A stretch of DNA of 64,000 nucleotides from Bacteroidota bacterium (GTDB lineage: Bacteria; Bacteroidota; Bacteroidia; Bacteroidales; FEN-979), in contig JAPLDJ010000024.1 in the NCBI GenBank assembly GCA_026391805.1, forward strand, positions 170,014 through 234,013, read 5' to 3'. Positions 1-64,000 of this stretch are shown here, one piece after another. The position numbers and the translations under genes are program-made. The notes under the pieces are model-generated. The model was not told the DNA's origin, did not search any database, and worked only from the letters and a program-made list of their open reading frames with translations. Numbering within the stretch: position 1 is the stretch's first letter; the number at the start of each line of letters is the position of its first letter.

Positions 1-857
1 GCATTGACCACAAGCATTTCCGGTTCAATGGTTTTCGGGGAAGGACTCATGATATCCTGTGCGGTGATGTTCTGGAAATCCGTGGTCTTTTCCAGCATCC
101 TGCGGAGGTCGCCGTCGGTAATGATGCCTTTTAGCTCTCCGCCGTCGAGCACAGCTGTTGCTCCCAGCCGCTTTGAAGAGATCTCGAGGATGATGGTCTT
201 GATGTTGTCGGTGATCCTGACTTTCGGTGCCTGGTTGTTGATATAAAGGTCGCCGACCTTCAGGTAGAGCTGTTTCCCGAGGGCTCCGCCGGGGTGCAGT
301 TTTGCAAAATCGCTGGTGGTGAACCCGCGGCATTCGAGGAGGCAGACCGTAAGCGCGTCGCCCATCACCATCTGTGCCGTTGTGCTTGAAGTGGGTGCCA
401 GGTTGTTCGGGCACGCTTCCTTTGCAACGGTGGTGTCGAGGATGAGATCAGCCTGTTTTGCCAGGTATGAATCCGTATTGCCCACAATCGCGATCAGGGA
501 GCTTCCGAAAGATTTCAATAAAGGTACAAGGATCCTGATCTCGGGCGTTTCGCCGCTTTTGGACAGGCAAATGATGATGTCTTCCTTCTGGATCGTGCCA
601 AGGTCGCCGTGGATGGCGTCGGCAGCATGCAAAAAAACAGAAGGAGTGCCTGTGGAATTCAGGCTCGCCACCAGTTTTGCCCCTACAATGGCGCTCTTCC
701 CGATCCCGGTCACAATGACCCGCCCCTTTGCTTTGAGGATCAGATTCACACACCGGACGAAGTCATCATTAATGCTCCCCGTCAGGGCGGATACTGCCTC
801 CGCTTCTTCCAAAATGGTTCGGAAAGCGATCTCTTTTATCGATTTTTCTTCCTTCAA
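1..857 (-). CDS. kpsF: KpsF/GutQ-family arabinose-5-phosphate isomerase (SIS + CBS domains); 3' end cut by the window edge
   Basis: Absent from the ORF track because the frame runs open to the window edge. My minus-strand translation from a TTG at 857 reads ...GRVIVTGIGKSAIVGAKLVASLNSTGTPSVFLHAADAIHGDLG...NNLAPTSSTTAQMVMGDALTVCLLE...HPGGALGKQLYLKV...ITDGDLRRML. That is the SIS signature of KpsF/GutQ followed by a CBS-like region. The start codon is uncertain. Confidence 0.8.
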   Translation of the reverse strand, partial: MKEEKSIKEIAFRTILEEAEAVSALTGSINDDFVRCVNLILKAKGRVIVTGIGKSAIVGAKLVASLNSTGTPSVFLHAADAIHGDLGTIQKEDIIICLSKSGETPEIRILVPLLKSFGSSLIAIVGNTDSYLAKQADLILDTTVAKEACPNNLAPTSSTTAQMVMGDALTVCLLECRGFTTSDFAKLHPGGALGKQLYLKVGDLYINNQAPKVRITDNIKTIILEISSKRLGATAVLDGGELKGIITDGDLRRMLEKTTDFQNITAQDIMSPSPKTIEPEMLVVN

Positions 858-986
858 GACAATAATTTTTATTAAAATATTTTTTTACTCTTTTGCGATT
901 TATAGTATATTTGTATTAGAGGCTTCTTCCAAAGAGAATGAAAATTTAACGTAAGACAAAAATACTAAAATAAACCGGAGTTCAAA

Positions 987-3188
987 ATGGCCGTGAAGAG
1001 GGACGAATTTCAACTATACGAAGTACTCAAAAAAGTATTTGGATTTGACAGTTTTAAGGGGAACCAGGAAGCTATCATACGGAATATTCTTGCTGATAAT
1101 GACACTTTTGTAATTATGCCGACGGGTGGAGGCAAATCACTCTGCTACCAGCTTCCTGCACTGATTAAAGACGGTACCGCAATCATCATTTCTCCGCTGA
1201 TCGCGCTGATGAAAAACCAGGTTGATTCCATCCGGAGCTTCGGAACGGAAACAACCGTGGCGCACTTCATGAATTCATCCCTGACCAAGCTGGAGATTTT
1301 GCAGGTGAAGAAGGACATCGTTTCCGGGGATACCAAATTGCTCTATGTCGCCCCCGAAACCATTACCAAAGAGGAGAACATTGATTTTCTTAAGTCCATA
1401 GAGATATCATTCTATGCCATTGATGAGGCACATTGCATTTCTGAGTGGGGCCATGATTTCCGCCCGGAATACCGGCGGCTCAGACCGATCATCGAAGCCA
1501 TCGGGCAGAAGGTGCCGGTGATTGCGCTGACGGCTACGGCAACCCCGAAAGTTCAGCAGGACATCATAAAGAACCTGGCCATGGCCGATGCCACGCTCTT
1601 CAAGGCTTCCTTCAACCGGCCGAACCTTTATTATGAAGTACGCCCCAAGACCAAGAATGTCGTCAAGGATATCATTAAATACATTAAGGGAAATTCAGGA
1701 AAATCCGGGATTGTTTATTGCCTGAGCCGGAAAAAGGTGGAAGAGCTGGCCGAGACCCTCGTGGTGAACGGGATCAAGGCTTTGCCTTACCATGCAGGGC
1801 TGGATGCTTCCACGCGCAGGCAAAACCAGGACCGCTTCCTGATGGAGGAGGTGGATGTCATCGTGGCGACCATTGCCTTCGGCATGGGGATCGATAAACC
1901 CGATGTGAGGTATGTCATCCATCACGACATACCCAAAAGCCTGGAGGGCTATTACCAGGAAACCGGCCGGTCAGGACGTGACGATGGCGAAGGGAACTGC
2001 ATTGCCTTTTACAGCTACGACGATATCCAGAAACTGGAGAAATTCATGAAGGGGAAACCGGTGGCCGAACAGGAGATCGCCAAACAGCTCCTGCTCGAAA
2101 CCGTGGCCTACACCGAATCATCGGTTTGCCGGCGCAAACAACTCCTTCACTATTTTGGAGAGATCTCGAAAGAAGACAATTGCCAGAACTGCGACAACTG
2201 CCTGCACCCCAAGAAACGCTTTGAAGGCAAGCAGTATGTGACCATCGTCCTCGATACCGTAATAGCAGTTAAGCAGCAATTCAAGCAGAAGCACATCATC
2301 AACATCATCCTCGGGAAGAATACAGCCCACATCAAATCGTACAAGCACAACAAGCTGAGTGTTTTTGGCGCGGGTTCCGAAAAAGATGAAAAATTCTGGA
2401 ATGCCGTCGTCCGGCAGACCCTCATCGAGCGGCTGCTGTTGAAAGACATTGAGAACTACGGCCTGCTGAAGATCAGTCCCGAAGGCGCACAGTTCATGAA
2501 AAAACCATTCTCGATCATGCTTGTCGATGATCATGATTATGAGAACATCGAAGAGGATGAGTTTTTTGCGGCCATGGGATCAAAGACCAGCACAGCGGAC
2601 AAGACCCTGTTCTCCCTGCTGAAGGATCTCCGGAAAGAGATTTCCCGGAAGGAAAAACTGCCGCCCTTCGTTATTTTCCAGGATCCATCGCTGGAGGACA
2701 TGGCCATTCAGTATCCCATCTCGGTTGACGAATTGAAACAGATCACCGGGGTCGGGACCGGCAAGGCGCTAAAATACGGCAAGCCCTTCCTTGAACTGAT
2801 CAAGGAATATGTGGAGGAAAACGAGATCATCCGTCCGATGGACATGGTGGTGAAATCGGTGGTCAACAAATCGGGCCTCAAGGTTTACATCATCCAGAAC
2901 ATCGACCGGAAGCTGGTTCTCGAGGATATTGCCTACGCAAAAAACCTGAACCTGGATGAATTGCTTACTGAAATTGAGAGCATTGTTTCATCCGGGACCA
3001 AGATCGATATTAATTATTACATCGACGAATTTGTCGACCCTTACCACCAGGAAGAGATCTTCAATTATTTCCGTGAAGCTGAATCCGATTCCGTGGAAGA
3101 GGCCCTGACAACCCTGGGCGAAGATGAATATACGGAAGAAGAGATCCGGCTGATGCGGATCAAATTCATGTCAGAATTAGGTAACTAA
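987..3188 (+). CDS. recQ: ATP-dependent DNA helicase RecQ
   Basis: 733-aa ORF. It has Walker A (MPTGGGKSLCYQLPA), DEAH (AIDEAHCISEWGHDFRPEY), helicase motif VI (YYQETGRSGRDG), a Zn-binding Cys cluster (CRR...CQNCDNC) and an HRDC-like C-terminus. Confidence 0.95.
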   Translation: MAVKRDEFQLYEVLKKVFGFDSFKGNQEAIIRNILADNDTFVIMPTGGGKSLCYQLPALIKDGTAIIISPLIALMKNQVDSIRSFGTETTVAHFMNSSLTKLEILQVKKDIVSGDTKLLYVAPETITKEENIDFLKSIEISFYAIDEAHCISEWGHDFRPEYRRLRPIIEAIGQKVPVIALTATATPKVQQDIIKNLAMADATLFKASFNRPNLYYEVRPKTKNVVKDIIKYIKGNSGKSGIVYCLSRKKVEELAETLVVNGIKALPYHAGLDASTRRQNQDRFLMEEVDVIVATIAFGMGIDKPDVRYVIHHDIPKSLEGYYQETGRSGRDDGEGNCIAFYSYDDIQKLEKFMKGKPVAEQEIAKQLLLETVAYTESSVCRRKQLLHYFGEISKEDNCQNCDNCLHPKKRFEGKQYVTIVLDTVIAVKQQFKQKHIINIILGKNTAHIKSYKHNKLSVFGAGSEKDEKFWNAVVRQTLIERLLLKDIENYGLLKISPEGAQFMKKPFSIMLVDDHDYENIEEDEFFAAMGSKTSTADKTLFSLLKDLRKEISRKEKLPPFVIFQDPSLEDMAIQYPISVDELKQITGVGTGKALKYGKPFLELIKEYVEENEIIRPMDMVVKSVVNKSGLKVYIIQNIDRKLVLEDIAYAKNLNLDELLTEIESIVSSGTKIDINYYIDEFVDPYHQEEIFNYFREAESDSVEEALTTLGEDEYTEEEIRLMRIKFMSELGN

Positions 3189-3202
3189 ACAAAATCCAGA
3201 TC

Positions 3203-3904
3203 ATGCACGACGAATCGTTGAACACACCTGAGACGACTCAGGCTACAGAACAGAATTTTCCGCCGGCCGCGCCGGAAGAACAGAAACAGGAAAAAAAATG
3301 TAAGATATCCCCTCACCTGGTGATCGAGCTGATCCTCCTGGCAGGGCTGGCCGTTCTTTACATCCTTTTCTTTACCTCCAAAAAATCAGTAGAAACTTCA
3401 TCACCATTGCTCTTTCAGAAATCGGGGGCCGTCGCTTCAAGGGTCATGTTCATCAACATTGATTCACTGAACGAGCAATACCAGTTCGTGAAAAAGCTGA
3501 AGACCGAACTTGAAGTCACAGGAAAACGTCTTGAAACGGAGATCCTCTCCGAACAGTCAGCCTTCGAAAAAGAGGCCACTGACTTTCAGAAGAAGGTCGC
3601 AGCCAATGCCATTCCCGAAGACAGGGCCAAGGTCATGTACGAGGCGCTGATGCAGAAACAACAATTACTGGCTGAAAAGAAAGACCGCTATACCCAGCAG
3701 GTGGCCGATAAGGAACAGGCGATGCACCAGACGCTGCTCGATACCGTGACAAATTTCCTGAAACGATACAACCGGGTCTATAAATTTGACTACATTTTTG
3801 GGTATGCAAAGGCCGGCCAGATCCTCCTGGCCAATGATACCCTCGACATCACGGGTGATGTGGTAAAAGCCCTGAACAACGAATACAAGGAGAAAGCGAA
3901 ATAA
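3203..3904 (+). CDS. OmpH/Skp-like periplasmic chaperone family protein with an N-terminal membrane anchor
   Basis: 233-aa ORF with one hydrophobic helix (LVIELILLAGLAVLYILFF). A long coiled-coil-like K/E/Q-rich region follows, ending ...ITGDVVKALNNEYKE as in OmpH-family proteins. The function call is by resemblance only. Confidence 0.55.
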   Translation: MHDESLNTPETTQATEQNFPPAAPEEQKQEKKCKISPHLVIELILLAGLAVLYILFFTSKKSVETSSPLLFQKSGAVASRVMFINIDSLNEQYQFVKKLKTELEVTGKRLETEILSEQSAFEKEATDFQKKVAANAIPEDRAKVMYEALMQKQQLLAEKKDRYTQQVADKEQAMHQTLLDTVTNFLKRYNRVYKFDYIFGYAKAGQILLANDTLDITGDVVKALNNEYKEKAK

Positions 3905-4278
3905 TGTTCATGCGGTGCTTTTTTGGGTTGATCCTGATCTGCTGCCTGGCTTCCTGCGGTCATAAAAAAGCAGATGTGAACCTGGGAGCGTTCCCGGCCG
4001 ATTCCCTGATTTCCCGCGATCAGATGATCCGGGTCATGGTCGACCTCCATCTTGTGGAGGCTGCACTCCAACTGGAACGGAACAGGGGAGGGAAATTGCC
4101 TGAGCTGACCCGGGAATATTTCTCCTGGCTGTACTCAAGGTATCATGTATCGCGGAAAAGGTTCCAGGCCAACATTGATTATTACAAGCGGAACCCCGAA
4201 GAGTTCAGTAAGATGTACGAAGAGGTTGTGAAAGAGCTGACAAACCGCTGGAAAAAGGAAGCGGGCGTGAAGAACTGA
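3904..4278 (+). CDS. Small lipoprotein of unknown function (DUF4296-like)
   Basis: 124-aa ORF with a lipoprotein signal (LILICCLASCG). Its start overlaps the stop of the upstream gene, so it is probably co-transcribed. Confidence 0.6.
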   Translation: MFMRCFFGLILICCLASCGHKKADVNLGAFPADSLISRDQMIRVMVDLHLVEAALQLERNRGGKLPELTREYFSWLYSRYHVSRKRFQANIDYYKRNPEEFSKMYEEVVKELTNRWKKEAGVKN

Positions 4279-4294
4279 ATGCCGGAAAACATTC

Positions 4295-4708
4295 CTATTT
4301 TTTCGTGAAAACAGCCTGGAGACTGGTCTGGTTGGCCCCGTCATGAAGTGTGTACGGCCAGTCGATCCGGGTTGTTCCGGTAACAGTGCCGGTTCCGTTA
4401 ACGATCCACCCGTTTGAAAGCAATTCATTGGTTGCCAGGGATACCTGTGTCCCCGACAGGTAGGCAATGGCCTTGACATTCTGCCCTGCTGCTGCAAAGT
4501 TTATAATCTGGATGCCATTCGAGGAGGATGGGTCGATCTCAATGGTAACTTCATACGTATTTTTTTTGGAAGTTTCATAAACCATCCATTGACCTGTAAG
4601 GGATGAACGGCTCACTTCCGTGGTGGTTGTATCCTCCTTTGCGCAGGAAGTCATCATAATTCCGGCAAGGATCGAAAGGTAAAAAATTGATCGGGCGATT
4701 CTCTTCAT
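4295..4708 (-). CDS. Hypothetical lipoprotein
   Basis: 137-aa ORF with signal peptide and lipobox (LSILAGIMMTSCAKED). No recognisable domain. Confidence 0.55.
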   Translation of the reverse strand: MKRIARSIFYLSILAGIMMTSCAKEDTTTTEVSRSSLTGQWMVYETSKKNTYEVTIEIDPSSSNGIQIINFAAAGQNVKAIAYLSGTQVSLATNELLSNGWIVNGTGTVTGTTRIDWPYTLHDGANQTSLQAVFTKK

Positions 4709-4751
4709 GGGAGATGAAGTTTTTCATTTTAATAACAGGATTCCGCAGAAA

Positions 4752-5273
4752 TTATTGTGATCTTTTTCTGAAAAGGGCCGACAGGTAAAAGCTGTACAGA
4801 ATTGTCGTGATCAGCTGTGAGATCAGGAACGGTATTCCGGCTTCCTCCTGTATGAACATCACGGAGAAAAAGATAAGGTAGAGCGAATAGCAGCATATCT
4901 TACTGATGATGACCGAGGCGATTGCCGAAAGGAAAACATGATCCAGCTTCTTCAGCAGGAAATAAAAAAGGAATACATTGACGGAAAGTTCTGCGCAAAT
5001 GACCAGCATCTTGATAAATTCGGGATGCCCTGAAACGATCCAGGAAAATGCCGGTAAGACAAAGGCAAGAACAAAGGAATTGACCCTGTTGAAGTGCGCC
5101 ATGGAGATGATGACCATCAGGCGCATGGGCTCGATCATGTAAAAAGGAAGTTGCAGGAGATTGCCCAGGAGCGGGATGAAGAAGACGAAAGCAAGCGCCC
5201 CTGCATCAAAGATCAATGTTTTATGAAAAGCCTTTGAGCGGATCCAGTTAATAGAAGGGTTATCAGGAGTCAT
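4752..5273 (-). CDS. Hypothetical integral membrane protein (about 5 TM helices)
   Basis: The track ORF 4752..5417 overlaps deoC by about 100 nt. The internal ATG at 5273 (MTPDNPSINW...) removes the overlap. The remainder is strongly hydrophobic. Confidence 0.55.
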   Translation of the reverse strand: MTPDNPSINWIRSKAFHKTLIFDAGALAFVFFIPLLGNLLQLPFYMIEPMRLMVIISMAHFNRVNSFVLAFVLPAFSWIVSGHPEFIKMLVICAELSVNVFLFYFLLKKLDHVFLSAIASVIISKICCYSLYLIFFSVMFIQEEAGIPFLISQLITTILYSFYLSALFRKRSQ

Positions 5274-5319
5274 GAAGTGAAGGGTGGAGAGATGAACAGG
5301 AATGAGAGCGTTGTGAATT

Positions 5320-6078
5320 TTATGGGTGCGGTTCTGAAGAAATTTCTTTGGCCAGGGCATCGGCCAGGCGGCTGGCCCCGATCCTGAAAAGATCCTTATC
5401 GAGCCAGGCAGTACCAAGGATCTGTTCCGTCATTTTGTAATACCGTAATGCCTGTTCCGGCTCTGAAATACCGCCGGCCGGTTTTATCCCGATGCGGCGG
5501 CCGGTCTTTTCATGATGATCCCGGATCACCTCCAGCATGATCTGCATGGCCTCTTCCGTGGCCGCAGGCTGGATTTTCCCGGTAGAGGTCTTGATAAAAT
5601 CAGCACCTGCTGAAATTGCAATCTCACTGGCCCTGCGGATAAGATCAGGCTTCTTCAGCTCTCCGGTTTCGAGGATCACCTTCAGGTGGATATCTTTAGC
5701 AGCTTCGCGGATGGCAGCAATCTCATCAAACACGAATTTTTCATCGCCTTCCAGCATCCGGCCCCTCGAAATAACCATATCGATCTCGTCGGCGCCCTCC
5801 TGAACCGCATACACTACTTCCTTTACCCTTAACTCCAGGGGAGACTGTCCGCTGGGGAATGCCCCTGCTACGGCAGCAACCCGGATCCCGGTTCCATCCA
5901 GTTCTTTTTTTGCCAGCCTGACGAACAGAGGATACACACACACGGCAGCAGGGAAAGGCAGTCCTGATTGCCCGAATGAAATGGCCTTCCGGCAAAGTTG
6001 TACGATTTTTTCGGTATTGTCGCTTCCTTCGAGGGTGGTAAGATCGATGCAGGATAATATTGCACGATAATCATCCAT
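5320..6078 (-). CDS. deoC: Deoxyribose-phosphate aldolase
   Basis: 252-aa ORF with DeoC hallmarks: IDLTTLEG, ADEIDMVI, and the Schiff-base lysine context ADFIKTSTGK. Confidence 0.9.
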   Translation of the reverse strand: MDDYRAILSCIDLTTLEGSDNTEKIVQLCRKAISFGQSGLPFPAAVCVYPLFVRLAKKELDGTGIRVAAVAGAFPSGQSPLELRVKEVVYAVQEGADEIDMVISRGRMLEGDEKFVFDEIAAIREAAKDIHLKVILETGELKKPDLIRRASEIAISAGADFIKTSTGKIQPAATEEAMQIMLEVIRDHHEKTGRRIGIKPAGGISEPEQALRYYKMTEQILGTAWLDKDLFRIGASRLADALAKEISSEPHP

Positions 6079-6092
6079 GGCTAAAAATCCGT

Positions 6093-8408
6093 TTAGAATG
6101 AAAAGCTTAATCCAAGGCTGGGCATGAAGGGCAACTGGTCGACACGTTCCTGGGTAACCCTGTTTACATAGAAGATGTTCTGCTGGTTCAGGGTATTCGT
6201 GACACCGACGCTGATCTCGAGTTTTGTATAACGGCCCAGGTCAAATTTCTTCTTCAGGTTAACATCCAGCCTGCTGTAGTATGGCAAACGGCCTTTGTTG
6301 TAATCCGCATAAACGATCCCGAGCGAACCGTTCTGGTTAATCACATTGGTTCCGATGTCATTGAAGTTGATCAGTTCATAATAACCGGCAGTTTGCGTAA
6401 ACGGGAATCCGGATCCGTAGTTCCAGCGAACATCGGCCTGCCACCCCTGGTGTTTTCCGAAAACATAAGAAGCAGTAAGATTGATGTTGTGCCTGCGGTC
6501 ATAAACCGGGACATACCAGGTTTGTCCGTCGAACCTGTTGATGAAGCACAGGGAGTATACCGCCCAGAGATGCAGTCGTTTGTAGTCGTATTTCAGCGAA
6601 ACATCCACCCCTTCGGCATTACCCGATTCAATGACAAAATCTTTCTTCAGGTAATCCGGCTTGTCAGAATTCTGCGGGATGTCATTGTAAAGTTTATTCC
6701 TGTTGAGGTTGATCAGTTCAGGATAATATTTGTAATACCCTTCCACATTCAGGTACACATTTTTAAACAGGTCGGCTTCAAATCCGAGAACGACCTGGTC
6801 TGACCGCTGGTATTTGGTTTTAACAGGCTGACCCTTGAATTCCTCGGGCAGGTTGTTCGGACCGGCCACAAATCCATAAAAGAGGTTGACAACATCCCTG
6901 TCGTAGGTTGTGGTGACAAGGTTCTGGGAATACATGCCGGCTGCCATTTTTAACCGGAAACGATCGGTTACATTGTATTTTATTGCGAGACGGGGTTCGA
7001 GTGAGGCTGCACCGAGTGAGGCATAGTACTGCAGACGGAGGCCGGGCTCAAAAATGAACTTTCCGACCAGCCACTTGTATTTGATATAAATGCTGGGGTC
7101 CGTGGTGTTCTGGTCGAGTGAGATGAGCCGTTTGGCCGAATTGTAAAGCGACACATTGGTTTTATAACCGCTCAGATCGATTCCGTACTTGAGGGCATTC
7201 TTCCCGAAGAAATAGGTGAAATGAAATCCGCCGCTGAAGCCAGCAATCGAGCTTGAACTCTCGGATGATCCTTCCTGTTTGAGCGACACTTTATACTGTG
7301 AATAGGCGAAATTACCTTCCAGCAGCACAGGAGAGCTGCCGGGGATGATTACAAAATTGGTCCCTCCGCCGAATGCTTTCCACTGGTAGTTCTGCAGGAT
7401 CTGGTACTGAACATCATCCTTGAAATCAAATCCATAGAAGTTCACTTTACTGCCATTGGCGGCATTTACCGAAATTTTGCCATAGATATCGAGGTAGTTG
7501 TAGGGCAGCCCGTTCTCATCGATATAACTGTAAAAAATCTTCGAGCTCTCTGCGAGGTAGGAATTCTTGATCGAGAAAATGAAAGAAGCGCCTGCATCGG
7601 TCTCCTCCTTTGCCCTGGCGATCGGCCCTTCGATGAGAACCTTGGCACCGAATGTACTGGCATCGATCTTTCCGGCAATGCGTTTCTTGTTTCCGTCGCG
7701 GGTGGAGATGTCCATAACAGAAGAGAGTCTTCCCCCGTATTCAGCGCCGAACCCGCCCGTCAGAACATCCACATTTTTCAGGATGTCAACATCAAAAACG
7801 GAAAACAAACCGATGGAATGAAAAGGCTGGTAAAGCTCCATCCCGTCTAGCAGGACCTTGTTCTGGATCGGAGGGCCGCCGCGGATGTAGAGCTGCCCGC
7901 CCTGGTCGCCAGAAAAAATGACACCGGGAAGTACCTGTATGTACTGGGCCAGGTCAGGCTGCCCGCCAATGGTAGGGATCTGTCCGATATCCTTTGGAGT
8001 GATCTTGATGATGGAAGTTTGCGTTTCAACTTTCTTGTTCTCACGGGCGGCTGAAATATTGACCTCCTCCAGGTTTACGGAAGATTTTTTCAGGTTGAGC
8101 TTTTTCGTGATGAGGTCATTGCTTTTGATGGTGACCGGGATCTGCAATGTGTCAAACCCCATGCAGGTTACCATCAGGGTATATTGTCCCGGGGGGATCT
8201 TCATGATGGAGAAAAAACCATTCACATCCGTTGCTGCCCCGAGTGAGGTTTTATAAAGGTAGACATTGGTGAAGATGACAGGTTCGCCGGTTTCCGTTTC
8301 GTAAACAAAACCCCTGATGACGCCTGTTTGTGCCCGCACAGCCTGTTGAGGCAGGAGAAAAACGAGCAATAACAAAAAGAAGGAAAGGAGAAGTGAATGA
8401 ACCCGCAT
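6093..8408 (-). CDS. TonB-dependent receptor with an N-terminal carboxypeptidase-regulatory-like domain
   Basis: 771-aa ORF with a signal peptide (LLLVFLLPQQAVRAQ) and a CarboxypepD_reg-like start (GVIRGFVYETETGEPV...TDVNGFFSI). It also has a plug region (QVLPGV...GGQLYIRGG) and a C-terminal beta-barrel ending in ...LSFSF. Confidence 0.85.
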   Translation of the reverse strand: MRVHSLLLSFFLLLLVFLLPQQAVRAQTGVIRGFVYETETGEPVIFTNVYLYKTSLGAATDVNGFFSIMKIPPGQYTLMVTCMGFDTLQIPVTIKSNDLITKKLNLKKSSVNLEEVNISAARENKKVETQTSIIKITPKDIGQIPTIGGQPDLAQYIQVLPGVIFSGDQGGQLYIRGGPPIQNKVLLDGMELYQPFHSIGLFSVFDVDILKNVDVLTGGFGAEYGGRLSSVMDISTRDGNKKRIAGKIDASTFGAKVLIEGPIARAKEETDAGASFIFSIKNSYLAESSKIFYSYIDENGLPYNYLDIYGKISVNAANGSKVNFYGFDFKDDVQYQILQNYQWKAFGGGTNFVIIPGSSPVLLEGNFAYSQYKVSLKQEGSSESSSSIAGFSGGFHFTYFFGKNALKYGIDLSGYKTNVSLYNSAKRLISLDQNTTDPSIYIKYKWLVGKFIFEPGLRLQYYASLGAASLEPRLAIKYNVTDRFRLKMAAGMYSQNLVTTTYDRDVVNLFYGFVAGPNNLPEEFKGQPVKTKYQRSDQVVLGFEADLFKNVYLNVEGYYKYYPELINLNRNKLYNDIPQNSDKPDYLKKDFVIESGNAEGVDVSLKYDYKRLHLWAVYSLCFINRFDGQTWYVPVYDRRHNINLTASYVFGKHQGWQADVRWNYGSGFPFTQTAGYYELINFNDIGTNVINQNGSLGIVYADYNKGRLPYYSRLDVNLKKKFDLGRYTKLEISVGVTNTLNQQNIFYVNRVTQERVDQLPFMPSLGLSFSF

Positions 8409-8548
8409 AGAAAATCGTACTGAAGAAGACTAGTTGATATTTATGCGCAAAATTAGACAATCTCCCGCATTTAAAAAAGAAAATCAATGCAGGATGCCAA
8501 AAGGCTTTGATTCTGCCGGTATTAATAGGATATTGGGATTTTTTTTAT

Positions 8549-8556
8549 ATTTTTGC
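8549..8556 (+). promoter_or_regulatory. Candidate Bacteroidota -7 promoter box (TATTTTTG) upstream of iorA
   Basis: Matches the TAnnTTTG consensus 28 nt upstream of the iorA ATG. No properly spaced -33 TTTG was seen. Confidence 0.3.
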
Positions 8557-8583
8557 CTATCATATCTAAATTTCCGCTGAATC

Positions 8584-10197
8584 ATGCAAAGACTATTACT
8601 CTTGGGGGATGAAGCCATCGCACAGGGAGCGCTTGATGCCGGGCTGTCGGGTATCTATGCATATCCCGGCACACCTTCCACTGAAATAACCGAATTTGTC
8701 CAGCACTCCAAACAGGCATTCCATGATAACGTGCATTGTACCTGGTCGGCAAATGAGAAGACCGCAATGGAATCAGCACTGGGTATGTCGTATGCAGGAA
8801 AACGTGCAATGGTATGCATGAAACATGTGGGACTGAATGTTGCGGCCGATCCTTTTATCAATTCTGCGATAACAGGTGCAAATGGCGGCCTTATGATCGT
8901 GGCGGCCGATGATCCGTCGATGCATTCCTCACAAAATGAGCAGGATTCAAGGTTCTTTGGGAAGTTTGCCATGATACCGATCCTGGAGCCCGCCAACCAG
9001 CAGGAAGCTTACGATATGGCCTACGTTGGATTTGACTTCTCCGAGCGGTTCAAGATTCCTGTAATGTTGCGTCTTACCACCCGCCTGGCCCATTCACGCG
9101 CAGGGGTGGTGCGGAAGCCCGTAAGGAAAATGAACGAAGGGAATTTTCCCGAAGACCTCCGCCAGTTTGTTCTGCTGCCCGCCATTGCCCGGAAGAGGTA
9201 CAGGAACCTTCTGAAATTACAAGACCTTTTTGATCAGGAATCTGAAATTTCCTCTTTTAACAAATACATTGATGGGCCCGACAAGAGCCTTGGCATCATC
9301 GTATGCGGCCTTGCCTATAATTATCTCCTGGAAAATTACCAGGACCGAATTGTTCCTTACCCGGTACTGAAGATCGGGCAATACCCGTTACCGAAGAAAC
9401 TGATCGGGAAGCTGATGGATGAATGCCGGGAGATCCTGGTTCTTGAAGATGGTTATCCCGTCGTGGAGGAATCGCTGAAAGGATTGCTGGGCAGGGGCGT
9501 AACGATAAAAGGCCGGCTCGATGGTACGGTTCCCCGCGATGGTGAACTGAACCCGAACATCGTGGCCGTTGCACTGGGGATGGAAGACACCTTCGGGTTG
9601 CCGGTTCCGTCGCTGATGGTCAACCGACCGCCGTCACTGTGTTCCGGTTGCCCGCACATCGATTCATTCAAGGCCCTGAACGAAGTGCTTGCCGACCTCC
9701 CGAAAGGAAGGGTCTTTTCGGATATCGGTTGTTATACCCTGGGCGCTCTTAAGCCGTATGAGGCGATCAATTCATGCGTGGATATGGGCGCCTCGATCAC
9801 AATGGCAAAAGGAGCTGCTGATGCAGGATTAATACCGTCTGTCGCGGTAATCGGCGACTCTACCTTCACCCATTCCGGCATGACAGGCCTGCTGGATGCC
9901 GTCAATGATAAATCACATGTTACTGTTTTTATTCTTGATAACGGAACGACAGCCATGACCGGCGGACAGGAATCCCCTGCCTTCGGAAGGATCGAGAGCA
10001 TCTGCAAAGGCCTGGGGGTGGAGGAAGGCCATATCCATGTGCTCAAACCGCTGAAAAAGTACCACGAGGAGAATGTGAGGATCATCAACGAAGAACTTGC
10101 CTACCCCGGTGTTTCCGTCATCATCCCGCGAAGGGAATGCATCGTTGCCGTTGATAAGCGTATCAGAGATAAGTTCAAGACAAAACAGAATGCCTGA
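8584..10197 (+). CDS. iorA: Indolepyruvate:ferredoxin oxidoreductase, alpha (TPP-binding) subunit
   Basis: 537-aa ORF. The N-terminus (LLLGDEAIAQGALDAGLSGIYAYPGTPSTEI), the CxGCPH motif (LCSGCPHIDSF) and the TPP-binding region (GDSTFTHSGMTGL) are typical of IorA. Confidence 0.85.
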   Translation: MQRLLLLGDEAIAQGALDAGLSGIYAYPGTPSTEITEFVQHSKQAFHDNVHCTWSANEKTAMESALGMSYAGKRAMVCMKHVGLNVAADPFINSAITGANGGLMIVAADDPSMHSSQNEQDSRFFGKFAMIPILEPANQQEAYDMAYVGFDFSERFKIPVMLRLTTRLAHSRAGVVRKPVRKMNEGNFPEDLRQFVLLPAIARKRYRNLLKLQDLFDQESEISSFNKYIDGPDKSLGIIVCGLAYNYLLENYQDRIVPYPVLKIGQYPLPKKLIGKLMDECREILVLEDGYPVVEESLKGLLGRGVTIKGRLDGTVPRDGELNPNIVAVALGMEDTFGLPVPSLMVNRPPSLCSGCPHIDSFKALNEVLADLPKGRVFSDIGCYTLGALKPYEAINSCVDMGASITMAKGAADAGLIPSVAVIGDSTFTHSGMTGLLDAVNDKSHVTVFILDNGTTAMTGGQESPAFGRIESICKGLGVEEGHIHVLKPLKKYHEENVRIINEELAYPGVSVIIPRRECIVAVDKRIRDKFKTKQNA

Positions 10198-10253
10198 CCC
10201 GAAAATGTTCCGGGCAAGGGCGGGAATGTGATCATATAAATAAGGATTATTAT

Positions 10254-10841
10254 ATGAAAAGAGACATTATTCTGGCCGGGGTTGGTGGCCAGGGAATTCT
10301 TTCAATCGCTGCCATCATCGGTTATGCAGCGCTGGAACAGGGACTGTTCCTGAAACAGTCAGAAGTTCACGGCATGAGCCAGCGGGGTGGTGACGTGCAG
10401 TCAAACCTCAGGATCTCGGATAAAGGGATCGCTTCAGACCTGATCCCTTTCGGAAAGGCCGACCTCATCATTGCCGTGGAGCCACTGGAAGCATTGCGTT
10501 ACCTCCCTTATCTTTCTCATGACGGATGGGTGATTACGAGCATACGTCCTTTTTTAAATATTCCGGAATATCCTGATATGGAAAAAGTGATGGAAGAGGT
10601 CCGGAAGTTGCCGCATTATGTGGCCCTTGACGCAGATGAGATTGCAAAAGAGGTGGCAACCGCCAAAGCCGCCAACATCGTGATCCTTGGAGCTGCTTCT
10701 CCGTTCCTGGATATGAATTACGAAAAGCTCGAAGATGCCATCCGCTTCACATTCCGCAAAAAAGGGGATGAAGTGATCGCGAAAAACCTCGAGGCTCTGA
10801 AAGCCGGCAGAAAATTCGCAGACGATCACATGAATTCATAA
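10254..10841 (+). CDS. iorB: Indolepyruvate:ferredoxin oxidoreductase, beta subunit
   Basis: 195-aa ORF with the 2-oxoacid:ferredoxin oxidoreductase gamma-like motif (ILAGVGGQGILSIA...GMSQRGG). It lies directly after iorA. Confidence 0.8.
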   Translation: MKRDIILAGVGGQGILSIAAIIGYAALEQGLFLKQSEVHGMSQRGGDVQSNLRISDKGIASDLIPFGKADLIIAVEPLEALRYLPYLSHDGWVITSIRPFLNIPEYPDMEKVMEEVRKLPHYVALDADEIAKEVATAKAANIVILGAASPFLDMNYEKLEDAIRFTFRKKGDEVIAKNLEALKAGRKFADDHMNS

Positions 10842-10898
10842 ATTTAATTTTTTTAATACCTTTACAGTTTGGCACTATTTCATAAAGAACGATAAAAT

Positions 10899-12086
10899 AT
10901 GAGGTTTTTACAACGAAAGACAGCACATTATACTGAGCCGCAGAAAGTTGAGAGGCTTGGCCTTTATCCGTTTTTCAGGGTCATAGAATCCGACCAGGAT
11001 ACCACGGTGACAATCCGCGGAAAAAAAGTGCTGATGTTCGGATCAAACAGCTATATGGGGCTGACGAATCATCCCAAGGTCAAGGAAGCTTCTATCAAGG
11101 CAATCGAAAAGTATGGCAGCGGCTGTGCCGGATCACGTTTTCTGAATGGCACACTTGATATTCATATAGAGCTGGAAAATAAACTGGCAGAGTATGTAAA
11201 AAAGGATGCCTCACTGGTATTCAGCACCGGGTTCCAGGTCAACATCGGCGTCATTCCTACGGTTACCGGCAGAAATGACTATCTCCTTATCGACGAGCTC
11301 GACCACGCCTCCATCATTGAAGCAACACGCCTCTCATTTGCAAAAGTTCTTAAGTTCCGTCACAACGACATGCACTCCCTGGAGCGGCTGCTGAAGAAAT
11401 GCGAACCGAACCGGATCAAGTTGATTGTCATCGACGGGATCTACAGCATGGAAGGGGATATTGCCAACCTGCCGGGAATTGTCAAACTGGCCAATAAATA
11501 TGATGCCACGGTCATGGTGGATGATGCTCATTCCATCGGAGTGATCGGGGAACACGGCTCCGGAACTGCTTCGCATTTCGGCCTCACCGACCAGGTTGAC
11601 CTGATCATGGGAACCTTCAGTAAATCCCTCGCAGCCCTTGGCGGTTTTATCGCAAGCGATTTTGATACGATCAATTACATCAAGCATCATTCGCGTTCGC
11701 TGATATTCAGCGCCAGTATCACTCCGGCTTCCGCGGCAGCTGTCCTTGCCGCCATCGAGATCATCAAATCAGAACCTGAACGGATGAAACACCTGTGGGA
11801 TATTACGCACTATGCCCTCGATAATTTCAAGCGGCTGGGTTTTGATATCGGTAAATCCGAAACTCCCATCATACCTCTTTATATCAGGGATAACCTGAAG
11901 ACCCTGAAGCTTACCAGGATGCTGCTCGACGAAGGGGTCTTTGTGAACCCCGTCGTTTCCCCCGCCGTCAGCAAAGACTCTACGCTGATCCGGTTCTCTT
12001 TGATGGCAACTCATACCAAAGACCAGGTGGATATCGCTCTCGACAAGTTTGAGAAGCTGGGGAAAAAGCTTGACATCATTCATTGA
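10899..12086 (+). CDS. PLP-dependent alpha-oxoamine synthase, serine-palmitoyltransferase-like (Spt / AONS / Kbl family)
   Basis: 395-aa ORF with family motifs: FGSNSYMGL, KYGSGCAGSRFLNGT, DHASI, SMEGD, VDDAHS, and the PLP lysine in GTFSKSL. The overall pattern closely resembles Bacteroidota Spt as I remember it. Confidence 0.8.
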   Translation: MRFLQRKTAHYTEPQKVERLGLYPFFRVIESDQDTTVTIRGKKVLMFGSNSYMGLTNHPKVKEASIKAIEKYGSGCAGSRFLNGTLDIHIELENKLAEYVKKDASLVFSTGFQVNIGVIPTVTGRNDYLLIDELDHASIIEATRLSFAKVLKFRHNDMHSLERLLKKCEPNRIKLIVIDGIYSMEGDIANLPGIVKLANKYDATVMVDDAHSIGVIGEHGSGTASHFGLTDQVDLIMGTFSKSLAALGGFIASDFDTINYIKHHSRSLIFSASITPASAAAVLAAIEIIKSEPERMKHLWDITHYALDNFKRLGFDIGKSETPIIPLYIRDNLKTLKLTRMLLDEGVFVNPVVSPAVSKDSTLIRFSLMATHTKDQVDIALDKFEKLGKKLDIIH

Positions 12087-12103
12087 TAAAAATAACGGGA
12101 GCT

Positions 12104-13231
12104 ATGGAAATCTCGATCAAAAAGGTCACCACCGGGAAGGACCTTCGGAAATTTATTGACTTTCCTTACCGGCTCTACAAAGAGAATAAGTACTGGTGTC
12201 CGCCCATGCGCATGGATGAGCGCAATACCCTGTCACGCAAAAAGAACCCGGCCTTTGACTTCTGCGAAGCAGAATATTTCCTGGCATACAAGGATAGCAA
12301 ACTTGTCGGCAGGATCGCCGGGATCATCAACCACAAGGCCAATGAACGCTGGAATGAGAAGCTGGTCAGGTTCGGATGGATCGATTTTATTGATGAGCCA
12401 GCCGTTTCTGAGAAACTGATCGCCACCGTGACCCAGTGGGGAAAAGAAAAAGGGATGAACGGCATTCACGGCCCCCTCGGTTTTTCCGACATGGACAATG
12501 AAGGGATGCTGATCAAGGGATTTGAAGAGGAAGCCACCCTGGCTTCGATATACAACTATCCTTATTACGTGGAACACATGGAACGCCTCGGATTCAAAAA
12601 GGCGGCCGATTGGGTGCAGTATGAATTTGAAGTTCCCCAGGAGATTCCTGATAAGGTTGAACGGCTTTCAGCGCTGGTCAAAGAAAAATACAAGCTCCGG
12701 CTGGTTGAGGCAAAAAAAGCGAAGGACCTTCTTCCCTATGCAGGTAAAATGTTTGTCATGCTGAACCAGGCATTCGATGAGCTCTATGGCTTTACGTCGC
12801 TCAGCCAAAAGCAGATGGACATGTACGTGAAGACCTATTTTGGGTTTATCCGGCCCCAATATGTCTCTTTTGTGGTCGATGAACATGATGATATCGTCGG
12901 CTTCGGGGTTTCGATGCCATCCCTGACAAAAGCGCTGCAGAAGAGCAATGGGCGCCTGTTTCCGTTCGGCTTCATTTACATGCTTCGGGCGATGAAGAAA
13001 AATGACACCATCGATATGTACCTGAATGGTGTCAGGCCCGATTATCATGGCAAAGGTGTGAATGCACTTTATTATAACGAGATGCATAAAGCTTACATCC
13101 GGAACCACATTACACGGGCGGTCACGAACCCGCAGCTGGAAGACAACGCCAAAGCCCTGACGATCTGGAAGAATTTTAACGGTCGTCAGCATCTCACCAG
13201 GCGATGCTGGATCATGCATTTCGAAGAATAA
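12104..13231 (+). CDS. GNAT-fold acyltransferase-like protein, paralog A (candidate N-acyltransferase / bacterial ceramide-synthase-like)
   Basis: I moved the start to the ATG at 12104 (MEISIKKVTT...), which matches paralog B (MEIEIRKVTT...). A GNAT motif-A-like segment is present (LNGVRPDYHGKGVNALYY). By eye it is roughly 60% identical to 14267..15388. Confidence 0.7.
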   Translation: MEISIKKVTTGKDLRKFIDFPYRLYKENKYWCPPMRMDERNTLSRKKNPAFDFCEAEYFLAYKDSKLVGRIAGIINHKANERWNEKLVRFGWIDFIDEPAVSEKLIATVTQWGKEKGMNGIHGPLGFSDMDNEGMLIKGFEEEATLASIYNYPYYVEHMERLGFKKAADWVQYEFEVPQEIPDKVERLSALVKEKYKLRLVEAKKAKDLLPYAGKMFVMLNQAFDELYGFTSLSQKQMDMYVKTYFGFIRPQYVSFVVDEHDDIVGFGVSMPSLTKALQKSNGRLFPFGFIYMLRAMKKNDTIDMYLNGVRPDYHGKGVNALYYNEMHKAYIRNHITRAVTNPQLEDNAKALTIWKNFNGRQHLTRRCWIMHFEE

Positions 13232-13262
13232 TATTTTCCTGTTTCACAAGCCGACCTTATCT

Positions 13263-14267
13263 ATGGATAATGTATTGATCACCGGCGCCAGCGGATTCAT
13301 CGGAAGTTTCCTTACCGAGGAAGGCCTTAAGCGGGATTACCGGGTTTATGCCGGCATACGCCGTTCCAGTTCGAAGGAATACCTTAAGGATGAGCGGATC
13401 CGGTTTATTGAGATGGATTTTTCATCCGTTGAAAAAATCGCTGATACACTTGAAGACTGTAAAAAACAGGGGATCACTTTCCGGTACATCATCCATAATG
13501 CAGGACTTACAAAGGCCCGGAAGAAGGACGACTACCAGCGTGTGAACTTCGTAAATACCAGGAATTTCATTGAAGCCCTGATAAAAACGGGGACAGTTCC
13601 TGAAAAATTCATCTTTGTCAGCAGCCTGGCTGCTTTCGGACCGGGGAACCCGGAAACCATGGCGCCGGTGCTATTGTCGGATACCCCGAATCCCATTGAA
13701 CTTTACGGAAAAAGCAAGCTGGAAGCAGAAAAGTACCTCAATTCGCTGGAATCATTTCCATGGCTGATCTTTCGCCCGACCGGTGTCTATGGCCCGAGGG
13801 AAAAAGATTATTATATTTTCTTCAAAACGATCAACCGCGGACTGGAAACCTACATCGGTTCCAAACCCCAGATCCTTACCTTCATTTATGTCAGGGATCT
13901 GGTCAGGCTGATCTTTGATGCCCTGCCTTCTTCCATCGTAAGAAAAGGGTATTTCGTTTCGGATGGAAGGGAATATGATACGCAGACATTTGCCGCCATA
14001 ACCAAAGAAGTCCTCGGAAAGAAAACAATACGGATAACCGTTCCGGCAGGACTTGTCAAACAACTGGCTGCAGGACTTGAGAGCCTATACAGCTGCTGGG
14101 GAGGCATACCAACCCTCAACAGGGATAAGTACAATGTTCTGGCAAGCAGCAACTGGCGTTGCGAAGTTGAACCCCTTCAGCGTGATTTTGGATTCAATGC
14201 TGAATACGACCTGGAGAAAGGTGTCAGGGAAACCATCGCCTGGTATAAAAAAGAACACTGGCTCTGA
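13263..14267 (+). CDS. NAD(P)-dependent epimerase/dehydratase-family (extended SDR) reductase
   Basis: 334-aa ORF with a Rossmann motif (ITGASGFIGSFL) and the YxxxK catalytic pair (YGKSKLEAE). Confidence 0.8.
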   Translation: MDNVLITGASGFIGSFLTEEGLKRDYRVYAGIRRSSSKEYLKDERIRFIEMDFSSVEKIADTLEDCKKQGITFRYIIHNAGLTKARKKDDYQRVNFVNTRNFIEALIKTGTVPEKFIFVSSLAAFGPGNPETMAPVLLSDTPNPIELYGKSKLEAEKYLNSLESFPWLIFRPTGVYGPREKDYYIFFKTINRGLETYIGSKPQILTFIYVRDLVRLIFDALPSSIVRKGYFVSDGREYDTQTFAAITKEVLGKKTIRITVPAGLVKQLAAGLESLYSCWGGIPTLNRDKYNVLASSNWRCEVEPLQRDFGFNAEYDLEKGVRETIAWYKKEHWL

Positions 14268-15388
14268 TGGAGATAGAGATCCGAAAGGTCACAACCCGAA
14301 AAGAGCTGAAGAGATTCATCCTTTTTCAACTCGGCCTTTATAAAGGAAACCCTTTCTGGTGCCCTCCCCTTATTTTTGATGAACTGAACACTCTCCGGAA
14401 GGACAAGAATCCTGCATTTGAATATTGTGAAGCCGAATACTGGATGGCATACCGGGAAGGCCTTCCTGTGGGGAGGATTGCCGGTATCATCAATCACAAG
14501 GCCAACCAGCGATGGAATGAAAACCTGGTGCGGTTCGGATGGATCGACTTTATTGATGACCCTGCGGTTTCTGCAAAACTGATCGAAACTGTGGCGGAGT
14601 GGGGCAGGGGCAAAGGAATGACCGGCATCCAGGGGCCACTTGGCTTTACCGACATGGACCCGGAAGGAATGCTGATCGAAGGGTTTGAGGAGATGTCGAG
14701 CATGGCCGCCATTTACAATTATCAATATTACCCGGAACACATGGTAAACATGGGTTTCGGGAAAGGCGCCGATTGGGTTCAGTACGACATGGAGGTGCCT
14801 GATGTGATTCCGGAAAAAGTTTCCCGTTCCGCAGAGATTGTCATGGAAAAATACAAGCTCCGGAAGCTGGCGGCAAAGAAATCAAAGGATATAAGGCCTT
14901 ATGCCAGGAAAACGTTCACGATGCTCAATGAAGCTTTTAATGACCTCTATGGCTTTGCCGCCCTCAGTGAAAAGCAGATTGACCTGTTCATCAAACAATA
15001 CTTTGGCTTCATCCGGCCCGAGTTTGTATCGCTTGTACTTGATGACAAGGATGATGTCATCGCTTTCGGCATCACCCTCCCGGAACTCACGACTGCCTTG
15101 CAGAAATGCAACGGAAGGATTTTCCCATTCGGCTTCCTGCATCTTTTAAGGGCCCTGAAAAAAAATGACACCATCCACATGTACCTCATCGGCGTTCGTC
15201 CCGACCACCAGAACAAGGGAGCCCTTGCGCTGGTTTATTATAGCCTGCACAAGTCCTACCTGGAACATGGAATAACAAGGGCTACCACGCATCCCCAGCT
15301 GGAGGACAACCTGAAAGCCATCTCCATCTGGAAAAATTATAATTCACGTGTGTACATCCGGCGTCGTTGCTGGGTGAAGCATTTTTAG
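14267..15388 (+). CDS. GNAT-fold acyltransferase-like protein, paralog B
   Basis: 373-aa ORF. Its start overlaps the stop of the reductase gene (TGATG). It aligns along its full length with 12104..13231, sharing NPAFEYCEAEYW, GRIAGIINHKAN, LVRFGWIDFIDD, GPLGFTDMD and GVRPDHQNKG. Confidence 0.7.
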   Translation: MEIEIRKVTTRKELKRFILFQLGLYKGNPFWCPPLIFDELNTLRKDKNPAFEYCEAEYWMAYREGLPVGRIAGIINHKANQRWNENLVRFGWIDFIDDPAVSAKLIETVAEWGRGKGMTGIQGPLGFTDMDPEGMLIEGFEEMSSMAAIYNYQYYPEHMVNMGFGKGADWVQYDMEVPDVIPEKVSRSAEIVMEKYKLRKLAAKKSKDIRPYARKTFTMLNEAFNDLYGFAALSEKQIDLFIKQYFGFIRPEFVSLVLDDKDDVIAFGITLPELTTALQKCNGRIFPFGFLHLLRALKKNDTIHMYLIGVRPDHQNKGALALVYYSLHKSYLEHGITRATTHPQLEDNLKAISIWKNYNSRVYIRRRCWVKHF

Positions 15389-15457
15389 GGATGTGGGATA
15401 TGAGATGTGAGATGTGAGATGTGAAATGTGAAATGTGAGATCTGAGATCTGAGATGA
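15389..15457. repeat. Drifting 7-bp tandem repeat, about 10 units
   Basis: The units read gggatgt gggatat gagatgt x3 gaaatgt x2 gagatct x2 gagatga. They begin right after the stop codon at 15386-15388, in a convergent intergenic spacer. Confidence 0.9.
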
Positions 15458-15468
15458 GTGTCTGGTAC

Positions 15469-15503
15469 AAAAAAAGCCGCCCCATTCCGGGAGCGGCTTT
15501 TTC
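15469..15503. terminator. Bidirectional rho-independent terminator
   Basis: The sequence aaaaaaGCCGCcCC-attcc-GGgaGCGGCttttt forms a GC-rich stem flanked by an A-run and a T-run. It sits between two convergent genes. Confidence 0.7.
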
Positions 15504-15522
15504 AATTTTTGTGGGATACGGT

Positions 15523-16965
15523 TTACAGTTGATCCCACCATACGCGTTCCCATATCTGCCAAGGTGAATTGGGGATCACAGGAGTGTTGGTGTTGTATGT
15601 CTGTTCATCAACAGAATAAGGAAATCTTCTCGGGATCTCAGCCTTGACGCCGGCCGGGTTGGGTGTCAATCCGATCACATTGTTGGTCCTTCTCCAGTCG
15701 TTGAAAGCTTCCAGTTGGTAGTACATGGCAATCCACTTCTGGCGCATGATCTCGGTGAAAATAACATTCACGGCTGCATCCGGAATTGCCTGGATTGCTG
15801 CATCGTATGCTGCAATATAAGGGGCCTGGAAGGCATCCCATTTCATCATGGATGCGGTCACGGCTGCAACAAGTGTTGATTTTACATTTGTCATTGAGCC
15901 TCCGGATTTCAGCAGGGCCTCAGCCTTTATGAACAGTACCTCCGTGTTGGTGATGAACTGTACGGGTGATGCTTCATAGGCAACTGCTACACCCGGCCAG
16001 GAGATCTCAGCTCCGCTGCCTGCATAATTAAATGGGGCGCCGAGGAAATCACCATCGCCATTGGGGTCGGCATAAGAACCGAGACGTGGATCGAGACGCC
16101 CTTTAAGCGTGTCGATCAGGGTTGAATGCATCTGGACATCGCCTCTTTCATATTCGAAATTAAAGAACGGATTGGAATAAGGCATGGATGTGAAAACAAA
16201 ATCACAGTCATCCGCATTCGCTGCAATAGCGCCGCTGTCGATAAACCGCAGTGCATCAGCATATGCTGTATTTCCGGGGACTTTGGACAAGTGAAGCGCA
16301 TAACGGGCTTTAAACGCCCATGCAGCTGCCAGCCACTTGGAAGCACTGCCGCCATAGATAAGGTCACGGCTTGCTGAGGATGACGTTGCCCTCAGGTGTA
16401 CGATGGCATCATCCAGCAGGGCCTGGATCGTTATATAGATCTCCTGCTGTGAGTCAAATTTCGGCTGAAGGTTTTCAAAACCCAGGAATGATTCTGAATA
16501 GGGTATATCACCCCAAACATCCGTAGTGACACCCAGCGTATTGGCCATCAGAACTTCAGCGATTCCTTTGTAAACATGCCCTACGCTTGCTTCAGCAGGC
16601 AGTGCCAGCTTAACATCTGCCTTATTCATGATCTGAACAAGGTCGGTCATGGTGGTGGAATAGTTGGAGTTCCACAGGTTGTTGATATCAGAGTTGTTCA
16701 ACAGGTAATTCTGCTGGATGGCTGACTGACGTGCCATCCCGTTGATGTATTGCATCCACATCGAAACAACCCGGGCATTATCATTGCCGCCAATAGTATT
16801 ATAGGCCATATTGGTTTCAGCATAGGCCAGGAGAACGCTCATATCCACGTCGGGAGGTGAATCTTTATAGGTGTTGACATTGGGATCGATCCACTTCTTG
16901 CAGGAGCCGAGTGCCAGGATGACCAGCAACAAGATCCCGATAAATTTGAAGTTTATTTTTTTCAT
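15523..16965 (-). CDS. susD: SusD/RagB-family nutrient-binding outer-membrane lipoprotein
   Basis: 480-aa ORF with a lipoprotein signal (LALGSCKKW). It lies immediately downstream of a SusC-like gene and has a typical SusD-like C-terminus (...NDWRRT...PRRFPYS). Confidence 0.85.
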   Translation of the reverse strand: MKKINFKFIGILLLVILALGSCKKWIDPNVNTYKDSPPDVDMSVLLAYAETNMAYNTIGGNDNARVVSMWMQYINGMARQSAIQQNYLLNNSDINNLWNSNYSTTMTDLVQIMNKADVKLALPAEASVGHVYKGIAEVLMANTLGVTTDVWGDIPYSESFLGFENLQPKFDSQQEIYITIQALLDDAIVHLRATSSSASRDLIYGGSASKWLAAAWAFKARYALHLSKVPGNTAYADALRFIDSGAIAANADDCDFVFTSMPYSNPFFNFEYERGDVQMHSTLIDTLKGRLDPRLGSYADPNGDGDFLGAPFNYAGSGAEISWPGVAVAYEASPVQFITNTEVLFIKAEALLKSGGSMTNVKSTLVAAVTASMMKWDAFQAPYIAAYDAAIQAIPDAAVNVIFTEIMRQKWIAMYYQLEAFNDWRRTNNVIGLTPNPAGVKAEIPRRFPYSVDEQTYNTNTPVIPNSPWQIWERVWWDQL

Positions 16966-17003
16966 GACTCTTTGTTTTTTAGTTTTTTAACAACTTTCTT
17001 ACA

Positions 17004-20000
17004 TTATAAGGCAAGGGTCAGGCCGAGGGTATAACTTTTCGTTCCCGGCATGTTGAAATAATCAATACCCTGTGCATTGGAATTACCCAAAAGGCTGGTT
17101 TCAGGGTCCACTCCGCGGTAATGGGTGAATAGCAGGAGGTTTGTTCCCGTGAAATAGACTTCAAGTCCCTTGATAAAGGTCTTGGCCAGCAAATGGGTAA
17201 GAGAATAAGAAAGCGTGATGGTGCGCAGACGGACCCATCCGGCGTCTTCAATGTTGTCAAAAACAGGTCCGCTGAAACCGTTGCCAACATTATTGACAAC
17301 CCAGTCCTGATCTTTCTTGACTGGTTTTGTGTTCCATTCACCTGTTGGATTTCCATTATTATCAACGACAACACCTTCATAAACGTACCAGTCATTCCGG
17401 TCAAGTGTTTCTGCGGCTGTTCCGAAGTACTGGATTGCTCCCCGGGTGCCGTTCCACATTTTTCCACAGTGTTTGATATCGATCAGGAAGGCGAATGAGA
17501 GGTCTTTCCAGCGAAGCATGCTGCCGATTCCCATGGTCCAGTCGGGGTCGACGTTTCCAAGGGGGATCAGGTCTGTACCTGCAATCGGGTATCCATCCTG
17601 TCCGATCAGGGCATTCCCGTTTGCGTCGCGCTGCCAGTCGGTTCCGTAAATGGTACGATAGGGCTGTCCGACTTCTGCACGGATCTGGCAACTCTCGAAC
17701 CCGCCAAGGAAGAGGCTGTTGATGCCGGGGGCCAATGCAAGAACCTTGTTGCGGATCCGCGAATAGTTAACGGTGAGATCCCATTCCCAGTTCTTCGATT
17801 TGATCGGGATGATCTCTAAGGTCAACTCATTACCCGTCGTCCTCATGGAAGCAGCATTGGTATACATGGTTGCATAACCGGAAGAAGCTGCGACCGGTGC
17901 GTTGAGCAACAAGTCCTCGCCTTTATTATTAAAGTAGGTATAAGAGAGAGAGATCCGGTTCTTCCAGAACTTCAGGTCTGTTCCCACTTCAAAGGATTTC
18001 GTTTTCTCAGGTTTCAGTTTCTCGTTTCCAAGTCCCGGGCCCCAGGTATATCCTGAAGTGTTGTTGAACGGGAATGGATCGCCGGTCGTCCAGCCATCAT
18101 TAATGGTGTACTGGTTAAAGGTGGTCGAGGTATAATAAGGAGCTGCATCTTTTGCAACAATGGCATAAGAAACCCTGATCTTTCCGTAAGGAAGAACCTT
18201 GTTGTCCTTCAGAGGTTCAAGCTGAGTAAAGATCCAGCCTGCCCCGAATGACGGGTAGAAGAATGAATTGTTGGATTTCGGAAGCGTGGTTGACCAGTCG
18301 TTACGTCCGGTAATGCTCACGTAAAGCATGCTCTTCCAGGATAATTCCAAATCTCCGTAGAATCCGGCTCTTCTGATCTCCCTGGTTGATTCCCCTACGG
18401 ACTGACTTTCGGTGTTGTTCATGTTGAAATAATCCTTGAACAGAAGTCCGTTGGCAGTACCTTGCAGATTGTTGTAATAAAGCTGGGCCACGTTGTTTCC
18501 AAGGATGAAATGCAGGTTGAAATCCTTTGCAAAATCCTTGTCGATGGTCATGATAAGGTCTGAATTGAAATCCTTGTTGGTTTCCATGGTTTCAATAACA
18601 CGGCCGGACGGAGCTGTTGCAGATCCGATGGCAATCTCGTCATTGACCTTGCGTCCCCACCAGTCAACACCCAGGCGGTATGAGAAGCTTAACCATTTGG
18701 TGGCGAAATAATTGATACCAACATCACCGATCAAACGGTTTGTCTTGTCTTTGTAATGATTCATGTTTGCAGTCCAGTAGGGATTGTCATACCCGCCGCC
18801 ATGACGGTAACTTCTCTGTTTCCCGTCGGCATAATAGTTACTGCCATAGATTACATAACCTGCTGAGTTGTCAAATGTGGGAGGCGTCCTGAGCAGACCC
18901 AGCATAACGCCGGAGGTATTGGATCCCTGCTGGACACGGTTGGCATCTGTTATGATGTAATTGGCATTCCCGGAAATCTTCCACTTGTCGGATAATTTTG
19001 TGTCTCCGGAAAGTTTAAATGTGTTCCTGCGGAACCAGTTGTTGGGAACAACCCCTTTGCTCTGGTTATCCGAAAAACTGAAATAGAAAGTGGTGATATC
19101 GTTACCGCCGGTAAGGGCGATAGAGTTGTTGGTGGTTATACCGGTCTGAAAGAAGTCATAAGGGTCATAAACATTGACGGCTGCTCCTGTAGGATTGGTG
19201 GGCTTGCCGTTTGCATAGGAGGTTTGATTTTTACCTATGATGGCTCCGTCAGGGTCATAAAGCGGCCAGAAGTTCGCTGAACCCGGTGGTGTACCGGTTG
19301 CAGGTCCGTTATAGGTATTATCATAGGTACAGGTATCAATTTTGGGCCCCCAAGAGATCCGGTTTCCGGATGACCACTGTCCGTAAGATCCCTGTGCGAA
19401 TTCTTTCTGAAGCTGTGGCACCTGGCTTATCTTGTCAAAGGTTACGGAAGAGTTAAAGTTTACATTGATCTTTTTACCCGTTCCGGCTTTTCCCTTCTTG
19501 GTGGTGATGATGATGGCGCCTGATGCAGCCCTTAATCCGTAGAGGGCCGTGGCAGCTCCACCTTTCAGGACGTTCATGCTTTCAACGTCATCCGGGTTGA
19601 TGTCGATGGCACGGTTGGAGGTTGCCACTCCGTCAACACCCTGTCCGGAAATAACATCACCATATGTACCACCGCTGTTGTCGATGGGAACCCCGTCAAC
19701 AACGAACAGTGGCTGGTTATCTCCTGTGATCGACTGAACCCCGCGGATGGAGATGTAAGAACCTGCTCCTGCAGTACCTGCAGATTGGATGACCATGACG
19801 TCGGACACCCTGCCCTGGAGGGAACCGATGATATCGCCCTGGGCAGATTTCGAGATTTCATCAGAACCCACATTCTGCACTGAATAACTCAGGGCCTTGG
19901 TTTCACGCGGAATACCGATGGCGGTCACCACGATCTCATCCATGTTCATTACGTCCGGCTCCAGCACCATGTCCATGGTATTGGATTCCCCGATTTTAAC

Positions 20001-20249
20001 TTCCTTTGTCTTCATACCTACATAGGAGAAGACCAAAACATCATACTTGCCGGGTACGGAAAGTACATATTTACCGTCAACATTTGTTGTTGTACCAATG
20101 GTGGTACTTTTAACAACAATGGTCACCCCCGGAATCGGCGATTTGTCTTCCGAGGAAGTGACAACGCCGGATATGACCCGTGTTTGTGCAAGTACGCCTT
20201 GCAGTCCTGCCAAAAGAAGTAAGGCAAGGACCAGTGTAAATTTTCTCAT
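17004..20249 (-). CDS. susC: SusC/RagA-family TonB-linked outer-membrane protein
   Basis: 1081-aa ORF with a signal peptide and a CarboxypepD_reg domain (ISGVVTSSEDKSPIPGVTIVVKSTTIGTTTNVDGKY). The plug carries the SusC signature (IRGVQSITGDNQPLFVVDGVPI), followed by a beta-barrel. Confidence 0.92.
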   Translation of the reverse strand: MRKFTLVLALLLLAGLQGVLAQTRVISGVVTSSEDKSPIPGVTIVVKSTTIGTTTNVDGKYVLSVPGKYDVLVFSYVGMKTKEVKIGESNTMDMVLEPDVMNMDEIVVTAIGIPRETKALSYSVQNVGSDEISKSAQGDIIGSLQGRVSDVMVIQSAGTAGAGSYISIRGVQSITGDNQPLFVVDGVPIDNSGGTYGDVISGQGVDGVATSNRAIDINPDDVESMNVLKGGAATALYGLRAASGAIIITTKKGKAGTGKKINVNFNSSVTFDKISQVPQLQKEFAQGSYGQWSSGNRISWGPKIDTCTYDNTYNGPATGTPPGSANFWPLYDPDGAIIGKNQTSYANGKPTNPTGAAVNVYDPYDFFQTGITTNNSIALTGGNDITTFYFSFSDNQSKGVVPNNWFRRNTFKLSGDTKLSDKWKISGNANYIITDANRVQQGSNTSGVMLGLLRTPPTFDNSAGYVIYGSNYYADGKQRSYRHGGGYDNPYWTANMNHYKDKTNRLIGDVGINYFATKWLSFSYRLGVDWWGRKVNDEIAIGSATAPSGRVIETMETNKDFNSDLIMTIDKDFAKDFNLHFILGNNVAQLYYNNLQGTANGLLFKDYFNMNNTESQSVGESTREIRRAGFYGDLELSWKSMLYVSITGRNDWSTTLPKSNNSFFYPSFGAGWIFTQLEPLKDNKVLPYGKIRVSYAIVAKDAAPYYTSTTFNQYTINDGWTTGDPFPFNNTSGYTWGPGLGNEKLKPEKTKSFEVGTDLKFWKNRISLSYTYFNNKGEDLLLNAPVAASSGYATMYTNAASMRTTGNELTLEIIPIKSKNWEWDLTVNYSRIRNKVLALAPGINSLFLGGFESCQIRAEVGQPYRTIYGTDWQRDANGNALIGQDGYPIAGTDLIPLGNVDPDWTMGIGSMLRWKDLSFAFLIDIKHCGKMWNGTRGAIQYFGTAAETLDRNDWYVYEGVVVDNNGNPTGEWNTKPVKKDQDWVVNNVGNGFSGPVFDNIEDAGWVRLRTITLSYSLTHLLAKTFIKGLEVYFTGTNLLLFTHYRGVDPETSLLGNSNAQGIDYFNMPGTKSYTLGLTLAL

Positions 20250-20587
20250 AATGGATGGTTTTGGTTAGTAAAAGGGTTAATAATTATTCAGAAATAAACA
20301 AGGGCACATCGGATAACATCTTATTGTGTCACCCGCTATGAAATATATTGAGTTATTGTTTATGACGATCCATTATATCCAATGCAATTTTAACATAAAA
20401 TTAACAATTGTCAAACAATTTTAAGATTATTTTATAAAAAAAATCGTCCAACTTGTGAACTAATTATTTTTTTGCCATTAACCTGTTTAAGGTTAACCTT
20501 ATACAAAATCATCATCCAACGGCGAAATACATATTTCACCGGGTGTATACGGAGGATTAAGGCAGAAAAGAAGGTCTGAGTTAAAAA

Positions 20588-21010
20588 TTACCGCATTTTT
20601 CTCAGGAAAAACCCGAATGCAAGGATGAGGAATATATAAACTGCAGTGGTCAACGGTGAGATCCTGGACGAGAACAACTGGTAAACGGCAATGATTAGTG
20701 TTGAAACACCGAAAAGGAAATAACCTTTCTTTTTCAGTTTCCATATGAGAAGGGTCCCTGTGAAAGAAAGGGCATGAAAAAGAAATCCGCCGAAGATGTA
20801 AAAAAAAATACCTGTCCGGGTCATCGGATTCTCGGGGGTATAGCGTAAGACCATCCAGGTGATGCTCCCGCTGTAGAACAGGGCCGCCAGAAAAATCAGT
20901 GAGATCAGCCCAAAGAAGATATAGGAGAACAGGCAGAGTAAGGTAAGCAGGAATGGCCTGGGAGGAAAAGATTCCGGGATATGCGCCTGCACGGGAGTTT
21001 GTTCTTCCAT
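20588..21010 (-). CDS. Hypothetical 4-TM membrane protein (tandem paralog 2)
   Basis: 140-aa hydrophobic ORF. Its architecture and N-terminus (PRPFLLTLLCLFSYIF) resemble those of the upstream neighbour. Confidence 0.55.
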   Translation of the reverse strand: MEEQTPVQAHIPESFPPRPFLLTLLCLFSYIFFGLISLIFLAALFYSGSITWMVLRYTPENPMTRTGIFFYIFGGFLFHALSFTGTLLIWKLKKKGYFLFGVSTLIIAVYQLFSSRISPLTTAVYIFLILAFGFFLRKMR

Positions 21011-21011
21011 T

Positions 21012-21455
21012 TTATGTCATTTTTTTCAGGTTCGAGCCATAGAGCAACACGAATACTCCGGAAAGCAGGATATTCAGAATGTCAGGGTTCGGAAACCGGA
21101 AAAAATACATCGGCACGATGATCAGCAGGATCTGTGCTACCGTATAAATATGAAAGCCAAGTTTCCGTAAGCGCCACATCTGGACTGCCCCCGCGATCGA
21201 CAAAAGGGAGATCCCCGCCATCCATGCAAAGAAGGCAGGGCTGGTATTTACAAACATTTCAGCAATACCCGGCTGCTTCCAGATCTTTGAAATCTCGGGA
21301 GCGGCTGCCTTCACCTCATCATATAAAAGAAATGTCATCAGGCTGGAGAAAAAATAGATCCCGCCGCCGATGAAGGTCAGGATGCACAGAACTGTCAGCA
21401 GGTTCGGGCGCCTGGCCGGGTTTTCCGCCGGTGACTGTAGATGCTGTTCTTCCAT
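21012..21455 (-). CDS. Hypothetical 4-TM membrane protein (tandem paralog 1)
   Basis: 147-aa hydrophobic ORF (RRPNLLTVLCILTFIGGGIYF...). It is separated from the next gene by 1 nt. Confidence 0.55.
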   Translation of the reverse strand: MEEQHLQSPAENPARRPNLLTVLCILTFIGGGIYFFSSLMTFLLYDEVKAAAPEISKIWKQPGIAEMFVNTSPAFFAWMAGISLLSIAGAVQMWRLRKLGFHIYTVAQILLIIVPMYFFRFPNPDILNILLSGVFVLLYGSNLKKMT

Positions 21456-21482
21456 GCGCCTTCAGGTTAAGAAGATGACGAT

Positions 21483-23006
21483 TTATTCAAGGCTTCCCAC
21501 AACTTTTTCAACCTCGTTGAGGATCTCGCAGGATTTTACAAGTTCTTTCATGGCGTTATGGTCGGGATAAAGCGGCCGGTCAACCTCAAGGAAGGCGACA
21601 TACTTACGGATGATTTCACGTGCCTTGTTTACACCTGCACCGAATGTATACTCCCTGAAATCGAGGGCCTGTGCGGCGGCCATGAGTTCAATGCCGAGAA
21701 TGCCATAGGCATTATCGAGGATCTGGAAGTTCTTCAGGGCGGTGTTCATCCCCATGGAGACAAAATCTTCCTGGTCGGCTGCAGCCGGGATCGACTGAAT
21801 TGAGGCCGGCATTGAAAGGATACGCTGCTCGACGATCTGCATATCGGCCGTATATTGGCTCAGCATCAGTCCGCTGAACATGCCGGCACCCTTCGTAAGG
21901 AAAGCAGGCAAGCCTACGCTGAGGGCAGGGTTGTTCAGCCGGTTCATTCTCCGTTCCGACATTACGCTGACCATGGTAACTACCATTCCTGCCATGTCCA
22001 TCGGCACAGAAACCGGAGATCCCTGGAAGTTGGCCCCGGAAATCTGAAGGTTCTCTTCCGGGAAAAAGATCGGATTATCCCCGACACCGTTCAATTCGAT
22101 CTCCACCTGCGAGCGCGCATAGGCAAGCGCATCATGGGCGGCGCCGATCACCTGCGGGGTCGAACGCATCGAATAGGCATCCTGCACCTTGCATTTTACT
22201 TTTCGCTCTTCAAGATCTCCTCCTTTCACACACTTCATGATGGAGGCTGCACTGCGCACGGCTCCCCTGAATCCGCGGACCTCATGCAATTTCGGAAGGT
22301 AGGGACGCATGTTGGCTTTCATGGCTTCCAGTGACATGGCTGCCGCAATCTCTGCCTGTTTCATCCAGTTGTTTGCATCATACAGGAAAAGGGCGCTCAT
22401 GGCCGTCAGGACGTTCGAACCGTTGATGGTCGCAAGTCCGTCGCGGGCCATCAGCCCCGGAACCGGGATACCTGCAAGATCAAGGGCTTCTTTCCCCGTG
22501 TATCTTTTACCCTTGTAGTAAGCCTCTCCTTCTCCCATCATCAGCAGGGCGATCTGCGACATTGGCGCAAGGTCGCCGCAGGCGCCAACAGATCCTTTCT
22601 GGCAAACAACCGGCGTTACACCCTTGTTGAGCATCTCCACAAGCGTCTGCGTGATCTCCAGGCGGGAACCTGAATTTCCGTGTGCATGAACATTAATACG
22701 GCCAAGCATGGCGCCGCGCACCCAGTCGATGGGCATCGGATCGCCGATCCCGGCGGCATGGTTATAAATAAGGTACTTCTGAAAATCCTTTACCTGGTCG
22801 TCGTTGAGCACCACCTCCGAGAACTCACCGATACCGGTGTTCACCCCGTACATGATCTCATGCGCTTCGATTTTCCTTTCAAGCATCGCACGGCACTTGT
22901 TGATCCGCTCAACGGCCTGCGGGTCGAGTTCGACCTTTTCATTTCCGCGGGCGACGCGTACAACATCTTCGATGGTCAGTCCCGCTCCTTTAATAATAAG
23001 TGTCAT
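21483..23006 (-). CDS. hutH: Histidine ammonia-lyase family (MIO-dependent aromatic amino-acid lyase) with an Ala-Cys-Gly triad
   Basis: 507-aa ORF with lyase-family motifs: YGVNTGIGEF, NHAAGIG, GSVGACGDLAPMS, NGSNV, QDAYSMR, and DQEDFVSMG near the C-terminus. Confidence 0.85.
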   Translation of the reverse strand: MTLIIKGAGLTIEDVVRVARGNEKVELDPQAVERINKCRAMLERKIEAHEIMYGVNTGIGEFSEVVLNDDQVKDFQKYLIYNHAAGIGDPMPIDWVRGAMLGRINVHAHGNSGSRLEITQTLVEMLNKGVTPVVCQKGSVGACGDLAPMSQIALLMMGEGEAYYKGKRYTGKEALDLAGIPVPGLMARDGLATINGSNVLTAMSALFLYDANNWMKQAEIAAAMSLEAMKANMRPYLPKLHEVRGFRGAVRSAASIMKCVKGGDLEERKVKCKVQDAYSMRSTPQVIGAAHDALAYARSQVEIELNGVGDNPIFFPEENLQISGANFQGSPVSVPMDMAGMVVTMVSVMSERRMNRLNNPALSVGLPAFLTKGAGMFSGLMLSQYTADMQIVEQRILSMPASIQSIPAAADQEDFVSMGMNTALKNFQILDNAYGILGIELMAAAQALDFREYTFGAGVNKAREIIRKYVAFLEVDRPLYPDHNAMKELVKSCEILNEVEKVVGSLE

Positions 23007-23073
23007 ATAAGTCTATTTTGTTGGTTTTTATCGTTTGGCGCTTAGCGCTCAGCGCATCTTTGACCAAAATATA

Positions 23074-24537
23074 TCAGCGAACGAGCCCTATCAACCCTTC
23101 AGCCGATACCTCCTTCTGTTCTCCCGTATTCATATCTTTCAGTGTCAGCAAACCCGAGTTCATCTCTTTTTCGCCGGCAAGCACCACGTATGGGATGTTT
23201 TTTTTGTTGGCATAATCCAGTTGCTTTTTCAGTTTGGCAGCTTCCGGGTAGATCTCGGCCGGAATGCCTGATCGCCGTACTTTTGCCAGCACCGGAAGAC
23301 AATATTTTTCTTCTTTTTCCCCGAAATTAATAAAGAGGACTTTTGTTGTGGACTGGATGGTTTCCGGGAAAAGGTTCAGTTCATTCATTACATCATAGAT
23401 CCGGTCGGCTCCGAAGGAGATACCGACGCCCGAAACACCCTTCAGTCCAAAGATCCCGGTAAGGTCATCGTACCTGCCACCGCCGCAGATGCTGCCGATC
23501 GGGACATCCTTCGCCTTTACCTCGATGATGGTGCCGGTGTAGTAATTCAGTCCGCGGGCCAGTGAAATGTCGAACTCAACAGAATCTGTCAGGCTAAGAT
23601 CGTTCAGATAGGCATAAATCATTCCCATTTCACCGATGCCTTTCATCCCAATTTGTGAACCGGAAAGATTTTCCTTCAGGAAGGGGAGTATTATGTTGAT
23701 ATGAGTTTCTGATGCAAAATTGAGGAAGGGCAGCAGCGATTCAATCGCATGTTCAGTAAATCCCTTCTGGCGCAATTCGTTCATAACAGCATCAAATCCT
23801 GCTTTATCGATTTTGTCGAGCGAGATGGTCAGATCGGTTAACCGGTTGGGTTCACCGATAACTTCTGCAATACCGGCAAGGATCTTCCGGTTGTTCAGCT
23901 TAACCGTAAAGCCCACGCCCAGTTCTTTAAAAATGGCGCCGATGATCTGAACCAGTTCAACTTCGTTCAGCAGTGAATCGCTTCCGATCACATCCACATC
24001 ACACTGAAAGAACTCGCGGTAACGGCCTTTCTGCGGGCGGTCGGCCCTCCAGACAGGCTGGATCTGATATCGTTTAAATGGAAAGGTGATCTCATTCTGA
24101 TGCTGCACCACAAACCGCGCAAACGGAACCGTCAGATCATACCGCAATCCCTTCTCGGCAATAAACGGCAAAAGTTTCCGGTAATCCATCAAACCCTCTT
24201 CCTCCGCCTTCAGACCTCCGCCCTCCGACCTTTGTCCTCCATCCTCCATCCTCAATTCTCCATCCTCCGACCTCAGACCTCCGCCCTCCGGCTTCGCTTT
24301 ACTGACCCCGTCAAGAAAATTCCCCGAATTAAGGATTCTGAACAGAAGTTTGTCGCCCTCTTCACCATATTTCCCAAGCAATGTAGAAAGATTTTCCATC
24401 GCCGGGGTTTCGATCGGGAGGTAGCCGTATAGCTGGAATACCCTCCGGATGGTGTCGAAAATGAAATTCCTTTTCACCATTTCATCCGGAGAAAAATCAC
24501 GGGTACCTTTGGGAATGGAAGGTTTCTGGACTGACAT
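23074..24537 (-). CDS. hisS: Histidine--tRNA ligase with a repeat-encoded internal insertion
   Basis: 487-aa ORF with class II HisRS motifs: [46 protein letters not shown] and GGGRYDDL, plus a C-terminal anticodon-binding domain. Confidence 0.92.
24192..24292 (-). repeat. In-frame 21-bp (3 x 7 bp) tandem repeat inside hisS, about 5 units
   Basis: The coding strand reads ggagggcggaggtctgaggtc ggaggatggagaattgaggat ggaggatggaggacaaaggtc ggagggcggaggtctgaaggc ggaggaagagggtttgatgga. This encodes [35 protein letters not shown]. Confidence 0.85.
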
Positions 24538-24595
24538 TCAGGAATTTTTGTACAAATATATGAATAATCGGGGAACGCAAACCCGGTGTTGCCGG

Positions 24596-26275
24596 TCAGT
24601 CAGCCTTCAGCTTCTTGTATTTGATCCTGTGGGGTTCTTCATCCCCAAGCCGTTTCTTCCGGTTCTCTTCATATTCGGAATATCCGCCTTCAAAGAAATA
24701 GACCTGCGAATCACCTTCAAAGGCCAGGATATGCGTTGCCACACGGTCAAGGAACCAGCGGTCGTGCGAGATGATGACCGCGCAGCCTGCAAAGCTTTCG
24801 AGACCTTCTTCCAGCGCCCGTAAGGTATTTACGTCGATGTCGTTGGTCGGTTCGTCGAGTAGTAGCACATTGGCTTCTTCTTTCAGGGTCAGTGCCAGGT
24901 GAAGCCGGTTTCGCTCCCCGCCCGAGAGCACCCCGCATTTCTTTTCCTGGTCGGCGCCGGTAAAATTGAACCTGGCCACGTACGCCCGGGCATTCATGGA
25001 TCGTCCGCCGAGCAGTATCACTTCGCTGTTGTCTGAAATGACCTGGTAAACCGATTTTTCAGGGTCGATGGCGGTATGGCTCTGGTCTACGTAACCGATC
25101 TTCACAGTTTCGCCGACGTTGAACGACCCGGAATCCGGTTTTTCCGATCCGATGATCAGCCTGAAGAGGGTTGTTTTTCCTGCTCCGTTAGGACCGATAA
25201 TTCCAACGATCCCGGCCGGAGGAAGAGAAAATTCAAGGTTTTCAAAAAGAAGTTGTTCCCCAAATGATTTTGACACTGATAATGCATCGATCACCTTGTT
25301 TCCCAGCCGCGGGCCATTCGGGATGTACAGTTCAAGCCGGTCTTCCTTCTGTTTGACATCTTCGTTCAGCAACCGCTCATAGTTGGCCAGCCTCGCTTTT
25401 CCTTTTGCCTGGCGGGCTTTGGGCGACATTCTGACCCATTCGAGTTCCCGCTCCAGGGTTTTACGGCGCTTGCTTTCCGATTTTTCCTCCATCGCGAGCC
25501 GGTTCGATTTCTGCTCCAGCCAGGAGGAGTAATTTCCCTGCCAGGGAATGCCTTCCCCGCGGTCCAGTTCCAGGATCCAGCCTGCAACATTATCGAGGAA
25601 ATAGCGGTCGTGGGTGATTGCGATCACCGTGCCCTTGTATTGCTGGAGGTGTTGCTCCAGCCATTGAACCGATTCAGCATCAAGGTGGTTGGTAGGCTCG
25701 TCAAGCAGCAGGATATCCGGCTCTTTCAGCAGGAGGCGGCACAGTGCGACCCTTCTTTTTTCTCCTCCCGAGAGGACATCCACCGGCCGGTCGCCTTCCG
25801 GGCAGCGCAGGGCATCCATGGCCCGTTGCAGCCGGCTGTCGAGATCCCATGCATTGTGATGATCGAGCAGCTCGGTCAGTTCACCCTGCCGCTGGATCAG
25901 CTTATCCATCTCTTCATCGGTAATCGGTTCCCCGAACCGGGCATTCACCTGCTCATACTCCTGCAGCAGGTCAACCACTTCCTGAACTCCTTCTTTTACA
26001 ATTTCTATCACCGTCTTGGTCTCATCCACCAGCGGATCCTGTTCCAGCATGCCGATGCTGTATCCGGGAGAAAAGACAACGTCGCCCTGGAAGGATTTTT
26101 CCGTACCGGCGATGATCTTCAGCAAGGTCGATTTTCCCGATCCGTTAAGGCCGATGATCCCGATCTTGGCGCCATAAAAAAAGGAAAGATAGATGTCTTT
26201 TAATACCTGCTTGTGGGGCGGGAATGTCTTGCTGACATTCACCATCGAAAAAATGATCTTCCTGTCGTCAGCCAT
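24596..26275 (-). CDS. ettA: ABC-F ATPase, energy-dependent translational throttle EttA-like
   Basis: 559-aa ORF with two ABC cassettes: GLNGSGKST / LSGGEKRRV / LLLDEPTNHLD and GPNGAGKTT / LSGGERNRL / LLLDEPTNDID. No TM domain. Length and N-terminus are typical of EttA. Confidence 0.88.
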   Translation of the reverse strand: MADDRKIIFSMVNVSKTFPPHKQVLKDIYLSFFYGAKIGIIGLNGSGKSTLLKIIAGTEKSFQGDVVFSPGYSIGMLEQDPLVDETKTVIEIVKEGVQEVVDLLQEYEQVNARFGEPITDEEMDKLIQRQGELTELLDHHNAWDLDSRLQRAMDALRCPEGDRPVDVLSGGEKRRVALCRLLLKEPDILLLDEPTNHLDAESVQWLEQHLQQYKGTVIAITHDRYFLDNVAGWILELDRGEGIPWQGNYSSWLEQKSNRLAMEEKSESKRRKTLERELEWVRMSPKARQAKGKARLANYERLLNEDVKQKEDRLELYIPNGPRLGNKVIDALSVSKSFGEQLLFENLEFSLPPAGIVGIIGPNGAGKTTLFRLIIGSEKPDSGSFNVGETVKIGYVDQSHTAIDPEKSVYQVISDNSEVILLGGRSMNARAYVARFNFTGADQEKKCGVLSGGERNRLHLALTLKEEANVLLLDEPTNDIDVNTLRALEEGLESFAGCAVIISHDRWFLDRVATHILAFEGDSQVYFFEGGYSEYEENRKKRLGDEEPHRIKYKKLKAD

Positions 26276-26283
26276 AAATTATC

Positions 26284-26323
26284 AAATGGTAAAATGGTAA
26301 GATTGTAAAATTGTAATATTGGA
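26284..26323. repeat. Drifting 8-bp tandem repeat, 5 units
   Basis: The units read aaatggta aaatggta agattgta aaattgta atattgga. They lie between the ettA start and the stop of the glycosyltransferase gene. Confidence 0.8.
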
Positions 26324-27487
26324 TCAATGGGTTTGAAACAGTTTCTCGATTTTATCGGTTTCTGCCTCCCAGCTGAAGTTGCTTAGTATATATTCATAAC
26401 CTGTCCGTGCGATCTTCTTTGCTTTCTCAGGATTATCAAGAAGGAAAAGGATGTGTTGTGCATACGCTTCCGGGGTCTCGGCGATCAGGATCTCTTCATT
26501 CTCCTTTGCTTCCAGCGCCTGATTGGCAAGGGAAGAGGTAATGCATGGGATCTGCATCGCCATGGCCTCCAGCAGCTTGTTCTGCAACCCTGTTCCGATC
26601 TGCATCGGGGCGATGAAGATCTTTGCCTTTGCATAGCATTTTCGCATGTCGGGCACCCACCCGCTCACCTCGACCCGGTCGGATTTCAGAACCGATACGC
26701 GGATGTGAGGATTGGCCCCGGCAATCAGAACATTGATTCCCGGCTTCTGCTTTTGCACCAGCGGCAGGATCTTATGAACAAGATACTCTGCAGCATTGAT
26801 GTTGGGCGGATATCCCATGTTGCCGGTAAAGACGAGATCATATTCTTTATCTTCCGGCTGGGGCGAAAAAAAGGTTGTATCTACGCCGTTCCTGACAACG
26901 ACGATCTGCTCCCTGTCGGGATGCGGGATCAGGTCGCGGTCGGGAGCCGAAATGATGATCTTGTTGTCGAACATTTCAAATACGTCATGCTCATAACGGA
27001 GCAGCCGGCGGTATTCCATTTTCAGGAAGGGTTTCATGTAGAATGGTGAGGTCTCCAGCCTTCGCTCCACATTCTTCGAAAAAACATCCTGGTAATCGAG
27101 GGTTTTCGGGATCGGAACACCACGCATATACTCAGCGACCCTGATCAGCTGGCAGAAGATATGATCGGGTTTGTGTTTTTCGATCAGCGAACGGATGATG
27201 CCGTCGGTTTTTTTATTGTAGAAATAGCCAACCTGTAAAGGTTTATCGGAGAATAAGGTCTGTACAAGATGAAAATAGATGGAGATCTTCGACATCGGGA
27301 GGATGTACACGCTCTTAGCATACTTTGAAAGCACCTCCACGGCATCTTCATGCAGAAATGAATCATTCAGCGCACATAAAATGACCTCATGCCTGCGCGA
27401 CAGTTGCTTCAGCTGGTTGAACGCCCTTAGTTTATCCCCTTTTTCAGTAGGGTAGGGTACGCGTGGAAGGAGAAAAAACAGTTTCAT
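26324..27487 (-). CDS. Glycosyltransferase, GT4-like (GT-B fold)
   Basis: I placed the start at the ATG at 27487 (MKLFFLLPRVPYP...). The C-terminal half has the GT4 pattern (FTGNMGYPPN...GTGLQNKLLEAMAMQIPCI). Confidence 0.8.
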   Translation of the reverse strand: MKLFFLLPRVPYPTEKGDKLRAFNQLKQLSRRHEVILCALNDSFLHEDAVEVLSKYAKSVYILPMSKISIYFHLVQTLFSDKPLQVGYFYNKKTDGIIRSLIEKHKPDHIFCQLIRVAEYMRGVPIPKTLDYQDVFSKNVERRLETSPFYMKPFLKMEYRRLLRYEHDVFEMFDNKIIISAPDRDLIPHPDREQIVVVRNGVDTTFFSPQPEDKEYDLVFTGNMGYPPNINAAEYLVHKILPLVQKQKPGINVLIAGANPHIRVSVLKSDRVEVSGWVPDMRKCYAKAKIFIAPMQIGTGLQNKLLEAMAMQIPCITSSLANQALEAKENEEILIAETPEAYAQHILFLLDNPEKAKKIARTGYEYILSNFSWEAETDKIEKLFQTH

Positions 27488-27526
27488 GAAAAGAGGTTGG
27501 GAAAGCAAAAATAAAAAAATCCCGCA

Positions 27527-28738
27527 TCATCTCCCGATTTTTTGATAAAAACCAAGGAGTTTCGAAATGATAGAATCCCGGTTGTACTCCTCCAGGATGA
27601 GTTTCCGTGCGTTCCGACCCACCGATTCACAAAGCTTTTTATCTTCAACACACGCAGAAATGGAGCGGATGAACGCTTCCGTGTCATCCGCAATAAAAAT
27701 GTCCTTTCCGTGGGAACAGCGGATCCCTTCCGCCCCGATGGCGGTGGAAACGATGGTTTTCCCGGCGGCCATCCCCTCGATGATCTTGATCCGGATCCCG
27801 CTTCCTGAAAAAAGCGGCACAACCAGGATGGCCTTCGTCCGCATGAAGGCGAGCGCGTCGTCCACTTCACCGGCCACTTCAACCCCGGGGTATCCTTTCT
27901 CCTTCAGCCACTGCGGCATATGGCGCCCGGCGAGGGTGTACCGCAACAAAGGAAACCTGGAATGAAGCTCAGGCCAGACCTTCTCCAGGAACCAGCAGAT
28001 CCCTTCGAGGTTGGGGATCCAGTCCATCGCGCCGATCGAGAAGAGGGAAGGGAATTCAGGCTCTTCCTTTGTTTCCGGAAAACATTCAGGATCAATTCCG
28101 AAAGGGATCGAGATGACAGGCGGATGATCTTTTTCCATCCCTGCAAGCGAACGGAAGAACGTTGCATCTTTTTCTGTAATGGCGGCAATGCCGTCAAAAT
28201 TCCGTACTACGGAACATTCATAATTTTTCAACGTCCTTACAAGATGGCGCAGGTAAATGCGTTTCAACGGATTTTTTGTGGTATCGGCAATTCTCTTCCA
28301 GATCAGGTGTTCGATGTTATGGGTGCGCAGGACAATTTTTGCGGCGGAGTATTTCCTGACAACATCAAGGTAAGGACTCATGAAAAGCATTTCGAATTGC
28401 ACCACATCGAATTTTTCCGACTGCAGGATCCGGATCAGCGCCTGTTCCATGTCACCGGAGATGAATCGTTCCACATGGTAGGATCGGCTGGAGAAGAGGT
28501 TCAGGAACGCTCCGAGGGGTTTTATGCTGAGATCGACATCGACCAGTTCGATCCCTGTTTTTTTCCTGTATTCTGAGGGGATAGAATCAATATCAACCTT
28601 GTATTTATTCGAATTTATGGCGAGCACTTTAACGGTATGCCCCGCCCGGATCAGCCCTTCCAGGATCATGTTCATGGCGATCGGCCCGCCTTCCCTTGCC
28701 GGAAACGGTGATTTGTTGCAAAGGAGAAGGATCTTCAT
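27527..28738 (-). CDS. Glycosyltransferase, GT4/GT1-like
   Basis: I placed the start at the ATG at 28738 (MKILLLCNKSPFPAREGGP...). This ATG forms an ATGA overlap with the stop of the upstream permease gene. The C-terminus reads SGSGIRIKIIEGMAAGKTIVST. Confidence 0.8.
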   Translation of the reverse strand: MKILLLCNKSPFPAREGGPIAMNMILEGLIRAGHTVKVLAINSNKYKVDIDSIPSEYRKKTGIELVDVDLSIKPLGAFLNLFSSRSYHVERFISGDMEQALIRILQSEKFDVVQFEMLFMSPYLDVVRKYSAAKIVLRTHNIEHLIWKRIADTTKNPLKRIYLRHLVRTLKNYECSVVRNFDGIAAITEKDATFFRSLAGMEKDHPPVISIPFGIDPECFPETKEEPEFPSLFSIGAMDWIPNLEGICWFLEKVWPELHSRFPLLRYTLAGRHMPQWLKEKGYPGVEVAGEVDDALAFMRTKAILVVPLFSGSGIRIKIIEGMAAGKTIVSTAIGAEGIRCSHGKDIFIADDTEAFIRSISACVEDKKLCESVGRNARKLILEEYNRDSIISKLLGFYQKIGR

Positions 28739-30174
28739 ACGCGTTTTTTTCGTGCAAATGACCTCAGGTTCGTGATGATCTTGATCCATGCATCCACATC
28801 CAGCAGCGATGCATCCACTGTAGCCTTGTAAGTAAGAAAGATCCCGATCGGCAGAAGCACGGCAGGAGCGATCCACATTCCCTGCATGGCGGTGAGCACC
28901 CCTTCCACAGCATATTTTTCACCGGAAATGGATAGGATCCAGAATAATATAAAGAAGATGGTTGAAATAACTGCCGGAAGACCCAGGCCTCCTTTCCGGA
29001 TGATCGCCCCAAGCGGGGCGCCGATGAAAAAGAGGAGAAAACAGGCGATCGAAAAGGTGTATTTTTTATGAATGGCGATCTGGTGCTTATGAAGCAGTTT
29101 CTCCTTTTCGTAGAAATTTTCCTCGTTGGCTTTCAGATTTTCATTGACTGCATACGATGCATTTTTCGCTGAATTAAGGATCCATTCACGGTCTTTGCGC
29201 GCAAATGTGGCCATGAGGCTTTTTATCGGCTTTCCTTTCGGAACAGTCAGGAGATCCTTTTTAATGGTGTCGATGGTAGAAAGAAAATAATAATTGCGCA
29301 TGAAGGCTTTTGAGAAATCCATCTGCTGCCCGATGGTCTCTTTCCGGATTGAATCAACCGCCCTGCTCAGCTGGCTGATGTTCAGCATCTCGAAATTGCT
29401 TTTAAACAGCTTTTCATCCGTGCGTGTCAGTTGGAATGTAGAAAGGTCAAACTGCTGGTATTGCTCATTGAATTTTGTCCGCTGGAAAGGATGGGTGACA
29501 CCACTGCCCCTGAGGTCGGTACGTTCTTCATAGTTCATGCCATTGTAAAGCCGGAAAATCAGGAACCGTTTATCGGGCGTCAGCTCCATCTTTCCCCACT
29601 CGGCCATGGTCAGGGAGATGTTTCCCTGGTGTTTTGAATGATCGTAGATCATCACATCCCGGATGGTATTGCCATCGGGATCCTTTTTCCCCACCCGGAT
29701 CACATACCCGTCGATACCATTATAAAAGACACCTTCCTTGATGTTGAAGGCAAGTTTTTTCGAACGGACATCATAGAGCAACGAAAGAAATTTCAGGTTG
29801 GCTGTTGGCAGTACCACATTGGCAAAGTAAAAGCCCAGCAGGCTGATCAGGATGGAGACGATCACCAGCTGTTTCATGATCCGCCTCAGTGATATCCCTG
29901 CCGACTTCATGGCGACCAGCTCGTAATGTTCACCCATGTTCCCGAACATCATCAGCGACGAAAGCAGGATGGCAAGGGGAAGTGCATAGGGCACAAACGT
30001 GGAGGAGGCATAAAACAAGAGCTTTGCAATGATGAACCACTCCAGTCCTTTCCCCACCAGGTCATCAATGTATTTCCAGAGGAACTGCATTAAAAGGATG
30101 AACAGGGCGATGAAAAAGGTCATGACCAGGGGGCCGAGGTAAGACTTCAGGATGAACCAATCGAGCTTTTTCAT
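28735..30174 (-). CDS. LptF/LptG-family (YjgP/YjgQ) permease
   Basis: 479-aa ORF. The N-terminus (MKKLDWFILKSYLGPLVMTFFIALFILLMQFLW) and six-TM layout with a large periplasmic loop are typical of LptF/G. Confidence 0.8.
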   Translation of the reverse strand: MKKLDWFILKSYLGPLVMTFFIALFILLMQFLWKYIDDLVGKGLEWFIIAKLLFYASSTFVPYALPLAILLSSLMMFGNMGEHYELVAMKSAGISLRRIMKQLVIVSILISLLGFYFANVVLPTANLKFLSLLYDVRSKKLAFNIKEGVFYNGIDGYVIRVGKKDPDGNTIRDVMIYDHSKHQGNISLTMAEWGKMELTPDKRFLIFRLYNGMNYEERTDLRGSGVTHPFQRTKFNEQYQQFDLSTFQLTRTDEKLFKSNFEMLNISQLSRAVDSIRKETIGQQMDFSKAFMRNYYFLSTIDTIKKDLLTVPKGKPIKSLMATFARKDREWILNSAKNASYAVNENLKANEENFYEKEKLLHKHQIAIHKKYTFSIACFLLFFIGAPLGAIIRKGGLGLPAVISTIFFILFWILSISGEKYAVEGVLTAMQGMWIAPAVLLPIGIFLTYKATVDASLLDVDAWIKIITNLRSFARKKRV

Positions 30175-30261
30175 AGAAAGGAGGATGACCGTTACAAAAA
30201 TAGCTATTCTTTTTAACGCGACTTTAATTATTGTATTTTTGCCATTTGCCGGAAATCTGAG

Positions 30262-30317
30262 GTCGGAGGTCGGAAGACTGAAGACTGAAGACTGAGGATG
30301 GAGAATGGAAGATGGAA
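30262..30317. repeat. Drifting 7-bp tandem repeat, 8 units
   Basis: The units read gtcggag gtcggaa gactgaa gactgaa gactgag gatggag aatggaa gatggaa. They lie in a divergent intergenic region and share words with the hisS insertion and the 44704 repeat. Confidence 0.9.
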
Positions 30318-30322
30318 AAATT

Positions 30323-30363
30323 TTCTGTGACTAATCCGTGTTAATCTGTGAAAATCTGTGGTG
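30323..30363. repeat. 10-bp tandem repeat, about 4 units
   Basis: The sequence reads ttctgtgac taatccgtgt taatctgtga aaatctgtgg, directly after the 7-bp repeat and 34 nt before the ATG at 30397. Confidence 0.7.
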
Positions 30364-30396
30364 AATAATAAATAGCGAAAGGCGAAAAAAGAGTTC

Positions 30397-31593
30397 ATGA
30401 CCATAATCGAAGTCAACAATAAGAAAACCATCCGGGAATTCCTGGAGGTGCCGGCCATTATTTATAAAAATGATCCATACTGGGTCCGGCCCCTCGACCA
30501 CGAGGTCGAATCGATCTTTGACCAGAAGATCAACAGTTTCTTCACGCATGGCGAAGCGATACGGTGGGTAATGAAGGATGACAACGGCGCACTGACCGGG
30601 AGGGTAGCTGCTTTCATCAATAAAAACAAGGCGTTTACGTTCCCGCAGCCAACTGGTGGGATGGGTTTTTTTGAATGCACCGATAACCGGGACGCCGCCT
30701 TTCTGCTTTTTGACACCTGCCGCAACTGGCTGGAGGCGCGTGGCATGCAGGCCATGGATGGCCCGGTCAATTTCGGAGAGAACGATGTCAACTGGGGCCT
30801 GCTGGTGGACGGATTCATCCACCCCGGACTTGGGATGAATTACAACCCGCCCTATTATCGTGAGTTTTTTGAATCGTATGGGTTCAAATTCTATTTCGAG
30901 CAGGTCTCCAACCACCTGGACCTGACCAAACCATTTCCGGAACGGTTCTGGAAGATTGCAGAGTGGGTCCGGAACAAGCCGGAAAACAAGTTTCTTCATT
31001 TCACCTATAAAGAGACTGCAAAATTCATTCAAGATCTGAAAGAAATCTATGATGATGCCTGGGCTTTTCATGAAAGCTTTACCCCGCTGGAGGAAAAGCT
31101 TCTCATGAACACGTTGAAGAAGTCCCGCCCCTTCCTGGATGAAGAAATGATCTGGTTTGCCTATCACAACGGTGAGCCCGCCGCATTCCTGATCATGTTC
31201 CCCGACGTAAACCAGATCCTGAAACACCTGAATGGGAAACTGCACCTCTGGAACCAGCTCAAATTTCTTTACCTGAAAAAGAAAAAAACCATAACACGTG
31301 CCCGCATTGTCATCATGGGCGTAAAACCCAAATTCCAGCGTCACGGGCTCGAATCCGGGATCTTCTGGCACCTGAATGAAAAGATGAAGAAAAAGCCCCA
31401 ATTTACCGAACTTGAACTTTCCTGGGTGGGCGATTTTAACCCGAAGATGAGGGCTCTCCACGAAAGTGTGGGAGCCGTTTTTGGCAAACGCCACATTACT
31501 TACCGGAAATTATTTTCAGGAGAGATACCGGAGCAGCGTTCGACGATCATTCCGGTTGATACCAAGGAAAAAGCATTGCGGAATAAGCAATAA
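30397..31593 (+). CDS. GNAT-fold acyltransferase-like protein, distant paralog C of 12104..13231 and 14267..15388
   Basis: 398-aa ORF with the same architecture as paralogs A and B. It has an N-terminal F..VP...Y..DP.W..P block, a central GM.A.DGP.NF block, NYNPPYY, and a C-terminal GNAT motif-A-like GVKPKFQRHGLESGIFW. Confidence 0.65.
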   Translation: MTIIEVNNKKTIREFLEVPAIIYKNDPYWVRPLDHEVESIFDQKINSFFTHGEAIRWVMKDDNGALTGRVAAFINKNKAFTFPQPTGGMGFFECTDNRDAAFLLFDTCRNWLEARGMQAMDGPVNFGENDVNWGLLVDGFIHPGLGMNYNPPYYREFFESYGFKFYFEQVSNHLDLTKPFPERFWKIAEWVRNKPENKFLHFTYKETAKFIQDLKEIYDDAWAFHESFTPLEEKLLMNTLKKSRPFLDEEMIWFAYHNGEPAAFLIMFPDVNQILKHLNGKLHLWNQLKFLYLKKKKTITRARIVIMGVKPKFQRHGLESGIFWHLNEKMKKKPQFTELELSWVGDFNPKMRALHESVGAVFGKRHITYRKLFSGEIPEQRSTIIPVDTKEKALRNKQ

Positions 31594-31658
31594 TGGTTTT
31601 TTATCTGTTGAAAGTGTTATTATTTTTATTATTTCTTTTTATGATTTGTTTTTTTTCA

Positions 31659-31666
31659 TATATTTG
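31659..31666 (+). promoter_or_regulatory. Candidate -7 box (TATATTTG) for array paralog 1
   Basis: TAnnTTTG match 47 nt upstream of the ATG at 31713. No well-spaced -33 element. Confidence 0.35.
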
Positions 31667-31712
31667 TTCCATCAAACTAACATTCATGTTTAACCCAAAT
31701 CCCAAAATCAGT

Positions 31713-33581
31713 ATGAAAAGATTTCTATTCTTGATCCTGGCTCTCGGAATGTCCGTGAGCATTTTTGCACAATTTGGGGCTACAAAGCAAAGGAATACAA
31801 ATGTAATTGCTCCTATGCACAAGACCACAAACATCGATCTCCCGGTGGTTGGTCAGCTCCCCCCGAACACCATTGTGTCAAATAAAAGCATTCTTGATGA
31901 TCCCATCAGCTCTGTGACAAGGTACGACCTCCAGAGCAACAGCAGCTCCAGTAATAGATTATACCTCTATGACGACGGAACGGTTGGAACTACCGCCACC
32001 TGGTCAACCCAGGATGCCTCCTGGACCGACCGCGGAACAGGTTATAACTATTGGGACGGTTCCGCTTTTGGCTCGTTACCCACTGCAAGAACCGAAAGTA
32101 TGAGAAGCGGCTGGCCAAGCTATTGTCCGTTTGGCGCTACCGGTGAAATGACCATCGCTCACCAGTCTGCTGGTCCGCTGATCATGTGCTCCAGGCCTGT
32201 AAAGGGAACCGGTGCATGGACAACGACCACGCTTCCGGCATTGCCTGCTACCATCCCTGTAATCCTTTGGCCGAGGGTTGTAACCAATGGCCCGACCCAT
32301 AACTACATCCACGTTATTGCTCTGACCGGCCCTACAGCCAACAGCGGAACAGTTTACAACGGCATGAACGGAGCCCTTCTCTATTCACGTTCACTCGATG
32401 GCGGAATTACCTTCTCTGCCTGGACACAACTTACAGGCATGACCTCTACAGAATACACCAGCTTTACCGCCGATGTTTATGCTTGGGCATGGCCAAAAGG
32501 TGATACCCTTGCTTTCACCACCGGGGATTCATGGCAGGATCAGTTCCTCATGAAATCAAACGACAATGGAGCCACCTGGACAAAAACCGTTATTTACAAT
32601 TCTCCTTACAACCTTGGCGGAAATTCCCCGGGCTTCTTCTTTTGCCCCGATGGAACAATGGGATGTGCATTGGATAACCAGGGAGTTGCTCATGTCGTCT
32701 TTGGTCTGCAGGCCGACAGCGGATCACCCACAGCCGGGTATTTCCGTCCCTATACCCAGGGTGTGGTTTACTGGAACGAACACATGACGGCATTGGATCC
32801 CAGCCTGGATCCGGATATCCTGTATCCAAATCATCAGTTTATTGGTTGGGTTAAGGATACGATGGTATTCTACCCGCCGACGGGCGTAACGTTAGGTTAC
32901 TACTATACTTCCCTGACCGATGAACCGTCACTTGTTATTGATAAAAACAATAAGGTTTTCCTGTCATTTGCAGGTGCTACCACCCTCGTTGACCCGAACA
33001 GCTATACCCTGCGCCACCTTTTTGGCAGGGATGGTTATATTGATGGTGATACGATCATGTGGCACAATGATACCCTTGTTGACATCACCGGCGACTGGAT
33101 CCAGTACAACTTTGCAGAATGCTACTATCCTTCAGCTTCCCCGACATCAGATGAGGCTTATGTTTATTATCTGTTCCAGAGGGATGATTATGGTGGATCT
33201 TATGTGAAGGGTTTGAACATTTCTCCCTATAACGGGCAAACTTCACCCGATGATAACTCCATAACCATGATTAAATGGGAGAAACCACTCTGGGTTGGAG
33301 TAAACGACAAACATGAAAAATTGACCTTCAACATCAGCCAGAACTACCCGAACCCGGTCAACGGTATGACCACGGTTAAGGTTTATACCCAGAATTCCGG
33401 CGACCTGTCGCTAAAGGTGACCAACCTTACCGGTCAGTCTCTCATGACAATGGAAAAAACCAATGTACTTGCCGGTGTTCAGATTTTCAACATCGATGCA
33501 AGCCAGCTGCCTTCCGGTATCTATTTCTATAGCGTAAAGCAGGGTGAAAAATCAATCACAAAGAAAATGATCGTTCAGTAA
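31713..33581 (+). CDS. Secreted Asp-box (BNR-like) repeat protein with T9SS C-terminal sorting domain, array paralog 1 of 6
   Basis: I placed the start at the ATG at 31713, giving the signal peptide MKRFLFLILALGMSVSIFAQ. Conserved blocks are RYDLQSN, WTDRGTGYNY, SRSLDGGITFSAW, SNDNGATWTKT and HVVFGLQADSGSPTAGYFRPYTQG. The C-terminal CTD reads QNYPNPVNG...GIYFYSVKQGEKSITKKMIVQ. Confidence 0.85.
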   Translation: MKRFLFLILALGMSVSIFAQFGATKQRNTNVIAPMHKTTNIDLPVVGQLPPNTIVSNKSILDDPISSVTRYDLQSNSSSSNRLYLYDDGTVGTTATWSTQDASWTDRGTGYNYWDGSAFGSLPTARTESMRSGWPSYCPFGATGEMTIAHQSAGPLIMCSRPVKGTGAWTTTTLPALPATIPVILWPRVVTNGPTHNYIHVIALTGPTANSGTVYNGMNGALLYSRSLDGGITFSAWTQLTGMTSTEYTSFTADVYAWAWPKGDTLAFTTGDSWQDQFLMKSNDNGATWTKTVIYNSPYNLGGNSPGFFFCPDGTMGCALDNQGVAHVVFGLQADSGSPTAGYFRPYTQGVVYWNEHMTALDPSLDPDILYPNHQFIGWVKDTMVFYPPTGVTLGYYYTSLTDEPSLVIDKNNKVFLSFAGATTLVDPNSYTLRHLFGRDGYIDGDTIMWHNDTLVDITGDWIQYNFAECYYPSASPTSDEAYVYYLFQRDDYGGSYVKGLNISPYNGQTSPDDNSITMIKWEKPLWVGVNDKHEKLTFNISQNYPNPVNGMTTVKVYTQNSGDLSLKVTNLTGQSLMTMEKTNVLAGVQIFNIDASQLPSGIYFYSVKQGEKSITKKMIVQ

Positions 33582-33594
33582 TTCTCATTTTCTG

Positions 33595-33629
33595 AAAAAA
33601 AAGCCCTGGTTCACCGGGGCTTTTTTTTT
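33595..33629 (+). terminator. Rho-independent terminator after paralog 1
   Basis: The sequence aaaaaaaaGCCCTGG-ttca-CCGGGGCttttttttt forms the stem and T-run. Confidence 0.7.
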
Positions 33630-33662
33630 GCATCATTCTTGAACAACTTCCGAAAAATTGTG

Positions 33663-33670
33663 TAAGTTTG
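33663..33670 (+). promoter_or_regulatory. Candidate -7 box (TAAGTTTG) for array paralog 2
   Basis: TAnnTTTG match 18 nt upstream of the ATG at 33688. Confidence 0.3.
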
Positions 33671-33687
33671 TTAAAAAAACGTTAACC

Positions 33688-35556
33688 ATGAAGAAATTTA
33701 CGCTTATTGCACTGGCACTCGGGATCCTTTTCACGGGTTCCGTTTTTGCAGGGAATGCTTATCGTCGGACAGCATCTCCGAAAGCCAAAATCACGGCACC
33801 AATGCCGGCCATCAAGTTTGTGCCGAAATCGGAAACAACCATCGGGGCGAACCCCGTTCCGCTGCCCTCCAACAAGCAGCTCCTGGATGATCCTTCCATC
33901 TGCCTGTCGAGGTATGACCTCATGACCAATTCTTCCGACCAGAACAGGATCTACCTGTTCCCCGACGGAACCATGGGGGGAACCACAATGATGTCACACC
34001 TTGACAATTTCACCGACCGGGGAACCGGGTACGATTATTTTGACGGCACAAGCTGGGGGCCATTGCCATCCACCCGCATCGAAAGTGAAAAAACAGGATG
34101 GCCATCCTATTGCCCCTTGGGCGCAAATGGCGAGGTCGTTGTGACTCATACAAATGCTGCCGGACTTATGGTTGCTACGCGGCCAACAAAGGGAACAGGA
34201 ACATGGACCCTCAATATCCTGGCAGGCCCTCCTGCAGCAGTCGATATCTCATGGCCCCGCACCGTGACCAACGGACCAAACCATACCTACATTCACATCC
34301 TGGCCGTAACGTATGTCACTTATGGCGGAATGACGAATCAAATCCTCTATTACCGGTCGCTCGACGGCGGCGCCACATGGGATAAAAATAATTTCATCAT
34401 CCCCGGCGTGGATACAACCGCCTGTACCAATTTCGGCGCTGATATTTATACCTGGGCTGAACCGCACGGCGATACGCTTGCCTTTACGGTCGGCGATTCC
34501 TGGCAGGACCAGTTTATCATGAAATCAAACGATAATGGTAACACCTGGACAAAAACCATTGTTTATCATTCGCCTTATAACAAGGGTGGCAATTCCCCCG
34601 ACTTTTTCTATTGCCCCGACGGAACCAGCGCCATTGCAATTGACAGATCGGGAATGGTCCATCTCACATTCGGTTTGCAGCAGGACAGCGGATCTCCCAC
34701 GGCCGGTTACTACCGTCCCTATACGCAGGGTCTCATTTACTGGAATGAAAGCATGCCACAACTCAGGGATGACCTGAACCCCGATTCGCTTTTTGCCACC
34801 GGGAACCTGGTTGGCTGGGTGAAAGACACGATGGTTTTCTACCCGCCTACCGGAGTAACACTATCAGCCTATTACTCTTCGCTTACCAGCAACCCGCAGC
34901 TTGTTATCGATAACAATGACAGGATCTTCTCCATCTGGGCAGGAGCCACCTCGCTGGTTGATCCGAATAATTATAACCTCCGCCATATATACGGACGCGA
35001 CGGGCACATCAACCCTGACGGAACCGTTTACTGGCTGAATGATTCCCTCGTTGATCTTACTGGCGACTGGATTCAGTACAATTTTGCGGAATGCATGTAT
35101 CCTTCTGCTTCACCGACCTCCGACGCAAATGTCTATATCCTCTTCATGAAAGACGACTACGGCGGATCTTATGTGAAGGGAATGAACATCTCCGGATATG
35201 CCGGTCAGACCTCTCCTTCAGATAACAATTTCATCGTACTCACATGGCAAAAACCTGTATATCCGCCGGTAGGTGTCAATAACATTGATCCGAAACCGGC
35301 TTTCTCGGTCGAACAGAACTATCCGAATCCGGTTCAGGACAGGACCACGATCAATGTTTACCTGCAGAACGCCGGCGACCTTTCCATCCAGGTAACAAAT
35401 ACTACCGGCCAGGTTGTCATGAAAGCACAAAAAGCTAATGCTCCTGCCGGTCTGACCCAATTTGTGGTTGAGGGAAACAGCCTTGCTCCCGGCGTATATT
35501 TCTACACCGTAAAACAGGGAACGCAAAGCATTACCAAAAAAATGATTGTTCAGTAA
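33688..35556 (+). CDS. Secreted Asp-box repeat protein with T9SS sorting domain, array paralog 2 of 6
   Basis: The start at 33688 gives the signal peptide MKKFTLIALALGILFTGSVFA. The conserved core is the same as in paralog 1 (RYDLMTN, FTDRGTGYDY, YRSLDGGATWDK, SNDNGNTWTKT). The CTD ends GVYFYTVKQGTQSITKKMIVQ. Confidence 0.85.
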   Translation: MKKFTLIALALGILFTGSVFAGNAYRRTASPKAKITAPMPAIKFVPKSETTIGANPVPLPSNKQLLDDPSICLSRYDLMTNSSDQNRIYLFPDGTMGGTTMMSHLDNFTDRGTGYDYFDGTSWGPLPSTRIESEKTGWPSYCPLGANGEVVVTHTNAAGLMVATRPTKGTGTWTLNILAGPPAAVDISWPRTVTNGPNHTYIHILAVTYVTYGGMTNQILYYRSLDGGATWDKNNFIIPGVDTTACTNFGADIYTWAEPHGDTLAFTVGDSWQDQFIMKSNDNGNTWTKTIVYHSPYNKGGNSPDFFYCPDGTSAIAIDRSGMVHLTFGLQQDSGSPTAGYYRPYTQGLIYWNESMPQLRDDLNPDSLFATGNLVGWVKDTMVFYPPTGVTLSAYYSSLTSNPQLVIDNNDRIFSIWAGATSLVDPNNYNLRHIYGRDGHINPDGTVYWLNDSLVDLTGDWIQYNFAECMYPSASPTSDANVYILFMKDDYGGSYVKGMNISGYAGQTSPSDNNFIVLTWQKPVYPPVGVNNIDPKPAFSVEQNYPNPVQDRTTINVYLQNAGDLSIQVTNTTGQVVMKAQKANAPAGLTQFVVEGNSLAPGVYFYTVKQGTQSITKKMIVQ

Positions 35557-35578
35557 AGGATTAAATAATGTTACTGGA

Positions 35579-35610
35579 GAGGCTGTCCATACGGATGGCC
35601 TCTTTTTTTT
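35579..35610 (+). terminator. Rho-independent terminator after paralog 2
   Basis: The sequence GAGGCtgtCCAT-acgg-ATGGCCTC is followed by a T8 run. Confidence 0.65.
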
Positions 35611-35654
35611 CCAGAATCTGAGCCATTCCCTTATCATTATACCTGAAAAATGCT

Positions 35655-35662
35655 TATATTTG
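35655..35662 (+). promoter_or_regulatory. Candidate -7 box (TATATTTG) for array paralog 3
   Basis: TAnnTTTG match 38 nt upstream of the ATG at 35700. Confidence 0.35.
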
Positions 35663-35699
35663 GTAGGACTTACAAAGCCATCAACCAAACAAAAGAGCC

Positions 35700-37559
35700 A
35701 TGAAAAAAATGTTCCTCCTGCTTCTGGTATTCGGTCTGACCACCGGAAGTTTTGCACAGTTCAATGCCCTGATGAAAAAACAGGCGCACATCACCGCGCC
35801 GGTACCCGTCATTGCGGCTGATCTTCCTGTTGCGGGCGCACAAACGCCTAATCCGATCGTTTCCAACAAAAGCATCATGGATGATCCCATTGTCTCCCAA
35901 ACAAGGTATGACCTTCAATCCAATTATACCAACCAGCGGAGGATCTATTATTTTCCTGACGGAACGATGGGAACTGCAGTCACCTGGTCAACCCAGGATG
36001 CAAGCTGGACCGACCGCGGAACCGGGTACAACTATTATGACGGCGGTGCCTGGGGCCCGTTACCCACAGCCAGGGTGGAAACCAGCCGGACGGGATGGCC
36101 AAACTACCTTCCGTTTGAAGTCGATGGTGAGATCATCGTTGCCCACCAGGCCATCGGCCCCCTGGTGATCAATAAGCGCGTACCCAAAGGAACCGGAGCA
36201 TGGACACAGTCGCTGATGCCAGCCCTTCCTTCCAACATTACCGCAATGTTCTGGCCACGGGCGGTGACCAATGGCCCAAATCACACCTACATTCACATCA
36301 TCGCGATGACATTGCCAACGGGCAACGGCGGACAAACCTATAATGGCATGGACGGTGCACTGCTCTATTGCCATTCACTCGATGGCGGCGCCACCTGGAC
36401 ACCGTGGACACAGCTGCCCGGGACAGATGGCAGTGTATATACCAACTTCACTGCAGATACTTATTCCTGGGCTGATCCTCATGGGGATACGCTGGCATTT
36501 GCATGCGGCGAATCCTGGATGGACCAGTTCATCATGAAATCGTTGGACAATGGTACAACCTGGACAAAGACCATCGTGCATCAATCCCTCTATAACCTGG
36601 GCGGAAATTCCCCGAATTTTTTCTACTGTCCCGACAATACGATGTCACTCGCACTGGATAACAGCAACAAGGTTCACCTTGTCTTCGGGCTGCAGTGCGA
36701 CAGCGGATCTCCCACCGCAGGATACTACCGACCCTATACGCAGGGCATCGTCTATTGGAACGAAGACATGCCACAGCTCAGGCAGGACCTGGATCCCGAT
36801 TCGCTCTATGCCAACGGTCAATATGTTGCGTGGGTGAAAGATACCATGGTGTTTTATCCGCCCAGTGGGGTTAGTTATTCTGCTTATTATACCTCCCTTA
36901 CCAGCAACCCGGAACTGATTATCGACAAAGACAACAGGGTCTTCCTGGTCTGGGCCGGGGAAACCTCGCTTGTTGACCCCAATTCATACATGTTGCGCCA
37001 TATCTATGGCAGGTTCGGTTATATCAATTCGGGCGTGATTATGTGGACGAATGATACCCTTACTGACCTTACCGGTGACTGGATTCAGTACAACTTCGCC
37101 GAGTGCATGTACCCCTCTGCCACACCAGCCTTATATTGTATAATAAAGGTGCTTTTTCAGCGGGATGATTACGGCGGATCCTATGTGAAAGGAATGAACG
37201 TATCAGGTTACCTTGGCCAGACATCACCGGATGACAATTATATGACAGTGATCTCATGGATGCCATGTACTTTCGGCATCGGCGAGAAGCAGGCCCAACC
37301 AACCTTCTCCGTTGCACAGAACTACCCGAATCCGGTTAACGGGATGACGACTATCGATGTTTACCTGCAGAACCCCGGGAACCTGTCGCTTGAAGTAACC
37401 AACCTCGCCGGGCAGAGTATCCTCAGGATGGAAAAAACAAATGTTCTTCCAGGCATGAGCCAGTTCGTGCTGGATGGCAGTACGCTTTCGCCGGGGGTTT
37501 ATTTCTATACGGTGAAGCAGGCTGGGCAGAGCATCACGAAGAAGATGGTGGTGCAGTAG
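35700..37559 (+). CDS. Secreted Asp-box repeat protein with T9SS sorting domain, array paralog 3 of 6
   Basis: 619-aa ORF with signal peptide MKKMFLLLLVFGLTTGSFAQ. It has the conserved core (RYDLQSN, WTDRGTGYNY, CHSLDGGATWTPW, SLDNGTTWTKT). The CTD ends GVYFYTVKQAGQSITKKMVVQ. Confidence 0.85.
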   Translation: MKKMFLLLLVFGLTTGSFAQFNALMKKQAHITAPVPVIAADLPVAGAQTPNPIVSNKSIMDDPIVSQTRYDLQSNYTNQRRIYYFPDGTMGTAVTWSTQDASWTDRGTGYNYYDGGAWGPLPTARVETSRTGWPNYLPFEVDGEIIVAHQAIGPLVINKRVPKGTGAWTQSLMPALPSNITAMFWPRAVTNGPNHTYIHIIAMTLPTGNGGQTYNGMDGALLYCHSLDGGATWTPWTQLPGTDGSVYTNFTADTYSWADPHGDTLAFACGESWMDQFIMKSLDNGTTWTKTIVHQSLYNLGGNSPNFFYCPDNTMSLALDNSNKVHLVFGLQCDSGSPTAGYYRPYTQGIVYWNEDMPQLRQDLDPDSLYANGQYVAWVKDTMVFYPPSGVSYSAYYTSLTSNPELIIDKDNRVFLVWAGETSLVDPNSYMLRHIYGRFGYINSGVIMWTNDTLTDLTGDWIQYNFAECMYPSATPALYCIIKVLFQRDDYGGSYVKGMNVSGYLGQTSPDDNYMTVISWMPCTFGIGEKQAQPTFSVAQNYPNPVNGMTTIDVYLQNPGNLSLEVTNLAGQSILRMEKTNVLPGMSQFVLDGSTLSPGVYFYTVKQAGQSITKKMVVQ

Positions 37560-37564
37560 CCCTT

Positions 37565-37630
37565 TCCACCACAATAGGCCCATTAGGTCACATTAGATCT
37601 ATTGCGTCCTAATGTGCCTACTGTGGTAAG
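37565..37630. repeat. Degenerate copy (A) of a long inverted-repeat element found 3' of the array paralogs
   Basis: The sequence is ccaccacaataggcc-cattaggtcacattagatctattgcgtcctaat-gtgcctactgtggta. It has the same word structure as copies B and C, but the arms are imperfect. Confidence 0.7.
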
Positions 37631-37672
37631 AAGAGCTATAAAGTACTAAACATCAAACAGACCTAATGTCAC

Positions 37673-37706
37673 AAGCGGATCGCCTTAGGGCTGATCCGCT
37701 TTTTTA
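37673..37706 (+). terminator. Rho-independent terminator after paralog 3
   Basis: The sequence AGCGGATC-gccttagggct-GATCCGCT is followed by tttttt. Confidence 0.7.
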
Positions 37707-37744
37707 TTGGAAGATGCATAACCCTATAGCAAACGGTCAGTGAA

Positions 37745-37817
37745 TAAATAACGAAAGATAATCGAAGGATAAACGTAAGATAAACGTAAGATAAACGTAA
37801 GATAAAAAAACGTAAAG
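37745..37817. repeat. 11-bp tandem repeat, about 6 units (3 perfect)
   Basis: The units read ataaataacgaaag ataatcgaagg ataaacgtaag x3 ataaaaaaacgtaaag. They end about 45 nt upstream of the paralog-4 -7 box. Confidence 0.85.
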
Positions 37818-37861
37818 CGACTTTCCCGGACAGCGCAGCTTCACTTTCGCGAATTTTTGAT

Positions 37862-37869
37862 TATATTTG
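37862..37869 (+). promoter_or_regulatory. Candidate -7 box (TATATTTG) for array paralog 4
   Basis: TAnnTTTG match 30 nt upstream of the ATG at 37899. Confidence 0.35.
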
Positions 37870-37898
37870 AGAGATGTAACAGTTTAAAAAATCCCGAC

Positions 37899-39809
37899 AT
37901 GAAAAAAATCCTCCTCTTTTCGTTTGCTTTGGTAATAGCGCTTGGTTCCTTTGCCCAGTATCGGAACCTTGTGAAAAAATACCCCAAAGCCGTCGCTCTT
38001 CTTACGCTGGGCAGTGCAACCGGTGTTGATCTGCCGGTCGCAGGATCCCAACCTTCCAGCAGTTACACCTCGAATAAAAGTGTTTTGGATGATCCTGTCA
38101 CGATGATCACGCGGTACGATGTTCAGTCCAACGGCGCCGCACCCCGCAGGTGCTATCGTTATCCCGACGGAACCATCGGAACAGCTGCGACATGGTCATC
38201 GCAGGATGCCTCCTGGACCGACCGCGGCACGGGATACAACTACTTTGACGGAGGGACCTGGGGCGCTCTGCCCGCAAGCAGGGTTGAAACTGTCAGAACA
38301 GGCTGGCCGAACTACTGTCCGTTTGGCACAGCGGGCGAGCTGATCATCGCCCATGAAGCTTCCGGCCCGCTGGTGATGAACACCCGCACAGTCAAAGGAA
38401 CCGGTGCATGGACTCAAACCCTTCTGCCCGCCCTGCCTACTACAATTCCCATGATGTTCTGGTCGAAGGCCGTGACCAGCGGCCCCAGTCATACCTATAT
38501 TCACGTGATTGCCCTGACTGGACCTACCGCGAACGGAGGACTGGTGTACAACGGCATGAACGGCGCCCTGGTCTATTCCCGTTCGCTCGACGGTGGAACT
38601 ACCTGGTCTAACTGGACCCAGCCCACAGACCTGACCTCTACCAACTACACTGCTTTCGGCAGCGATACCTATTGTTGGGCCGAGCCCAGAGGAGATACGC
38701 TGGCGTTCACCCTTGGCAGCGGCTTCTATGATCAGCTTCTACTGAAATCTACTGACAACGGGGCAACCTGGACAAAGACCGTCATCTGGCACTCGCTGTA
38801 TAACCTGGGCGGAAGTTCCCCGGGCTGGTTCTATGCTCCGGATGGCACCAGCGCGATCACACTCGACGGACGGGGAATGGCGCATGTTGTTTTCGGCCTG
38901 ACTTACGACAGCGGCACCAACACCTCCTGGTACTACAACATCATGGCCCAGGGGGTTGTTTACTGGAATGAGTCCCAGCCAACGCTCCGGCAGGACCTTG
39001 ACCCGGATTCGCTTTTTGCTTCCGGGAACCTAGTGGGATGGGTGCAGGATACGAATGTTTTCAATTTACCAGCCAACCAGATCTCCTACTGGGGGAAATC
39101 CCTGACATCTTTCCCCAACCTTGTGTGGGATTCATGCAAATCAGCCACTGAGAATTATGAACGTTTGTATGTGATCTTCTCTGGGGCAACCTCCCTGCTG
39201 GATGCGAACAATTACAACCTACGCCATATCTATGGCAGGGGAGCGTATCTTTCCCAGACCGGTCTTTCCTGGCTTGCCGATACACTTGCCGATATTACCG
39301 GCGATTGGATCCAGTACAATTTTTCAGAATGCATGTACCCGTCTACTGCACCTCGGTTCCGATCGGAAGGTGAAATTCCAATTCTCTTTCAGAAAGACGA
39401 TTATGGCGGATCGTATGTGCTGAGTACGCTGGCAACTGGAACCTGGCAGGGACAAACTTCGCCCGATGACAATTCCTTGACCCTGATCAAGTGGACAAAG
39501 CCAGGTGTTCCGTGCGGGTATCAGGAGGTAATTGAAAAACCGGGACAGCCTACCCTATCTGTCAGCCAGAACGTCCCGAATCCGTTCTCCGGCCAGACGG
39601 AGATCAATGTTTACCATCAGAACCCGGGGAATATCGGCCTTGTTGTGACCAATCTCACCGGCCAGAACGTTCTTTATTTGGAAAAGACAAATGTTCTCCC
39701 GGGTGTCAGCCAGTTCACGCTGGATGGAAGTACGCTGGCGCCGGGGGTTTATTTTTATACGGTGACGCAGGGAGCGGGGAGGATCACGAAGAAGATGATT
39801 GTTCAGTAG
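37899..39809 (+). CDS. Secreted Asp-box repeat protein with T9SS sorting domain, array paralog 4 of 6 (most divergent)
   Basis: The start at 37899 gives the signal peptide MKKILLFSFALVIALGSFAQ. The core is RYDVQSN, WTDRGTGYNY, SRSLDGGTTWSNW and STDNGATWTKT. The central region diverges (SGTNTSWYYNIMAQG replaces SGSPTAGYYRPYTQG). The CTD ends GVYFYTVTQGAGRITKKMIVQ. Confidence 0.85.
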   Translation: MKKILLFSFALVIALGSFAQYRNLVKKYPKAVALLTLGSATGVDLPVAGSQPSSSYTSNKSVLDDPVTMITRYDVQSNGAAPRRCYRYPDGTIGTAATWSSQDASWTDRGTGYNYFDGGTWGALPASRVETVRTGWPNYCPFGTAGELIIAHEASGPLVMNTRTVKGTGAWTQTLLPALPTTIPMMFWSKAVTSGPSHTYIHVIALTGPTANGGLVYNGMNGALVYSRSLDGGTTWSNWTQPTDLTSTNYTAFGSDTYCWAEPRGDTLAFTLGSGFYDQLLLKSTDNGATWTKTVIWHSLYNLGGSSPGWFYAPDGTSAITLDGRGMAHVVFGLTYDSGTNTSWYYNIMAQGVVYWNESQPTLRQDLDPDSLFASGNLVGWVQDTNVFNLPANQISYWGKSLTSFPNLVWDSCKSATENYERLYVIFSGATSLLDANNYNLRHIYGRGAYLSQTGLSWLADTLADITGDWIQYNFSECMYPSTAPRFRSEGEIPILFQKDDYGGSYVLSTLATGTWQGQTSPDDNSLTLIKWTKPGVPCGYQEVIEKPGQPTLSVSQNVPNPFSGQTEINVYHQNPGNIGLVVTNLTGQNVLYLEKTNVLPGVSQFTLDGSTLAPGVYFYTVTQGAGRITKKMIVQ

Positions 39810-39821
39810 CTTATTTCACCA

Positions 39822-39890
39822 CAATAGGCACAATAGAACACAATAGAATCTAATGTGAACTAATGTGCCTATTGTGGTGAAAAGGGCAAC
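39822..39890. repeat. Long inverted-repeat element, copy B (perfect 18-bp arms, 33-nt spacer)
   Basis: The arms are TTTCACCACAATAGGCAC and GTGCCTATTGTGGTGAAA. The spacer is built from cacaatag / ctaatgtg words. The element begins 13 nt after the paralog-4 stop. Confidence 0.85.
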
Positions 39891-39923
39891 CAGGGTAAAT
39901 CCCCGATAAAAAACACCATTGAA

Positions 39924-41795
39924 ATGAAAAGAATAATAGTCACTCTTTTCGCTCTAATCCTTGCCATCAGCGCCTCCGCCCAGTTCAAGGCATTAATGCA
40001 AAAGAAGGCAAATGTCATTGCCCCGATGCAAAAAAATCCAAACATCGATCTCCCGGTGGTTGGCGAACTTCCTGCCAACATCTATGTTTCGAACAAAACC
40101 ATGCTGACCGATCCGGTATCATCCGTAACACGATACGACCTTCAGTCGAACGCTTCCAACCTGAGGAGAATCCGTCTCTTTCCCGACGGGACGATCGGGA
40201 CAACGGCAACCTGGTCGCAGCAGGATGCAAGCTGGACGGACCGGGGAACGGGGTACAACTATTATGACGGCAGTTCATTCGGGCCTCTTCCCACGTCCAG
40301 GATCGAAGACCGGAGGACCGGTTGGCCATCATATTGTTTTTTTGGACCTAACGGAGAGATGACCATCGCACATCAATCTAGTGGTCCATTGGTAATGTGC
40401 TCAAGGCCCGTGAAAGGTTCCGGCACATGGACGACAAAACTACTTCCTGCATTGCCAGCCACCATCCCGGTAATCCTCTGGCCCAGGGCGGTCACAAATG
40501 GGCCGGATCATACCTGTATACACATCATTGCACTTACAGCCCCTACAGCAAACGGAGGCCTGATCTATAACGGTATGAACGGAGCCATCATTTATTCGCG
40601 TTCGCTTGACGGCGGCACAACATTCTCCGACTGGATCCAGCTTCCAGGGATGACCTCTTCAGAATATACAAGTTTTACAGCGGACATCTATTCCTTTGCA
40701 GAGCCAAAGGGAGATACCCTTGCATTTACGGTCGGTGATTGCTTTCAGGATCAATTCCTGATGAAATCGACCGATAACGGAACGACATGGACCAAGACCA
40801 TAATCTATAATTCTCCTTACAATCATGGCGGTAATTCACCCAATTTCTTCTATTGCCCCGATGGCACCATGTCAGTTGCCCTGGACAACCAGGGGATTGC
40901 ACATGTCGTTTTTGGCCTGCAGCAGGACAGCGGATCGCCGACTGCCTCATATTATCGTCCGTATACGCAAGGAATTATTTACTGGAATGAGACGATGCCT
41001 GAGCTCAGGCAGGATCTCAACCCGGATTCACTTTTTCTTTCCGGGAGCTATGTTGCATGGGTGAAAGATACCAATGTTTTCCACCTGCCTTCAGGTGTAT
41101 CATTAGGAGAGTACTATTTCTCGCTTACCTCTAACCCGGAACTGGTGATCGATAAAAATAACAGGATGTTTCTGATCTGGTCAGGCGAGACTACCCTTGT
41201 TGATGCGAACAATTATACCCTGCGCCACATTTTTAGCAGGGATGCGTGGATCACACCGGCAGAAAACCTTTGCTGGCATACGGATACATTGGTTGATCTT
41301 ACCGCAGACTGGATCCAGTATCATGTTGCGGATTGCATGTATCCTTCAGCCTCACCCACATCCGATGATTCTGTTTATATTCTTTTCCAGAAAGATAAAT
41401 ATGGCGGAAATTATGTAATGGGGATTGGTACTCAGAACTCCCAGACGTCACCTGATGATAACTTTATTACGCTTATCAAATGGGGAAAACCATCGTGGTC
41501 TCTGCCGATCGGGATGAATGAAAGCCATGTGAAGCCCGTTTTTTCTGTCGGTCAAAACATTCCCAATCCGGTAACTGGCTTGACAAAGGTCAATGTTTTC
41601 ATGCAGAATGGAGGTGATCTGTCACTTACAGTGACGAGTCTTACCGGGCAAACAATGATAAGCATAAGAAAAAATAATGTCCTCCCGGGGGTAAGCCAGT
41701 TTAACATTGATGGCAGCACACTGCCGCCGGGGGGTTATTTTTATACGGTAACGCAGGGAGGGGAGAGGGTCACGAAGAAGATGATAGTCCAATAG
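39924..41795 (+). CDS. Secreted Asp-box repeat protein with T9SS sorting domain, array paralog 5 of 6
   Basis: 623-aa ORF with signal peptide MKRIIVTLFALILAISASAQ and the conserved core. The CTD ends GGYFYTVTQGGERVTKKMIVQ. No TAnnTTTG box is visible upstream. Confidence 0.85.
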   Translation: MKRIIVTLFALILAISASAQFKALMQKKANVIAPMQKNPNIDLPVVGELPANIYVSNKTMLTDPVSSVTRYDLQSNASNLRRIRLFPDGTIGTTATWSQQDASWTDRGTGYNYYDGSSFGPLPTSRIEDRRTGWPSYCFFGPNGEMTIAHQSSGPLVMCSRPVKGSGTWTTKLLPALPATIPVILWPRAVTNGPDHTCIHIIALTAPTANGGLIYNGMNGAIIYSRSLDGGTTFSDWIQLPGMTSSEYTSFTADIYSFAEPKGDTLAFTVGDCFQDQFLMKSTDNGTTWTKTIIYNSPYNHGGNSPNFFYCPDGTMSVALDNQGIAHVVFGLQQDSGSPTASYYRPYTQGIIYWNETMPELRQDLNPDSLFLSGSYVAWVKDTNVFHLPSGVSLGEYYFSLTSNPELVIDKNNRMFLIWSGETTLVDANNYTLRHIFSRDAWITPAENLCWHTDTLVDLTADWIQYHVADCMYPSASPTSDDSVYILFQKDKYGGNYVMGIGTQNSQTSPDDNFITLIKWGKPSWSLPIGMNESHVKPVFSVGQNIPNPVTGLTKVNVFMQNGGDLSLTVTSLTGQTMISIRKNNVLPGVSQFNIDGSTLPPGGYFYTVTQGGERVTKKMIVQ

Positions 41796-41980
41796 CTCCG
41801 AAGGAGCGTCATCTGAATAACCATGTGCGAAGCACATGGCGGGTAAAACAGCAACAAACTCAGCCCGGATGGGCTGAATCTTAAGGTTCAACCCCTTCGG
41901 GGCTGGGGGTTGTTACATACTGGATCGTCACCGTGGATTCCATCCACGGTTATTGAGATTGTGCCACTTCGCGGCAATTT
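41796..41980. repeat. Cluster of short GC-rich hairpins (REP/BIME-like mosaic) between paralogs 5 and 6
   Basis: Successive stem-loops are GCTCC-gaa-GGAGC, CCATGTGC-gaa-GCACATGG, TCAGCCC-ggat-GGGCTGA, CCCC-ttcg-GGGG and ACCGTGGAT-tcc-ATCCACGGT. Confidence 0.7.
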
Positions 41981-42031
41981 ATAATTGGTTGATTAAGCAT
42001 TGGTGAGATTAGAAAAAATCCAACAACCAAT

Positions 42032-43903
42032 ATGAAAAAGATTTTATTCATCTTTTTAGCCTTTGGTTTGACCATTGGCAGTCAAGCGCAATTCAAGGCA
42101 TTAATGCAAAAAAAGGCAAATGTCATCGCCCCGATGCAAAAAAATCAAAACATCGATCTCCCGGTGGTTGGCGAACTTCCTGGCAACGGCTATGTTTCCA
42201 ATAAAAACATCCTGGCTGATCCTGTTTCATCTGTGACAAGGTACGACCTGCAGACCAATTCTTCTAACCAGCGTAGGATTTACCTGTTCCCTGACGGGAC
42301 GGTCGGGACGACCGTGACTTGGTCACAACAGGATGCTTCGTGGACTGATCGCGGAACCGCATATAACTATTTCGATGGAACTTCTTTCGGACCATTACCG
42401 ACCTCAAGGGTCGAACAGGAAAAGACAGGATGGCCCGAGTACCACCCGTTCGGCCAAAATGGAGAACTGATCATTGCCCACGAGAGCACTTTCAATGGCC
42501 CACTTGTGATGAACACACGCCAGGTAAAAGGAAACGGTTCCTGGACCGAGAAACTGTTACCCGCACTTCCGGCTACCATACCGGTTATGATGTGGCCTAG
42601 GGTTGTAACAAACGGTCCTGATCATACCAATATTCATGTGATAGCATTGACCGGCCCAAGTTCGAACGGAGGAATCCCCTATAACGGTATGAATGGTGCC
42701 ATCGTCTATTCCAGATCACTGGACGGCGGTGCAACATTCTCCGACTGGATCCAGCTTCCCGGAATGACTTCATCCGAATACAAGGCTTTCACAGCCGATA
42801 TCTATTCGTTTGCCGAGCCAAAAGGCGATACACTTGCCTTCACTGTCGGTGATTCCTGGCAGGATCAGTTCCTGATGAAATCAACCGACAACGGAACGAC
42901 ATGGACGAAAACGATCATCTACAAATCCCCCTATAATCTTGGAGGAAATTCTCCAGATTGGTTCTATTGCCCTGACGGTACGATGTCAGTTGCCCTGGAC
43001 AACCAGGGAATTGCACATGTCGTTTTCGGTTTGCAGCAAGACAGCTTCTCGTATTATGCCCCATATTACCGGCCGTATACACAGGGTATTGTTTACTGGA
43101 GTGAGACGATGCCTGAACTCAGGGAGGATCTTGATCCCGATTCTCTCTTTGCCAACGGACAGTATGTAGCATGGATAAAAGATACCATGGTTTTCTACCC
43201 GTCATTGGGCGTTTCACTGCAGACATTTTATACATCGCTCACGAGCAACCCGGAGCTTGTCATTGATAATGACAACAGAGTGTTCCTGGTATGGGCGGGA
43301 GTGACTTCACTGGTCGATTGGTATGACCGTATGTTACGCCATATCTTTGGACGGGATGGTTATATCACCCCATCAGGGGCTGTTTACTGGCACAATGATA
43401 CACTTGTTGATCTGACTTCCGACTGGGTTCAGTACCATTACGCTGAGTGCATGTATCCATCGGCTTCGCCAACAACAGATAATTCCGTTTACATTCTTTT
43501 CCAGAAAGATGAATACGCGGGCTCATATGTTAAACTAATCAATTCATACAATGGCCCTCCGCCTAGTGATAATTTTATCACGCTTTTACAATGGCAAAAA
43601 CCCGACTGGCCGACAATGGGCGTTGTGAAGCAACCTGAAAAGCCTCTTCTTTCTGTTTCCCAGAACTTCCCTAACCCGGTTTCGGGTGCAACGACCATAA
43701 ATGTTTACCATCAAAATCCTGGCACACTCACGCTTGAAGTGACCAACCTCACCGGACAGAACATCCTTCATATGGAAAAGACAAATGTTCTCCCGGGTGT
43801 CAACCAGTTTACTGTTGATGGAAGCAATCTGCCACCAGGAGTTTACTTCTATACGGTGATAATGGAAGGGGAGAAGATCACGAAGAAAATGGTTGTTCAA
43901 TAG
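42032..43903 (+). CDS. Secreted Asp-box repeat protein with T9SS sorting domain, array paralog 6 of 6
   Basis: 623-aa ORF with signal peptide MKKILFIFLAFGLTIGSQAQ and the conserved core. The CTD ends GVYFYTVIMEGEKITKKMVVQ. Confidence 0.85.
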   Translation: MKKILFIFLAFGLTIGSQAQFKALMQKKANVIAPMQKNQNIDLPVVGELPGNGYVSNKNILADPVSSVTRYDLQTNSSNQRRIYLFPDGTVGTTVTWSQQDASWTDRGTAYNYFDGTSFGPLPTSRVEQEKTGWPEYHPFGQNGELIIAHESTFNGPLVMNTRQVKGNGSWTEKLLPALPATIPVMMWPRVVTNGPDHTNIHVIALTGPSSNGGIPYNGMNGAIVYSRSLDGGATFSDWIQLPGMTSSEYKAFTADIYSFAEPKGDTLAFTVGDSWQDQFLMKSTDNGTTWTKTIIYKSPYNLGGNSPDWFYCPDGTMSVALDNQGIAHVVFGLQQDSFSYYAPYYRPYTQGIVYWSETMPELREDLDPDSLFANGQYVAWIKDTMVFYPSLGVSLQTFYTSLTSNPELVIDNDNRVFLVWAGVTSLVDWYDRMLRHIFGRDGYITPSGAVYWHNDTLVDLTSDWVQYHYAECMYPSASPTTDNSVYILFQKDEYAGSYVKLINSYNGPPPSDNFITLLQWQKPDWPTMGVVKQPEKPLLSVSQNFPNPVSGATTINVYHQNPGTLTLEVTNLTGQNILHMEKTNVLPGVNQFTVDGSNLPPGVYFYTVIMEGEKITKKMVVQ

Positions 43904-43908
43904 CTTTA

Positions 43909-43975
43909 TTCACCACAGTAGGCACAGTAGAACACAATAGTATCTAATGTGACCTAATGTGCCTATTGTGGTGAA
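43909..43975. repeat. Long inverted-repeat element, copy C
   Basis: The arms are TTCACCACAGTAGGCAC and GTGCCTATTGTGGTGAA. The single arm difference would be a G-U pair in RNA. The spacer words match copy B. Confidence 0.85.
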
Positions 43976-44009
43976 AAGAGCAAGTCCCTCAAAACTTAGC
44001 AAAATTTCC

Positions 44010-44017
44010 TACCTTTG
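44010..44017 (+). promoter_or_regulatory. Candidate -7 box (TACCTTTG) upstream of ccmB
   Basis: TAnnTTTG match 24 nt upstream of the ATG at 44041. Confidence 0.3.
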
Positions 44018-44040
44018 CCCTCCATTTTACAGAATTCTGA

Positions 44041-44700
44041 ATGTTAGGTAAGGAGACTAAAATCCTCATCGGAAAGGAGATCCGGCTGGAGCTGAAGCAG
44101 AAATACGTGCTGAACGGCATCCTGCTTTACCTTGTCTCAACCATATTCGTAACTTATCTTGCATTCGACAAGATCATCAGTACCGATACCTGGAACTCGC
44201 TCTTCTGGATCATCCTGCTGTTTGTTGCGGTGAACGGGATCTCGAAAAGCTTTGTACAGGAAAGCCCGGCGCGACACCTCTATTATTATACGGTTGCAAG
44301 CCCGCAGGCGATCCTGCTTTCAAAGGTCATCTACAACCTCCTGCTGATGACCATCCTGTCCGTATTCTCCTTTGTCTTTTTCATCGTACTGATGGGAAAC
44401 CTGGTGGTGAACCTGCCTCTGTTCCTGGTTACGCTCATTCTCGGCAGCCTCGGACTGGCATCCATCCTGACGATGGTGGCGGCGATCGCTTCACGTGCCA
44501 GCAACAACTTTTCCCTGATCGCCATCCTGAGCTTTCCCATCGTCCTGCCACTTTTGGGAACCCTGATGAAGGTCTCGAAAAGTGCGCTATCTGCTTCGGA
44601 ATGGACGGGAAACTATGGCTTTATCGTCATCCTCCTCACCATCAACATCACCGTGATCGTGCTGGCATATCTGTTATTTCCGTACCTTTGGCGGGACTAA
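44041..44700 (+). CDS. ccmB: Heme exporter protein B (CcmB-like ABC permease)
   Basis: 219-aa, 6-TM ORF. Size, topology and position (immediately before ccmC-D-E) fit CcmB. Sequence resemblance to E. coli CcmB is loose. Confidence 0.65.
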   Translation: MLGKETKILIGKEIRLELKQKYVLNGILLYLVSTIFVTYLAFDKIISTDTWNSLFWIILLFVAVNGISKSFVQESPARHLYYYTVASPQAILLSKVIYNLLLMTILSVFSFVFFIVLMGNLVVNLPLFLVTLILGSLGLASILTMVAAIASRASNNFSLIAILSFPIVLPLLGTLMKVSKSALSASEWTGNYGFIVILLTINITVIVLAYLLFPYLWRD

Positions 44701-44703
44701 TTT

Positions 44704-44801
44704 CTGAGGGCCGAAGTCCGATGTCAGAGGACTGAAGACAGAGGATGGAAGATGGAGGATAGACATTAATTACGTATGTCTTATGACATATGACATATGA
44801 C
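44704..44801. repeat. Drifting 7-bp tandem repeat, about 14 units, inside the ccmB-ccmC spacer
   Basis: The units read ctgaggg ccgaagt ccgatgt cagagga ctgaaga cagagga tggaaga tggagga tagacat taattac gtatgtc ttatgac atatgac atatgac. Confidence 0.8.
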
Positions 44802-44818
44802 GAATTAAAAAGGAACGA

Positions 44819-45508
44819 ATGACATTTTTGAAACATAACTGGTGGAAACTATTATCAGGCCTGCTGCTTCTTTACGCAATCCTGGGCGGGTTCATGATCT
44901 CATTTTCCTGGGAAGGAACCGGCATGGAGATCGCCGCCGAATCGATGCGGAACCTCTTTTACCATGTAGGAATGTGGTTCGGGATGATGTCCATGCTGAT
45001 CACCGGGTTCGTATACAGCCTGCGGTACCTGAGGAAATTTGACGAGGTGGAGGACATCAAGGCGGTTGAAGCTGTGAATGTCGGACTCCTGTTCGGCTTC
45101 CTGGGCATCTTTACCGGGATGATCTGGGCCAATTTTACCTGGGGCACACCCTGGGTGAAAGACCCGAAGCTGAATGGCGCTGCCGTTGGCTTGCTGATCT
45201 ACCTGGCCTACGCCATTCTGAGAGGCTCGATCGATGAGCGCCACAAACGGGCAAAAGTCGCTGCCATCTATAACATCTTTGCATTCTTCCTCTGGGTTGT
45301 ACTTGTGATCATCCTTCCCAGGCTGGCAGGGGAGAGCCTTCACCCGGCCGGGGGCGGCAATGCCAATACCGTGCTCCCGATGCACCTTCAGTCGTCGATG
45401 CGGCTCGTTTTTTACCCTGCCATGATGGGATGGATCCTGCTGGGCTTCTGGATCTTCACGATCCGCGTGAGGATCCGCAAAATCAAATTATTCACCGAAA
45501 ATAACTGA
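44819..45508 (+). CDS. ccmC: Heme exporter protein C (CcmC, cytochrome c assembly family)
   Basis: 229-aa ORF with a Trp-rich WWD-like motif (WANFTWGTPWVKDPKLNGA) flanked by conserved His contexts (LFYHVGMW and GESLHPAGG). Confidence 0.8.
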   Translation: MTFLKHNWWKLLSGLLLLYAILGGFMISFSWEGTGMEIAAESMRNLFYHVGMWFGMMSMLITGFVYSLRYLRKFDEVEDIKAVEAVNVGLLFGFLGIFTGMIWANFTWGTPWVKDPKLNGAAVGLLIYLAYAILRGSIDERHKRAKVAAIYNIFAFFLWVVLVIILPRLAGESLHPAGGGNANTVLPMHLQSSMRLVFYPAMMGWILLGFWIFTIRVRIRKIKLFTENN

Positions 45509-45513
45509 ACCCC

Positions 45514-45660
45514 ATGTTAGAAAACGGAAAGATCATGGTCGTAGTGGCCGTTCTTGCACTCATACTGGTAGGCATCGTGGTCTACCTTTTCCTGATCGAT
45601 AAAAAGGTCGGGAAACTGGAAAAAGAAGTTGAAGAAAAAATTGCTGAAACCAGAAAATGA
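45514..45660 (+). CDS. ccmD: CcmD-like small single-TM protein (48 aa)
   Basis: Below the ORF-track size cut-off. My translation is MLENGKIMVVVAVLALILVGIVVYLFLIDKKVGKLEKEVEEKIAETRK. The stop overlaps the ccmE ATG (ATGA). Position and shape fit CcmD. Confidence 0.6.
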   Translation: MLENGKIMVVVAVLALILVGIVVYLFLIDKKVGKLEKEVEEKIAETRK

Positions 45661-46067
45661 AGACAATTCATATCGTCATCCTGCTGGTACTCGTTATCGC
45701 CGTCGCCGTTGTCGTGACTACCCTTACGGATGCCAGCACCTATTCGAATTTTAACGATGCAACGGCCACCCCCGGGAAAGAATTTCACATCATCGGTGTG
45801 CTGAACCGCAATAAGCCCATCGATTACGACGCAACCAAAGATGTCAATCGTTTTTCATTCTACCTTGTCGATGATAAAGGTGTGGAGAAGAAGGTGATCT
45901 ATAACAACACCAAACCCCAGGACTTTGAAAAATCGGACAAGGTGGTCGTGATCGGCTCCATGAAGAACGATGAATTCCAGGCCACCAGTCTTCTGCTCAA
46001 ATGCCCCTCGAAATACAACGCCAACAAGCCGAAGGAATTCGGGGAGAAGACATATAAGGCGAAGTAA
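45657..46067 (+). CDS. ccmE: Cytochrome c-type biogenesis heme chaperone CcmE, CxxxY variant
   Basis: 136-aa ORF with an N-terminal TM anchor and an OB-fold-like body (FHIIGVL...VIYNNTKPQDFEKSDKVVVIGSM...FQATSLLLKCPSKY). Cys replaces the canonical heme-binding His. Confidence 0.75.
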   Translation: MKTIHIVILLVLVIAVAVVVTTLTDASTYSNFNDATATPGKEFHIIGVLNRNKPIDYDATKDVNRFSFYLVDDKGVEKKVIYNNTKPQDFEKSDKVVVIGSMKNDEFQATSLLLKCPSKYNANKPKEFGEKTYKAK

Positions 46068-46075
46068 CGCAAAAT

Positions 46076-46096
46076 TCTGGATCCTGGATCCTGGAT
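46076..46096. repeat. 7-bp tandem repeat (tctggat cctggat cctggat)
   Basis: Read directly from the sequence, 9 nt after the ccmE stop. Confidence 0.85.
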
Positions 46097-46145
46097 AATT
46101 TACATACCCGGAGAAGCTTTTTAAACTGATACGAACATTTTTTAT

Positions 46146-46180
46146 CTAGCATCCAGCATCCAGCATCCAGCATCAATCCA
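46146..46180. repeat. 7-bp tandem repeat (ctagcat ccagcat x3 caatcca), near reverse complement of the 46076 block
   Basis: Read as atccagc units, it is the reverse complement of cctggat apart from one base per unit. It ends 12 nt before the ATG at 46192. Confidence 0.85.
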
Positions 46181-46191
46181 AACAGAACCAG

Positions 46192-48099
46192 ATGCCTTAT
46201 AAATCCTTACAGCACTTTATCGCCGCACTTGATCAGGCCGGGGAACTGGTGCGGGTGAAGGAATTTGTTTCGCCGCACCTTGAGATCACCGAGATCACCG
46301 ACCGGATCAGCAAGAACCATGGCAAAGCTTTATTGTTTGAAAATACAGGATCCGGATTCCCACTGCTGATCAATGCCTTCGGTTCGGAAAAGCGGATGTG
46401 CATGGCACTCGGCGTAAAGACACTTGATGCAGCAGGCGATGAGCTTGGAAAGATCCTCCAGGAATTCCTCGGCCCGAAAGAGAGTTTCCTGGAAAAATTA
46501 AAACTGATTCCTGCGCTGAAGGAGATCTCCTCCTGGATGCCGCACCTTGTCAGCGGTAAGGGAAGCTGCCAGGAGGTGATCATGGAAACCCCCGACCTGA
46601 CAAAGCTCCCGGTTCTGACCTGCTGGCCTTCCGACGGCGGACCTTTCATTACTTTGCCGGTGGTTCATACCAAAGATCCGGTTACGGGTATTAAGAACCA
46701 GGGCATGTACCGCATGCAGGTATTCGGACCTACCCTCACGGGGATGCACTGGCACCGGCACAAAGGATCGGCCCATCATTTTACACAATATAAAGAACTG
46801 GGGCTGCGAATGCCTGTCTCGGTCACCCTTGGCGGCGACCCGGTCAACACCTATGCGGCGACTGCTCCCCTGCCTGAAAATCTTGACGAATACCTTCTTT
46901 CCGGATACCTGCGGAAAAAGAAGGTTGAACTGGTAAAATGCCTGACCAATGATCTCGAGGTGCCGGCCGATGCCGATTTTGTGATCGAAGGTTACGTCGA
47001 TCCTGATGAAGAGTTCATCCTGGAGGGTCCTTTCGGGGATCATACCGGCTTTTATTCCCTGGCGGATATGTACCCCAGGTTCCATGTGACCTGCATCACC
47101 CACCGGAAACATGCCGTTTATCCTGCAACAGTGGTGGGTATTCCTCCCATGGAAGATGAATGGATGGGAAAGGCGACGGAAAGGATCTTTCTCCTCCCGA
47201 TGAAGATGTTCACCGTTCCCGAGATGAATGACATCGACATGCCGGTGGAAGGGGTTTTTCACAACATCGTTCTTACAAGTATTCATAAATCATTTCCCGG
47301 CCAGGGATTAAAGGCCATGACCTCGCTCTGGGGCGCCGGACAGATGATGTTCAACAAGTTCATGATCGTGGTGAACGGAACCGTTGATGTTCATGATTAT
47401 AAGGCAGTGGCACGGGAGGTTTCAGAGCGCACCGATCCGATGCACGAAATTCATTTCATGAAAGGTCCTGTGGATGTGCTCGACCATTCGAGCCGCCGTT
47501 TCTCCTTCGGAAGCAAAATGGGGATCGACGCCACGGAAAAATGGCCGGAGGAGGATGAAAAAGCAGGTATTCATTTCGGGGAACCTTTAATCGACAAGAA
47601 TGCCATTCTGAAAAAATTCCCGGAGATCACCGGCATGAATGATTCACTCCTGCAGGAAAAGATCTCGATCGTGATATTTTCGGTGAAGAAGAACCGGAAA
47701 AATCATATCCGCGAAACCGGCGCTGAACTGTTGAGATCAGGATTGATTTCCGGTATCCGTTTTCTGATTTTTATGGATCCGTCAATTGATCTTGCATCAT
47801 TTGCAGATGTTGCCTGGATCGCCGCCAACAACATGGACCCGATGAGGGATTGTTTTCATGCCTCTTCTGCTGATGGGGAAGATTTCCCTGTCCTGCTGAT
47901 GGACGGCACCCGCAAAACCCCTGAATTCGATGCATTTGGCCGGGACTGGCCGAATGTGATCGTCATGGATGACACGACCATTCAGAAGGTTGACAAGGAG
48001 TGGGACCGATACGGTCTTGGTCCTTTCTTTCCTTCTCCTTCACTGAAATACAAGACCCTGATTGTCAATGAAGGGCCAATGGTGGGGAAAGGTTTTTGA
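46192..48099 (+). CDS. UbiD-family (prenylated-FMN dependent) decarboxylase, long form; probable menaquinone-biosynthesis decarboxylase
   Basis: 635-aa ORF. The N-terminus (LQHFIAALDQAGELVRVKEFVSPHLEITEITDR) and core (GMYRMQV...WHRHKGSA...GPFGDHTGFY) are typical of UbiD. Confidence 0.8.
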   Translation: MPYKSLQHFIAALDQAGELVRVKEFVSPHLEITEITDRISKNHGKALLFENTGSGFPLLINAFGSEKRMCMALGVKTLDAAGDELGKILQEFLGPKESFLEKLKLIPALKEISSWMPHLVSGKGSCQEVIMETPDLTKLPVLTCWPSDGGPFITLPVVHTKDPVTGIKNQGMYRMQVFGPTLTGMHWHRHKGSAHHFTQYKELGLRMPVSVTLGGDPVNTYAATAPLPENLDEYLLSGYLRKKKVELVKCLTNDLEVPADADFVIEGYVDPDEEFILEGPFGDHTGFYSLADMYPRFHVTCITHRKHAVYPATVVGIPPMEDEWMGKATERIFLLPMKMFTVPEMNDIDMPVEGVFHNIVLTSIHKSFPGQGLKAMTSLWGAGQMMFNKFMIVVNGTVDVHDYKAVAREVSERTDPMHEIHFMKGPVDVLDHSSRRFSFGSKMGIDATEKWPEEDEKAGIHFGEPLIDKNAILKKFPEITGMNDSLLQEKISIVIFSVKKNRKNHIRETGAELLRSGLISGIRFLIFMDPSIDLASFADVAWIAANNMDPMRDCFHASSADGEDFPVLLMDGTRKTPEFDAFGRDWPNVIVMDDTTIQKVDKEWDRYGLGPFFPSPSLKYKTLIVNEGPMVGKGF

Positions 48100-48145
48100 A
48101 AAATTTCAGGAATTTTTAATAATTTTGCGAAGGAAACCGTATCGC

Positions 48146-50575
48146 ATGAAACAATATTTTCTCTTTCTTTTATCCTTGTTAATCGGCCTGATTTCCTGCA
48201 TTGAAATCCAGGCCCAGACCTGCCTTGTACAAGGAAAAATCCTTGACGAGCAAACCAACGATGCGATACCTTTTGTGAACATCGGGATCAAGGGATTGGC
48301 AACCGGGACATTCAGCGACAACCAGGGAAATTACCAGATCGAGCTTCCCATGGGGGTGACAACGCTGGTCCTTTCCTGCGTGGGCTATGAAAAGCAGGAA
48401 CGTCGCCTCAATGTGGATGGCGCACGGGAGATTTCGATCAATATCATGATGACACCTGTTTCCAATGAATTAAGTACCATCGTGGTTTCCGGATCAAAAT
48501 ACGAGCAAAAGGTAGAGAAATCCATCGCCACGATCGAAGTGCTCAAGTCGCCGGCCATCATGGCGTCCAACCCAACCAGTATTGATAAGGCGATCGACAA
48601 GATCCCGGGAATTACGATCGTGAACAACGAACCCCAGATCCGCGGTGGGAGCGGTTTCAGTTCCGGTCTCGGAAGCCGGGTCCAGATCATGGTGGATGAC
48701 ATCCCGATCCTGAGGGGAGATGCAGGGCGCCCCGACTGGGGTTTCCTGCCGCTGGATGACGTCGAACAGGTGGAAGTGGTAAAAGGAGCTTCATCCGTCG
48801 TGTACGGTTCCTCAGCCATCACCGGCGCCGTCAATATCCGCACGGCTTATCCTAAAGAGACACCCGAGACAAAGATCAATTCTTTCATCGGGATGTACAG
48901 CAAACCGGACCGGTCCTATGCCACACCATGGTCGGGAATGAATCCCATTATTTATGGTCTGTCGTTGTCCCATATGCAGCAGTCGGGTAATCTTGATTTT
49001 GGCTTTGGCGTAAATCTTTACAATGACCAGGGATACATCGGCGGCACACCGGTGGGTGTTAAGGATGCAGTTGCTGACAGTGTTTTTAATAAGGGCGTAT
49101 ATACGAAGAGGGGGAAAATTTATTTCAACACCCGCGTTCGGAATAAAAAGATCGAAGGCCTGACTTATGGCATCAACGGGAATGGCATGTACAACGATAA
49201 TTCGGAAAATTATTTCTGGTACGATGCCGACAGCGGCCTCTACCGTTCATACCCGGGTGCTTTGTCGCATTTCAAGCAGTTCTCCTTTTACGTCGATCCG
49301 TACATCAAGTATTTCAACAAGAACGGCAACAGTCACAGCTTCAGGAACCGTGTCTATTACGGGAATACGGATGCCAACAACGACCAGTCGAACCGTTTCA
49401 TAACGGTTTATGACGAATACCAGCATACCCATAAATTCAAAAAGGCAGGTGACCTTATCATGGTTGTTGGCATCACCAATATTTACTCTCATTCCTATGG
49501 CAAAGTATTTTCAGGGATCCTTGCCGACAACGGCACTACTACCGCGAACCAGAACGGGGAATTCGATTCCGAGAACCTTGCGGTGTATGCGCAGTTTGAA
49601 AAGCAGTTCTTCAATAGGCTGACAATCCTCCTGGGAGGGCGATGGGAATACTATCATATTGCCGACCTGACGGAGAATAAGCCCATTTTCAGGGCAGGCC
49701 TGAACCTCCAGGCAACAAAAACGACCTATCTCAGGTTCTCGGTCGGCCAGGGTTACCGGGCGCCGAGCATCGGTGAGCGTTACATCACCACAAATTCAGG
49801 AGGATTTGGATTCTACCCGAACCCGGACCTGATCTCCGAAACCTGCCTCTCCTATGAGCTCGGGGCAAAACAGCTTTTCAGGATCGGCAAATGGGCAGGC
49901 ATGGCAGATGTATCCGGTTTCCTTGAGAACTACGATCATTACGTCGAGCTGACGTTCGGGATCTGGGGACATGATACGCTTGCGAAAAGCCTCGGATTCA
50001 GATTCCTTAATACCGGACCTGCCAGGATTTACGGCATAGATGCATCCCTTGGAGGCGAGGGAAAAATTGCACGTAACCTGAGCATGTCGTTGCTCGTGGG
50101 TTACACCTATTCTGTCCCCATTGCACTGAAGCCCGATGAAGTTTATTATACGAGTCATCAGAAAACATTAGCCCCGCCATTGGAGAAAGATCGTCTTTAC
50201 ACGTATGCAAATTCTTCTTCCGATACCAGCGGGAACATACTGAAATACCGTATCCAGAGCTTGTTCAAATCGGATCTGGAACTTACATACAAAAAACGCT
50301 TTTCCATCGGCTTCACCGTTAAATATTACGGGTATATGAAAAACATCGATATTTTTCTGTACCAGATGGAGCCGGCCATGCACTCGGGCATAAAAAAATA
50401 CAGGGAAGACAATAACGACGGAAATTACATTGCGGATATACGGTTAAGTTATTCCTTCAGGGATTTCAAGTTTTCGCTCCTCGTGAATAATTTCTTCAAC
50501 ACGGAATATTCACTGAGACCTATGACCATTGAATCTCCGCGGACAACCTCATTGCAGGTGACACTGCACATCTGA
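48146..50575 (+). CDS. TonB-dependent receptor with a CarboxypepD_reg-like N-terminal domain
   Basis: I moved the start to the ATG at 48146, giving the signal peptide MKQYFLFLLSLLIGLISCIEIQAQ. The track start at 48062 overlaps ubiD. A plug is present (IPGITIVNNEPQIRGGSGF), followed by a barrel. Confidence 0.85.
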   Translation: MKQYFLFLLSLLIGLISCIEIQAQTCLVQGKILDEQTNDAIPFVNIGIKGLATGTFSDNQGNYQIELPMGVTTLVLSCVGYEKQERRLNVDGAREISINIMMTPVSNELSTIVVSGSKYEQKVEKSIATIEVLKSPAIMASNPTSIDKAIDKIPGITIVNNEPQIRGGSGFSSGLGSRVQIMVDDIPILRGDAGRPDWGFLPLDDVEQVEVVKGASSVVYGSSAITGAVNIRTAYPKETPETKINSFIGMYSKPDRSYATPWSGMNPIIYGLSLSHMQQSGNLDFGFGVNLYNDQGYIGGTPVGVKDAVADSVFNKGVYTKRGKIYFNTRVRNKKIEGLTYGINGNGMYNDNSENYFWYDADSGLYRSYPGALSHFKQFSFYVDPYIKYFNKNGNSHSFRNRVYYGNTDANNDQSNRFITVYDEYQHTHKFKKAGDLIMVVGITNIYSHSYGKVFSGILADNGTTTANQNGEFDSENLAVYAQFEKQFFNRLTILLGGRWEYYHIADLTENKPIFRAGLNLQATKTTYLRFSVGQGYRAPSIGERYITTNSGGFGFYPNPDLISETCLSYELGAKQLFRIGKWAGMADVSGFLENYDHYVELTFGIWGHDTLAKSLGFRFLNTGPARIYGIDASLGGEGKIARNLSMSLLVGYTYSVPIALKPDEVYYTSHQKTLAPPLEKDRLYTYANSSSDTSGNILKYRIQSLFKSDLELTYKKRFSIGFTVKYYGYMKNIDIFLYQMEPAMHSGIKKYREDNNDGNYIADIRLSYSFRDFKFSLLVNNFFNTEYSLRPMTIESPRTTSLQVTLHI

Positions 50576-50609
50576 TTATGCATTTTAACCAAATTAAATC
50601 TCATACATT

Positions 50610-51557
50610 ATGAAAAGGATCTTTACGCTTTCAGTGCTTGTTTTAGGCATGTTTACTTACAGTTTCGGTCAGCAGAATGTCCGGGGCGGAACGTTTGAAT
50701 ACTGGAAATACAACGCCACCCACAATTTCTACCAGCCCGACAGCAGCATCTTCTGGACGCTGAACCAGCTCGACACCATTCCCACTCCCCCGGGCATCAC
50801 CGCTTATCCCTGCGATACTGCTCATAACGGAAGTAAATCCGTGCGGGTGGTCACAAGGAAGATCGATTTGCTGGATATTATCATCCCGGGGGTTATCGGG
50901 ACGATCAATATCAAGTGGTCCACTTCGATGGCTGTTATCGGAATCCCCTATCCCTACGGTACGACAAAGCCGGTACAGTTTTCTGGCTTCTATCAATCCT
51001 ATCCGCTGAGCGGGGATTCATCGGCCGCAGTTCTTCTTCTTTCAAAATGGAATTCAACATTTCACCGCCGCGATACGCTGGCTTATAACCGGTTGGTTTT
51101 CTTTGGAACCGTGAACAGCTGGACGCAGTTTGACATTCCCGTCACCTACCGCGATCCGGTTACAATCCCTGACTCACTCACGATTCTTTTATTATCGTGC
51201 GGCGGATTCGACGCGGGAAATATGTTTGGAAGCGTCGGAACAGTTGGCAGCACAGCGCTCTTTGACGATGTTAACCTGACCGGTGTGAACGGATTTCCGC
51301 TGGTTCTTATGCCTGATGTGTCAGTTAAGCTTTCCCCGAATCCTGCGAAGGATTTCATGAACATTCAGCTTGGCGAAGAGATCACGAACGGGTATTTTGA
51401 AGTTTATGATGCCCAGGCAAAGCTGATGCACCGGTTCCAGATTAATGGTACTTCGCAGCAGATCAGTGTCGGGGACTTATCATCAGGCATGTATTATTAT
51501 AAACTTACAGGGCAGGGCAAACTGCTCAACTCCGGCACTTTTGCCATAAGTAAATGA
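50610..51557 (+). CDS. T9SS C-terminal sorting-domain protein, N-terminal PCMD-like domain (function unknown)
   Basis: 315-aa ORF with a signal peptide. The C-terminal CTD reads LSPNPAKDFMNIQL...SSGMYYYKLTGQGKLLNSGTFAISK. The N-terminal GGTFEYW... region recalls the putative carbohydrate-metabolism domain often found next to TonB-dependent receptors. Confidence 0.6.
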   Translation: MKRIFTLSVLVLGMFTYSFGQQNVRGGTFEYWKYNATHNFYQPDSSIFWTLNQLDTIPTPPGITAYPCDTAHNGSKSVRVVTRKIDLLDIIIPGVIGTINIKWSTSMAVIGIPYPYGTTKPVQFSGFYQSYPLSGDSSAAVLLLSKWNSTFHRRDTLAYNRLVFFGTVNSWTQFDIPVTYRDPVTIPDSLTILLLSCGGFDAGNMFGSVGTVGSTALFDDVNLTGVNGFPLVLMPDVSVKLSPNPAKDFMNIQLGEEITNGYFEVYDAQAKLMHRFQINGTSQQISVGDLSSGMYYYKLTGQGKLLNSGTFAISK

Positions 51558-51575
51558 TCTTAATTTTTATTGACC

Positions 51576-52799
51576 ATGAGTGAAATTAAAACTTCCCAAA
51601 TGGCCATGGACCTGGAAGACAGGTACGGGGCTCACAACTATCATCCATTGCCTGTAGTTCTTTCGAAGGGACAGGGTGTTTATATGTGGGATGTAGAAGG
51701 AAAGCGGTATTTCGATTTTTTATCCGCCTATTCAGCCGTCAACCAGGGCCATTGTCACCCGAAGATCATCAGTGCCCTGATCGCACAGGCGCAGACCCTG
51801 GAGCTTACATCACGGGCATTTTACAATGATGTCCTTGGCGTTTATGAAAAGTTCATAACGGAATATTTCGGATACGAGCGTGTCCTTCCTATGAACACCG
51901 GTGCTGAAGGCGACGAAACCGCGCTGAAGCTTACCCGTAAATGGGCCTACAAGGTAAAAGGCGTTCCCGAGAACCAGGCGAAGATCATCTGCTGTGAGAA
52001 CAATTTCCATGGCCGCACGATCTCCGTGATCTCCATGTCGACCGATCCCCAGGCCACAAACGATTTCGGGCCATTTACCCCCGGATTCATCAAGATCCCT
52101 TACAACGATCTGAACGCGCTTGAAAAGGCGCTGGAAGACCCCACGGTTGCAGGATTCCTTGTTGAACCGATCCAGGGCGAAGCCGGTGTTTACGTTCCGG
52201 ATGCAGGATACCTGAAGAAAGCCTGGGAACTTTGCAAATCGAAGAATGTCCTGTTCATCGCCGATGAGGTTCAGACCGGGATCGCCCGTACAGGTAAGCT
52301 GCTCGCATGTGACTGGGAGGGTGTAAGACCTGATGTCCTGATCCTTGGAAAGGCGCTATCTGGCGGGGTTTATCCTGTTTCAGCCGTCCTGGCCGACGAT
52401 CACATCATGCTGACGATAAAACCCGGCGAACATGGTTCCACCTTCGGAGGAAACCCCATTGCCTGCCGTGTCGGCATTGCCGCACTGGAGGTGATCAGGG
52501 ATGAGAAACTGGCTGAAAATGCCTACAACATGGGGATCATTTTCAGGGAGGAACTGGAGAATATCAAGTCGCCGATGGTTGAACTTGTCAGGGGCAAGGG
52601 ATTGCTGAATGCAGCGGTCATAAAGCCGGTGAATGGCAAAACAGCATGGGATGTCTGCCTCAAGATGCGGGATAACGGACTGCTTGCAAAGCCTACCCAC
52701 GACCACATCATCCGCTTCGCCCCGCCGCTCATCATCAACGAAGAGCAGGTGAAAGAAGCAGTTGAGATCATCCGCGTTTCGCTGAAATCATTTGAATAA
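51576..52799 (+). CDS. rocD: Ornithine aminotransferase (class III PLP aminotransferase)
   Basis: The ATG at 51576 is preferred over the TTG at 51570. Motifs: [37 protein letters not shown], and [12 protein letters not shown]...ILGKALSGG containing the PLP lysine. Confidence 0.85.
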
Positions 52800-52814
52800 A
52801 AACTCACCCCCTCA

Positions 52815-52850
52815 GTCCCCCTCTCTTTGAAGAAAAGAGAGGGGGACTTT
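52815..52850 (+). terminator. Rho-independent terminator after rocD
   Basis: The sequence GTCCCCCTCTCTT-tgaagaa-AAGAGAGGGGGAC forms a perfect 13-bp stem followed by ttt. Confidence 0.75.
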
Positions 52851-52876
52851 ATATTCTTACCCAAACCCACACTTCA

Positions 52877-52904
52877 TTTGACGTATGACGTATGACGTAT
52901 GACG
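52877..52904. repeat. 7-bp tandem repeat (tttgacg tatgacg x3)
   Basis: Read directly in the convergent spacer. It shares the tatgac word with the 44781-44801 block. Confidence 0.85.
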
Positions 52905-52908
52905 TTTT

Positions 52909-55348
52909 TCAGAAAGTCGCCTGTAACTTAATGTTGAACTGCCGCGGTGTGAGGTAATTCGGAACCGCATACTGCTTGCTGTTGACATCAGTGACCCAGA
53001 GGTATGAAACCGTGTTGCTGATCTGAAGAAGGTTAAAGACTTCCAGCGAGATCCACATGGAATGAAACACCCGGAATGGGTTCTTCTTCGAAAATTTAGT
53101 ATTCTCCCCAATGATCTGTTTGGCCAGGCCGATATCGACGCGCCGGTAGGGGGGCATCCTCAGGGTTTGCTGGTTCTTGGGTGAGTTGGGCGGCCCGAAA
53201 GGAAGTCCGGTTCCGTAGAACAGTGTCAGGTTCATCCGCCAGGTAGGATAATGGGGGATGTAATCCTGGAAAAAAATGCTGAGGTTCACCCGCTGATCGG
53301 TAGGGCGGGGGATCCAGTCGCCGTTGATGTTCTCTTGCGTCTTCATGAAGGAAAGACTGGCCCACGATTCGACCCCTTTCACGAACTCACCGTTCACCCG
53401 GAAATCAATACCGGTGGCATACCCGAAGGCATCGTTCGTTCCATAGTAACGGATCTTCAGGTTATCAATGGTATAGGGAATAAGGTCGGTGATGTATTTG
53501 TAATACGCTTCTGCGACAAATTTGAACGGTCGTCCCCAGCCCTTGAAATAGAGGTCGGAACCGACCACAGCCTGGAGTGCACGCTGTGCCTTGAGATCCG
53601 AAACCATGTTCCCCCGGAGATCCGTGATCTCCCGGAAGGTGGGCGGCTGGGAATAATACCCCCCGGAAATACGGAATACGACCTCCCTTTTCCAGTGTGG
53701 TTTAAAGGAGAGGTTCACCCTGGGATCGAGCAGGAACTGCCCGTTGTAATCCCAGTACATTGATCGCAGGCCTGCCGTCAGTGAGATGTCATTCTTTTCA
53801 TTCCTGAAAGTCCATGTGTTCTGAAGAAAAGCCGAAAAACGGTTGGAAGTCTCCTGGCTCTTGTTTTTAATGAAATCCGCAAGCACAAGGGAATCATGCT
53901 GCGGGTTGGGGGAACCCAGCGAATCGGGCGGCCGCGGTAACGAATACCCCGCCGAATCCAGCAGTTCCCATTCATTCACAACATAATGAAAGAATTCATG
54001 CTGGTATTTCACCCCCCATTGTGTAAGGCTGATGCCCTTTTCATTGGTTCCGCGGTGCTCAATGTCAAACACGGTCCCATTCAGGTAATTCCTGGCATGG
54101 TCGAGGTAAGAACCCACCCCGAGGGCTTCGGTGACCTGGCCTACGCCTCCGCTGTTCTGGTTCACTTCGAGTTTTGCCAGCCAGTACTCTGCCGAAATAT
54201 CGTAGGTCTCCTGCTCAAAGGTCTGGTAAGCGGATGCCGTTAGTTTTAACCGCAGCTCAGGCGTGGGTTTCCAGCTTGCGGTAAGCGCCCCGAGCCAGTT
54301 CTGGTATTTGTCAACCTCCTGGCCGTCAAAATAAATGGTCAGTTTGTAAGCTTCACCCAGCGTGCCGAAATTGGTTTCCTGGGTCTGCGGGATTAGCTGG
54401 TAATAGTTGTTTGAATAGGTCCCGAGCAGGGATAGTTCCCATTTTTTATTGATCTCATAATTGAACAGGGTCTGGACGTCAAAATATTTCGGCTTGTAAT
54501 CGCCCTTGGTATCAAGACCTTTCAGAAAGTAACTGTTCGACTTATAACGTACACCAGCCAGGTAGGAAAATTTCTTGCCGATAAGTCCCTCCAGGTGTGC
54601 ATTGGCGCCCAGAAGGCTGAGCTCGAAGGATCCTGCGAACTCCGTTGGCCGCTTATATTTTATATCCAGGACCGATGACATTTTATCCCCGTATTTCGCA
54701 TCGAAACCTCCGGCAGAAAATGCGATGGATGAAACCAGGTCGGGATTCAGAAAACTTAAGCCTTCCTGCTGGCCTGAGCGCACCAGGAATGGCCGGTAGA
54801 TCTCGATGTCGTTCACAAATACCAGGTTCTCATCATAATTCCCGCCGCGGACCGAATACTGGGAACTGAGTTCGTTGCGGGAAACGACCCCGGGCATCGT
54901 TTTGATCAGATCCTCGATCCCGGCATTGGCGGAAGGAATCAGCATGATGGCTTTGGTATCAATGCGGTTGAACGTGTTGGTGCGGAGCTGCTGATCCTTC
55001 ACCTCGATCGAGGGCAGCGAGGTGGCGGTTCTTTTCAGTGACTGAACCATCTCTTTCCGCTCTCCGGGTGCCAGTGAATCATCCACATTTTCCGTTTCAA
55101 AACCGATGTAGCTGAACGAGAGTGTGATCTTTTTTCCTGCCGGGACCCTGATCTCAAAATGACCGGTTTTATCAGAGGTCGTTCCTCCCGGAGAACCGAT
55201 TATGGAGATGTTTGCATTGGCGACGGACTTCTGGTCCTCATCCGCAATCCTGCCATAGATCACAGCCGTTTGCTGGGCGGAAAGGCCTGTGGATGCAAAC
55301 AGCAGCAGCCCGGTTATTATGTGGATCACGTTTTTCAAGAGAGGGTTT
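52909..55348 (-). CDS. TonB-dependent receptor with a CarboxypepD_reg-like N-terminal domain
   Basis: The track ORF extends to 55473 but overlaps the upstream gene. The TTG at 55348 (or GTG at 55339) gives the signal peptide (M)KNVIHIITGLLLFASTGLSAQQ. Plug and barrel follow. The start codon is uncertain. Confidence 0.8.
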
Positions 55349-55363
55349 AGCGGAATATTTGTA

Positions 55364-56020
55364 TTATTTAAATTCCTGGTTTTTTTTTCGCTTGAATTCA
55401 CCATCCCTCCAGGCCTTGATAAATTGTGCCCAGGCAAATGGATTGAAGATATTGAACGGCTGTTGCTGACCAAAATAGTACAGTTTGCTCGTCTGGTTCT
55501 CGATATAGCTGTTATAATTCATCTGGCCGTCCATCGGGTAAGTCAGGACGCGGAACATGATCTCGTCAGAATCAAGGTTTCGCCGTGCACGTTCAAGATC
55601 ATCATCCGGGGCTTTGGTATTGGCGAATGCATATTTGAAATCTTCCAGCGTCGGCCATGGAAAGATGATGGCAGCCGACAGCGTCAGCGTATCTCCTGTC
55701 ATAAGCTGGATGAGGGAATATCTTGATTTTGTAATGGTGTCGGGGATGATGAAGGAGGCCGGCTTGTATCCGAGGGCATTGAACAGGATCGTGTCATTCT
55801 TGTGAGCCACAAACGAAAAATAACCCAGGAGGTCACTGGTGGTGCCCCGGTTCGTGTTTTTGATCATGATCTTTGCGAAGGGAACTGCATTCAGGCTGTC
55901 GGAGGTGATCGTGATCCCTGAAAACTGGACAAGATTCCCGCTTTCCACCTGTGCCATAAGACCGTTGCTGATAAATAGAGTGAAGACGATCATCAGGGTT
56001 TCGGCGGCAACTTTCTTCAT
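55364..56020 (-). CDS. Carboxypeptidase-regulatory-like domain protein (secreted, function unknown)
   Basis: 218-aa ORF with a signal peptide and a CarboxypepD_reg-like segment (FSGITITSDSLNAVPFAKIMIKNTNRGTTSDLLGYFSF). It lies directly upstream of the TonB-dependent receptor gene. Confidence 0.6.
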   Translation of the reverse strand: MKKVAAETLMIVFTLFISNGLMAQVESGNLVQFSGITITSDSLNAVPFAKIMIKNTNRGTTSDLLGYFSFVAHKNDTILFNALGYKPASFIIPDTITKSRYSLIQLMTGDTLTLSAAIIFPWPTLEDFKYAFANTKAPDDDLERARRNLDSDEIMFRVLTYPMDGQMNYNSYIENQTSKLYYFGQQQPFNIFNPFAWAQFIKAWRDGEFKRKKNQEFK

Positions 56021-56102
56021 TGCAATGAAATTTCCGGGAAATATCTTTAAAAAGGATTAATCAAAAAACGAAAATAGTCTGTTTTTATTTCCTGTCAGGC
56101 AG

Positions 56103-56136
56103 ATAAAAAAAATGCTGTTACGAACGGTAACAGCAT
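56103..56136 (-). terminator. Rho-independent terminator of rpmB
   Basis: On the minus strand, ATGCTGTTAC-cgttc-GTAACAGCAT forms a perfect 10-bp stem followed by a T8 run. Confidence 0.8.
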
Positions 56137-56157
56137 CGGATATCATGACGGATCAGC

Positions 56158-56397
56158 TTACTTTGTAAGAAATCCCTTTTCGCGTGCTTCCTTCAGGCAG
56201 GCCGAGATTCCCTTCTTGTTGATGGTGCGTAAACCCTGTGCGGAAACCTTAAGGGTGATATACGTTCCATCTTCCGGGATGAAAAATTTCTTCGTCTGCA
56301 GGTTCGGATAAAATTTCCGCTTGGTCTTAATGTTGGAATGGGAAACGCTGTTTCCGCCCATTACTGCTTTACCGGTTATCTGGCATACTCTTGACAT
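56158..56397 (-). CDS. rpmB: 50S ribosomal protein L28
   Basis: 79-aa ORF reading MSRVCQITGKAVMGGNSVSHSNIKTKRKFYPNLQ, a canonical L28 N-terminus. Confidence 0.95.
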   Translation of the reverse strand: MSRVCQITGKAVMGGNSVSHSNIKTKRKFYPNLQTKKFFIPEDGTYITLKVSAQGLRTINKKGISACLKEAREKGFLTK

Positions 56398-56429
56398 GGT
56401 ACTTGAGGTATTAATTTTTAAACGGAGTG

Positions 56430-56460
56430 CAAAAGTAGAAAAAGTTTCCGATTATACAAA
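56430..56460 (-). promoter_or_regulatory. Bacteroidota-type promoter of rpmB (TTTG-N19-TACTTTTG)
   Basis: The minus strand reads TTTG tataatcggaaactttttc TACTTTTG. This matches both the -33 TTTG and -7 TAnnTTTG consensus elements with 19-nt spacing, 33 nt upstream of the ATG. Confidence 0.55.
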
Positions 56461-56476
56461 GTGTTTTATCAAATAT

Positions 56477-57745
56477 TTAGGACGACAGGTCCGACAGGAT
56501 CGTTTTACGCAGCAGGTTCAGCGCCTGCAGGGCAGATCTGCGGATGTTCCGTTCGCGGTTGTCGCCGAACAGGTACTTGTGAGCCCTGACGCCCGTTGGT
56601 CCTGCGATGGCGATCCAGACTGTTCCCACCGGTTTCTCTTCAGTGCCCCCGTCCGGTCCGGCAATTCCGGATATGGCAATGGAATAGCTGCTGTCAAATT
56701 TTCCCCGGATGTTCACGGCCATTTCTTTTACCACCTCTTCGCTCACAGCGCCATGCGCCATGAGCAGTGTTTCATTTACCCCCAGTTGTTTAGTCTTGAT
56801 CTCATTCGAATAGGCAATCACGCTTCCCTTGTACCAGGCCGAACTGCCGGGAATGCTCGTGATCAGGTGGGCAATGTACCCGCCGGTGCAGCTTTCAGCG
56901 GTGGTCACCGTGAACCCTTTCTCTTTCAGAAGGCTTCCCACAACAGCCTCGAGGGTTTCATCACCTTCCCCGAAGATATAATCAGGGATCAATGTTTTAA
57001 GCTTAGCGGTTTCTTCCTCCATCTGTTTCCTGAGAAGGAATTCATCATCGCCTTGTCCCGTAATTCTCAGCCTGACAATACCGGGTTGCGGAAGATAGGC
57101 CAGGTGAAGGTTTTCCGGCAACCGGGTTTCCCAGTCTTCAAGTTTGTCGGAAAGGAACGATTCGCCGATGCCCTGTGTCAGGATGGTGTGATGAAGCACA
57201 TTTAATGGCAGGAAGCAGGCTTTCAGACGCGGCAGCACTTCATGTGTAACCAATGCTTTCATCTCAAAAGGCACGCCCGGCATCGAGACAAAAACAGATT
57301 TTCTGTTCCTGCCTTCTCCGGCTTTCTCAAACCACATACCCGGGGCTGTTCCATTCGGATTCGGCAGCACGGTGCAGTTTTTCGGCACCTCGGCCTGTTT
57401 GCGGTTGATTTCAGTGACCTTCAGTCCCCTGGAGGAGAAAAATTGTTCGATGAACCTGAAGGTATCCTCGTGAAAAACCAGTTTTGTATTGAAGAACCTG
57501 CATAAAACATCCTTAGTCAGATCGTCCTTGGTAGGCCCGAGGCCTCCTGTTATAAGGATGATATCCGATTGCCGTCCGGCGAGATTAAGGGCTTCCATGA
57601 TCTGTTGCGGATCATCCGGAATCACCGAAATCCGGTGAACCGGGAACCCGGCAAGGCTCATCTGCTCGGCCATCCAGGCAGCGTTGGTATTCACTACCTG
57701 CCCGATCAGCAATTCATCACCAATGTTGATAATTTCGGTTTGCAC
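56477..57745 (-). CDS. cinA: CinA-family competence/damage-inducible protein (MoCF-binding domain + PncC-like NMN deamidase domain)
   Basis: 422-aa ORF. The N-terminus is IINIGDELLIGQVVNTNAAWMA, followed by ITGGLGPTKDDLT. The C-terminal domain has TAESCTGG, typical of CinA/PncC. Confidence 0.88.
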   Translation of the reverse strand: MQTEIINIGDELLIGQVVNTNAAWMAEQMSLAGFPVHRISVIPDDPQQIMEALNLAGRQSDIILITGGLGPTKDDLTKDVLCRFFNTKLVFHEDTFRFIEQFFSSRGLKVTEINRKQAEVPKNCTVLPNPNGTAPGMWFEKAGEGRNRKSVFVSMPGVPFEMKALVTHEVLPRLKACFLPLNVLHHTILTQGIGESFLSDKLEDWETRLPENLHLAYLPQPGIVRLRITGQGDDEFLLRKQMEEETAKLKTLIPDYIFGEGDETLEAVVGSLLKEKGFTVTTAESCTGGYIAHLITSIPGSSAWYKGSVIAYSNEIKTKQLGVNETLLMAHGAVSEEVVKEMAVNIRGKFDSSYSIAISGIAGPDGGTEEKPVGTVWIAIAGPTGVRAHKYLFGDNRERNIRRSALQALNLLRKTILSDLSS

Positions 57746-57848
57746 GATGCAAAATTACGTAAAATCCCTGACCTCCCGGCCGGTTCTTCATCCTTCCGGG
57801 CCGGATTCAGGCATTGATAAAATTCGTACTTTTGCAAAAAAATAACGA

Positions 57849-58730
57849 ATGCCTCCCATTAAAAATGCTGATCTCCTGATCAATCCTGACGGATCCATCT
57901 ACCACCTTGCCCTTAGACCTGAGCAGATTGCCGATACAGTGATCATCGTAGGCGATCCGGAACGGGTCACCGAGATCTCGCATCATTTTGATTCCATTGA
58001 ATGCAAAACACATAACCGCGAATTCATTACCCATACAGGACTGGTGAAAGGTAAAAGGATCTCTGTTCTTTCCACCGGGATCGGAACCGACAACATCGAT
58101 ATTGTAATGAATGAGCTGGATGCCCTGGCCAACATTAACCTCTCCGCACGTGAGATCAAACCTGATCATCGTGCCCTGACCATCATCCGCCTCGGAACCT
58201 CCGGCGCCATTCAGCCCGATGTTCCTGTGGGTGCGTTTGCCCTTTCTTCCTATGGATTGGGGCTCGACAACCTTATGCATTTTTATGCCAACGGCAAAGA
58301 CACCCTCGATCTCCCGATGGCAGATGCTTTCATGAAGCATACCGGCTGGAATGCCGATCTTTCAAGACCCTATTTTGTCAGGGGATCAGAAGAACTTGTG
58401 AAGAAATTCGAACGGGGAACCGTCAAAGGAATTACGGCCACGGCCCCCGGTTTTTATGGCCCCCAGGGAAGGATCCTGCGCATCGGGCTGGCTGATCCTG
58501 ACCTGAATGAAAAGATCCGGTCGTTTCGTTATAATGGTGAACGGATCATCAATTTTGAAATGGAAACCTCCGCCCTGTATGGCCTGGGACGGTTGCTGGG
58601 GCATCACATAATGACGGTTTGTGCATTGATCGCCAACCGGGCTACCAATGAAACTTCACCCGACCATAAAGCCCTCGTGCGGAAACTGATTGAATTCGTA
58701 CTGGAGAGGATTACGGATCAACAAAAATGA
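57849..58730 (+). CDS. Nucleoside phosphorylase, PNP/UDP family 1 (uridine phosphorylase-like)
   Basis: 293-aa ORF. Contexts (VIIVGDPERV, STGIGTDNIDIVMNEL, IRLGTSGA, FEMETSALY) fit the family. Confidence 0.75.
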   Translation: MPPIKNADLLINPDGSIYHLALRPEQIADTVIIVGDPERVTEISHHFDSIECKTHNREFITHTGLVKGKRISVLSTGIGTDNIDIVMNELDALANINLSAREIKPDHRALTIIRLGTSGAIQPDVPVGAFALSSYGLGLDNLMHFYANGKDTLDLPMADAFMKHTGWNADLSRPYFVRGSEELVKKFERGTVKGITATAPGFYGPQGRILRIGLADPDLNEKIRSFRYNGERIINFEMETSALYGLGRLLGHHIMTVCALIANRATNETSPDHKALVRKLIEFVLERITDQQK

Positions 58731-58762
58731 ACAATTAAAGTTATTAAGATATCGCCTGCTCA

Positions 58763-59632
58763 ATGGTCGTTTCGCCTGAAAATAAAGAATTGAATGCCCT
58801 TATCCACCTGCTCGACGAACCGGACGAGAAGGCCTATGATTCGATCCGCGAAAAGATCAATTCCTTCGGGAAAGAAGCGCTTCCATACCTTGAACGCGCA
58901 CTTGAAGTTTCCTTTGAGCCTTTCATTCATGAGCGGGCAGGAGAGATCATCCGCGACATTCAGCGGGGTGAACTGCATGCTGAATTTACAGCCTGGATCA
59001 ATTCCTCTTCTTCCGATCTTTTGAAAGGATACCTGCTGGTTACCCGGAGTCAGTACCCGGAGCTCAGCGAAGAATCGGTGACCATCCAGGTCGAGCAGAT
59101 GAAAATGGATGCCTGGCTTGAGCTGAACGACAACCTGACAGGACTTGAGAATGTCAAGGTGCTCAACCACATCTTTTACCATGTGCACAATTTCGACGGT
59201 AACAAGATCAACCTTTTTGCACCGCAAAATTTTTACCTCAACACATTTCTTGAAACCCGGAAAGGTAGCGCGCTTTCACTTGGAATGCTCTATATCATCA
59301 TCGCCCGGAAACTGAATATACCCATCTTTGGCGTCAACCTTCCGCAGCATTTCATCCTGGCCTATGTTTCAGAGTTTGCGGGAGAGCAACCGATCCTTGA
59401 TGACGTCCTTTTCTACATCAATCCGTTCAACAGGGGAGCGGTCTTTACAAAAAGGGAGATCGAACTGTTCATCCGCCAGCTGAAAATCACTCCGGATATG
59501 TCATTTTTTGCTCCCTGTTCCAACATTGATATCATCAAACGATTGATCAGCAACCTGATCCATAGCTATACCCAGCTTATATTGATATTGACAGTTACAA
59601 CGAGTTCAACCAGACAGGAAAGATCCCGATGA
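58763..59632 (+). CDS. Transglutaminase-like / SirB1 (UPF0162) family protein with a non-native C-terminal tail
   Basis: 289-aa ORF. The core (LNHIFYHVHNFDGN...RKGSALSLGMLYIIIARKLNIPIFGVNLPQHFIL) fits the family. The last ~20 aa (ILILTVTTSSTRQERSR) look like read-through into foreign sequence. Confidence 0.65.
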   Translation: MVVSPENKELNALIHLLDEPDEKAYDSIREKINSFGKEALPYLERALEVSFEPFIHERAGEIIRDIQRGELHAEFTAWINSSSSDLLKGYLLVTRSQYPELSEESVTIQVEQMKMDAWLELNDNLTGLENVKVLNHIFYHVHNFDGNKINLFAPQNFYLNTFLETRKGSALSLGMLYIIIARKLNIPIFGVNLPQHFILAYVSEFAGEQPILDDVLFYINPFNRGAVFTKREIELFIRQLKITPDMSFFAPCSNIDIIKRLISNLIHSYTQLILILTVTTSSTRQERSR

Positions 59633-60462
59633 CGCTGGATTCGGTGACAAATATATACGGGATCTCATTTGTTTTGAGCAACGGAACCGTTCCATGGGCG
59701 ACGATCGCAACCTTCGATTCCGTAAAGGCATGCTTCCAGCGAAATGATTTCGGTAAAGCATCCCTGTTCGCTGCAGACCTTGGTCATTATGTCGCCGACG
59801 GACATCAGCCGTTCCATATTACAAAGAATTACGACGGCCAATCCACTGGCCAGAACGGAATTCATTCACGTTATGAATCCCATATGATCGGGACCTACTC
59901 CAGCAGCATCGTCTATCCGGATGATACCGCGCAGTTCATCAGTGATGTGCCGGGGTATATTTTTACCTACCTATATTATAATTACCAGTATATCGACAGC
60001 GTTCTGCTGGCGGATCAATATGCTCAATCGGTTGCGGGAAACACAAATTCAACGGCTTATTACCAGGCCTTATGGACCCGCACCGGGGCGTTTACGACCG
60101 AATTGTTCAGGCGTGCTTCATATTCCCTGTCCAGCCTGATTTACACGGCATGGGTTCAGGCAGGAAAACCGGACGGGATCTCTGTCCTTTCACCGGATCC
60201 TCCGACACTCGGGCTGAATGTTCCGAACCCTTTTTCCGGCCGAACTACCATTCCACTGCAAATCAATTTAAACAACCAGAAGGTCATTTTAAAGGTTTAC
60301 GACAGTGCCGGGAAAATTGTAGCAACACTTGTGGATGGCAGAATGAATAAAGGAACTCACCAGGTGACCTGGGATGCATCGGGTTATCCGGCCGGTGTCT
60401 ATTATTATGTTCTTCACTCGGGAGATTCGGCTCTCTCGCGCAAAATGATTTTGGTTAAATGA
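59566..60462 (+). pseudogene. 5'-truncated zinc-dependent phospholipase C / S1-P1 nuclease-like gene with an intact T9SS sorting domain
   Basis: The frame opens only at 59566 (after a TAG) and reads ...AYIDIDSYNEF...GTVPW...LGHYVADGHQPFHITKNYDGQSTGQNGIHSRYES... The CTD reads NVPNPFSGRTTI...GVYYYVLHSGDSALSRKMILVK. There is no signal peptide and no N-terminal metal-ligand region. The first ATG is at 59629. Confidence 0.5.
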
Positions 60463-60463
60463 A

Positions 60464-61057
60464 TCAGGGGTTGCTGAAGATTTTCCTTACCGTCAGTCCG
60501 ATAACCTTGAAATAGTTCCCAAGGCCCGGATCCTGCATGAATTTCCGGTTCAGTTCCAGTTTGGCAGGCATGATCTCCTCGATGTAGATTTTTTCAGGAT
60601 CGGCGGCACGACCAAGAATTTCATTCTCGTCAATGTATTCCACGGATGCAAAATCGGTGATCCCCGGGCGCCGGCTGAGTACCTTTTTTTGTTCCGCCGT
60701 ATAGAGTTCGACATATTTTCTCAGTTCCGGTCGCGGACCGACAATACTCATCTCTCCTTTTAATACATTTATCAGTTGCGGAAGCTCATCCAGCTTCATC
60801 TTCCGAAGGAAGACTCCTATCCTGGTGATCCTGGGATCTTTGTCTCCGATGGTCAGGCCTCCGTGTTTGAACGCGCCGGTGTGCATCGACCTGAATTTAA
60901 TCAGCCGGAAATCCCTGTTGTCCTTACCGACCCTCGTCTGAAGGTAGAAAATTCCTCCCCTCGAATCCATTGCAACGGCCAGGGCAATCAGGAGCAGCAG
61001 GGGTGAAAGAAGGATCAGCCCTAAGAATGAAAACAGCAGATCGAAAAACCGGATCAT
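60464..61057 (-). CDS. Monotopic phosphoglycosyl (sugar) transferase, PglC/WbaP C-terminal-domain family
   Basis: 197-aa ORF with one N-terminal hydrophobic helix and the bacterial sugar-transferase motifs ([38 protein letters not shown]). Confidence 0.85.
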
Positions 61058-61098
61058 TGAATTGATAAAAAACAGGTATGTTGTTCCCGAAGAATTTT

Positions 61099-62325
61099 TT
61101 AGCTTATTATTTTCCCTACGGATTTAACGACGGCCTCCATAACAGTCTGAACCATTTCATCGGTGAGGTCATAATAGACCGGAAGCGTTATCACACGTGA
61201 ATAATTGTCGTACGCAACCGGATAATCGGCCATGTTATAGCCGCAGTTCTTATAATAGGTCATCATCGGCAGCGGAACAAAATGAACATTCACCGATACC
61301 TCCCTGCTGAAGATTTCCCGGATGATGGCATCCCGCTGTTCTTCCGTAATTCCCTTCACGCGTAACAGGAAAACATGGTAAGATGATTTCCTGTCACTGG
61401 TTTCATAAACAGGCACCTGCGCCCATTCGTAAGCAGAAAGCGCCTTTGCATAAGCATCGAAGATCTGTTTCCTGCGGACCATCATGTCGTTGTCGTAGCG
61501 CTCCAGTTCCACAAGGCCCATGGCGGCCTGGATATCGGTCATGTTGTATTTGTAGCCGGGCTCGATGATGTCGTAGCGCCAGCTTCCTGCCTGGTTCTTG
61601 GCCAGGGCATCTTTCGTCTGGCCATGCAGTGATTTAATGTTCAACTCCTGGTAAACCTTAAGGTTGTCAAAAGGTTCCGGAAGGTTCAGGCAGACGGCTC
61701 CGCCTTCAGCGGTGGTCAGGTTCTTAACGGCATGGAATGAAAAAACGGTTGCTTCGCAGAGGTTTCCAGCTCTTTTGCCGTCGTACCATGCCCCAACGGA
61801 ATGAGCGGCATCCGAGAGGATAAGGATGTGCCCAAGCATTTCCTGTTCTGCCGATACGGCCCCAAACATATTTTTTATTTCAGGACGACTGACCAGGTCC
61901 AGGATGGCTTTGTAATCGCAGGGATAGCCGGCAATGTCGACCGGAATAATGACCTTGGTCCGTTTCGTTATCGCGCTTTCAATTGCTTTAACCGATACCG
62001 TGAAATCTTCGTCCGAATCCACAAAAACCACCTTCGCGCCGCAATGTTCCACCACGTTGGCGGTGGCTGCATAGGTATAGGCAGGAACGATCACTTCGTC
62101 GCCTTCCTTCACCCCGAACCAGCGAAGCATCAGCTCCAGTCCCGCTGTGGCTGAATTTACACACAGCGTCGCCCGGTTCCCTGCAAATTCAGTTAGGTTT
62201 TTCTCGAAAAGCTTTGTCTTCGGCCCGGTCGTGATCCACCCCGAACGCAGGGTTTCGTTCACCGCGTCGATGATCTTTTGGTCGATCCTGGGAGGGGAAA
62301 ATGGAATCATGCTTTTATCTTTCAC
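61099..62325 (-). CDS. DegT/DnrJ/EryC1/StrS-family PLP-dependent sugar aminotransferase
   Basis: 408-aa ORF with the family pattern (FEKNLTEFAGN...VIVPAYTYAATANV...DAAHSVGA...SFHAVKNLTTAEGGA). Confidence 0.85.
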   Translation of the reverse strand: MKDKSMIPFSPPRIDQKIIDAVNETLRSGWITTGPKTKLFEKNLTEFAGNRATLCVNSATAGLELMLRWFGVKEGDEVIVPAYTYAATANVVEHCGAKVVFVDSDEDFTVSVKAIESAITKRTKVIIPVDIAGYPCDYKAILDLVSRPEIKNMFGAVSAEQEMLGHILILSDAAHSVGAWYDGKRAGNLCEATVFSFHAVKNLTTAEGGAVCLNLPEPFDNLKVYQELNIKSLHGQTKDALAKNQAGSWRYDIIEPGYKYNMTDIQAAMGLVELERYDNDMMVRRKQIFDAYAKALSAYEWAQVPVYETSDRKSSYHVFLLRVKGITEEQRDAIIREIFSREVSVNVHFVPLPMMTYYKNCGYNMADYPVAYDNYSRVITLPVYYDLTDEMVQTVMEAVVKSVGKIIS

Positions 62326-62341
62326 TTCACCCCCCGGTCCC

Positions 62342-62361
62342 CCTGCCTGCCGGCAGGCAGG
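62342..62361. repeat. Perfect 20-bp palindrome CCTGCCTGCCGGCAGGCAGG downstream of purC
   Basis: Read directly. It is followed by a second small hairpin (TCTCC-tgaa-GGAGA). No T-run is present, so terminator function is uncertain. Confidence 0.6.
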
Positions 62362-62403
62362 CTCTCCTGAAGGAGAAGGGGTGCAAAGGGAGAGCGTTTA
62401 ATT

Positions 62404-63351
62404 TTATTTCAATGCAAGAAAAGCGTTTATATTGTTTTCAATCCGTTTCAGGATATCCCCGGCTTCTGCCTTGATGAACTTTTCCCCGATGATATTTTCG
62501 TAGAGTTCGATGTAACGGTCGGAGATCTGGCTGACCCACTCCTCCGACATTTCCGGGACCTGCTGCCCGGCCTGGCCCTGGAAACCATTTGCCATCAGCC
62601 ATTCACGGACAAACTCTTTTGAGAGCTGTTTCTGCTGCTCGCCTTTTGCCTGCCGTTCCTCATATCCGTTCAGGTAGAAATACCTTGAGGAGTCGGGCGT
62701 ATGGATCTCATCGATCAGGAATATTTTCCCGTCGGCTTTTCCGAACTCATATTTCGTATCCACGAGGATAAGCCCTTTCTGTGCTGCCATCTCGGTTCCC
62801 CGCTTGAACAGGCCCAGGGTAAATTTCTCCATGATCCCGTAATCTTCTTTTGATACCAGCCCGGAAGAAATGATTTCCTCCTTTGAGATATCCTCATCAT
62901 GTCCTTCAACGGCTTTGGTCGTAGGAGTGACAATGGGTTCGGTGAACCGCTGGTGTTCCTTCATCCCATCAGGAATTTGAACCCCGCAGATCTCGCGTTT
63001 TCCGCTCTTATAACTTCTCCAGGAACTGCCGGTCAGGTAACCCCTGATGATCATTTCCACCGGAAAAGGTTTGCAGTACCGCCCGATCGTCACCATCGGA
63101 TCCGGTGAGGCGATTTTCCAGTTCGGGCAGATATCGGCCGTTGCGTCTAGGAAACGTGAAGCGATCTGGTTCAGAACCTGGCCCTTGTAAGGAATTCCTT
63201 TCGGCAACACGACATCGAACGCCGAAATGCGGTCGGTCGCCACCATGATAAGGAATTTATCTTCGATGGTATAAACATCCCTGACTTTACCAACATATTT
63301 GTTTTTCAGCCCGGGAAATGTGAAATCTGTTTTTACAATCACGTTTGCCAT
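62404..63351 (-). CDS. purC: Phosphoribosylaminoimidazole-succinocarboxamide (SAICAR) synthase
   Basis: 315-aa ORF of the long PurC type (GKVRDVY..., [31 protein letters not shown]). Confidence 0.9.
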
Positions 63352-63396
63352 ATCTTACCTTTTTTTGACAAAAATATAAAAGATTCTCGCTTTTCG

Positions 63397-64000
63397 CTAT
63401 TTCGCTTCTTTCTCGTACGCTTCAATAACCTTAATAACCAATTTATGTCGGATAATGTCTCTGTGATCGAGGTACACAAACCCGATCCCGGGAATGCCGT
63501 TCAGGATTTTCTGGGAATGGACCAGGCCTGAGGTCTGTTGTTTCGGAAGGTCGATCTGGGTGATGTCGCCGGTAACGATGAATTTTGCGGCTGTTCCCAT
63601 GCGGGTGAGGAACATCTTCAATTGGTTTGGCGTTGTATTTTGCGCTTCATCGAGAATCGCGAAGGCGTTGTTCAGTGTCCGTCCGCGCATGAAGGCAAGC
63701 GGTGCGATCTCGATCGTTCCGTCTTCAATGTAAGAGAGAAGCTTTTGCGGGGGAAGCATGTCTTTTAGTGCATCGTACAAAGGCTGAAGATAAGGGTCCA
63801 GCTTTTCCTTCAGGTCGCCCGGAAGAAACCCGAGATTTTCACCTGCCTCCACGGCCGGGCGCGTCAGGATGATGCGCTGGATCTCTTTATTTTTCAGTGC
63901 ACGAACTGCAAGGGCGACAGCTGTATAAGTCTTACCGGTACCGGCGGGACCGATGGCAAAGACCAGGTCATTCTCCCCGACGCTTTTCACAAGGCTGACC
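63397..64000 (-). CDS. phoH: PhoH-family ATPase; 5' end beyond the window
   Basis: The frame stays open to the window edge. It has Walker A ([16 protein letters not shown]), [19 protein letters not shown] and ILDEAQN, all typical of PhoH. Confidence 0.88.

Follow-up and report, generated by a model that had tools for sequence, protein, structure and literature searches.

Organisation of the locus

The window analysed here, a stretch of 64,000 nucleotides from the genome of an uncultured bacterium of the Bacteroidales, contains a run of six genes on the forward strand, proposed in a first-pass annotation made from the sequence alone and confirmed in the present work. Two neighbour genes open the run, iorA (8584–10197), for the alpha subunit of an indolepyruvate:ferredoxin oxidoreductase of 537 aa, and iorB (10254–10841), for the beta subunit of 195 aa; they are followed by spt (10899–12086), for a serine palmitoyltransferase of 395 aa, GNAT1 (12104–13231), for a bCerS-type ceramide synthase of 375 aa that we regard as the canonical copy, a gene for a CerR-type extended SDR of 334 aa (13263–14267), and GNAT2 (14267–15388), for a second, derived bCerS paralog of 373 aa. 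The 57-nt spacer between iorB and spt and the TGATG overlap of the SDR stop with the GNAT2 start (14265–14269) can both be read in the sequence, and the identity of the two GNAT-like proteins, earlier put at about 60% by eye, is 64% over 373 residues. The open reading frame of GNAT1 begins at a TTG at 12083, but the part of it that aligns with GNAT2 and every ortholog starts at the ATG at 12104, 17 nt past the spt stop, which is the likely start. The identical six-gene order is found in two relatives, one a genome of the same genus (G122) and the other metagenomic (L192), and a sister genus (G242) keeps the order without GNAT2; because of this recurrence the arrangement is not a matter of chance.

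A putative Bacteroidetes-type -7 box, TATTTTTG (8548–8555, forward strand), lies upstream of iorA. It is the only exact intergenic TAnnTTTG on the forward strand of 8300–15500, and in G122, G242 and L192 iorA is preceded at an equal distance by a TAnnTTTG box. The iorB-spt spacer contains a degenerate -7 box, TACCTTTA (10857–10864, forward strand), which matches at seven of eight positions and is possibly an internal promoter of the lipid operon; the same spacer has an exact TAnnTTTG in two relatives, TACCTTTG in L192 and TACATTTG in G242. Beyond GNAT2, a hairpin flanked by A- and T-runs, AAAAAAAGCCGCCCCATTCCGGGAGCGGCTTTTT (15469–15502), can be read directly in the sequence and has a terminator-like match on the reverse strand; it is likely a bidirectional terminator, common to this operon and a convergent susD-like gene. 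A heptamer repeat occupies approximately 15400–15456, preceding the hairpin.

Homology of the lipid genes

The product of spt scores 680.6 bits against NF047600 (SerpalmtaseCFB, the NCBIfam equivalog for Spt of the Bacteroidota), for which the cut-off is 640, and scores under the respective cut-offs of the Kbl, BioF and other Spt models, such that the resemblance to Spt noted earlier holds when the protein is set against the BioF and Kbl families. The PLP-binding lysine motif GTFSKS is present in its translation (IMGTFSKSLAALGG). It is 38% identical to the Spt of E. coli BL21 (E = 3e-88), shares 57–84% identity with Spt from the other Spt-GNAT-CerR triads, and is the sole Spt-type AONS in the genome. 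In this genome, which is 98% complete, the best match to the cysteate synthase model TIGR03844 reaches 58 bits, the cut-off being 324.9; archaeal sequences make up most of this model, so that the absence of cysteate synthase is moderate evidence. Together with the equivalog score, this absence lends indirect support to L-serine, rather than cysteate, glycine or alanine, as the probable substrate.

Comparison with the characterised systems, which the first-pass annotation had proposed as a check, places the remaining three proteins in the expected families. GNAT1 and GNAT2 are homologous to YghO of E. coli BL21 (27% identity over 354 aa, E = 3e-42, and 29% identity, E = 5e-42, respectively), the alignments spanning 316–354 of their approximately 375 residues. 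YghO has itself been named as the counterpart of Caulobacter CC_1154 (PMC9386255). A weak match to Pfam PF00583 lies in the C-terminal third, and an AlphaFold2 model of GNAT2 (pLDDT 88.4) is a tandem GNAT, MshD-like, whose fold matches 2wpw, 5kf1, 7q3a and 1ozp with E-values of 1e-10 to 1e-14. Of 32 family-conserved positions, 31 are kept in GNAT1 and all 32 in GNAT2. In a tree built by a quick search, with SH-aLRT as its only support, YghO groups with the Bacteroidales copies located between spt and cerR, and GNAT1 and GNAT2 fall with the single Bacteroides homolog in what we call the A clade. A third GNAT paralog is encoded on another contig of the genome; YghO is equally distant from this protein and from the operon copies, and the clade to which it belongs supplies the only candidate ceramide synthase in Spt-positive, CerR-negative genomes, so that the main flux may run through any of the three copies. 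Relatives in the A clade are also present in many Spt-negative genomes, therefore family membership alone is no proof of a role in sphingolipid synthesis.

The SDR carries both of the motifs noted earlier, the Rossmann motif GASGFIGS at residues 8–15 and YGKSK at residues 148–152. It matches Pfam Epimerase at 1.5e-27 and E. coli Epi at E = 3e-28 (24% identity over 327 aa), the best sugar epimerase match in the PDB reaching only 3.9e-13. The two are reciprocal best hits, since the top match of Epi in the genome is the operon SDR (1e-23; the next is 6e-14). Epi is the reported counterpart of CC_1164 (PMC9386255). The protein is also 42–44% identical to the single CerR-type protein of Bacteroides. 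With a Rossmann motif that begins at residue 8, the SDR has no space for a cleavable signal peptide, and neither has E. coli Epi; the CerR of Caulobacter is reportedly periplasmic.

The three enzymes also travel together. A compact Spt-GNAT-CerR triad is found in 12 Bacteroidales families, and in one genome (G088) the GNAT and CerR proteins are fused in a single open reading frame of 706 aa. The CerR type is present in 71 of the 301 genomes, 67 of which are Spt-positive (odds ratio 121, p = 5e-39). Furthermore, the bCerS-like family is deeply divided into subfamilies that are paired with different reductase repertoires.

Comparison with known systems and the proposed pathway

Caulobacter crescentus employs the same three enzyme families, namely Spt (CCNA_01220), bCerS (CCNA_01212, presumably the NA1000 name of CC_1154) and CerR (CCNA_01222, which we take to be CC_1164), though the identity is only 24–38%, as measured via the E. 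coli counterparts. The two systems likely share the order of acylation of 3-ketodihydrosphingosine (3-KDS) followed by reduction, an order that in Caulobacter is supported by a cerR mutant, which accumulates oxidised ceramide, and by the localisation of the enzymes (PMC11087976). In contrast to the Caulobacter system, spt is not accompanied in the Bacteroidales locus by genes for a dedicated ACP or acyl-ACP synthetase, and the synthase is present there in two copies. The yghO-aasR-epi-acpR-spt cluster of E. coli BL21(DE3) (ECD_02850-02854; PMC9386255) is compact, like the present locus, and matches it at approximately 1e-42 for YghO, 3e-28 for Epi and 3e-88 for Spt. It differs in its possession of aasR and acpR, in a divergent yghO, in a single synthase and in its position next to lptF/lptG paralogs, and in E. 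coli itself the functions of YghO and Epi are predictions only.

For Bacteroides the comparison reaches mutants. In B. fragilis, knockout of BF9343_4218 (CerS) leads to accumulation of 3-KDS and that of BF9343_4240 (CerR) to accumulation of keto-dihydroceramide (bioRxiv 10.1101/2023.05.23.541633). Searches of five named Bacteroides genomes with YghO gave exactly one protein in each, of the A clade, and each contains exactly one CerR-type SDR. The CerS and CerR homologs of B. salyersiae are 24 kb apart, which fits the 22-locus-tag spacing of the B. fragilis pair; the link to the knockout genes is made via these congeners and this spacing, B. fragilis not being among the 80 loci listed. GNAT1 and GNAT2 are approximately 47% identical to the single Bacteroides homolog, within the same clade, and GNAT1 has in common with Bacteroides CerS the signature D304 / KGVNAL / NPxLE. 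The Bacteroides genes are dispersed, with CerS and CerR 24–134 kb apart and spt elsewhere, whereas the present locus is contiguous with a duplicated synthase. This dispersal agrees with the statement that cultured Bacteroidota do not have the three ceramide genes in a cluster (PMC11334938), a rule that fits cultured genera, Bacteroides and Parabacteroides among them, and fails in at least 12 mostly uncultured families of the Bacteroidales.

We consider it probable, at roughly 85%, that spt-GNAT1-cerR-GNAT2 (10899–15388) is a (dihydro)ceramide operon of the known bacterial route. Spt would form 3-ketodihydrosphingosine by condensation of L-serine and a long-chain acyl thioester, and a tandem-GNAT synthase of the bCerS type, canonically GNAT1, would N-acylate this base from acyl-CoA or acyl-ACP; the extended SDR, as CerR, would then reduce the 3-keto group to yield dihydroceramide. 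The earlier proposal of Spt, a GNAT-type bCerS and CerR in one operon, with the acyltransferase duplicated, is borne out by the homology, orthology, synteny, gene fusion and co-occurrence that are observed, as is selection on the duplicated genes. The substrates, the co-transcription of the genes and the role of GNAT2 we infer, and the order of the steps is taken by analogy from the mutants of Caulobacter and B. fragilis.

The capnine route, in which CapA is a cysteate synthase, CapB/SulA a cysteate acyltransferase and CapC a reductase, has the same classes of enzyme as the locus: an AONS, an NAD(P)H-dependent reductase and an N-acylation step. The locus might on these grounds make a sulfonolipid of the capnine or sulfobacin type, the AONS taking cysteate in place of serine, the SDR acting as a dehydrocapnine reductase and the GNAT proteins N-acylating capnine, and in some Spt-negative genomes (G267 in L059, G083 in L084) a non-Spt AONS does directly adjoin an A-clade GNAT, so other amino-lipid routes may employ relatives of the family. 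We nevertheless judge a sulfonolipid product very improbable, as the AONS of the window is of the Spt type, above the equivalog cut-off and closely related to the Spt of the other triads, Bacteroides CerR and CerS are the probable orthologs of the SDR and the GNATs, and cysteate synthase is below its cut-off genome-wide. It is a little less improbable, though still unlikely, that IorAB works together with the lipid genes as a single functional unit in which 2-oxoacids are converted to unusual acyl-CoA primers or donors for the sphingolipid, a feed that the first-pass annotation had itself called speculative. The iorA product scores 530 bits against TIGR03336 (IOR_alpha), under the cut-off of 650.9, with Pfam POR_N and TPP_enzyme_C matches, and the iorB product scores 303 bits against NF005324, above the cut-off of 222. 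In favour of a unit are the common strand and 57-nt gap, with no convincing terminator, the position of the sole exact -7 box before iorA, and the order iorAB-spt kept in G122, G242 and L192. However, iorAB lies beside spt in 0 of the 24 other panel loci containing spt, and relatives have an exact box in the iorB-spt spacer where the window has seven of eight positions; this linkage being limited to one lineage, with a promoter box before spt in relatives, the metabolic link is unsupported. The known products of IorAB are arylacetyl-CoAs and not fatty-acid primers. Since iorAB is single-copy in the genome it is probably a housekeeping neighbour outside the lipid pathway, and its transcription may read through into the lipid operon.

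The reading of the locus as a ceramide operon brings little conceptual gain because the pathway is a known one; what is new is its clustered packaging and the extra copy of the synthase. Bacteroidota of the gut and mouth make sphingolipids that modulate immunity and lipid metabolism in the host, and the bacterial enzymes of ceramide synthesis were identified only in 2021–2023. To our knowledge, no structure of a bCerS and no rules for its specificity exist, and the GNAT1/GNAT2 pair represents a convenient natural experiment on what sets N-acyl specificity.

The second copy of the probable ceramide synthase

The duplication that gave rise to GNAT1 and GNAT2 is lineage-specific but old, and the two clades hold 26 and 98 members, respectively. 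Both paralogs are under purifying selection (dN/dS approximately 0.09), GNAT2 having evolved the faster (dN 0.23 vs 0.17). GNAT1 retains the Bacteroides-type residues D304, N320 and N342, which are also those of the Bacteroides and Parabacteroides orthologs, and GNAT2 is derived at these three positions of the C-terminal GNAT domain, by D304H, N320L (in the KGVNAL motif) and N342H. The residues H304, L320 and H342 are conserved across the approximately 98 metagenomic GNAT2 orthologs.

Such paralog-specific substitutions in the catalytic domain are consistent with a difference in specificity between the two proteins. GNAT2 would be a duplicate synthase kept by purifying selection, and its most likely product is a further ceramide species, built from another acyl donor or another long-chain base. 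We propose tentatively, at somewhat less than even odds, that it is a neofunctionalised ceramide synthase in which H304, L320 and H342 shift the acyl donor or long-chain base that is accepted; a shift in acyl donor would be, for example, between 3-hydroxy and non-hydroxy chains, or in chain length. Two distinct classes of ceramide would then come out of one operon, and the paralogs would be a naturally matched pair for mapping the determinants of bCerS specificity.

The same substitutions, the faster evolution of GNAT2 and its absence from the sister genus G242 could also mean that the protein took on some other step after the duplication, such as O-acylation of the 3-hydroxy acyl chain of ceramide or N-acylation of an unrelated amine, and that ceramide is made by GNAT1 only. 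This we consider rather unlikely, given that GNAT2 keeps every family-conserved position and the predicted fold, and that throughout its clade of 98 orthologs it has kept its place in the spt operon, where it overlaps the stop codon of cerR. Duplication of the synthase beside spt has, moreover, occurred repeatedly: tandem bCerS duplicates have separate origins in at least four further families, which suggests that a single activity has been diversified time and again.

Enzymes of the gene run

Judged from its sequences, the locus reads as a clustered version of the bacterial ceramide pathway together with a diverged, lineage-specific second synthase; the pathway itself is already known and the novelty is modest. 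The window corresponds to positions 170014-234013 of contig C21 in a genome of 3.89 Mb that is 98% complete. Six co-directional ORFs on the + strand make up the run: iorA (8584-10197), iorB (10254-10841), spt (10899-12086), the GNAT-like GNAT1 (open from a TTG at 12083, with a likely ATG start at 12104, and ending at 13231), the reductase SDR (13263-14267) and a second GNAT-like gene, GNAT2 (14267-15388). The intergenic gaps along the run are 56, 57, 17, 31 and -1 nt, the last being the overlap of the GNAT2 start with the SDR stop as TGATG. The upstream neighbours, encoding a TonB-dependent receptor and a DeoC-family aldolase, lie on the opposite strand; downstream is a SusD/SusC pair in convergent orientation. 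[quoted passage not shown]

The synthase scores 680.6 bits against NF047600, the NCBI equivalog model for Bacteroidota Spt (cut-off 640), and falls short of the respective cut-off with the models for BioF, Kbl, HemA and proteobacterial Spt alike. It is the only Spt-type alpha-oxoamine synthase (AONS) of its genome, in which three further AONS genes give Kbl- or BioF-type scores. The SDR belongs to the extended type, within the epimerase/dehydratase family. A family profile search found no curated family covering the GNAT-like proteins, which have a weak Pfam GNAT match in their last third and belong to a very large, Bacteroidales-centred family (7,997 of 8,000 scored candidates were significant). 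Querying PDB sequences with GNAT2 returned noise only, and the PDB contains no bCerS structure. The AlphaFold2 model of GNAT2 (pLDDT 88.4, pTM 0.85) is predicted to be a tandem GNAT fold, the nearest solved structures being a clavulanate-pathway tandem GNAT, a glucosamine N-acetyltransferase, MAB_4324 and the mycothiol synthase MshD, at TM-scores of about 0.5-0.6 and about 12% identity.

Counterparts in characterised organisms

The cluster of E. coli BL21(DE3) has been set against its Caulobacter counterparts, under CB15 tags, pairing yghO/aca (ECD_02850) with CC_1154, aasR with CC_1165, epi (ECD_02852) with CC_1164, acpR with CC_1163 and spt (ECD_02854) with CC_1162 (PMC9386255). We took this region from an annotated E. 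coli collection and compared its proteins directly with those of the window. We take CC_1154 and CC_1164 to be, in NA1000 naming, CCNA_01212 (bCerS) and CCNA_01222 (CerR), respectively. The comparison with characterised Spt, bCerS and CerR that had been suggested from the sequence, made here through the E. coli counterparts, gave matches for all of the enzymes: Spt to E. coli Spt (38%, E = 3e-88), GNAT1 and GNAT2 to YghO (27% over 354 aa, E = 3e-42, and 29% over 316 aa, E = 5e-42) and the SDR to Epi (24% over 327 aa, E = 3e-28), the nearest PDB relative of the SDR being UDP-glucose 4-epimerase at only 3.9e-13. In the reverse search of the genome containing the window, the operon Spt is the top match of E. 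coli Spt and the operon SDR that of Epi (1e-23, the next being 6e-14). The same contig also carries, 133 kb upstream of spt, outside the window and unlinked to the operon, a fatty acyl-AMP ligase (C21:46191-47753) whose identity to E. coli AasR is 30% (E = 2e-58).

In Bacteroides fragilis, CerS (BF9343_4218) and CerR (BF9343_4240) were picked as homologs of the Caulobacter genes; mutation of cerS leads to build-up of the Spt product 3-ketodihydrosphingosine, and mutation of cerR to build-up of keto-dihydroceramide (bioRxiv 10.1101/2023.05.23.541633). B. fragilis is absent among the best 80 loci of a genome scan, and our comparison was made in five named congeners. Bacteroides pyogenes (G252) has a single member of the GNAT-like family, a protein of the A clade described below, which is 82-93% identical across the named Bacteroides, including B. 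thetaiotaomicron, B. xylanisolvens, B. ovatus and B. salyersiae. In each of the five genomes YghO finds exactly one match, this A-clade protein (E 9e-35 to 4e-39), and the window SDR exactly one homolog, at 42-44% identity. The two lie 24 kb apart in B. salyersiae, in keeping with their spacing of 22 locus tags in B. fragilis, and 45-134 kb apart in the other four. We strongly infer that these single-copy proteins are the counterparts of the knockout-validated B. fragilis CerS and CerR, rather than identifying them directly, since the link is made through congeners and not through B. fragilis itself. The P. copri paper gives no CerS or CerR sequences in its supplements.

Distribution and phylogeny across Bacteroidales

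Among 301 Bacteroidales genomes surveyed, the GNAT-like family is present in 254, Spt above cut-off in 87 (with divergent Spt-like genes in 8 more) and the CerR-type SDR in 71, and 67 of these last also have Spt (odds ratio 121, p = 5e-39). In 100 loci, fetched with their flanks and annotated mechanically, a compact same-strand Spt-GNAT-CerR triad occurs in 12 families (f1, f10, f52, f57, f74, f75, f77, f82, f89, f96, f97 and f145), and in one locus (G088:C15, L070:6272-8392) GNAT and CerR are fused as a single 706-aa ORF directly downstream of spt. These triads call for a qualification of the published remark that sphingolipid-producing Bacteroidota do not keep the three genes close together (PMC11334938): it is true of Bacteroides and Parabacteroides and untrue of many, mostly uncultured, families.

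A tree of 113 sequences (IQ-TREE, LG+G4, quick search, SH-aLRT support) was rooted on a fourth and far more distant paralog, at 30397-31593 of the window. GNAT1 and GNAT2 fall in subfamily A (89 rows, support 99), along with the proteins from Bacteroides and Parabacteroides and the majority of the Spt- or CerR-adjacent copies; the Parabacteroides genome (G130), like B. pyogenes (G252), belongs to the unclustered sub-clade. Subfamily D contains E. coli YghO (support 91), and all of its Bacteroidales members lie between spt and cerR. A further sub-clade inside A (14 rows, support 100) is nearly limited to genomes negative for both Spt and CerR (for example those of L066, L072, L077, L078, L086 and L089), and its bCerS-like proteins must presumably use some other substrate. 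In two Spt-negative genomes (G267:C14, L059:5000-7426, and G083:C6, L084:3698-6132) an A-type GNAT adjoins a non-Spt AONS that is 36-37% identical to Spt; these pairs could represent a different amino-lipid route, for example of sulfonolipid type.

Subfamily B (18 rows, support 99) includes a third paralog of the genome containing the window (C6:1414-4864, locus L005), 32% identical to GNAT2, and is otherwise confined to Spt-positive, CerR-negative genomes. There are 28 surveyed genomes that are Spt-positive and have no CerR-type SDR (G276, G018, G040, G061 and G265 among them), and they carry B-type acyltransferases only, leaving these as their sole candidates for a ceramide synthase, which suggests a second flavour of the pathway with a different reductase, perhaps a classical-SDR KDSR such as B. 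thetaiotaomicron BT_0972 is said to be. At L005 the third paralog is preceded on its own strand by genes for a sulfotransferase (PF13469) and for a radical SAM enzyme; they are not conserved at the other fetched B-type loci, and this context was dropped as a clue to the paralog. The fourth paralog, 24% identical, is oriented divergently to both an LptF/LptG-family permease (28735-30174) and a GT4 glycosyltransferase (27527-28876). The spt cluster of E. coli BL21 likewise abuts lptF/lptG paralogs, and the title of a 2026 preprint states that LptFG homologues are required for sphingolipid transport in Caulobacter; the neighbourhood in the window may nonetheless be coincidence.

The probable second synthase and the alternative readings

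The phylogeny of the two paralogs, also proposed in the first-pass annotation, places the GNAT1 orthologs (from the genome containing the window, the same-genus G122 and the sister-genus G242) and the GNAT2 orthologs (from the former two) in sister clades, with support of 99 for each and 94 at their join. The G242 locus reads iorAB-spt-GNAT1-cerR and has no GNAT2. Among the closest 119 database proteins, 26 fall in the GNAT1 clade and 98 in the GNAT2 clade, from which it follows that the duplicate is old and widely retained within the lineage; the entire neighbourhood recurs, with its gene order unchanged, in a relative that has a 68% identical GNAT2. Tandem bCerS duplicates arose independently in at least four other families, mostly adjoining spt (f75, L019/L020; f121, L047/L054; f96, L015; f2, L050). 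GNAT2 would be a lineage-specific and diverged second synthase, and the rival view, that its role is something other than synthesis of ceramide, appears to us improbable, though worth keeping in mind. GNAT2 keeps all 32 of the family-conserved positions, and GNAT1 keeps 31 (the exception being K371M). Where dS can be estimated, dN/dS is about 0.09, a value that is indicative only, dS to the same-genus relative having reached saturation in four of the six; measured against the ortholog in that relative, GNAT1 has a dN of 0.17 and GNAT2 one of 0.23. Fifteen sites are fixed differently between the clades, derived in GNAT1 at 5 and in GNAT2 at 6. At D304, N320 (KGVNAL) and N342 (NPxLE) of the C-terminal GNAT domain GNAT1 has the Bacteroides and Parabacteroides state, and GNAT2 has H, L and H; in tandem GNATs the C-terminal domain, in which these changes fall, is usually the catalytic one.

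That the locus might instead serve a sulfonolipid route, an alternative raised from the sequence, is disfavoured by the equivalog score of Spt, by the orthology of the SDR and the GNATs to CerR and CerS, and by the finding of no cysteate synthase above cut-off in the genome. A metabolic link between IorAB and the lipid genes, which had been offered speculatively as a supply of acyl-CoA primers, is unlikely: iorAB, single-copy in this genome, precedes spt only here, in G122, in G242 and in the metagenomic relative L192, and in none of the 24 other spt-containing panel loci, so that the adjacency is limited to one lineage, and the lipid genes probably have their own promoter. Consensus scans for sigma-70 promoters and terminators did no better than on shuffled sequence, and promoters were sought by the Bacteroidetes TAnnTTTG box in place of the sigma-70 consensus. 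This -7 box stands before iorA at the same offset in all four relatives (position 8548 in the window); in the iorB-spt spacer, G242 and L192 have exact boxes, and the window has a 7/8 version, TACCTTTA, at 10857-10864, and it is these spacer boxes that point to separate transcription of the lipid genes, with read-through from iorAB possible. A hairpin terminator is predicted at about 15469-15502, and between it and the GNAT2 stop lie some eight heptamers (GTGAGAT, GTGAAAT or CTGAGAT) at 15400-15456.

Follow-up and report, generated by a model that had tools for sequence, protein, structure and literature searches.

Heptanucleotide tandem repeats with drifting words in the gene spacers of an uncultured Bacteroidales genome, probably long simple sequence repeats

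The window (the whole 64,000-nt stretch of DNA that was analysed) belonged to a genome of 3.89 Mb, available as a 28-contig metagenome-type assembly, and carried short tandem arrays in its spacers and in one gene. Tandem Repeats Finder (TRF) run on the window recovered all seven repeat sites listed in the earlier note, and every coordinate was confirmed. The arrays were as follows.

15389-15457 (TRF 15390-15456), plus strand: heptamer array, period 7, 9.6 copies, drifting from GAGATGT to GAAATGT to GAGATCT
24200-24290 (TRF), minus strand: hisS array of thirteen heptamers (4.5 x 21 bp) with GAGGTCG/GAGGATG vocabulary
26276-26321 (TRF), strand not assigned: period-8 array of AAATTGTA type, 5.8 copies
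30259-30317, plus strand: mosaic heptamer array of GAGGTCG x2 and GAAGACT x3, then GAGGATG/GAGAATG/GAAGATG
30374-30387, plus strand: AGCGAAA GGCGAAA, a two-unit member of the AGCGAAA family
44704-44801 (TRF 44725-44760, period 14, and 44782-44801, period 7), plus strand: mosaic array filling the ccmB-ccmC spacer
46076-46096 (TRF 46077-46096, period 7), plus strand: CTGGATC x3, the 5' arm of an inverted array pair
46144-46174 (TRF, period 7), plus strand: ATCCAGC x4.4 (GATGCTG family), the 3' arm of the inverted pair
52879-52905 (TRF, period 7), minus strand: TGACGTA x3.9 (as written on the plus strand)

The array at 15389-15457 began 1 nt past the stop of a GNAT-family gene (14267-15388), and about 10 nt beyond its end lay a terminator-like hairpin with a T run (about 15467-15500) common to this gene and a convergent SusD-like gene. 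The hisS array was a true in-frame insert of about 31 aa between conserved HisRS motifs, and the period-8 array occupied the entire spacer from a glycosyltransferase stop to an ABC-F ATPase start, both genes being on the minus strand. The mosaic array at 30259-30317, for which TRF gave two period-7 rows at 30259-30295 and which by eye extended to 30317, lay where lptF/G (minus) and a GNAT gene (plus, ATG at 30397) diverge; the two units at 30374-30387 were found directly 3' of a '...CTGTGGTGA ATAATAAAT' arm module, an arrangement seen likewise at several other loci. The ccmB-ccmC spacer had purine-rich GAGG/GAAG-type units from 4 nt past the ccmB stop, followed by TATGACA x3 about 18 nt upstream of the ccmC ATG. 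The CTGGATC array lay 9 nt past the ccmE stop, and the inverted pair to which it belonged (46076-46174) folded into three 6-bp helices with C-C mismatches (-25.7 kcal/mol, z = -3.4). The array at 52879-52905 was placed 3 nt past the stop of a minus-strand TonB-dependent receptor gene (52909-55473), with a terminator-like hairpin (about 52805-52840) on its other side. The flanking genes were CcmB, CcmC, CcmE, and UbiD as previously named, and the convergent, divergent, and intra-operon settings, with array starts near stops, were all seen at the window loci. Block-wise drift of one heptamer into another was likewise visible in the sequence, and the words said to be shared were located: GAGGATG/GAAGATG at 30294-30314, at 44741-44760, and on the minus strand at 24200-24290 (hisS), and TATGAC at 44781 and 52884.

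The chance expectation was taken from an order-3 Markov genome of 3.89 Mb. The genome gave 896 period-7 TRF rows versus 89 in the simulated one, and 482 strong arrays (period 7 with TRF score of at least 40) versus 0. In a strict scan, period 7 led with 245 arrays, followed by period 8 with 27, period 6 with 6, and period 9 with 6; the corresponding counts in relatives were 43, 14, 2, and 3. The window contained seven strong arrays versus 7.9 expected from the genome average; it is typical of its genome, and its array density is not special to it. The density had been called unusual, which held against chance (7 versus none in the Markov genome) but not against the rest of the genome, where the period-7 enrichment was just as evident.

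Long ORFs masked 90% of the genome, and about 75% of the arrays fell in the remaining 10%. Arrays per kb of spacer numbered 0.67 in convergent, 0.52 in same-direction, and 0.22 in divergent spacers; the median array-to-stop distance was 26 nt, the median relative array position in same-direction spacers was 0.27 (0 = stop; p = 6e-7), and 219 genes had an array beginning within 30 nt of the stop. Arrays inside genes (hisS, secreted repeat proteins) kept the reading frame. The purine-rich strand tracked gene direction (86:54) and did not follow local GC skew, which ruled out a replication-strand bias. No link to terminators was found, strict hairpin-plus-T-run sites following 5% of array-bearing gene ends versus 8% of others. 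Two further repeat types were rejected: (i) contingency (phase-variation) loci, where surface or restriction genes carry the tract in their promoter or 5' coding region and unit changes switch expression, while the arrays here lay mainly 3' of all kinds of genes (GNAT, ccm, aminotransferase, TonB receptor) and (ii) CRISPR arrays, whose 24-48 nt repeats alternate with unique spacers of about the same length, while the units here were 7 nt, head to tail, and spacer-free.

A Logan assembly (run SRR20698641) reproduced the ccm arrays of the window, and over 990 nt its contig differed from the window only in lacking one ATCCAGC unit of the array at 46144-46174; this was the sole polymorphic unit seen, and the two assemblies possibly came from one sample. 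Adjacent identical units numbered 244 versus 193 with unit order shuffled (p = 5e-4), and similarity was higher between neighbouring units than between distant ones. The one-unit assembly difference and the clustering of variant units point to replication slippage plus point mutation, and together with the dominance of period 7 they support the earlier suggestion of slippage-prone minisatellites. Exact-protein look-ups of four further array-flanking genes, meant to find more strain copies, gave no match, and none of the metagenome contigs scanned matched the 15389 locus exactly.

The same comparison bore on whether the repeats were assembly or sequencing artefacts, as the earlier note had allowed for. 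Nothing was found in favour of this, beyond the genome being a metagenome-type assembly; against it, the separate assembly held the same arrays, independent assemblies of relatives from many studies had period-7 arrays at orthologous spacers, the arrays were short (20-100 nt) and well within read length, and the reading frame was respected inside genes. The separate assembly and the orthologous arrays rule the artefact out, the residual probability being negligible.

The arrays are best read as heptanucleotide long simple sequence repeats (LSSRs), microsatellite-like and shaped by slippage and point mutation, with a probability of about 0.7. LSSRs with 5-11 nt units were described by Mrazek, Guo and Shah (2007, PNAS 104:8472; as reported in PMC4679880 and PMC4692102) as longer-than-chance tandem direct repeats, dominated by heptamers and mostly non-coding, with multiple-of-3 units tolerated in genes, a sporadic phylogeny, and polymerase slippage proposed as the cause. 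The present arrays agreed throughout: tandem units in the 5-11 nt range exceeded compositional expectation (896 versus 89; 482 versus 0), heptamers dominated in the strict scan and in relatives, arrays were mainly non-coding and came in multiples of three bases in genes, copy number changed by a whole unit in one case (a 7-nt deletion as the sole difference in 990 nt), and the spread among related genomes was sporadic. The earlier view that no feature class explains the repeats was wrong, since heptanucleotide-dominated intergenic LSSRs had already been described, going by the accounts in PMC4679880 and PMC4692102. It is a known repeat class, found in a new lineage with its own words. Crowding at stop codons, orientation by family, and abundance or absence within a genus are features that the description relayed in those two papers does not include, and the 2007 survey is older than these uncultured Bacteroidales sequences.

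Polymerase slippage has been proposed for heptamer repeats, and loops larger than 3 nt are poorly repaired (PMC4679880, PMC4692102, PMC4060949). An array gains or loses whole 7-nt units, as directly seen in one case; this would occur by strand slippage at replication, and the 7-nt loops would be too large for efficient mismatch-repair correction, both steps following the literature. Point mutations in single units are then duplicated locally, giving the observed runs of one heptamer that shift by 1-2 bases. Arrays would persist at the least-constrained sequence, which would account for their observed placement in non-coding DNA just past stops, in stop-terminator gaps, and in operon spacers, their being rarer in divergent, promoter-bearing spacers, and their presence in genes as in-frame multiples of 21 nt only. 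Ectopic gene conversion between arrays with a common 7-nt register, acting together with RNA-level selection on the transcribed strand, may be how one word reaches many unrelated spacers in a preferred orientation. Loss of mismatch repair was rejected as a cause, MutL being present in 16 of 17 genomes, array-rich and array-poor alike.

The genome had 77 distinct dominant words, connected by 121 one-mismatch links versus 54 +/- 9 at random, and one word recurred at about 70-100 loci with unrelated flanks. Families differed in orientation and position: (i) the AGCGAAA family (AAAAGCG word) was found at 83 loci with the fixed architecture AAAT-[AGCGAAA]2-5-T-AGCGAAA, its sense-to-antisense count was 31:5 (p = 1.3e-5), and 40 of the 83 loci began within 12 nt of a same-strand stop (median 2 nt past stops); (ii) the AAATCGT family was oriented 17:5, and 8 of 20 arrays ended within 15 nt of the ATG of an ORF, just upstream of start codons; and (iii) GATGCTG, the commonest family, had no preference (10:11). 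Summed over families, the majority orientation comprised 172 of 234 versus a null of 147 +/- 4.6. For the AGCGAAA pattern searches, the reversed-pattern control was invalid, since reversing this word merely gives another rotation of the tandem array itself. The flanks of GATGCTG and AGCGAAA arrays were unrelated, except for about 12 copies within paralogous secreted-protein genes, and the AGCGAAA word was nearly private to this genome and G012.

Slippage alone fails on three points: the occurrence of a word at 70-100 loci, the fixed orientation and position of some families, and words that are either in the hundreds or absent among relatives. Since the same word was found at about 70-100 loci with unrelated flanks and in frame in hisS, independent local slippage cannot be its origin. 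There is a small chance that a trans-acting, lineage-specific process copies heptamer words to new sites, preferring the 3' ends of transcription units and the sense orientation; candidates would be an unrecognised enzyme, or else templated repair or gene conversion directed at the ends of genes. If such a process existed, its loss would account for a nested subclade going from hundreds of arrays to none, and the responsible gene could be found by presence/absence comparison of array-rich and array-free members of the genus.

Another reading, compatible with the LSSR explanation and unlikely though with a real chance, is that the oriented families at least are functional RNA elements, slippage merely tuning their copy number. 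They would be arrays of sites bound by the ribosome or an RNA-binding protein in leaders, operon spacers, or 3' UTRs, with effects on translation coupling, Shine-Dalgarno-free initiation, or mRNA stability. The sense-strand bias at a fixed distance from stops or starts (AGCGAAA after stops, AAATCGT before starts) agrees with this, as do the purine-rich GAGG/GAAG types just past stop codons and the ccmB-ccmC spacer, which holds arrays in dozens of species, seven of them (L001, L013, L018, L021, L023, L029, and L031) with AAATCGT-type units immediately upstream of the ccmC ATG. Placement immediately upstream of start codons also matches TAACTGA, for which translational regulation was proposed (MacGregor 2015, PMC4679880). 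However, the commonest family, GATGCTG, lacked any orientation preference, the AGCGAAA word was nearly restricted to two genomes, array RNA was no less structured than shuffled sequence, and no Rfam family matched anywhere in the window. The idea of arrays as unstructured spacers was dropped on the same folding result. Sister species almost free of arrays indicate that arrays are dispensable, and with 77 dominant words no single binding specificity fits; the proposal of binding sites for a heptad-recognising protein thus falls as a general account and might hold for single oriented families such as AGCGAAA and AAATCGT.

The recurrence of identical words at about 70-100 loci with unrelated flanks also raised the reading of small mobile foldback elements spread by insertion, whether MITE-like, REP-like, or GxxExxY (PDDEXK_3) nuclease cassettes, with the arrays as their ends or decayed halves. 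Sixteen neighbouring array pairs were inverted, including the folding pair 46076-46174 (z = -3.4) in the window, and some had GT-rich/CA-rich inner segments; but these pairs took in just 32 of 592 arrays, and their inner sequences were unrelated. Five PF13366 genes in the genome each lay between inverted arms of spaced words, but these arm words (CACAGAT, CACGAAR, GCGCAAAG, CGCAGAT, and CACAATAGG) had a period of 9-11 and were not the tandem heptamer words, PF13366 copy number did not follow array density (Spearman 0.27, p = 0.33), and arrays near arm words within a spacer numbered 48 versus 49.6 +/- 5.1 under random placement. Moreover, Y1 transposase displayed no pattern, no RVT_1 reverse transcriptase was found in the genome, and no target-site duplications or conserved ends were seen. 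All this makes the foldback reading very unlikely. The MITE idea was dropped in view of the mostly unrelated flanks of GATGCTG and AGCGAAA arrays, and the PF13366 cassette arms were rejected as the identity or source of the tandem heptamers, given the different words, uncorrelated copy number, and lack of proximity. Cassette-arm features proper were present elsewhere in the window, two arm types occurring gene-less at 30323-30364 and as hairpins near 37567, 39815, and 43908. Of the suggestion that the repeats are remnants of a self-propagating repeat, the part that stood was the presence of the same words at about 70-100 loci with unrelated flanks, abundant or absent in relatives; no element structure or driver gene was found.

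The comparison was extended to relatives. In the orthologous ccmB-ccmC spacer, arrays had related words in unchanged order (e.g., L001), and dozens of independently assembled relatives carried period-7 arrays in ccm spacers, which answered the orthologous-spacer check that had been proposed. Strong arrays per 100 kb, estimated from arbitrary 20-kb samples, numbered 12.4 in this genome, 12.0 in G013, 17.3 in G021, 8.8 in G015, and 8.3 in G025, and 0 in G003, G018, G024, G028, G020, and G016; the density thus ran from 0 to 17 among genomes of one order and from 0 to 12 within the genus as labelled. Genomes classed as array-rich were G000, G001, G004, G009, G012, G013, G015, G021, and G025, and those classed as array-poor were G003, G005, G008, G011, G016, G018, G020, G024, and G028. 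On the UbiD tree, the GATGCTG family filled the early branches of a 9-genome clade and was nearly gone in one nested subclade, and word counts in relatives were either in the hundreds or absent. The tendency to hold arrays is a lineage property, which this genome shares with some relatives and which has almost gone from the nested subclade, and the word set is mostly passed on vertically. Two candidate causes were rejected: (i) Y1/RAYT transposase, whose copy number was unrelated to array richness and which array-rich G015 lacks and (ii) telomerase-like templated synthesis, this genome having no RVT_1-family reverse transcriptase gene.

Among known heptamer systems, TAACTGA direct repeats occur in marine Beggiatoaceae, some Cyanobacteria, and five Bacteroidetes, with 2 to 40 or more copies at up to hundreds of intergenic loci and an unexplained mechanism of spread (MacGregor 2015, PMC4679880). 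They resemble the present arrays in being oriented a few nucleotides from start codons, as the AAATCGT family is here, in forming mixed heptamer arrays in some genomes, and in differing by 7-nt indel steps between close strains; they differ in having one word, versus 77 dominant words here, and in preceding start codons, while most arrays here follow stops. Forward arrays a few nucleotides upstream of starts were found here for the AAATCGT family only, and none of the 281 single TAACTGA copies in the genome stood in tandem. The GGGAATC / GGGGA(T/C)T repeats of Xanthomonas and Nostoc (Rehm et al. 2015, PMC4692102) are likewise intergenic (about 180 loci per genome), occasionally form hairpin-capable inverted pairs, and vary in copy number and sequence between close relatives at the same spacers, but their words are G-rich and quadruplex-capable, which the words here (GATGCTG, AGCGAAA, AAATCGT, and GACATAA) are not. 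Tandem heptanucleotides are also known from Calothrix PCC 7601, as cited in PMC4692102. No tandem copies of these published words were found in this genome. REP/BIME elements consist of imperfect palindromes of 20-40 nt and come with a cognate Y1 (RAYT) transposase. Like these and the GxxExxY cassettes, the present arrays are small dispersed intergenic repeats favouring gene 3' ends and convergent spacers, and some form inverted pairs; unlike these elements they are direct tandems, not palindromes, and have no conserved ends, and they showed no association with PF13366 copy number or Y1 transposase. The cassette arms of this genome, with their spaced words, form a repeat class of their own.

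Reports of tandem repeats dominated by heptamers in a scattering of bacterial lineages go back to 1990-2007, and we know of no explanation for the choice of a 7-nt unit, the spread of words to hundreds of spacers, or the role of the arrays. In practice, such arrays break short-read contigs, put low-complexity inserts in frame into essential genes (hisS, for example), and lengthen ORF calls. This clade of uncultured Bacteroidales offers a useful natural comparison: sister species either have arrays by the hundreds or lack them, word families are passed down across species-level distances, and families differ in position (past stops or before starts) with strand preference, so that both a presence/absence gene search and RNA-level tests would become feasible given whole genomes, reads, or a cultured relative.

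Tandem Repeats Finder (TRF), run on the window, found again every repeat site listed in an earlier note on this DNA:

15390–15456, array, period 7, 9.6 copies
26276–26321, array, period 8
30259–30295, array, period 7, extending to 30317 by eye
44725–44801, array
46077–46096, array
46144–46174, array
52879–52905, array

The drift described there, in which runs of one heptamer give way to runs of another that differs from it at one or two bases, was visible in the sequence; the words common to several loci (hisS included) were real, and the names given to array-flanking genes (CcmB, CcmC, CcmE, and UbiD) were correct. Further flanking genes encoded GNAT acetyltransferases, a SusD-like protein, LptF/G, an ABC-F ATPase, a glycosyltransferase, a class-III aminotransferase, and a TonB-dependent receptor. 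Within hisS (histidyl-tRNA synthetase; minus strand, 24200–24290), the GAGGTCG/GAGGATG/GAAGATG vocabulary of the intergenic arrays was translated in frame as a ~31-residue low-complexity insert between conserved histidyl-tRNA synthetase motifs.

The window corresponds to C21:170014–234013 of the source genome (3.89 Mb, 28 contigs, 48% G+C), which had uncultured Bacteroidales and Prolixibacteraceae MAGs as its closest named relatives. The core observation was confirmed, and the period-7 enrichment extended beyond the window: 896 period-7 TRF rows were obtained versus 89 in a same-size order-3 Markov genome, and 482 versus 0 at scores of at least 40 (strong arrays). A separate strict scan, requiring at least three near-perfect copies per array, gave 245, 27, 6, and 6 arrays of periods 7, 8, 6, and 9, respectively. 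The density was not special to the window, which had seven strong arrays against 7.9 predicted by the genome average and is therefore a typical piece of an unusual genome.

It had also been stated that no known feature class explains such repeats, but heptamer repeats of this kind are already described: Mrazek et al. 2007, as cited in PMC4679880 and PMC4692102, reported long simple sequence repeats with units of 5–11 nt, heptamers being the commonest, mainly non-coding and sporadic among lineages. TAACTGA arrays, present at as many as hundreds of loci and frequently positioned a short way ahead of a start codon, have been described in hosts that include five Bacteroidetes, and close strains differ by indels in 7-nt steps, the mechanism of spread not having been found (MacGregor 2015, PMC4679880); GGGAATC and GGGGA(T/C)T arrays are known from Xanthomonas and Nostoc (Rehm et al. 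2015, PMC4692102). None of these published words occurred in tandem in the present genome, which, unlike the one-word TAACTGA system with its frequent location before starts, used many words and had most arrays after stops; it therefore adds another member, with its own words, to a class that is known and mechanistically unexplained.

Three-quarters of the arrays fell outside long ORFs, i.e., in 10% of the genome, and 17% of spacers of at least 40 nt held at least one array. Arrays per kb of spacer numbered 0.67 in convergent, 0.52 in same-direction, and 0.22 in divergent spacers, with a median distance of 26 nt to the adjacent stop codon; in same-direction spacers they lay nearer the stop of the preceding gene (median relative position 0.27, p = 6e-7), and for 219 genes (~7% of all) an array began no more than 30 nt from the stop. 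Where a terminator hairpin was present, the array lay between stop and hairpin (e.g., at 15389 and 52879); at gene ends of this genome, terminators were neither replaced by arrays nor enriched near them.

On length polymorphism, a point raised in the earlier note, one case of a length difference was seen in the Logan assembly of run SRR20698641, which had two contigs matching the window: one was identical to 43231–45064, arrays included, and the other differed from 45344–46340 solely by exactly one ATCCAGC unit fewer. In arrays of at least six units, adjacent identical variant units numbered 244 versus 193 with shuffled unit order (p = 5e-4), and neighboring units were more similar than distant ones; the 77 dominant words were joined in a single-base-step network by 121 links versus 54 ± 9. 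The one-unit difference, the clustered variants, and the word network are consistent with arrays that gain or lose whole units through local duplication or deletion and also acquire point mutations. Slippage-type growth of whole units plus point mutation is also the literature's proposal for the class, mismatch repair correcting loops larger than ~3 nt poorly (PMC4679880, PMC4692102, PMC4060949). The best explanation, with a probability of roughly 0.7, is that the arrays would arise as heptanucleotide simple sequence repeats in permissive non-coding DNA and that their length and sequence would change by slippage and drift.

Period 7 dominated in relatives as well. Strict arrays at ccmC-surrounding loci of 42 Bacteroidales-like genomes numbered 43, 14, 2, and 3 for periods 7, 8, 6, and 9, respectively, with 95 period-7 arrays per Mb versus 5 in 38 Sphingobacteriales and other loci. 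At the orthologous ccmB–ccmC spacer, dozens of species carried arrays right after the ccmB stop, right before the ccmC ATG, or both, with recurring words AAATCGT plus its complement, GAAGATG/GAGGTCG, GATTTGA, and CTGGATG, and one relative's locus (L001) had the word types ordered as in the window; an assembly artefact was therefore excluded, and arrays are shown to be capable of persisting at one site across species. In two further relatives' loci (L018 and L021, ~5840–6000), ACGATTT-type arrays at the spacer start and complementary AAATCGT arrays at its end formed a long-range inverted pair around the spacer middle. In arbitrary 20-kb pieces, chosen without regard to repeats, strong arrays per 100 kb numbered 12.4 in the source genome, 12.0, 17.3, 8.8, and 8.3 in relatives G013, G021, G015, and G025, respectively, and 0 in G003, G018, G024, G028, G020, and G016; array richness is patchy among relatives.

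Slippage alone does not account for one word in many unrelated spacers, for family-specific position and strand, or for words abundant or absent among relatives. Two-unit tandems of GATGCTG and AGCGAAA occurred at 72 and 83 places, respectively, with unrelated flanks save for ~12 GATGCTG arrays that formed part of the reading frames of secreted repeat proteins paralogous to one another. Large proteins of this kind (1,041–1,452 aa by a crude ORF caller), in which three to four ATCCAGC units in frame read ...NPASSIQ(Y/H)P..., were encoded, by contig of the source genome, at:

C24:10804–15160
C24:19690–22813
C21:420195–424338
C9:60471–64548
C25:2137–6205

AGCGAAA was oriented 31 sense to 5 antisense (p = 1.3e-5), at a median distance of 2 nt past the stop; AAATCGT was oriented 17:5 near the downstream start, with 8 of 20 arrays ending within 15 nt of an ATG, and GATGCTG 10:11. 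Majority orientation summed over families was 172/234 versus a null of 147 ± 4.6, and the purine-rich strand of arrays tracked gene direction (86:54) and did not track GC skew. That oriented families have an RNA-level function is a tentative reading and a rather improbable one, compatible with slippage. The 14-mer AGCGAAAAGCGAAA had 103 copies in the source genome, 54 in G012, and at most 10 in each of G001, G004, and G017, and was essentially absent from ~160 other genomes of the order. The 14-mer GATGCTGGATGCTG had 102 copies in the source genome, 511 in G012, 222 in G001, 165 in G009, 119 in G013, 44 in G004, 30 in G010, 29 in G025, and 0–1 in twelve other relatives. Its carriers occupied early branches of a well-supported nine-genome clade on the UbiD tree, it was lost in the nested subclade G008, G005, and G011, and G005 and G011 were also poor in arrays overall (20-kb samples); this pattern points to a vertically inherited vocabulary with a lineage-level change in expansion regime.

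Descent of the tandem arrays from mobile foldback elements was also considered. Five PF13366 genes in the source genome each lay between inverted arms of spaced words of period 9–11 (CACGAAR, CACAGAT, GCGCAAAG, CACAATAGG, and CGCAGAT), and gene-less copies of two arm types accounted for the period 9–11 TRF rows in the window:

30323–30364, solo arm built of AATCTGTG-type spaced words, with CTGTGGTGA at its end
37567–37630, 39815–39882, and 43908–43975, ~65-nt hairpins CACCACAATAGGCAC...GTGCCTATTGTGGTG, each 3' of a T9SS-sorted secreted-protein paralogue (Por_Secre_tail)

The hairpin arms matched the inverted arms of the PF13366 (GxxExxY nuclease) gene at C2:65161–65487, and the hairpins appear to be copies of that cassette type lacking the gene; the solo arm was of a type identical to the arms of the PF13366 gene at C21:403035–403385, its module being repeated at many loci, often in one spacer with AGCGAAA or AAATCGT arrays. 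Arrays and arm words shared a spacer 121 times versus 58 expected, and within spacers arrays were no nearer arm words than under random placement (48 versus 49.6 ± 5.1). Inverted array pairs numbered only 16 among 592 arrays, one being the ccmE–ubiD pair (predicted fold −25.7 kcal/mol, z = −3.4). The GxxExxY (PDDEXK_3) cassettes were rejected as the source of the arrays, and their arms form a class separate from the tandem heptamers: the words differ, and PF13366 copy number showed no correlation with array density (Spearman 0.27, p = 0.33). A foldback ancestry is unlikely for the tandem arrays. Other candidates likewise failed: MutL was present whether a genome was rich or poor in arrays, Y1 transposase showed no pattern with array richness, and RVT_1 reverse transcriptase was not found in the source genome. 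Separately, a conserved motif GTATTACCTTTT(N6-12)CCGATTAAKG, which may be a promoter or element part, preceded several PF13366 cassettes by ~60–120 nt, both in the source genome (C12 ~251400, C2 ~65560, and C18 ~13000) and in relatives' loci (L146 ~1360–1395 and L153 ~1410–1445). In the long spacer ahead of the secreted-protein paralogue starting at 37857, an 11-bp sequence, AACGTAAGATA, was repeated in tandem (5.2 copies, 37750–37806).

The phenomenon as such is not new; its usefulness lies in the contrasts among sister species and in the family positions, since words abundant in some sister species and absent from others, and likewise families that keep to characteristic sites, either behind stops or ahead of starts, make questions about this repeat class testable.

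Follow-up and report, generated by a model that had tools for sequence, protein, structure and literature searches.

An in-frame heptanucleotide repeat array within the single-copy hisS gene of a Bacteroidales lineage

The hisS gene and its repeat-bearing loop

The DNA analyzed here, a stretch of 64,000 nt that we refer to as the window, carries a gene for histidyl-tRNA synthetase (HisRS) whose reading frame contains a tandem array of 7-nt units, together with further heptamer arrays in the spacers (Table 1). The gene product matches the Pfam domains PF13393 (tRNA-synt_His, E = 3.7e-31) and PF03129 (HGTP_anticodon, E = 8.9e-15), and its nearest solved structure is 6nhi (E = 7e-145). It has the catalytic and anticodon-binding domains and the conserved motif residues of a class IIa histidyl-tRNA synthetase. 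A search of the own genome (3.89 Mb, 98% complete) returned a single hisS copy, and all of the 150+ columns that are invariant in a 45-sequence HisRS alignment are intact in the window protein. The initial annotation, made from the letters of the window, had stated that the frame is kept through the array, and this proved correct: the sole copy reads as one ORF of 487 aa and the enzyme is intact despite the insert.

Table 1 Positions of the hisS array, of heptamer arrays in the window and of PF05635 genes elsewhere in the genome.
Feature	Position	Strand	Details
hisS, histidine--tRNA ligase	23074-24537	minus	487 aa; ORF, Pfam and structure match
In-frame array in hisS	24185-24289	minus	15 heptamers, consensus GGAGGNY; encodes residues ~83-118
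Higher-order block in hisS array	24227-24289	minus	63 nt = 9 heptamers = 21 codons; lag-63 identity 0.76
Intergenic heptamer array	15390-15456		GATGTGA x9.6; Tandem Repeats Finder
Intergenic compound array, GGAGG family	30255-30318	plus	GAGGTCG x2, GAAGACT x3, GAGGATG, GAGAATG, GAAGATG
TCTGTG-type 10-bp repeats	30324-30360		downstream of the 30255-30318 array
Intergenic array, related units	44715-44762	plus	CAGAGGA CTGAAGA CAGAGGA TGGAAGA TGGAGGA
TATGACA repeat	44782-44801		x3; after the 44715-44762 array
Other heptamer array	46077-46096
Other heptamer array	46144-46174		ATCCAGC
Other heptamer array	52879-52905		TGACGTA
PF05635 gene	C13:41636-41953		arms GAGGTC-type / GACCTCC (hisS family); cassette C13:41516-42091
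PF05635 gene	C7:356-679		arms GATGCTG / CATCCAG x8.6 (commonest unit of the genome)
PF05635 gene	C12:274192-274485		arms AAAAGCG / TTTCGCT (second commonest unit)
PF05635 gene	C6:114810-115133		arms CGATGGG / ATCGCCC
PF05635 gene	C25:54765-54980		complex arms CCAAATG / ATTTGGG

Re-reading of the sequence recovered the coding-strand letters and the 35-residue peptide as given in the initial annotation, which had described five units of 21 bp. The repetition stands, but the basic unit is shorter: the array comprises 15 units of 7 bp, and 21 bp corresponds to three of these (21 = 3 x 7). Read 5' to 3' on the coding strand, units 1-8 are GGAGGGC, GGAGGTC, TGAGGTC, GGAGGAT, GGAGAAT, TGAGGAT, GGAGGAT and GGAGGAC, and units 9-15 are AAAGGTC, GGAGGGC, GGAGGTC, TGAAGGC, GGAGGAA, GAGGGTT and TGATGGA. 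GGAGG is found at unit positions 1-5 in 10-14 of the 15 heptamers, and units 1-3 (24269-24289) are nearly repeated by units 10-12 (24206-24226). Tandem Repeats Finder (TRF) describes the region both as 13 copies of period 7 (24200-24290) and as 4.5 copies of period 21 (24201-24295). The array, of 105 nt, is impure (72% matches), and its self-identity rises from 0.65 through 0.68 to 0.76 for lags of 7, 21 and 63. Heptamers regain the same codon phase only after 21 nt, having by then been read in each of the three frames, so that the peptide has a period of seven residues; the 21-bp units first described are triplets of the 7-bp unit. The encoded peptide is Gly/Glu/Arg-rich and seven-residue-periodic, and it is probably disordered.

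The RNA of the array shows no hairpin, folding no better than its shuffles (z-score 0.36), and inverted repeats are absent from 24100-24400; a hairpin or an element of the Rickettsia palindromic element (RPE) kind is ruled out on these grounds. An ORF of 110 aa on the plus strand (24100-24432), which lies over the array, was taken as an artefact of the stop-free repeat.

We compared the loop that carries the array to those of other HisRS proteins. The stretch from FKILNSG to LRYDLT spans 71 aa in the window protein, while 61 of 107 orthologs from the order have 40 aa and a further six have 39 aa. The net gain of 31 aa over the 40-aa form is close to the difference of about 30 aa given in the initial annotation. 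In the alignment to 6nhi, residues 81-117 of the window protein stand opposite six residues of the crystal chain, and relative to human HisRS residues 74-129 stand opposite ~3 residues. The alignments to 6nhi and to the 107 orthologs thus bear out an insertion or expansion relative to orthologs, and unrelated Bacteroidales HisRS have the 40-aa loop rather than a homologous segment of the same length that lacks repetition in its DNA. The placement of the insert in the variable linker also holds, but the segment that follows it lies upstream of motif 2 and not in it, taking class-II motif 2 to be HisRS residues 163-180.

AlphaFold2, run with the 45-sequence alignment, predicts residues 80-117 as coil with a pLDDT of 26-39, the whole N-terminal 135 residues being also poorly modelled, so that the model is weak support for exposure. 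Tolerance of indels, the human linker of ~3 residues and the coil prediction with pLDDT < 50 together suggest that the insert sits in a surface loop, and the same model is consistent with a disordered segment.

Heptanucleotide arrays in the window and across the genome

The initial annotation had noted words common to hisS and two repeat tracts in the spacers of the window. For one of these the likeness is exact: two 13-mers of hisS, each spanning junctions between unit variants, recur in the compound array at 30255-30318, with CTGAGGTCGGAGG at 30257-30269 (expected 0.08) and GAGGATGGAGAAT at 30294-30306. For the other, at 44741-44760, the match is only approximate, with two mismatches to the hisS 13-mers and no significance as 13-mers, although the tract is still of the same unit family. 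The hisS array contains the same unit variants and the same unit-to-unit junctions as the intergenic arrays, in agreement with the original proposal that a repeat family has entered coding sequence.

Sixty loci in the genome, each with at least four units, belong to this GGAGG family. Variant order at these loci is polar, running from GTC/GAC-type units to GAT-type units and then to GGAGAAT (22 transitions versus 3 in reverse, p = 1.6e-4), and a TCTGTG-type tail lies downstream at 16 of the 60 loci and upstream at 4 (expected 0.7). Independent local expansions would not reproduce such a polar order, so the family looks dispersed from common copies, and from these sequence comparisons we infer dispersal rather than origin in place. 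Since the hisS array is part of this dispersed 'grammar' of GGAGGTC to GGAGGAT to GGAGAAT, it would most likely have entered the gene as a pre-formed copy, or been converted from one, rather than grown from nothing.

The GGAGG family is one of many. At a TRF score of at least 50 the genome contains 162 arrays of period 7, 74 of period 14 and 86 of period 21, against 0, 1 and 3 in a shuffled genome, and a local shuffle of the whole genome (3.9 Mb) yields zero period-7 arrays at a score of at least 40. A count of exact runs with three copies or more gave 195 at lag 7, compared with 0, 3, 38, 17 and 13 at lags 5, 6, 8, 9 and 11. The arrays of the genome comprise 64 canonical units, headed by AGCATCC (the same unit as ATCCAGC, 25 arrays), AAAAGCG (19 arrays) and AAATCGT (10 arrays). 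An Rfam scan of the whole window gave zero family matches.

These arrays have a distinct placement. Outside ORFs of at least 150 aa, that is in 14% of the genome, lie 273 of the 332 heptamer-type arrays (82%). The nearest gene end is a stop codon for 170 arrays and a start for 97, at a median distance of 14.5 nt, and divergent spacers hold 11% of the arrays versus 25% of the spacer length, which is a depletion. Arrays inside ORFs do not differ in purity from intergenic ones (90.3% versus 89.1% matches), so that a general 'stabilisation' of coding arrays is not indicated. With head-to-tail 7-nt units, an excess of period 7, a mostly intergenic location and unit numbers that vary among relatives, the class corresponds to the heptanucleotide long SSRs, and the hisS array is an exception to its intergenic location.

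A search of the other coding sequences, which the initial annotation had suggested, found in-frame heptamer arrays in argS, mfd, purL, tsaB, a uvrA-like gene, the gene of a geranylgeranyl-reductase (GGR)-like oxidoreductase, and fecR. The array in argS (RRSEDGGRRSEDGGWRMEDGE) is of the same GGAGG family, lies in frame and keeps the order GGAGGTC to GGAGGAT to GGAGAAT seen in the hisS family. In frame too are CAGTCGG x10.7 in mfd, TCCTCAG x11 in the GGR-like gene and three arrays in purL. The ArgRS loop that follows YTYARIQSLLRK is enlarged by other heptamers in at least eight congeners (PASSIQH from CCAGCAT, for example) and is short in other families of the order.

Loop variation among relatives and the origin of the hisS array

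We built a HisRS tree with the loop masked and used 106 sequences to count changes of state. In one half of the tree, with Prolixibacter, Labilibaculum, Mariniphaga, Carboxylicivirga and others, 52 of 55 sequences have a loop of 39-40 aa. The window protein falls in the other half, which is made up of uncultured Bacteroidales of fen, peat and lake origin and has loops of 37-78 aa. The state 'loop of at least 44 aa' requires a minimum of 11 changes on this tree, and one gain with losses or several gains both fit, the forks within the genus being inseparable.

The expanded loops of relatives are encoded by 7-nt-periodic DNA of differing units (GAAGTAC, CCAGCAT, ATCCCGC, AATTCAA and others) and are confined to a heptamer-rich clade: the DNA flanking hisS has 7.8 exact heptamer runs per 100 kb in the window's half of the tree and 0.57 in the other half, with 5.0 for the window genome. 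Abundance is patchy, the count of (ATCCAGC)3 ranging from 0 to 601 across genomes of the same genus. Congeners have either the plain 40-aa loop or wholly different peptides, and the short baseline loops of relatives contain no proto-repeat.

The nearest HisRS proteins in a large protein collection are 80-85% identical to that of the window. Three of these (P0001, P0002 and P0004) were read as DNA, with the loop measured from NFL to EK, and the loop DNA is 171 nt in the window, 171 nt in P0004, 150 nt in P0002 and 108 nt in P0001. The four arrays align unit by unit from the right flank and share the end ...GCGGAGG AAGAxxG TTTGATG, followed by GATTAY. The length differences, 21 and 63 nt, amount to exactly 3 and 9 heptamers. 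The closest ortholog, P0001, has the same flanks and terminal units as the window and lacks a block of 63-nt length, the placement of the indel within the array being ambiguous; this 63-nt difference corresponds to the self-similarity of the window array at lag 63. Slippage by units of 7 nt, with survival of only those changes that are a multiple of three units, would be expected to leave differences of 21 and 63 nt.

Relatives of this kind also allow an artefact to be weighed, namely a repeat-induced mis-join during assembly from a metagenome, or a repeat collapsed or expanded in that step. Assemblers have difficulty with short tandem repeats, the relatives are nearly all metagenome-assembled genomes (MAGs), and two database HisRS sequences (P0011 and P0092) show obvious internal duplications. 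However, the frame and both flanks are preserved here, the 105-nt array is shorter than a read, and P0004, an independent JGI metagenome contig, holds a 171-nt array with the same unit order, while contigs from ENA and JGI and a fen MAG contain related forms. We give such an artefact a very small probability.

The variety of units in this one loop bears on a different account, in which the array grew wholly in place from a chance proto-repeat and resembles the intergenic arrays through a shared mutational preference for GGAGG-like units. Length changes of the slippage type at the hisS locus favor it, as do the 64 different canonical units of the genome and the unrelated units in the same loop elsewhere (GAAGTAC, CCAGCAT, ATCCCGC), which suggest that arrays can arise there repeatedly. 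Yet growth in place fits poorly with the two junction-spanning 13-mers common to hisS and one intergenic array, with the polar variant order and non-heptamer tail at many loci, and with baseline loops of relatives that contain nothing to grow from. We regard it as unlikely.

Persistence of the array between relatives could also reflect selection, had the insert been recruited for a function, for instance to tether a partner or RNA through a flexible charged segment or to regulate HisRS dimerisation. Homologous arrays in proteins of only 80-85% identity mean long retention, the degeneracy of the array (72% matches) suggests age, and ArgRS is a second synthetase that carries the GGAGG family. 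Against recruitment, the closest relative is 21 residues shorter, congeners make do with the 40-aa loop or with different peptides, the sequence is of low complexity and predicted to be disordered, and like arrays are found in many unrelated enzymes. A function of this kind is, in our judgement, improbable.

We propose instead, with a probability of about 0.78, that a passenger array of the genome-wide heptanucleotide class, translated and tolerated, makes up the hisS segment and lies in frame in a single intact hisS gene. It would persist because its coding-strand units are stop-free in every frame, because its length is divisible by three and because the loop, already variable, tolerates a change of length. 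The array would evolve by replication slippage and point mutation, slippage being the mechanism to which the comparison of sequences points, and neutrality of the insert is assumed. In an essential hisS a gain or loss would survive only if it comprised three heptamers (21 nt) or a multiple of three, and this three-unit filter would create the higher-order periodicity of 21 and 63 nt. Overall, the interpretation given in the initial annotation, a repeat expansion or insertion tolerated in a surface loop of an essential synthetase, is supported.

Known repeat systems and PF05635 cassettes

PMC4679880 (citing Mrazek 2007) and PMC4692102 describe heptanucleotide repeats as the commonest class of long SSRs in many bacteria and as under-represented in ORFs, and they include the cyanobacterial STRR in the long SSR class (Mrazek, Guo and Shah 2007). 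Further examples are GGGNATC repeats in Xanthomonas and Nostoc (PMC4692102) and TAACTGA repeats in Beggiatoaceae, Cyanobacteria and some Bacteroidetes, the latter patchy among relatives (PMC4679880). The Xanthomonas and Nostoc heptamers are reported as few between divergent genes and concentrated after stop codons (PMC4692102). The arrays of this genome resemble long SSRs in their 7-nt tandem units, in numbering hundreds per genome and in their strong excess of period 7. They are also mostly intergenic, depleted in divergent spacers and near stop codons, as in PMC4692102, and patchy among related species, as in PMC4679880, with copy numbers that vary between relatives.

There are also differences from the long SSRs. 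The genome uses 64 unit sequences rather than one favored heptamer, and along an array the units 'drift' from variant to variant with a fixed polarity. Several arrays occur mid-gene and in frame in the essential genes hisS, argS, mfd, purL and tsaB, whereas published long-SSR surveys emphasise scarcity in ORFs or placement at protein termini. In related species, moreover, different units fill the same protein loops. Cyanobacterial STRR sensu stricto are not matched: the host is a Bacteroidales MAG lineage, and the 45 commonest of its 64 units differ from what we take to be the unit sequences of STRR1-3 of heterocystous cyanobacteria.

RPE are palindromes of 100-150 nt inserted as units, in frame, in housekeeping genes; they are selfish or neutral and are translated as an extra surface segment, with the function of the enzyme retained. 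The hisS array is alike in being a repeat family that lies in frame in a housekeeping gene and is translated as an extra segment of a retained enzyme, but it is a tandem array of one polarity, has no hairpin and changes length in 21-nt steps. Phase-variable SSR contingency loci share with it a unit that is not a multiple of three and slips inside a reading frame. However, hisS is single-copy and essential, an off state would be lethal, the array is impure and only variants of three units, or multiples of three, are seen. A phase-variation switch is ruled out on this basis, and the array is a hazard or a passenger, not a switch.

Thus, the repeat class is already known (long SSRs, STRR, TAACTGA, GGGNATC), and the variant features are the in-frame occupation of several essential genes, the three-unit steps, the loop hot spots with turnover of units and the association with PF05635 described below. 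Heptamer repeats are known yet unexplained, and the usual description places them between genes and has them purged from coding sequence. The hisS case indicates that they can live long inside single-copy essential genes, evolving there in the sole frame-allowed steps (3 units = 21 nt = 7 residues), that they can lengthen essential proteins without breaking them, and that particular protein loops are hot spots filled by different units in related species. Much of the length difference among orthologs here is repeat DNA rather than adaptation, which affects how such differences are read. The case is relevant to how MAGs are annotated and how their assembly is quality-controlled, and to the question of where heptamer arrays originate.

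PF05635 is the family of the 23S rRNA intervening-sequence (IVS) protein, an Avd-like four-helix bundle. Six PF05635 genes are found in the own genome, and four or five of them are bracketed by inverted arrays of one unit that lie ~40-110 nt away. Under a strict bracket of 130 nt, this holds for 4 of the 6 PF05635 genes, compared with 57 among the 3050 other ORFs (p = 2e-6, Fisher test). The same bracket, with its own unit in each case, recurs at PF05635 loci of 12 further genomes of the order (8-9 of 12 loci), and in G004 ATCCAGC arrays flank a PF05635 gene. Same-unit array pairs show no general inverted excess (36 inverted versus 34 direct). Of the inverted pairs at 0.7-2.4 kb, most enclose ordinary genes (dtd, tag and rfbD among them), the tight bracket being found only at PF05635 genes. 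At hisS there is no PF05635 cassette: the locus has one array, of one polarity, with no ORF.

A comparable arrangement is known from Coxiella burnetii, where the 23S IVS has inverted termini and an S23p ORF (PF05635) adjoined by tandem heptamers that vary among strains (PMC4990558). The PF05635 genes here also lie within inverted repeats, and one cassette uses the unit family of hisS; in contrast to the Coxiella IVS, these cassettes are free-standing and not in rRNA, their arms are whole heptamer arrays, and the hisS insert has neither an ORF nor a second arm.

The passenger reading could be extended on this basis, the arrays being the repeat arms of selfish PF05635 cassettes and the hisS insert a gene-less solo arm, or a footprint that such a system left or copied. 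The bracket enrichment in the own genome, with arms that include the hisS family and the two commonest units, its recurrence in the other genomes and the terminal inverted repeats and variable heptamers of Coxiella (PMC4990558) all lend it some weight. The one polarity of the hisS array, with no partner arm, hairpin or ORF, weighs against it, as does the fact that direct pairs are as frequent as inverted ones and that many inverted pairs surround ordinary genes; cassettes could also insert into arrays, or generate them, without being the source of solo arrays. We regard this extension as less likely than not.

More speculative still is the general form of this idea, in which heptamer arrays would be the arms of widespread, unrecognised small selfish PF05635 cassettes, each with its own 7-nt 'word', whose gene-less arms have spread or been copied into permissive loops of HisRS, ArgRS, Mfd and PurL. 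If so, cassette-derived arrays would be a major contributor, with fast turnover, to differences in protein length within this Bacteroidales family and also other phyla. To our knowledge, no transposition mechanism, target duplication or enzyme has been described for PF05635 proteins, which weighs against the cassette reading. The statistical link to PF05635 offers a testable handle on what generates heptamer arrays. Between the arm and the start codon, the PF05635 genes also have a conserved leader, ...AAAAAGTAATACG...TTAATCG....

In-frame heptamer arrays in argS and other coding sequences

The in-frame heptamer array of argS in the window's own genome (G000) belongs to the GGAGG family of dispersed units, as does that of hisS, and lies in the ArgRS loop which follows YTYARIQSLLRK. 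In at least eight congeners (among loci L122-L138) the same loop carries in-frame heptamer arrays built from other units, for example the peptide PASSIQH encoded by a CCAGCAT unit. Long and fairly pure in-frame arrays were also observed in six other G000 genes (L031, L032, L033, L038, L039, L040). The mfd array is CAGTCGG x10.7 with 94% matches, a gene for a GGR-like FAD oxidoreductase has TCCTCAG x11, and purL has three arrays; the remaining genes are tsaB, fecR and a uvrA-like gene. In any of these arrays, slippage by one or two units would cause a frameshift.

The PF00221 gene, hisS and ABC-F ATPase neighborhood is retained in the closest metagenome contigs (L164/L165). In two HisRS database sequences, P0011 (568 aa) and P0092 (517 aa), conserved segments are duplicated exactly within the protein, as with an 18-residue segment present twice; these duplications are probably assembly artefacts of the metagenome contigs concerned.

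Genes enclosed by inverted arrays

Outside the window, inverted heptamer arrays with one unit per locus flank G000 genes for the PF05635 family (23S rRNA IVS protein, Avd-like), where a conserved leader separates the array arm from the start codon. The same bracketed arrangement was found at 8–9 of 12 loci (L151-L162) in other genomes of the order. Single ordinary genes are also enclosed by inverted same-unit arrays in G000.

Composite elements and distribution of repeat units

GGAGG-type arrays are often followed by 10-bp repeats of the TCTGTG(A/T) type and then by a GC-rich hairpin (CCCTGCC.GCCGGCAGGCAGG), and this recurrence suggests that array, 10-bp repeats and hairpin form a larger composite intergenic element.

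Across the relatives' genomes (G001-G040) the distribution of (ATCCAGC)3 is very patchy: within one genus, five species have 0 hits and G012 has as many as 601, and the repeat also occurs in G031, one genome from another family. This patchiness suggests that unit families spread by bursts or horizontally. Periods of 8, 11, 16 and 22 are also enriched genome-wide, though much less than period 7.

Coordinates of arrays and associated features in the window and on G000 contigs (C-numbers)
Feature	Location	Remarks
In-frame argS array (L121)	C2:100351-100413	GGAGG family
Second GGAGG-family array	C2:101921-101990	Inverted; 46 nt upstream of argS start
PF05635 gene between inverted arrays	C13:41516-42091	
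PF05635 gene between inverted arrays	C7:278-829	
PF05635 gene between inverted arrays	C12:274059-274560	
PF05635 gene between inverted arrays	C6:114638-115296	
PF05635 gene between inverted arrays	C25:54408-55176	
dtd, YfcE-like phosphoesterase, tag, rfbD	C21:117207-117826, C4:108213-108885, C10:117523-118326, C12:272037-273088	Between inverted same-unit arrays
GGAGG-array tail	window 30318-30370	10-bp repeats and hairpin
GGAGG-array tails	C2:101991-102040, C12:279698-279740, C3:30186-30235	
Aromatic/histidine ammonia-lyase-family gene (PF00221) and ABC-F ATPase	window 21483-23006 and 24596-26275	Either side of hisS
8-bp tandem array	window 26276-26321	AAATTGTA x5.8
11-bp tandem array	window 37750-37806	AACGTAAGATA x5.2

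Follow-up and report, generated by a model that had tools for sequence, protein, structure and literature searches.

We analyzed an array of six consecutive same-strand ORFs of 619–636 aa each, which ORF calls recovered in the 64-kb stretch of DNA studied here (the window) as the initial annotation had described. Given from their signal-peptide starts on the + strand, the genes are P1 (31713–33581, 622 aa), P2 (33688–35556, 622 aa), P3 (35700–37559, 619 aa), P4 (37899–39809, 636 aa), P5 (39924–41795, 623 aa), and P6 (42032–43903, 623 aa). The P1 ORF is open from 31593, and its signal peptide starts at the ATG at 31713, 3′ of a TAnnTTTG box. P1 encodes a signal peptide, a ~40-aa linker, an Asp-box propeller, and a T9SS type-A C-terminal domain (CTD); in P5, the copy used for modeling, the signal peptide spans residues 1–19, a disordered linker 20–60, the propeller 61–526 (40104–41501), and the CTD sandwich 541–623. 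Full-length identity of the other paralogs to P1 was 57–68%, and pairwise core identity among the six was 54–76%. P2 has the most divergent N-terminus and P4 the most divergent core (54–62% identity), whereas P6 is nearest to P5 in its core (76%) and to P4 in its CTD and 3′ flank (82% nt). The paralog comparison recovered the shared sequence blocks listed previously, the segment after VDPN.Y.LRH as the most variable region, and the replaced central block of P4 (SGTNTSWYYNIMAQG); P6 has this block replaced in part. In P4, the replacement affects a blade-5 hairpin and is accompanied by a 7-aa insertion.

At least P1–P4 appear to be independently transcribed, judging from their flanking signals. 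TAnnTTTG motifs resembling the Bacteroidetes −7 box lie at 31659–31666, 33663–33670, 35655–35662, and 37862–37869 (+ strand), 18–47 nt 5′ of the start codons of P1–P4, and none was found upstream of P5 and P6. Because the motif occurs across the window as often as expected by chance (33 observed vs. 31.6 expected), only the positions of the boxes are suggestive. Intrinsic terminators follow P1 (33593–33630, + strand) and P2 (35576–35605, + strand) according to a terminator scan; the one after P3 (37676–37708) was read by eye from the sequence and was not listed by the scan. A long near-perfect hairpin (37567–37628, + strand) lies directly 3′ of the P3 stop codon, with sister hairpins after P4 (39817–39879) and P6 (43911–43973). 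Their folding energies were −31, −40, and −41 kcal/mol (z −6 to −12), and the element was found in none of the 76 related loci.

Each paralog has its own signal peptide, although the annotated ending of FAQ or QAQ did not hold for P2 (VFAGN, without Q) or P5 (ASAQ). Under the Bacteroidetes Q-rule, Gln occupies position +1 of the mature protein after signal peptidase cleavage (PMC5837995), and this residue, rather than the last one of the signal peptide, is most likely what the Q in FAQ represents. The CTDs of all six paralogs passed the curated cut-offs of Por_Secre_tail (PF18962)/TIGR04183 and end in ITKKM[IV]VQ, and a strict motif scan (S.D.G..[WFY]) found exactly two Asp-boxes in each of the six. 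These results support the description of the proteins as T9SS cargo with a β-propeller-like Asp-box core. None of the Pfam, NCBIfam, and PDB sequence profiles covered the ~465-aa core itself, consistent with the earlier view that no curated family could be assigned: HMM searches assigned only the CTD, and neither GH33, GH74, nor any other characterized family was matched with confidence.

AlphaFold2 gave a confident propeller model, with a pLDDT of 85 for full-length P5 and a pLDDT of 92.9 and pTM of 0.93 for the isolated propeller domain. DSSP assigned ~28–29 strands per domain, which fits seven blades, and modeling thus indicates that the core is probably a seven-bladed Asp-box β-propeller of ~465 aa. 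The best Foldseek matches were seven-bladed PL42 (formerly GH145) and PL25 proteins and PLL/PHL lectins (TMt 0.53–0.68), all of them distant and informative at the fold level only (TM 0.5–0.68, 10–12% identity, RMSD 6–9 Å). Non-catalytic PLL/PHL lectins scored as well as the enzymes, and six-bladed sialidases fit worse (TM 0.37–0.42). The distance of these matches, the equal scores of the lectins, and the absence of a sequence-level link to any characterized enzyme family were counted against a glycan-active enzyme. The propeller family has not been described before and is a candidate new enzyme family.

Across 129 instances of the domain, drawn from representatives clustered at ≤50% identity, approximately 20 polar residues showed 90–100% conservation, and the same constellation was conserved in a 74-sequence alignment with a mean column identity of 33% and intact in all six paralogs. 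In P5 numbering, the set includes Y71, D72, Q74, R82, R107, R126, E128, H150, Y215, D254, Y256, D276, D321, H327, E356, E470, D491, and others, among them eight carboxylates, three to four Arg (all in blades 1–2), and three His. The pattern is not repeated from blade to blade, suggesting one site, whereas PLL lectins have several between their blades. According to the alignment and model topology, the residues map to D-to-A loops, B–C loops, or the top ends of strands. Asp-boxes occupy strand 3–4 loops, and in known Asp-box propellers only the opposite (top) face is functional (PMC2716378); by topology rather than measured distance, the Asp-boxes and most of the conserved polar residues would lie on opposite faces.

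The family comprises ~1200 clusters at 50% identity from uncultured Bacteroidales. Copy number among related genomes supported a genuine multigene locus: arrays of 2–6 copies occurred in 54 of the 76 related loci, and two complete chromosomes of metagenome-assembled genomes (MAGs), from independent assemblies, carry one copy (L060) or an array of four (L073). The array slot often lies between a GNAT gene and ccmB, and the same slot holds 2–4 copies in 13 other genomes. In the window, the left flank is a GNAT-family gene (30397–31593, + strand, Acetyltransf_1; in 31 loci, median 108 bp from the array), and the right flank, as previously noted, is ccmB (44041–44700, + strand; in 23 loci, median 52 bp), followed by ccmC and ccmE. 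The gene-neighborhood survey agreed that the window array adjoins neither a SusC/D pair nor a regulator or T9SS gene; PULs, SusC/D pairs, sugar transporters, and regulators were absent beside the array, both in the window and in related loci. The neighborhood is of a housekeeping kind (GNAT, LptF/G, glycosyltransferases, and ccm genes), and this, together with the lack of PUL context, was likewise counted against a glycan-active enzyme. Where relatives have several domains, the propeller is the sole large one; its accessory partners are BACON, PKD, cohesin/dockerin, CarboxypepD_reg, fn3, and CARDB, and fusion to a known catalytic domain is very rare. Protein P0121 carries three copies of the propeller domain, an arrangement common for binding modules too and also counted against an enzyme.

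With about even confidence, we favor the interpretation that the six proteins belong to an undescribed Asp-box propeller family of glycan-active enzymes, are either secreted or anchored to the cell surface, and have subfunctionalized by substrate. The binding or hydrolytic role initially proposed is still a sensible function class, whereas its diversification and antigenic-variation component did not survive (see below). Each protein would be exported by Sec and cut by signal peptidase I, probably leaving an N-terminal Gln in five of the six copies; the type-A CTD would then take it through the type IX secretion system across the outer membrane, where it may be either released or anchored to the surface. 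The conserved polar residues are predicted to form one active site around the central funnel, opposite the Asp-boxes, which may cleave a complex glycan by hydrolysis or β-elimination. Most characterized Asp-box propellers are glycosidases (PMC2716378), and the substrates of PL42 and PL25, the nearest folds, are glycans that contain glucuronate (PMC8377490). The three conserved Arg and the many carboxylates suggest that the substrate is an acidic sugar. Since the six ancient duplicates keep the site and differ in nearby loops, they most likely split related substrates or linkages.

A serious, though distinctly less probable, alternative is that the propeller is purely a binding domain for a glycan or another ligand, acting as a non-catalytic surface lectin or adhesin for particles, cells, or polymer, with the paralogs widening the range. 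Photorhabdus PLL/PHL lectins (PDB 5C9L, 5MXE, 6RFZ, and 8Q7U), which are secreted, sugar-binding, and seven-bladed, gave the highest target-normalized TM (0.61–0.68). The paralogs show no recognizable catalytic signature and lack PUL context, and single polypeptides can contain more than one copy of the domain, which also occurs fused to modules typical of adhesins (cohesin/dockerin, PKD, and Ig-like). However, PLL/PHL lectins are ~340 aa long, and their blades are regular repeats with several sites between them, whereas the window family is irregular, with Asp-boxes and one constellation that stays conserved at 30–50% identity. Propeller lectins repeat their binding motif between blades and do not usually show such a non-repeated pattern, and a catalytic partner for a binding module to serve is rarely fused.

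It is improbable that the proteins are divergent members of a characterized enzyme family, namely GH33 sialidases or PL42/PL25 lyases. PL42 comprises L-rhamnose-α-1,4-D-glucuronate lyases/rhamnosidases, and its members BT3686, BACCELL_00856, BACINT_00347, and FoRham1 (PDB 5MUK/5MUL, 5MVH, 5MUM, and 7ESL) topped the Foldseek list (E ~1e-9, TMq ~0.5, TMt 0.53–0.59). They are seven-bladed, secreted, and glycan-active proteins from Bacteroides with Asp-box motifs, FoRham1 also having Asp-box/BNR_4 motifs and the PL42 active site lying on the anterior face of the propeller (PMC8377490). However, identity was 10–12% (RMSD 7–9 Å), and the window core exceeds theirs by ~70–90 aa and contains a helical insertion (residues 356–400). 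The His85/His105/Arg/Tyr apparatus of PL42 is not recognizable in the window sequences, and PL42 genes reside in PULs whereas the window genes do not. PL25 ulvan lyase PLSV_3936 (PDB 5UAM/5UAS) is likewise seven-bladed and matched at the fold level (TM ~0.5), and it acts on acidic glycans via His/Tyr/Arg chemistry (PMC8377490); sequence similarity was absent, and no obvious equivalents of its catalytic residues His123, His143, Tyr188, and Arg204 were seen in the linear pattern. More generally, the PL42/PL25-type His–His pair ~20 residues apart with Tyr/Arg was not evident in the linear conservation pattern. GH33 sialidases share Asp-boxes in strand 3–4 hairpins, and the three conserved Arg plus Tyr/Glu/Asp recall the sialidase inventory, but sialidases are six-bladed, and the window-family Arg are all in the first two blades rather than spread around the ring. 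Weak BNR_2 matches occurred in 49 of 74 diverse relatives (best E-value 1.7e-9), yet they were mostly below cut-off and out of register, pairing different blades with different parts of the model, and BNR_4 matched one of the 74 (E 0.017). In the six window paralogs, neither BNR_2 nor BNR_4 matched at E ≤ 1, and a motif scan found no RIP motif.

The initial annotation had regarded the family as diversifying, and pairwise dN/dS instead revealed purifying selection. Synonymous sites were saturated in pairwise comparisons of the six paralogs (pS 0.69–0.77), dN was 0.20–0.43, and dN/dS was at most 0.10–0.19 (about 0.1–0.2). Furthermore, the cores of P3 and P4 are nearer to genes in other genomes (MAGs L002 and L004, respectively; 72% identity each) than to any sister paralog, and other genomes preserve both the slot and its multiple occupancy at identities as low as ~35%. 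The six copies are old, conserved duplicates under purifying selection, and these observations, together with the retained polar residues, suggest that they are subfunctionalized. It is therefore very unlikely that they are surface antigens that diverge or recombine rapidly to evade phage, predators, or immunity, and we rejected antigenic variation as largely refuted by the saturated pS, purifying selection, and conserved slot. A tandem array of surface or secreted cargo, some patchy variation such as the P4 central block, and short exchange tracts at gene ends would fit such antigens. In a linker-encoding gene-conversion tract (P5 39981–40074/P6 42089–42182, + strand), P5 and P6 are ~96% identical along 94 nt (background 71%), and the tract was not found in related loci; within it lies a 23-nt exact block (P5 40041–40063, P6 42149–42171) shared with P1 (31830–31852), and the CTD plus 3′ flank groups P3, P4, and P6. 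Exchange was, however, limited to the linker and CTD and spared the exposed propeller, and we found no invertible promoters, silent cassettes, or long identical repeats. A repeat expansion or chimera in assembly, conceivable because the source is a MAG and tandem repeats are error-prone, was rejected as exceedingly improbable, since the copies differ at 29–43% of nucleotides, the spacers are unique with distinct promoters and terminators, and arrays recur in independent loci, including the complete L073 chromosome.

Tannerella forsythia likewise encodes its KLIKK proteases in an array, whose T9SS cargo products carry near-identical CTDs (PMC4404884). The two arrays are alike in clustering six T9SS cargo genes with a common conserved C-terminal tail, and the window array shows evidence of exchange confined to the CTD end. 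KLIKK proteins, however, join unrelated catalytic domains to one common CTD, whereas the window proteins are paralogous throughout and their CTDs are just 54–73% identical.

We recovered six consecutive genes on the plus strand, each starting at the ATG of its signal peptide, as the initial annotation had described: P1 (31713–33581, 622 aa), P2 (33688–35556, 622 aa), P3 (35700–37559, 619 aa), P4 (37899–39809, 636 aa), P5 (39924–41795, 623 aa), and P6 (42032–43903, 623 aa). The alignment spanning the whole proteins had a mean column identity of 72% and contained all the sequence blocks that had been listed as shared, and pairwise identity within the ~465-aa propeller region (hereafter the core; residues 61–526 of P5, the modelled copy that supplies the residue numbering) was 54–76%. 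The T9SS type-A C-terminal domain (CTD) claimed for each protein was confirmed in all six, with scores above the curated cut-offs of both Por_Secre_tail (PF18962; 36–51 bits vs. 27) and TIGR04183 (35–50 bits vs. 23). The solved CTDs 8GLK and 8GLJ gave weak profile matches (E = 0.004 and 0.03), and residues 540–622 formed a beta-sandwich in the AlphaFold2 model of P5. By inspection, every paralog had an MKK/MKR n-region followed by a hydrophobic core and an A-x-A-like site. Signal peptides are present in all six, as had been stated, but they probably do not end in "FAQ": the Q is probably mature residue +1, in line with the Q-rule for Sec/SPI signal peptides in Bacteroidetes (PMC5837995), and was found at this position in five of the six paralogs, P2 lacking it. 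With both a CTD and an N-terminal signal peptide, P1–P6 classify by sequence as putative T9SS type-A cargo. No T9SS machinery genes were identified among the annotated ORFs around the array (~17–56 kb of the window). For a T9SS cargo cluster with a common tail, the closest parallel is offered by the KLIKK proteases of Tannerella forsythia, an array whose members have the CTD alone in common (PMC4404884).

We investigated the identity of the core. Searches against Pfam, NCBIfam, and PDB sequences and profiles assigned no family to residues ~60–530 and yielded nothing beyond the CTD and Asp-box matches below threshold, which agrees with the earlier view that no function could be assigned. In each paralog the strict Asp-boxes numbered exactly two (SLDGGxT[FW] and SxDNGxTW), as originally noted, and were located at the ends of predicted strands 222–227 and 275–282, together with degenerate copies at residues 161–169 and 439–451. 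A third intact Asp-box, RxSxDGGxTW, is present in the family consensus, whereas P1–P6 retain it at 439–451 in decayed form; this decayed box is the region that had been singled out as the most variable. The Pfam BNR model alone remained below threshold in the paralogs because it is only 12 residues long. P1–P6 belong to the Asp-box (BNR) beta-propeller superfamily, which is recognized by S-x-D-x-G-x-T-W hairpins in the strand 3–4 loops of its blades.

In the full-length AlphaFold2 model of P5, built from a 66-sequence alignment (pLDDT 85, pTM 0.78), the signal peptide forms an N-terminal helix and is followed by a disordered linker (38–60), an all-beta core, and a sandwich at the C-terminus, and the isolated core (61–526) was modelled with pLDDT 92.9 and pTM 0.93. 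The core model has ~28–29 strands, which we read, from DSSP strings rather than coordinates, as probably seven four-stranded blades at residues 83–122, 132–173, 183–240, 256–295, 305–355, 402–458, and 470–521, the last closed by the N-terminal strand 65–69; a helical insertion occupies residues 356–400. In Foldseek searches against the PDB, seven-bladed structures took the top ranks: PL42 (former GH145) structures 5MUM, 5MVH, 4IRT, and 5MUL (TMq 0.48–0.52, TMt ~0.58), FoRham1 (7ESL; TMq ~0.49, TMt 0.53), PL25 ulvan lyase (5UAS; both ~0.5), and the Photorhabdus PLL/PHL lectins (TMq ~0.5, TMt 0.61–0.68). Six-bladed GH33 sialidases followed with TMq 0.37–0.42 and lower TMt. All matches had 10–12% identity and RMSD of 6–9 Å, and they place the predicted core in a fold class rather than in a family.

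Assignments to BNR_2, to GH33, and, by sequence, to PL42 were considered and rejected. BNR_2 (PF13088, cut-off 31.4 bits) gave no match at E ≤ 1 in any of the six paralogs; weak matches, mostly below the cut-off, occurred in 49 of the 74 more divergent relatives, but they were out of register, different blades aligning with different parts of the model, and reflect generic Asp-box blade similarity rather than family membership. The hallmarks of a GH33 sialidase are six blades, an Arg triad with an (F/Y)RIP motif, and a nucleophile pair of Tyr and Glu; this family was rejected on the absence of the RIP motif from all six paralogs and on TM scores of 0.37–0.42 to sialidases vs. 0.5–0.68 to seven-bladed folds. 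Sequence membership of PL42 was likewise dismissed: BNR_4 (PF15892) had no match in the window paralogs and matched one of the 74 relatives at E = 0.017, and identity to PL42 structures was 10–12%. The apparatus of PL42 and PL25 consists of an anterior-pocket His acting as base/acid, a second His ~20 residues away, an Arg neutralizer, and a Tyr; in the linear sequence, no His pair of this spacing was found among the conserved histidines (H150, H200, and H327).

Conservation was surveyed in 129 domain instances (representatives at ≤50% identity) and in a 74-sequence family alignment. Residues Y71, D72, Q74, R82, R107, R126, E128, E145, H150, H200, Y224, D254, Y256, D276, D313, D321, H327, Y353, W354, E356, E470, and D491 were ~90–100% conserved, and Y215 (about 86%) and R188 (about 81%) less so. 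The six paralogs keep all family-wide conserved residues except for Q74M in P2 and P187S and P346I in P4. When the blades of the model were oriented by their Asp-boxes, the majority of the conserved polar residues that are not part of structural motifs appeared to lie in D-to-A or B-C loops or at the top of strands; they came from different blades, with no blade-by-blade repetition. This arrangement would correspond to one elaborate site around the central funnel, an architecture of propeller enzymes and unlike that of repeat-site lectins; both the single site and its geometry are predicted from topology.

Whether P1–P6 are secreted glycan-active enzymes is, in our judgment, about evenly balanced, and we favor this catalytic reading because of the single-site inference, the accessory-module partners of relatives (see below), the glycosidases that make up the majority of characterized Asp-box propellers (PMC2716378), and the glucuronate-containing glycans that are the substrates of PL42 and PL25, the nearest folds (PMC8377490). 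The main alternative, a non-catalytic lectin or adhesin, which we consider rather unlikely, would fit the high fold scores of PLL/PHL, an array without PUL context, and the absence of a recognizable catalytic motif; the apparent lack of a repeated site would set the proteins apart from repeat-site lectins. As glycan-active enzymes, they would resemble PL42, PL25, and GH33 in working mode, as Asp-box propeller CAZymes, here exported by the T9SS. An acidic substrate would, speculatively, match the three Arg and eight carboxylates that are conserved, and the six copies would be subfunctionalized for related substrates. We tentatively propose a new CAZyme family, GH or PL, of T9SS-exported seven-bladed Asp-box propellers encoded in arrays of two to six genes in a conserved non-PUL slot between GNAT and ccmB in uncultured anaerobic Bacteroidales, a proposal we hold with somewhat less confidence than the catalytic reading itself; members of such a family would probably act on acidic glycans. 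If the proteins are enzymes, they would add a family to CAZy and exemplify multi-paralog secreted glycan-active enzymes deployed outside PULs; if the new-family proposal is true, it would suggest that extracellular glycans are processed by a route beyond the Sus/PUL paradigm. If they are lectins, they would represent a new Asp-box binding module.

We found that the family is large. A word-indexed search returned 2347 relatives, of which the top 120 were all ~620 aa in length with the CTD as sole annotation; the best name among them was "T9SS type A sorting domain-containing protein", and the cluster record for P0001 gave just the accession MCX6245688.1 and the generic name. When the core was searched exhaustively, 1198 representatives of clusters at 50% identity matched, and E was below 1e-30 for 514 of these. 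Among the relatives are giant multidomain proteins, in which the partner domains were BACON, PKD, cohesin/dockerin, CarboxypepD_reg, fn3, CARDB, Ig_7, and Flg_new_2, and a known catalytic domain almost never stood beside the propeller. Two such relatives carry three (P0121, 2070 aa) and two (P0122, 1712 aa) propeller copies with CarboxypepD_reg domains between them; in P0121, the middle copy has lost R107, R126, and H150 and is possibly degenerate and non-functional. Scanning a single representative genome for each species confirmed 447 matches among candidate stretches. The 76 loci kept came nearly all from uncultured Bacteroidales/Bacteroidota MAGs, including Prolixibacteraceae, Lentimicrobiaceae, and Draconibacterium, with a few labelled otherwise (e.g., "Omnitrophica", L051); the MAGs derive from environmental metagenomes, and source record titles named fen, permafrost-region, lake, and digester samples. 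This family of ~1200 clusters (50% identity) is without a Pfam or NCBIfam model, a solved structure, or a known function, and it is large, conserved, and structurally well modelled, with an unusual, conserved tandem non-PUL organization in environmentally important uncultured Bacteroidales. We regard the family as undescribed but of a known kind, its function being our inference; it runs against nothing in current understanding and overturns no current view, and it is a candidate for experiment, in which six paralogs with a conserved site offer a natural specificity series for biochemistry.

The six copies are old. In Nei–Gojobori comparisons, synonymous differences were saturated in every pair, including the closest, P5/P6 (pS 0.69–0.77), with dN of 0.20–0.43 and dN/dS of 0.10–0.19 or less. 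P3 was 72% identical to a gene of a related locus in another genome (L002) and P4 was 72% identical to one of another (L004), all sister paralogs being less close; because P3 and P4 are nearer to genes of other MAGs than to their sisters, their duplications are older than the split of the lineages concerned. Recombination was seen at gene ends only. On the 5′ side, P5 and P6 share ~96% identity (background, 71%) over a tract of 94 nt that encodes the post-signal linker, and a 23-nt block within this tract was identical in P1, P5, and P6. On the 3′ side, P3, P4, and P6 grouped together in the CTD and 3′ flank (72–82% nucleotide identity), with 50–57% for pairs involving P1 or P2 and 65–67% for pairs involving P5, in conflict with the core, which grouped P5, P6, and P1. 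These results show ancient paralogs under purifying selection with minor homogenization of the ends. The diversifying antigen system suggested in the initial annotation is contradicted by saturated pS, dN/dS ≤ 0.19, and exchange confined to gene ends, and the divergence pattern of the six copies rules out an assembly artefact.

Tandem organization is common among relatives: by HMM counting, 54 of the 76 loci had at least two tandem copies, on the same strand in all but two of these, and the largest related array (L022) also had six. Many arrays share one conserved chromosomal slot: a GNAT gene lay upstream of the array in 31 loci (median distance, 108 bp) and ccmB downstream in 23 (median, 52 bp), with LptF/G, GT4, ccmC, and UbiD farther away. 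The gene neighborhood is as first described, now with GNAT, LptF/G, and two GT4 glycosyltransferase genes identified upstream and ccmB, ccmC, ccmE, and UbiD downstream. The resulting block, GT4-GT4-LptF/G-GNAT-[array]-ccmB-ccmC-ccmE-UbiD (26324–48099), recurs in many Bacteroidales MAGs (L002, L006–L008, L012, L047, L048, L069, L070, L076, and others), and the number of array genes is its sole variable: two to four copies in the 13 loci with both flanks vs. six in the window. A functional operon with the neighbors was rejected, the conserved neighbors being housekeeping genes (GNAT, LptF/G, GT4, ccmBCE, and UbiD), and we read their conservation as synteny rather than a functional link.

Other genes were noted near the arrays. 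A second family of ~670 aa, with a signal peptide, Asp-boxes, and a very similar CTD, adjoins the arrays in about 17 loci (e.g., L023:3918–5990, L009:4963–6981, and L063:14806–16812); it is remotely related to the main family (hhalign probability 87%, E = 4e-6), has no Pfam annotation, and is absent from the window. Downstream of the array, 50610–51557 encodes a small unrelated T9SS CTD protein (315 aa) with no other Pfam domain; 11 of the related loci have a homologue about as far from the array. On the minus strand, an ORF at 23074–24537, which we take from its sequence alone to be histidyl-tRNA synthetase, contains a low-complexity Gly/Glu/Arg-rich insertion.

As for expression signals, the TAnnTTTG boxes reported for P1–P4 do lie 18–47 nt upstream of the start codons, but the motif occurs in the window at chance frequency, and P5 and P6 lack it; a sigma-70 promoter scan found sites no more numerous than in shuffled sequence. 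The intrinsic terminators described after P1–P3 were recovered, those of P1 and P2 by a terminator scan and that of P3 (37676–37708) by reading the sequence. Rfam and tRNA scans of the whole window gave no match. In P3, P4, and P6, the stop codon is immediately followed by a ~65-nt near-perfect hairpin with arms CACCACAATAGGC...GCCTATTGTGGTG (37567–37628, 39817–39879, and 43911–43973), which is part of the common 3′ flank (dG −31 to −41 kcal/mol, z −6 to −12) and was found nowhere else in the window. Neither this hairpin nor the 23-nt block was found in the 76 related loci, and both are therefore genome-specific rather than conserved regulatory elements. The hairpin is probably an mRNA 3′ stabilizer or terminator stem, or it may be a REP-like element duplicated or converted together with the gene ends. 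The P5–P6 spacer (41796–42031) contains about five short GC-rich hairpins (e.g., tcagcccggatgggctga and aaccccttcggggctggggtt), with a fold z-score of −3.5 and no Rfam match. In the long spacer 5′ of P4, an 11-nt tandem repeat (three copies of gataaacgtaa followed by a variant copy; 37768–37815) lies just before the TAnnTTTG box of P4.
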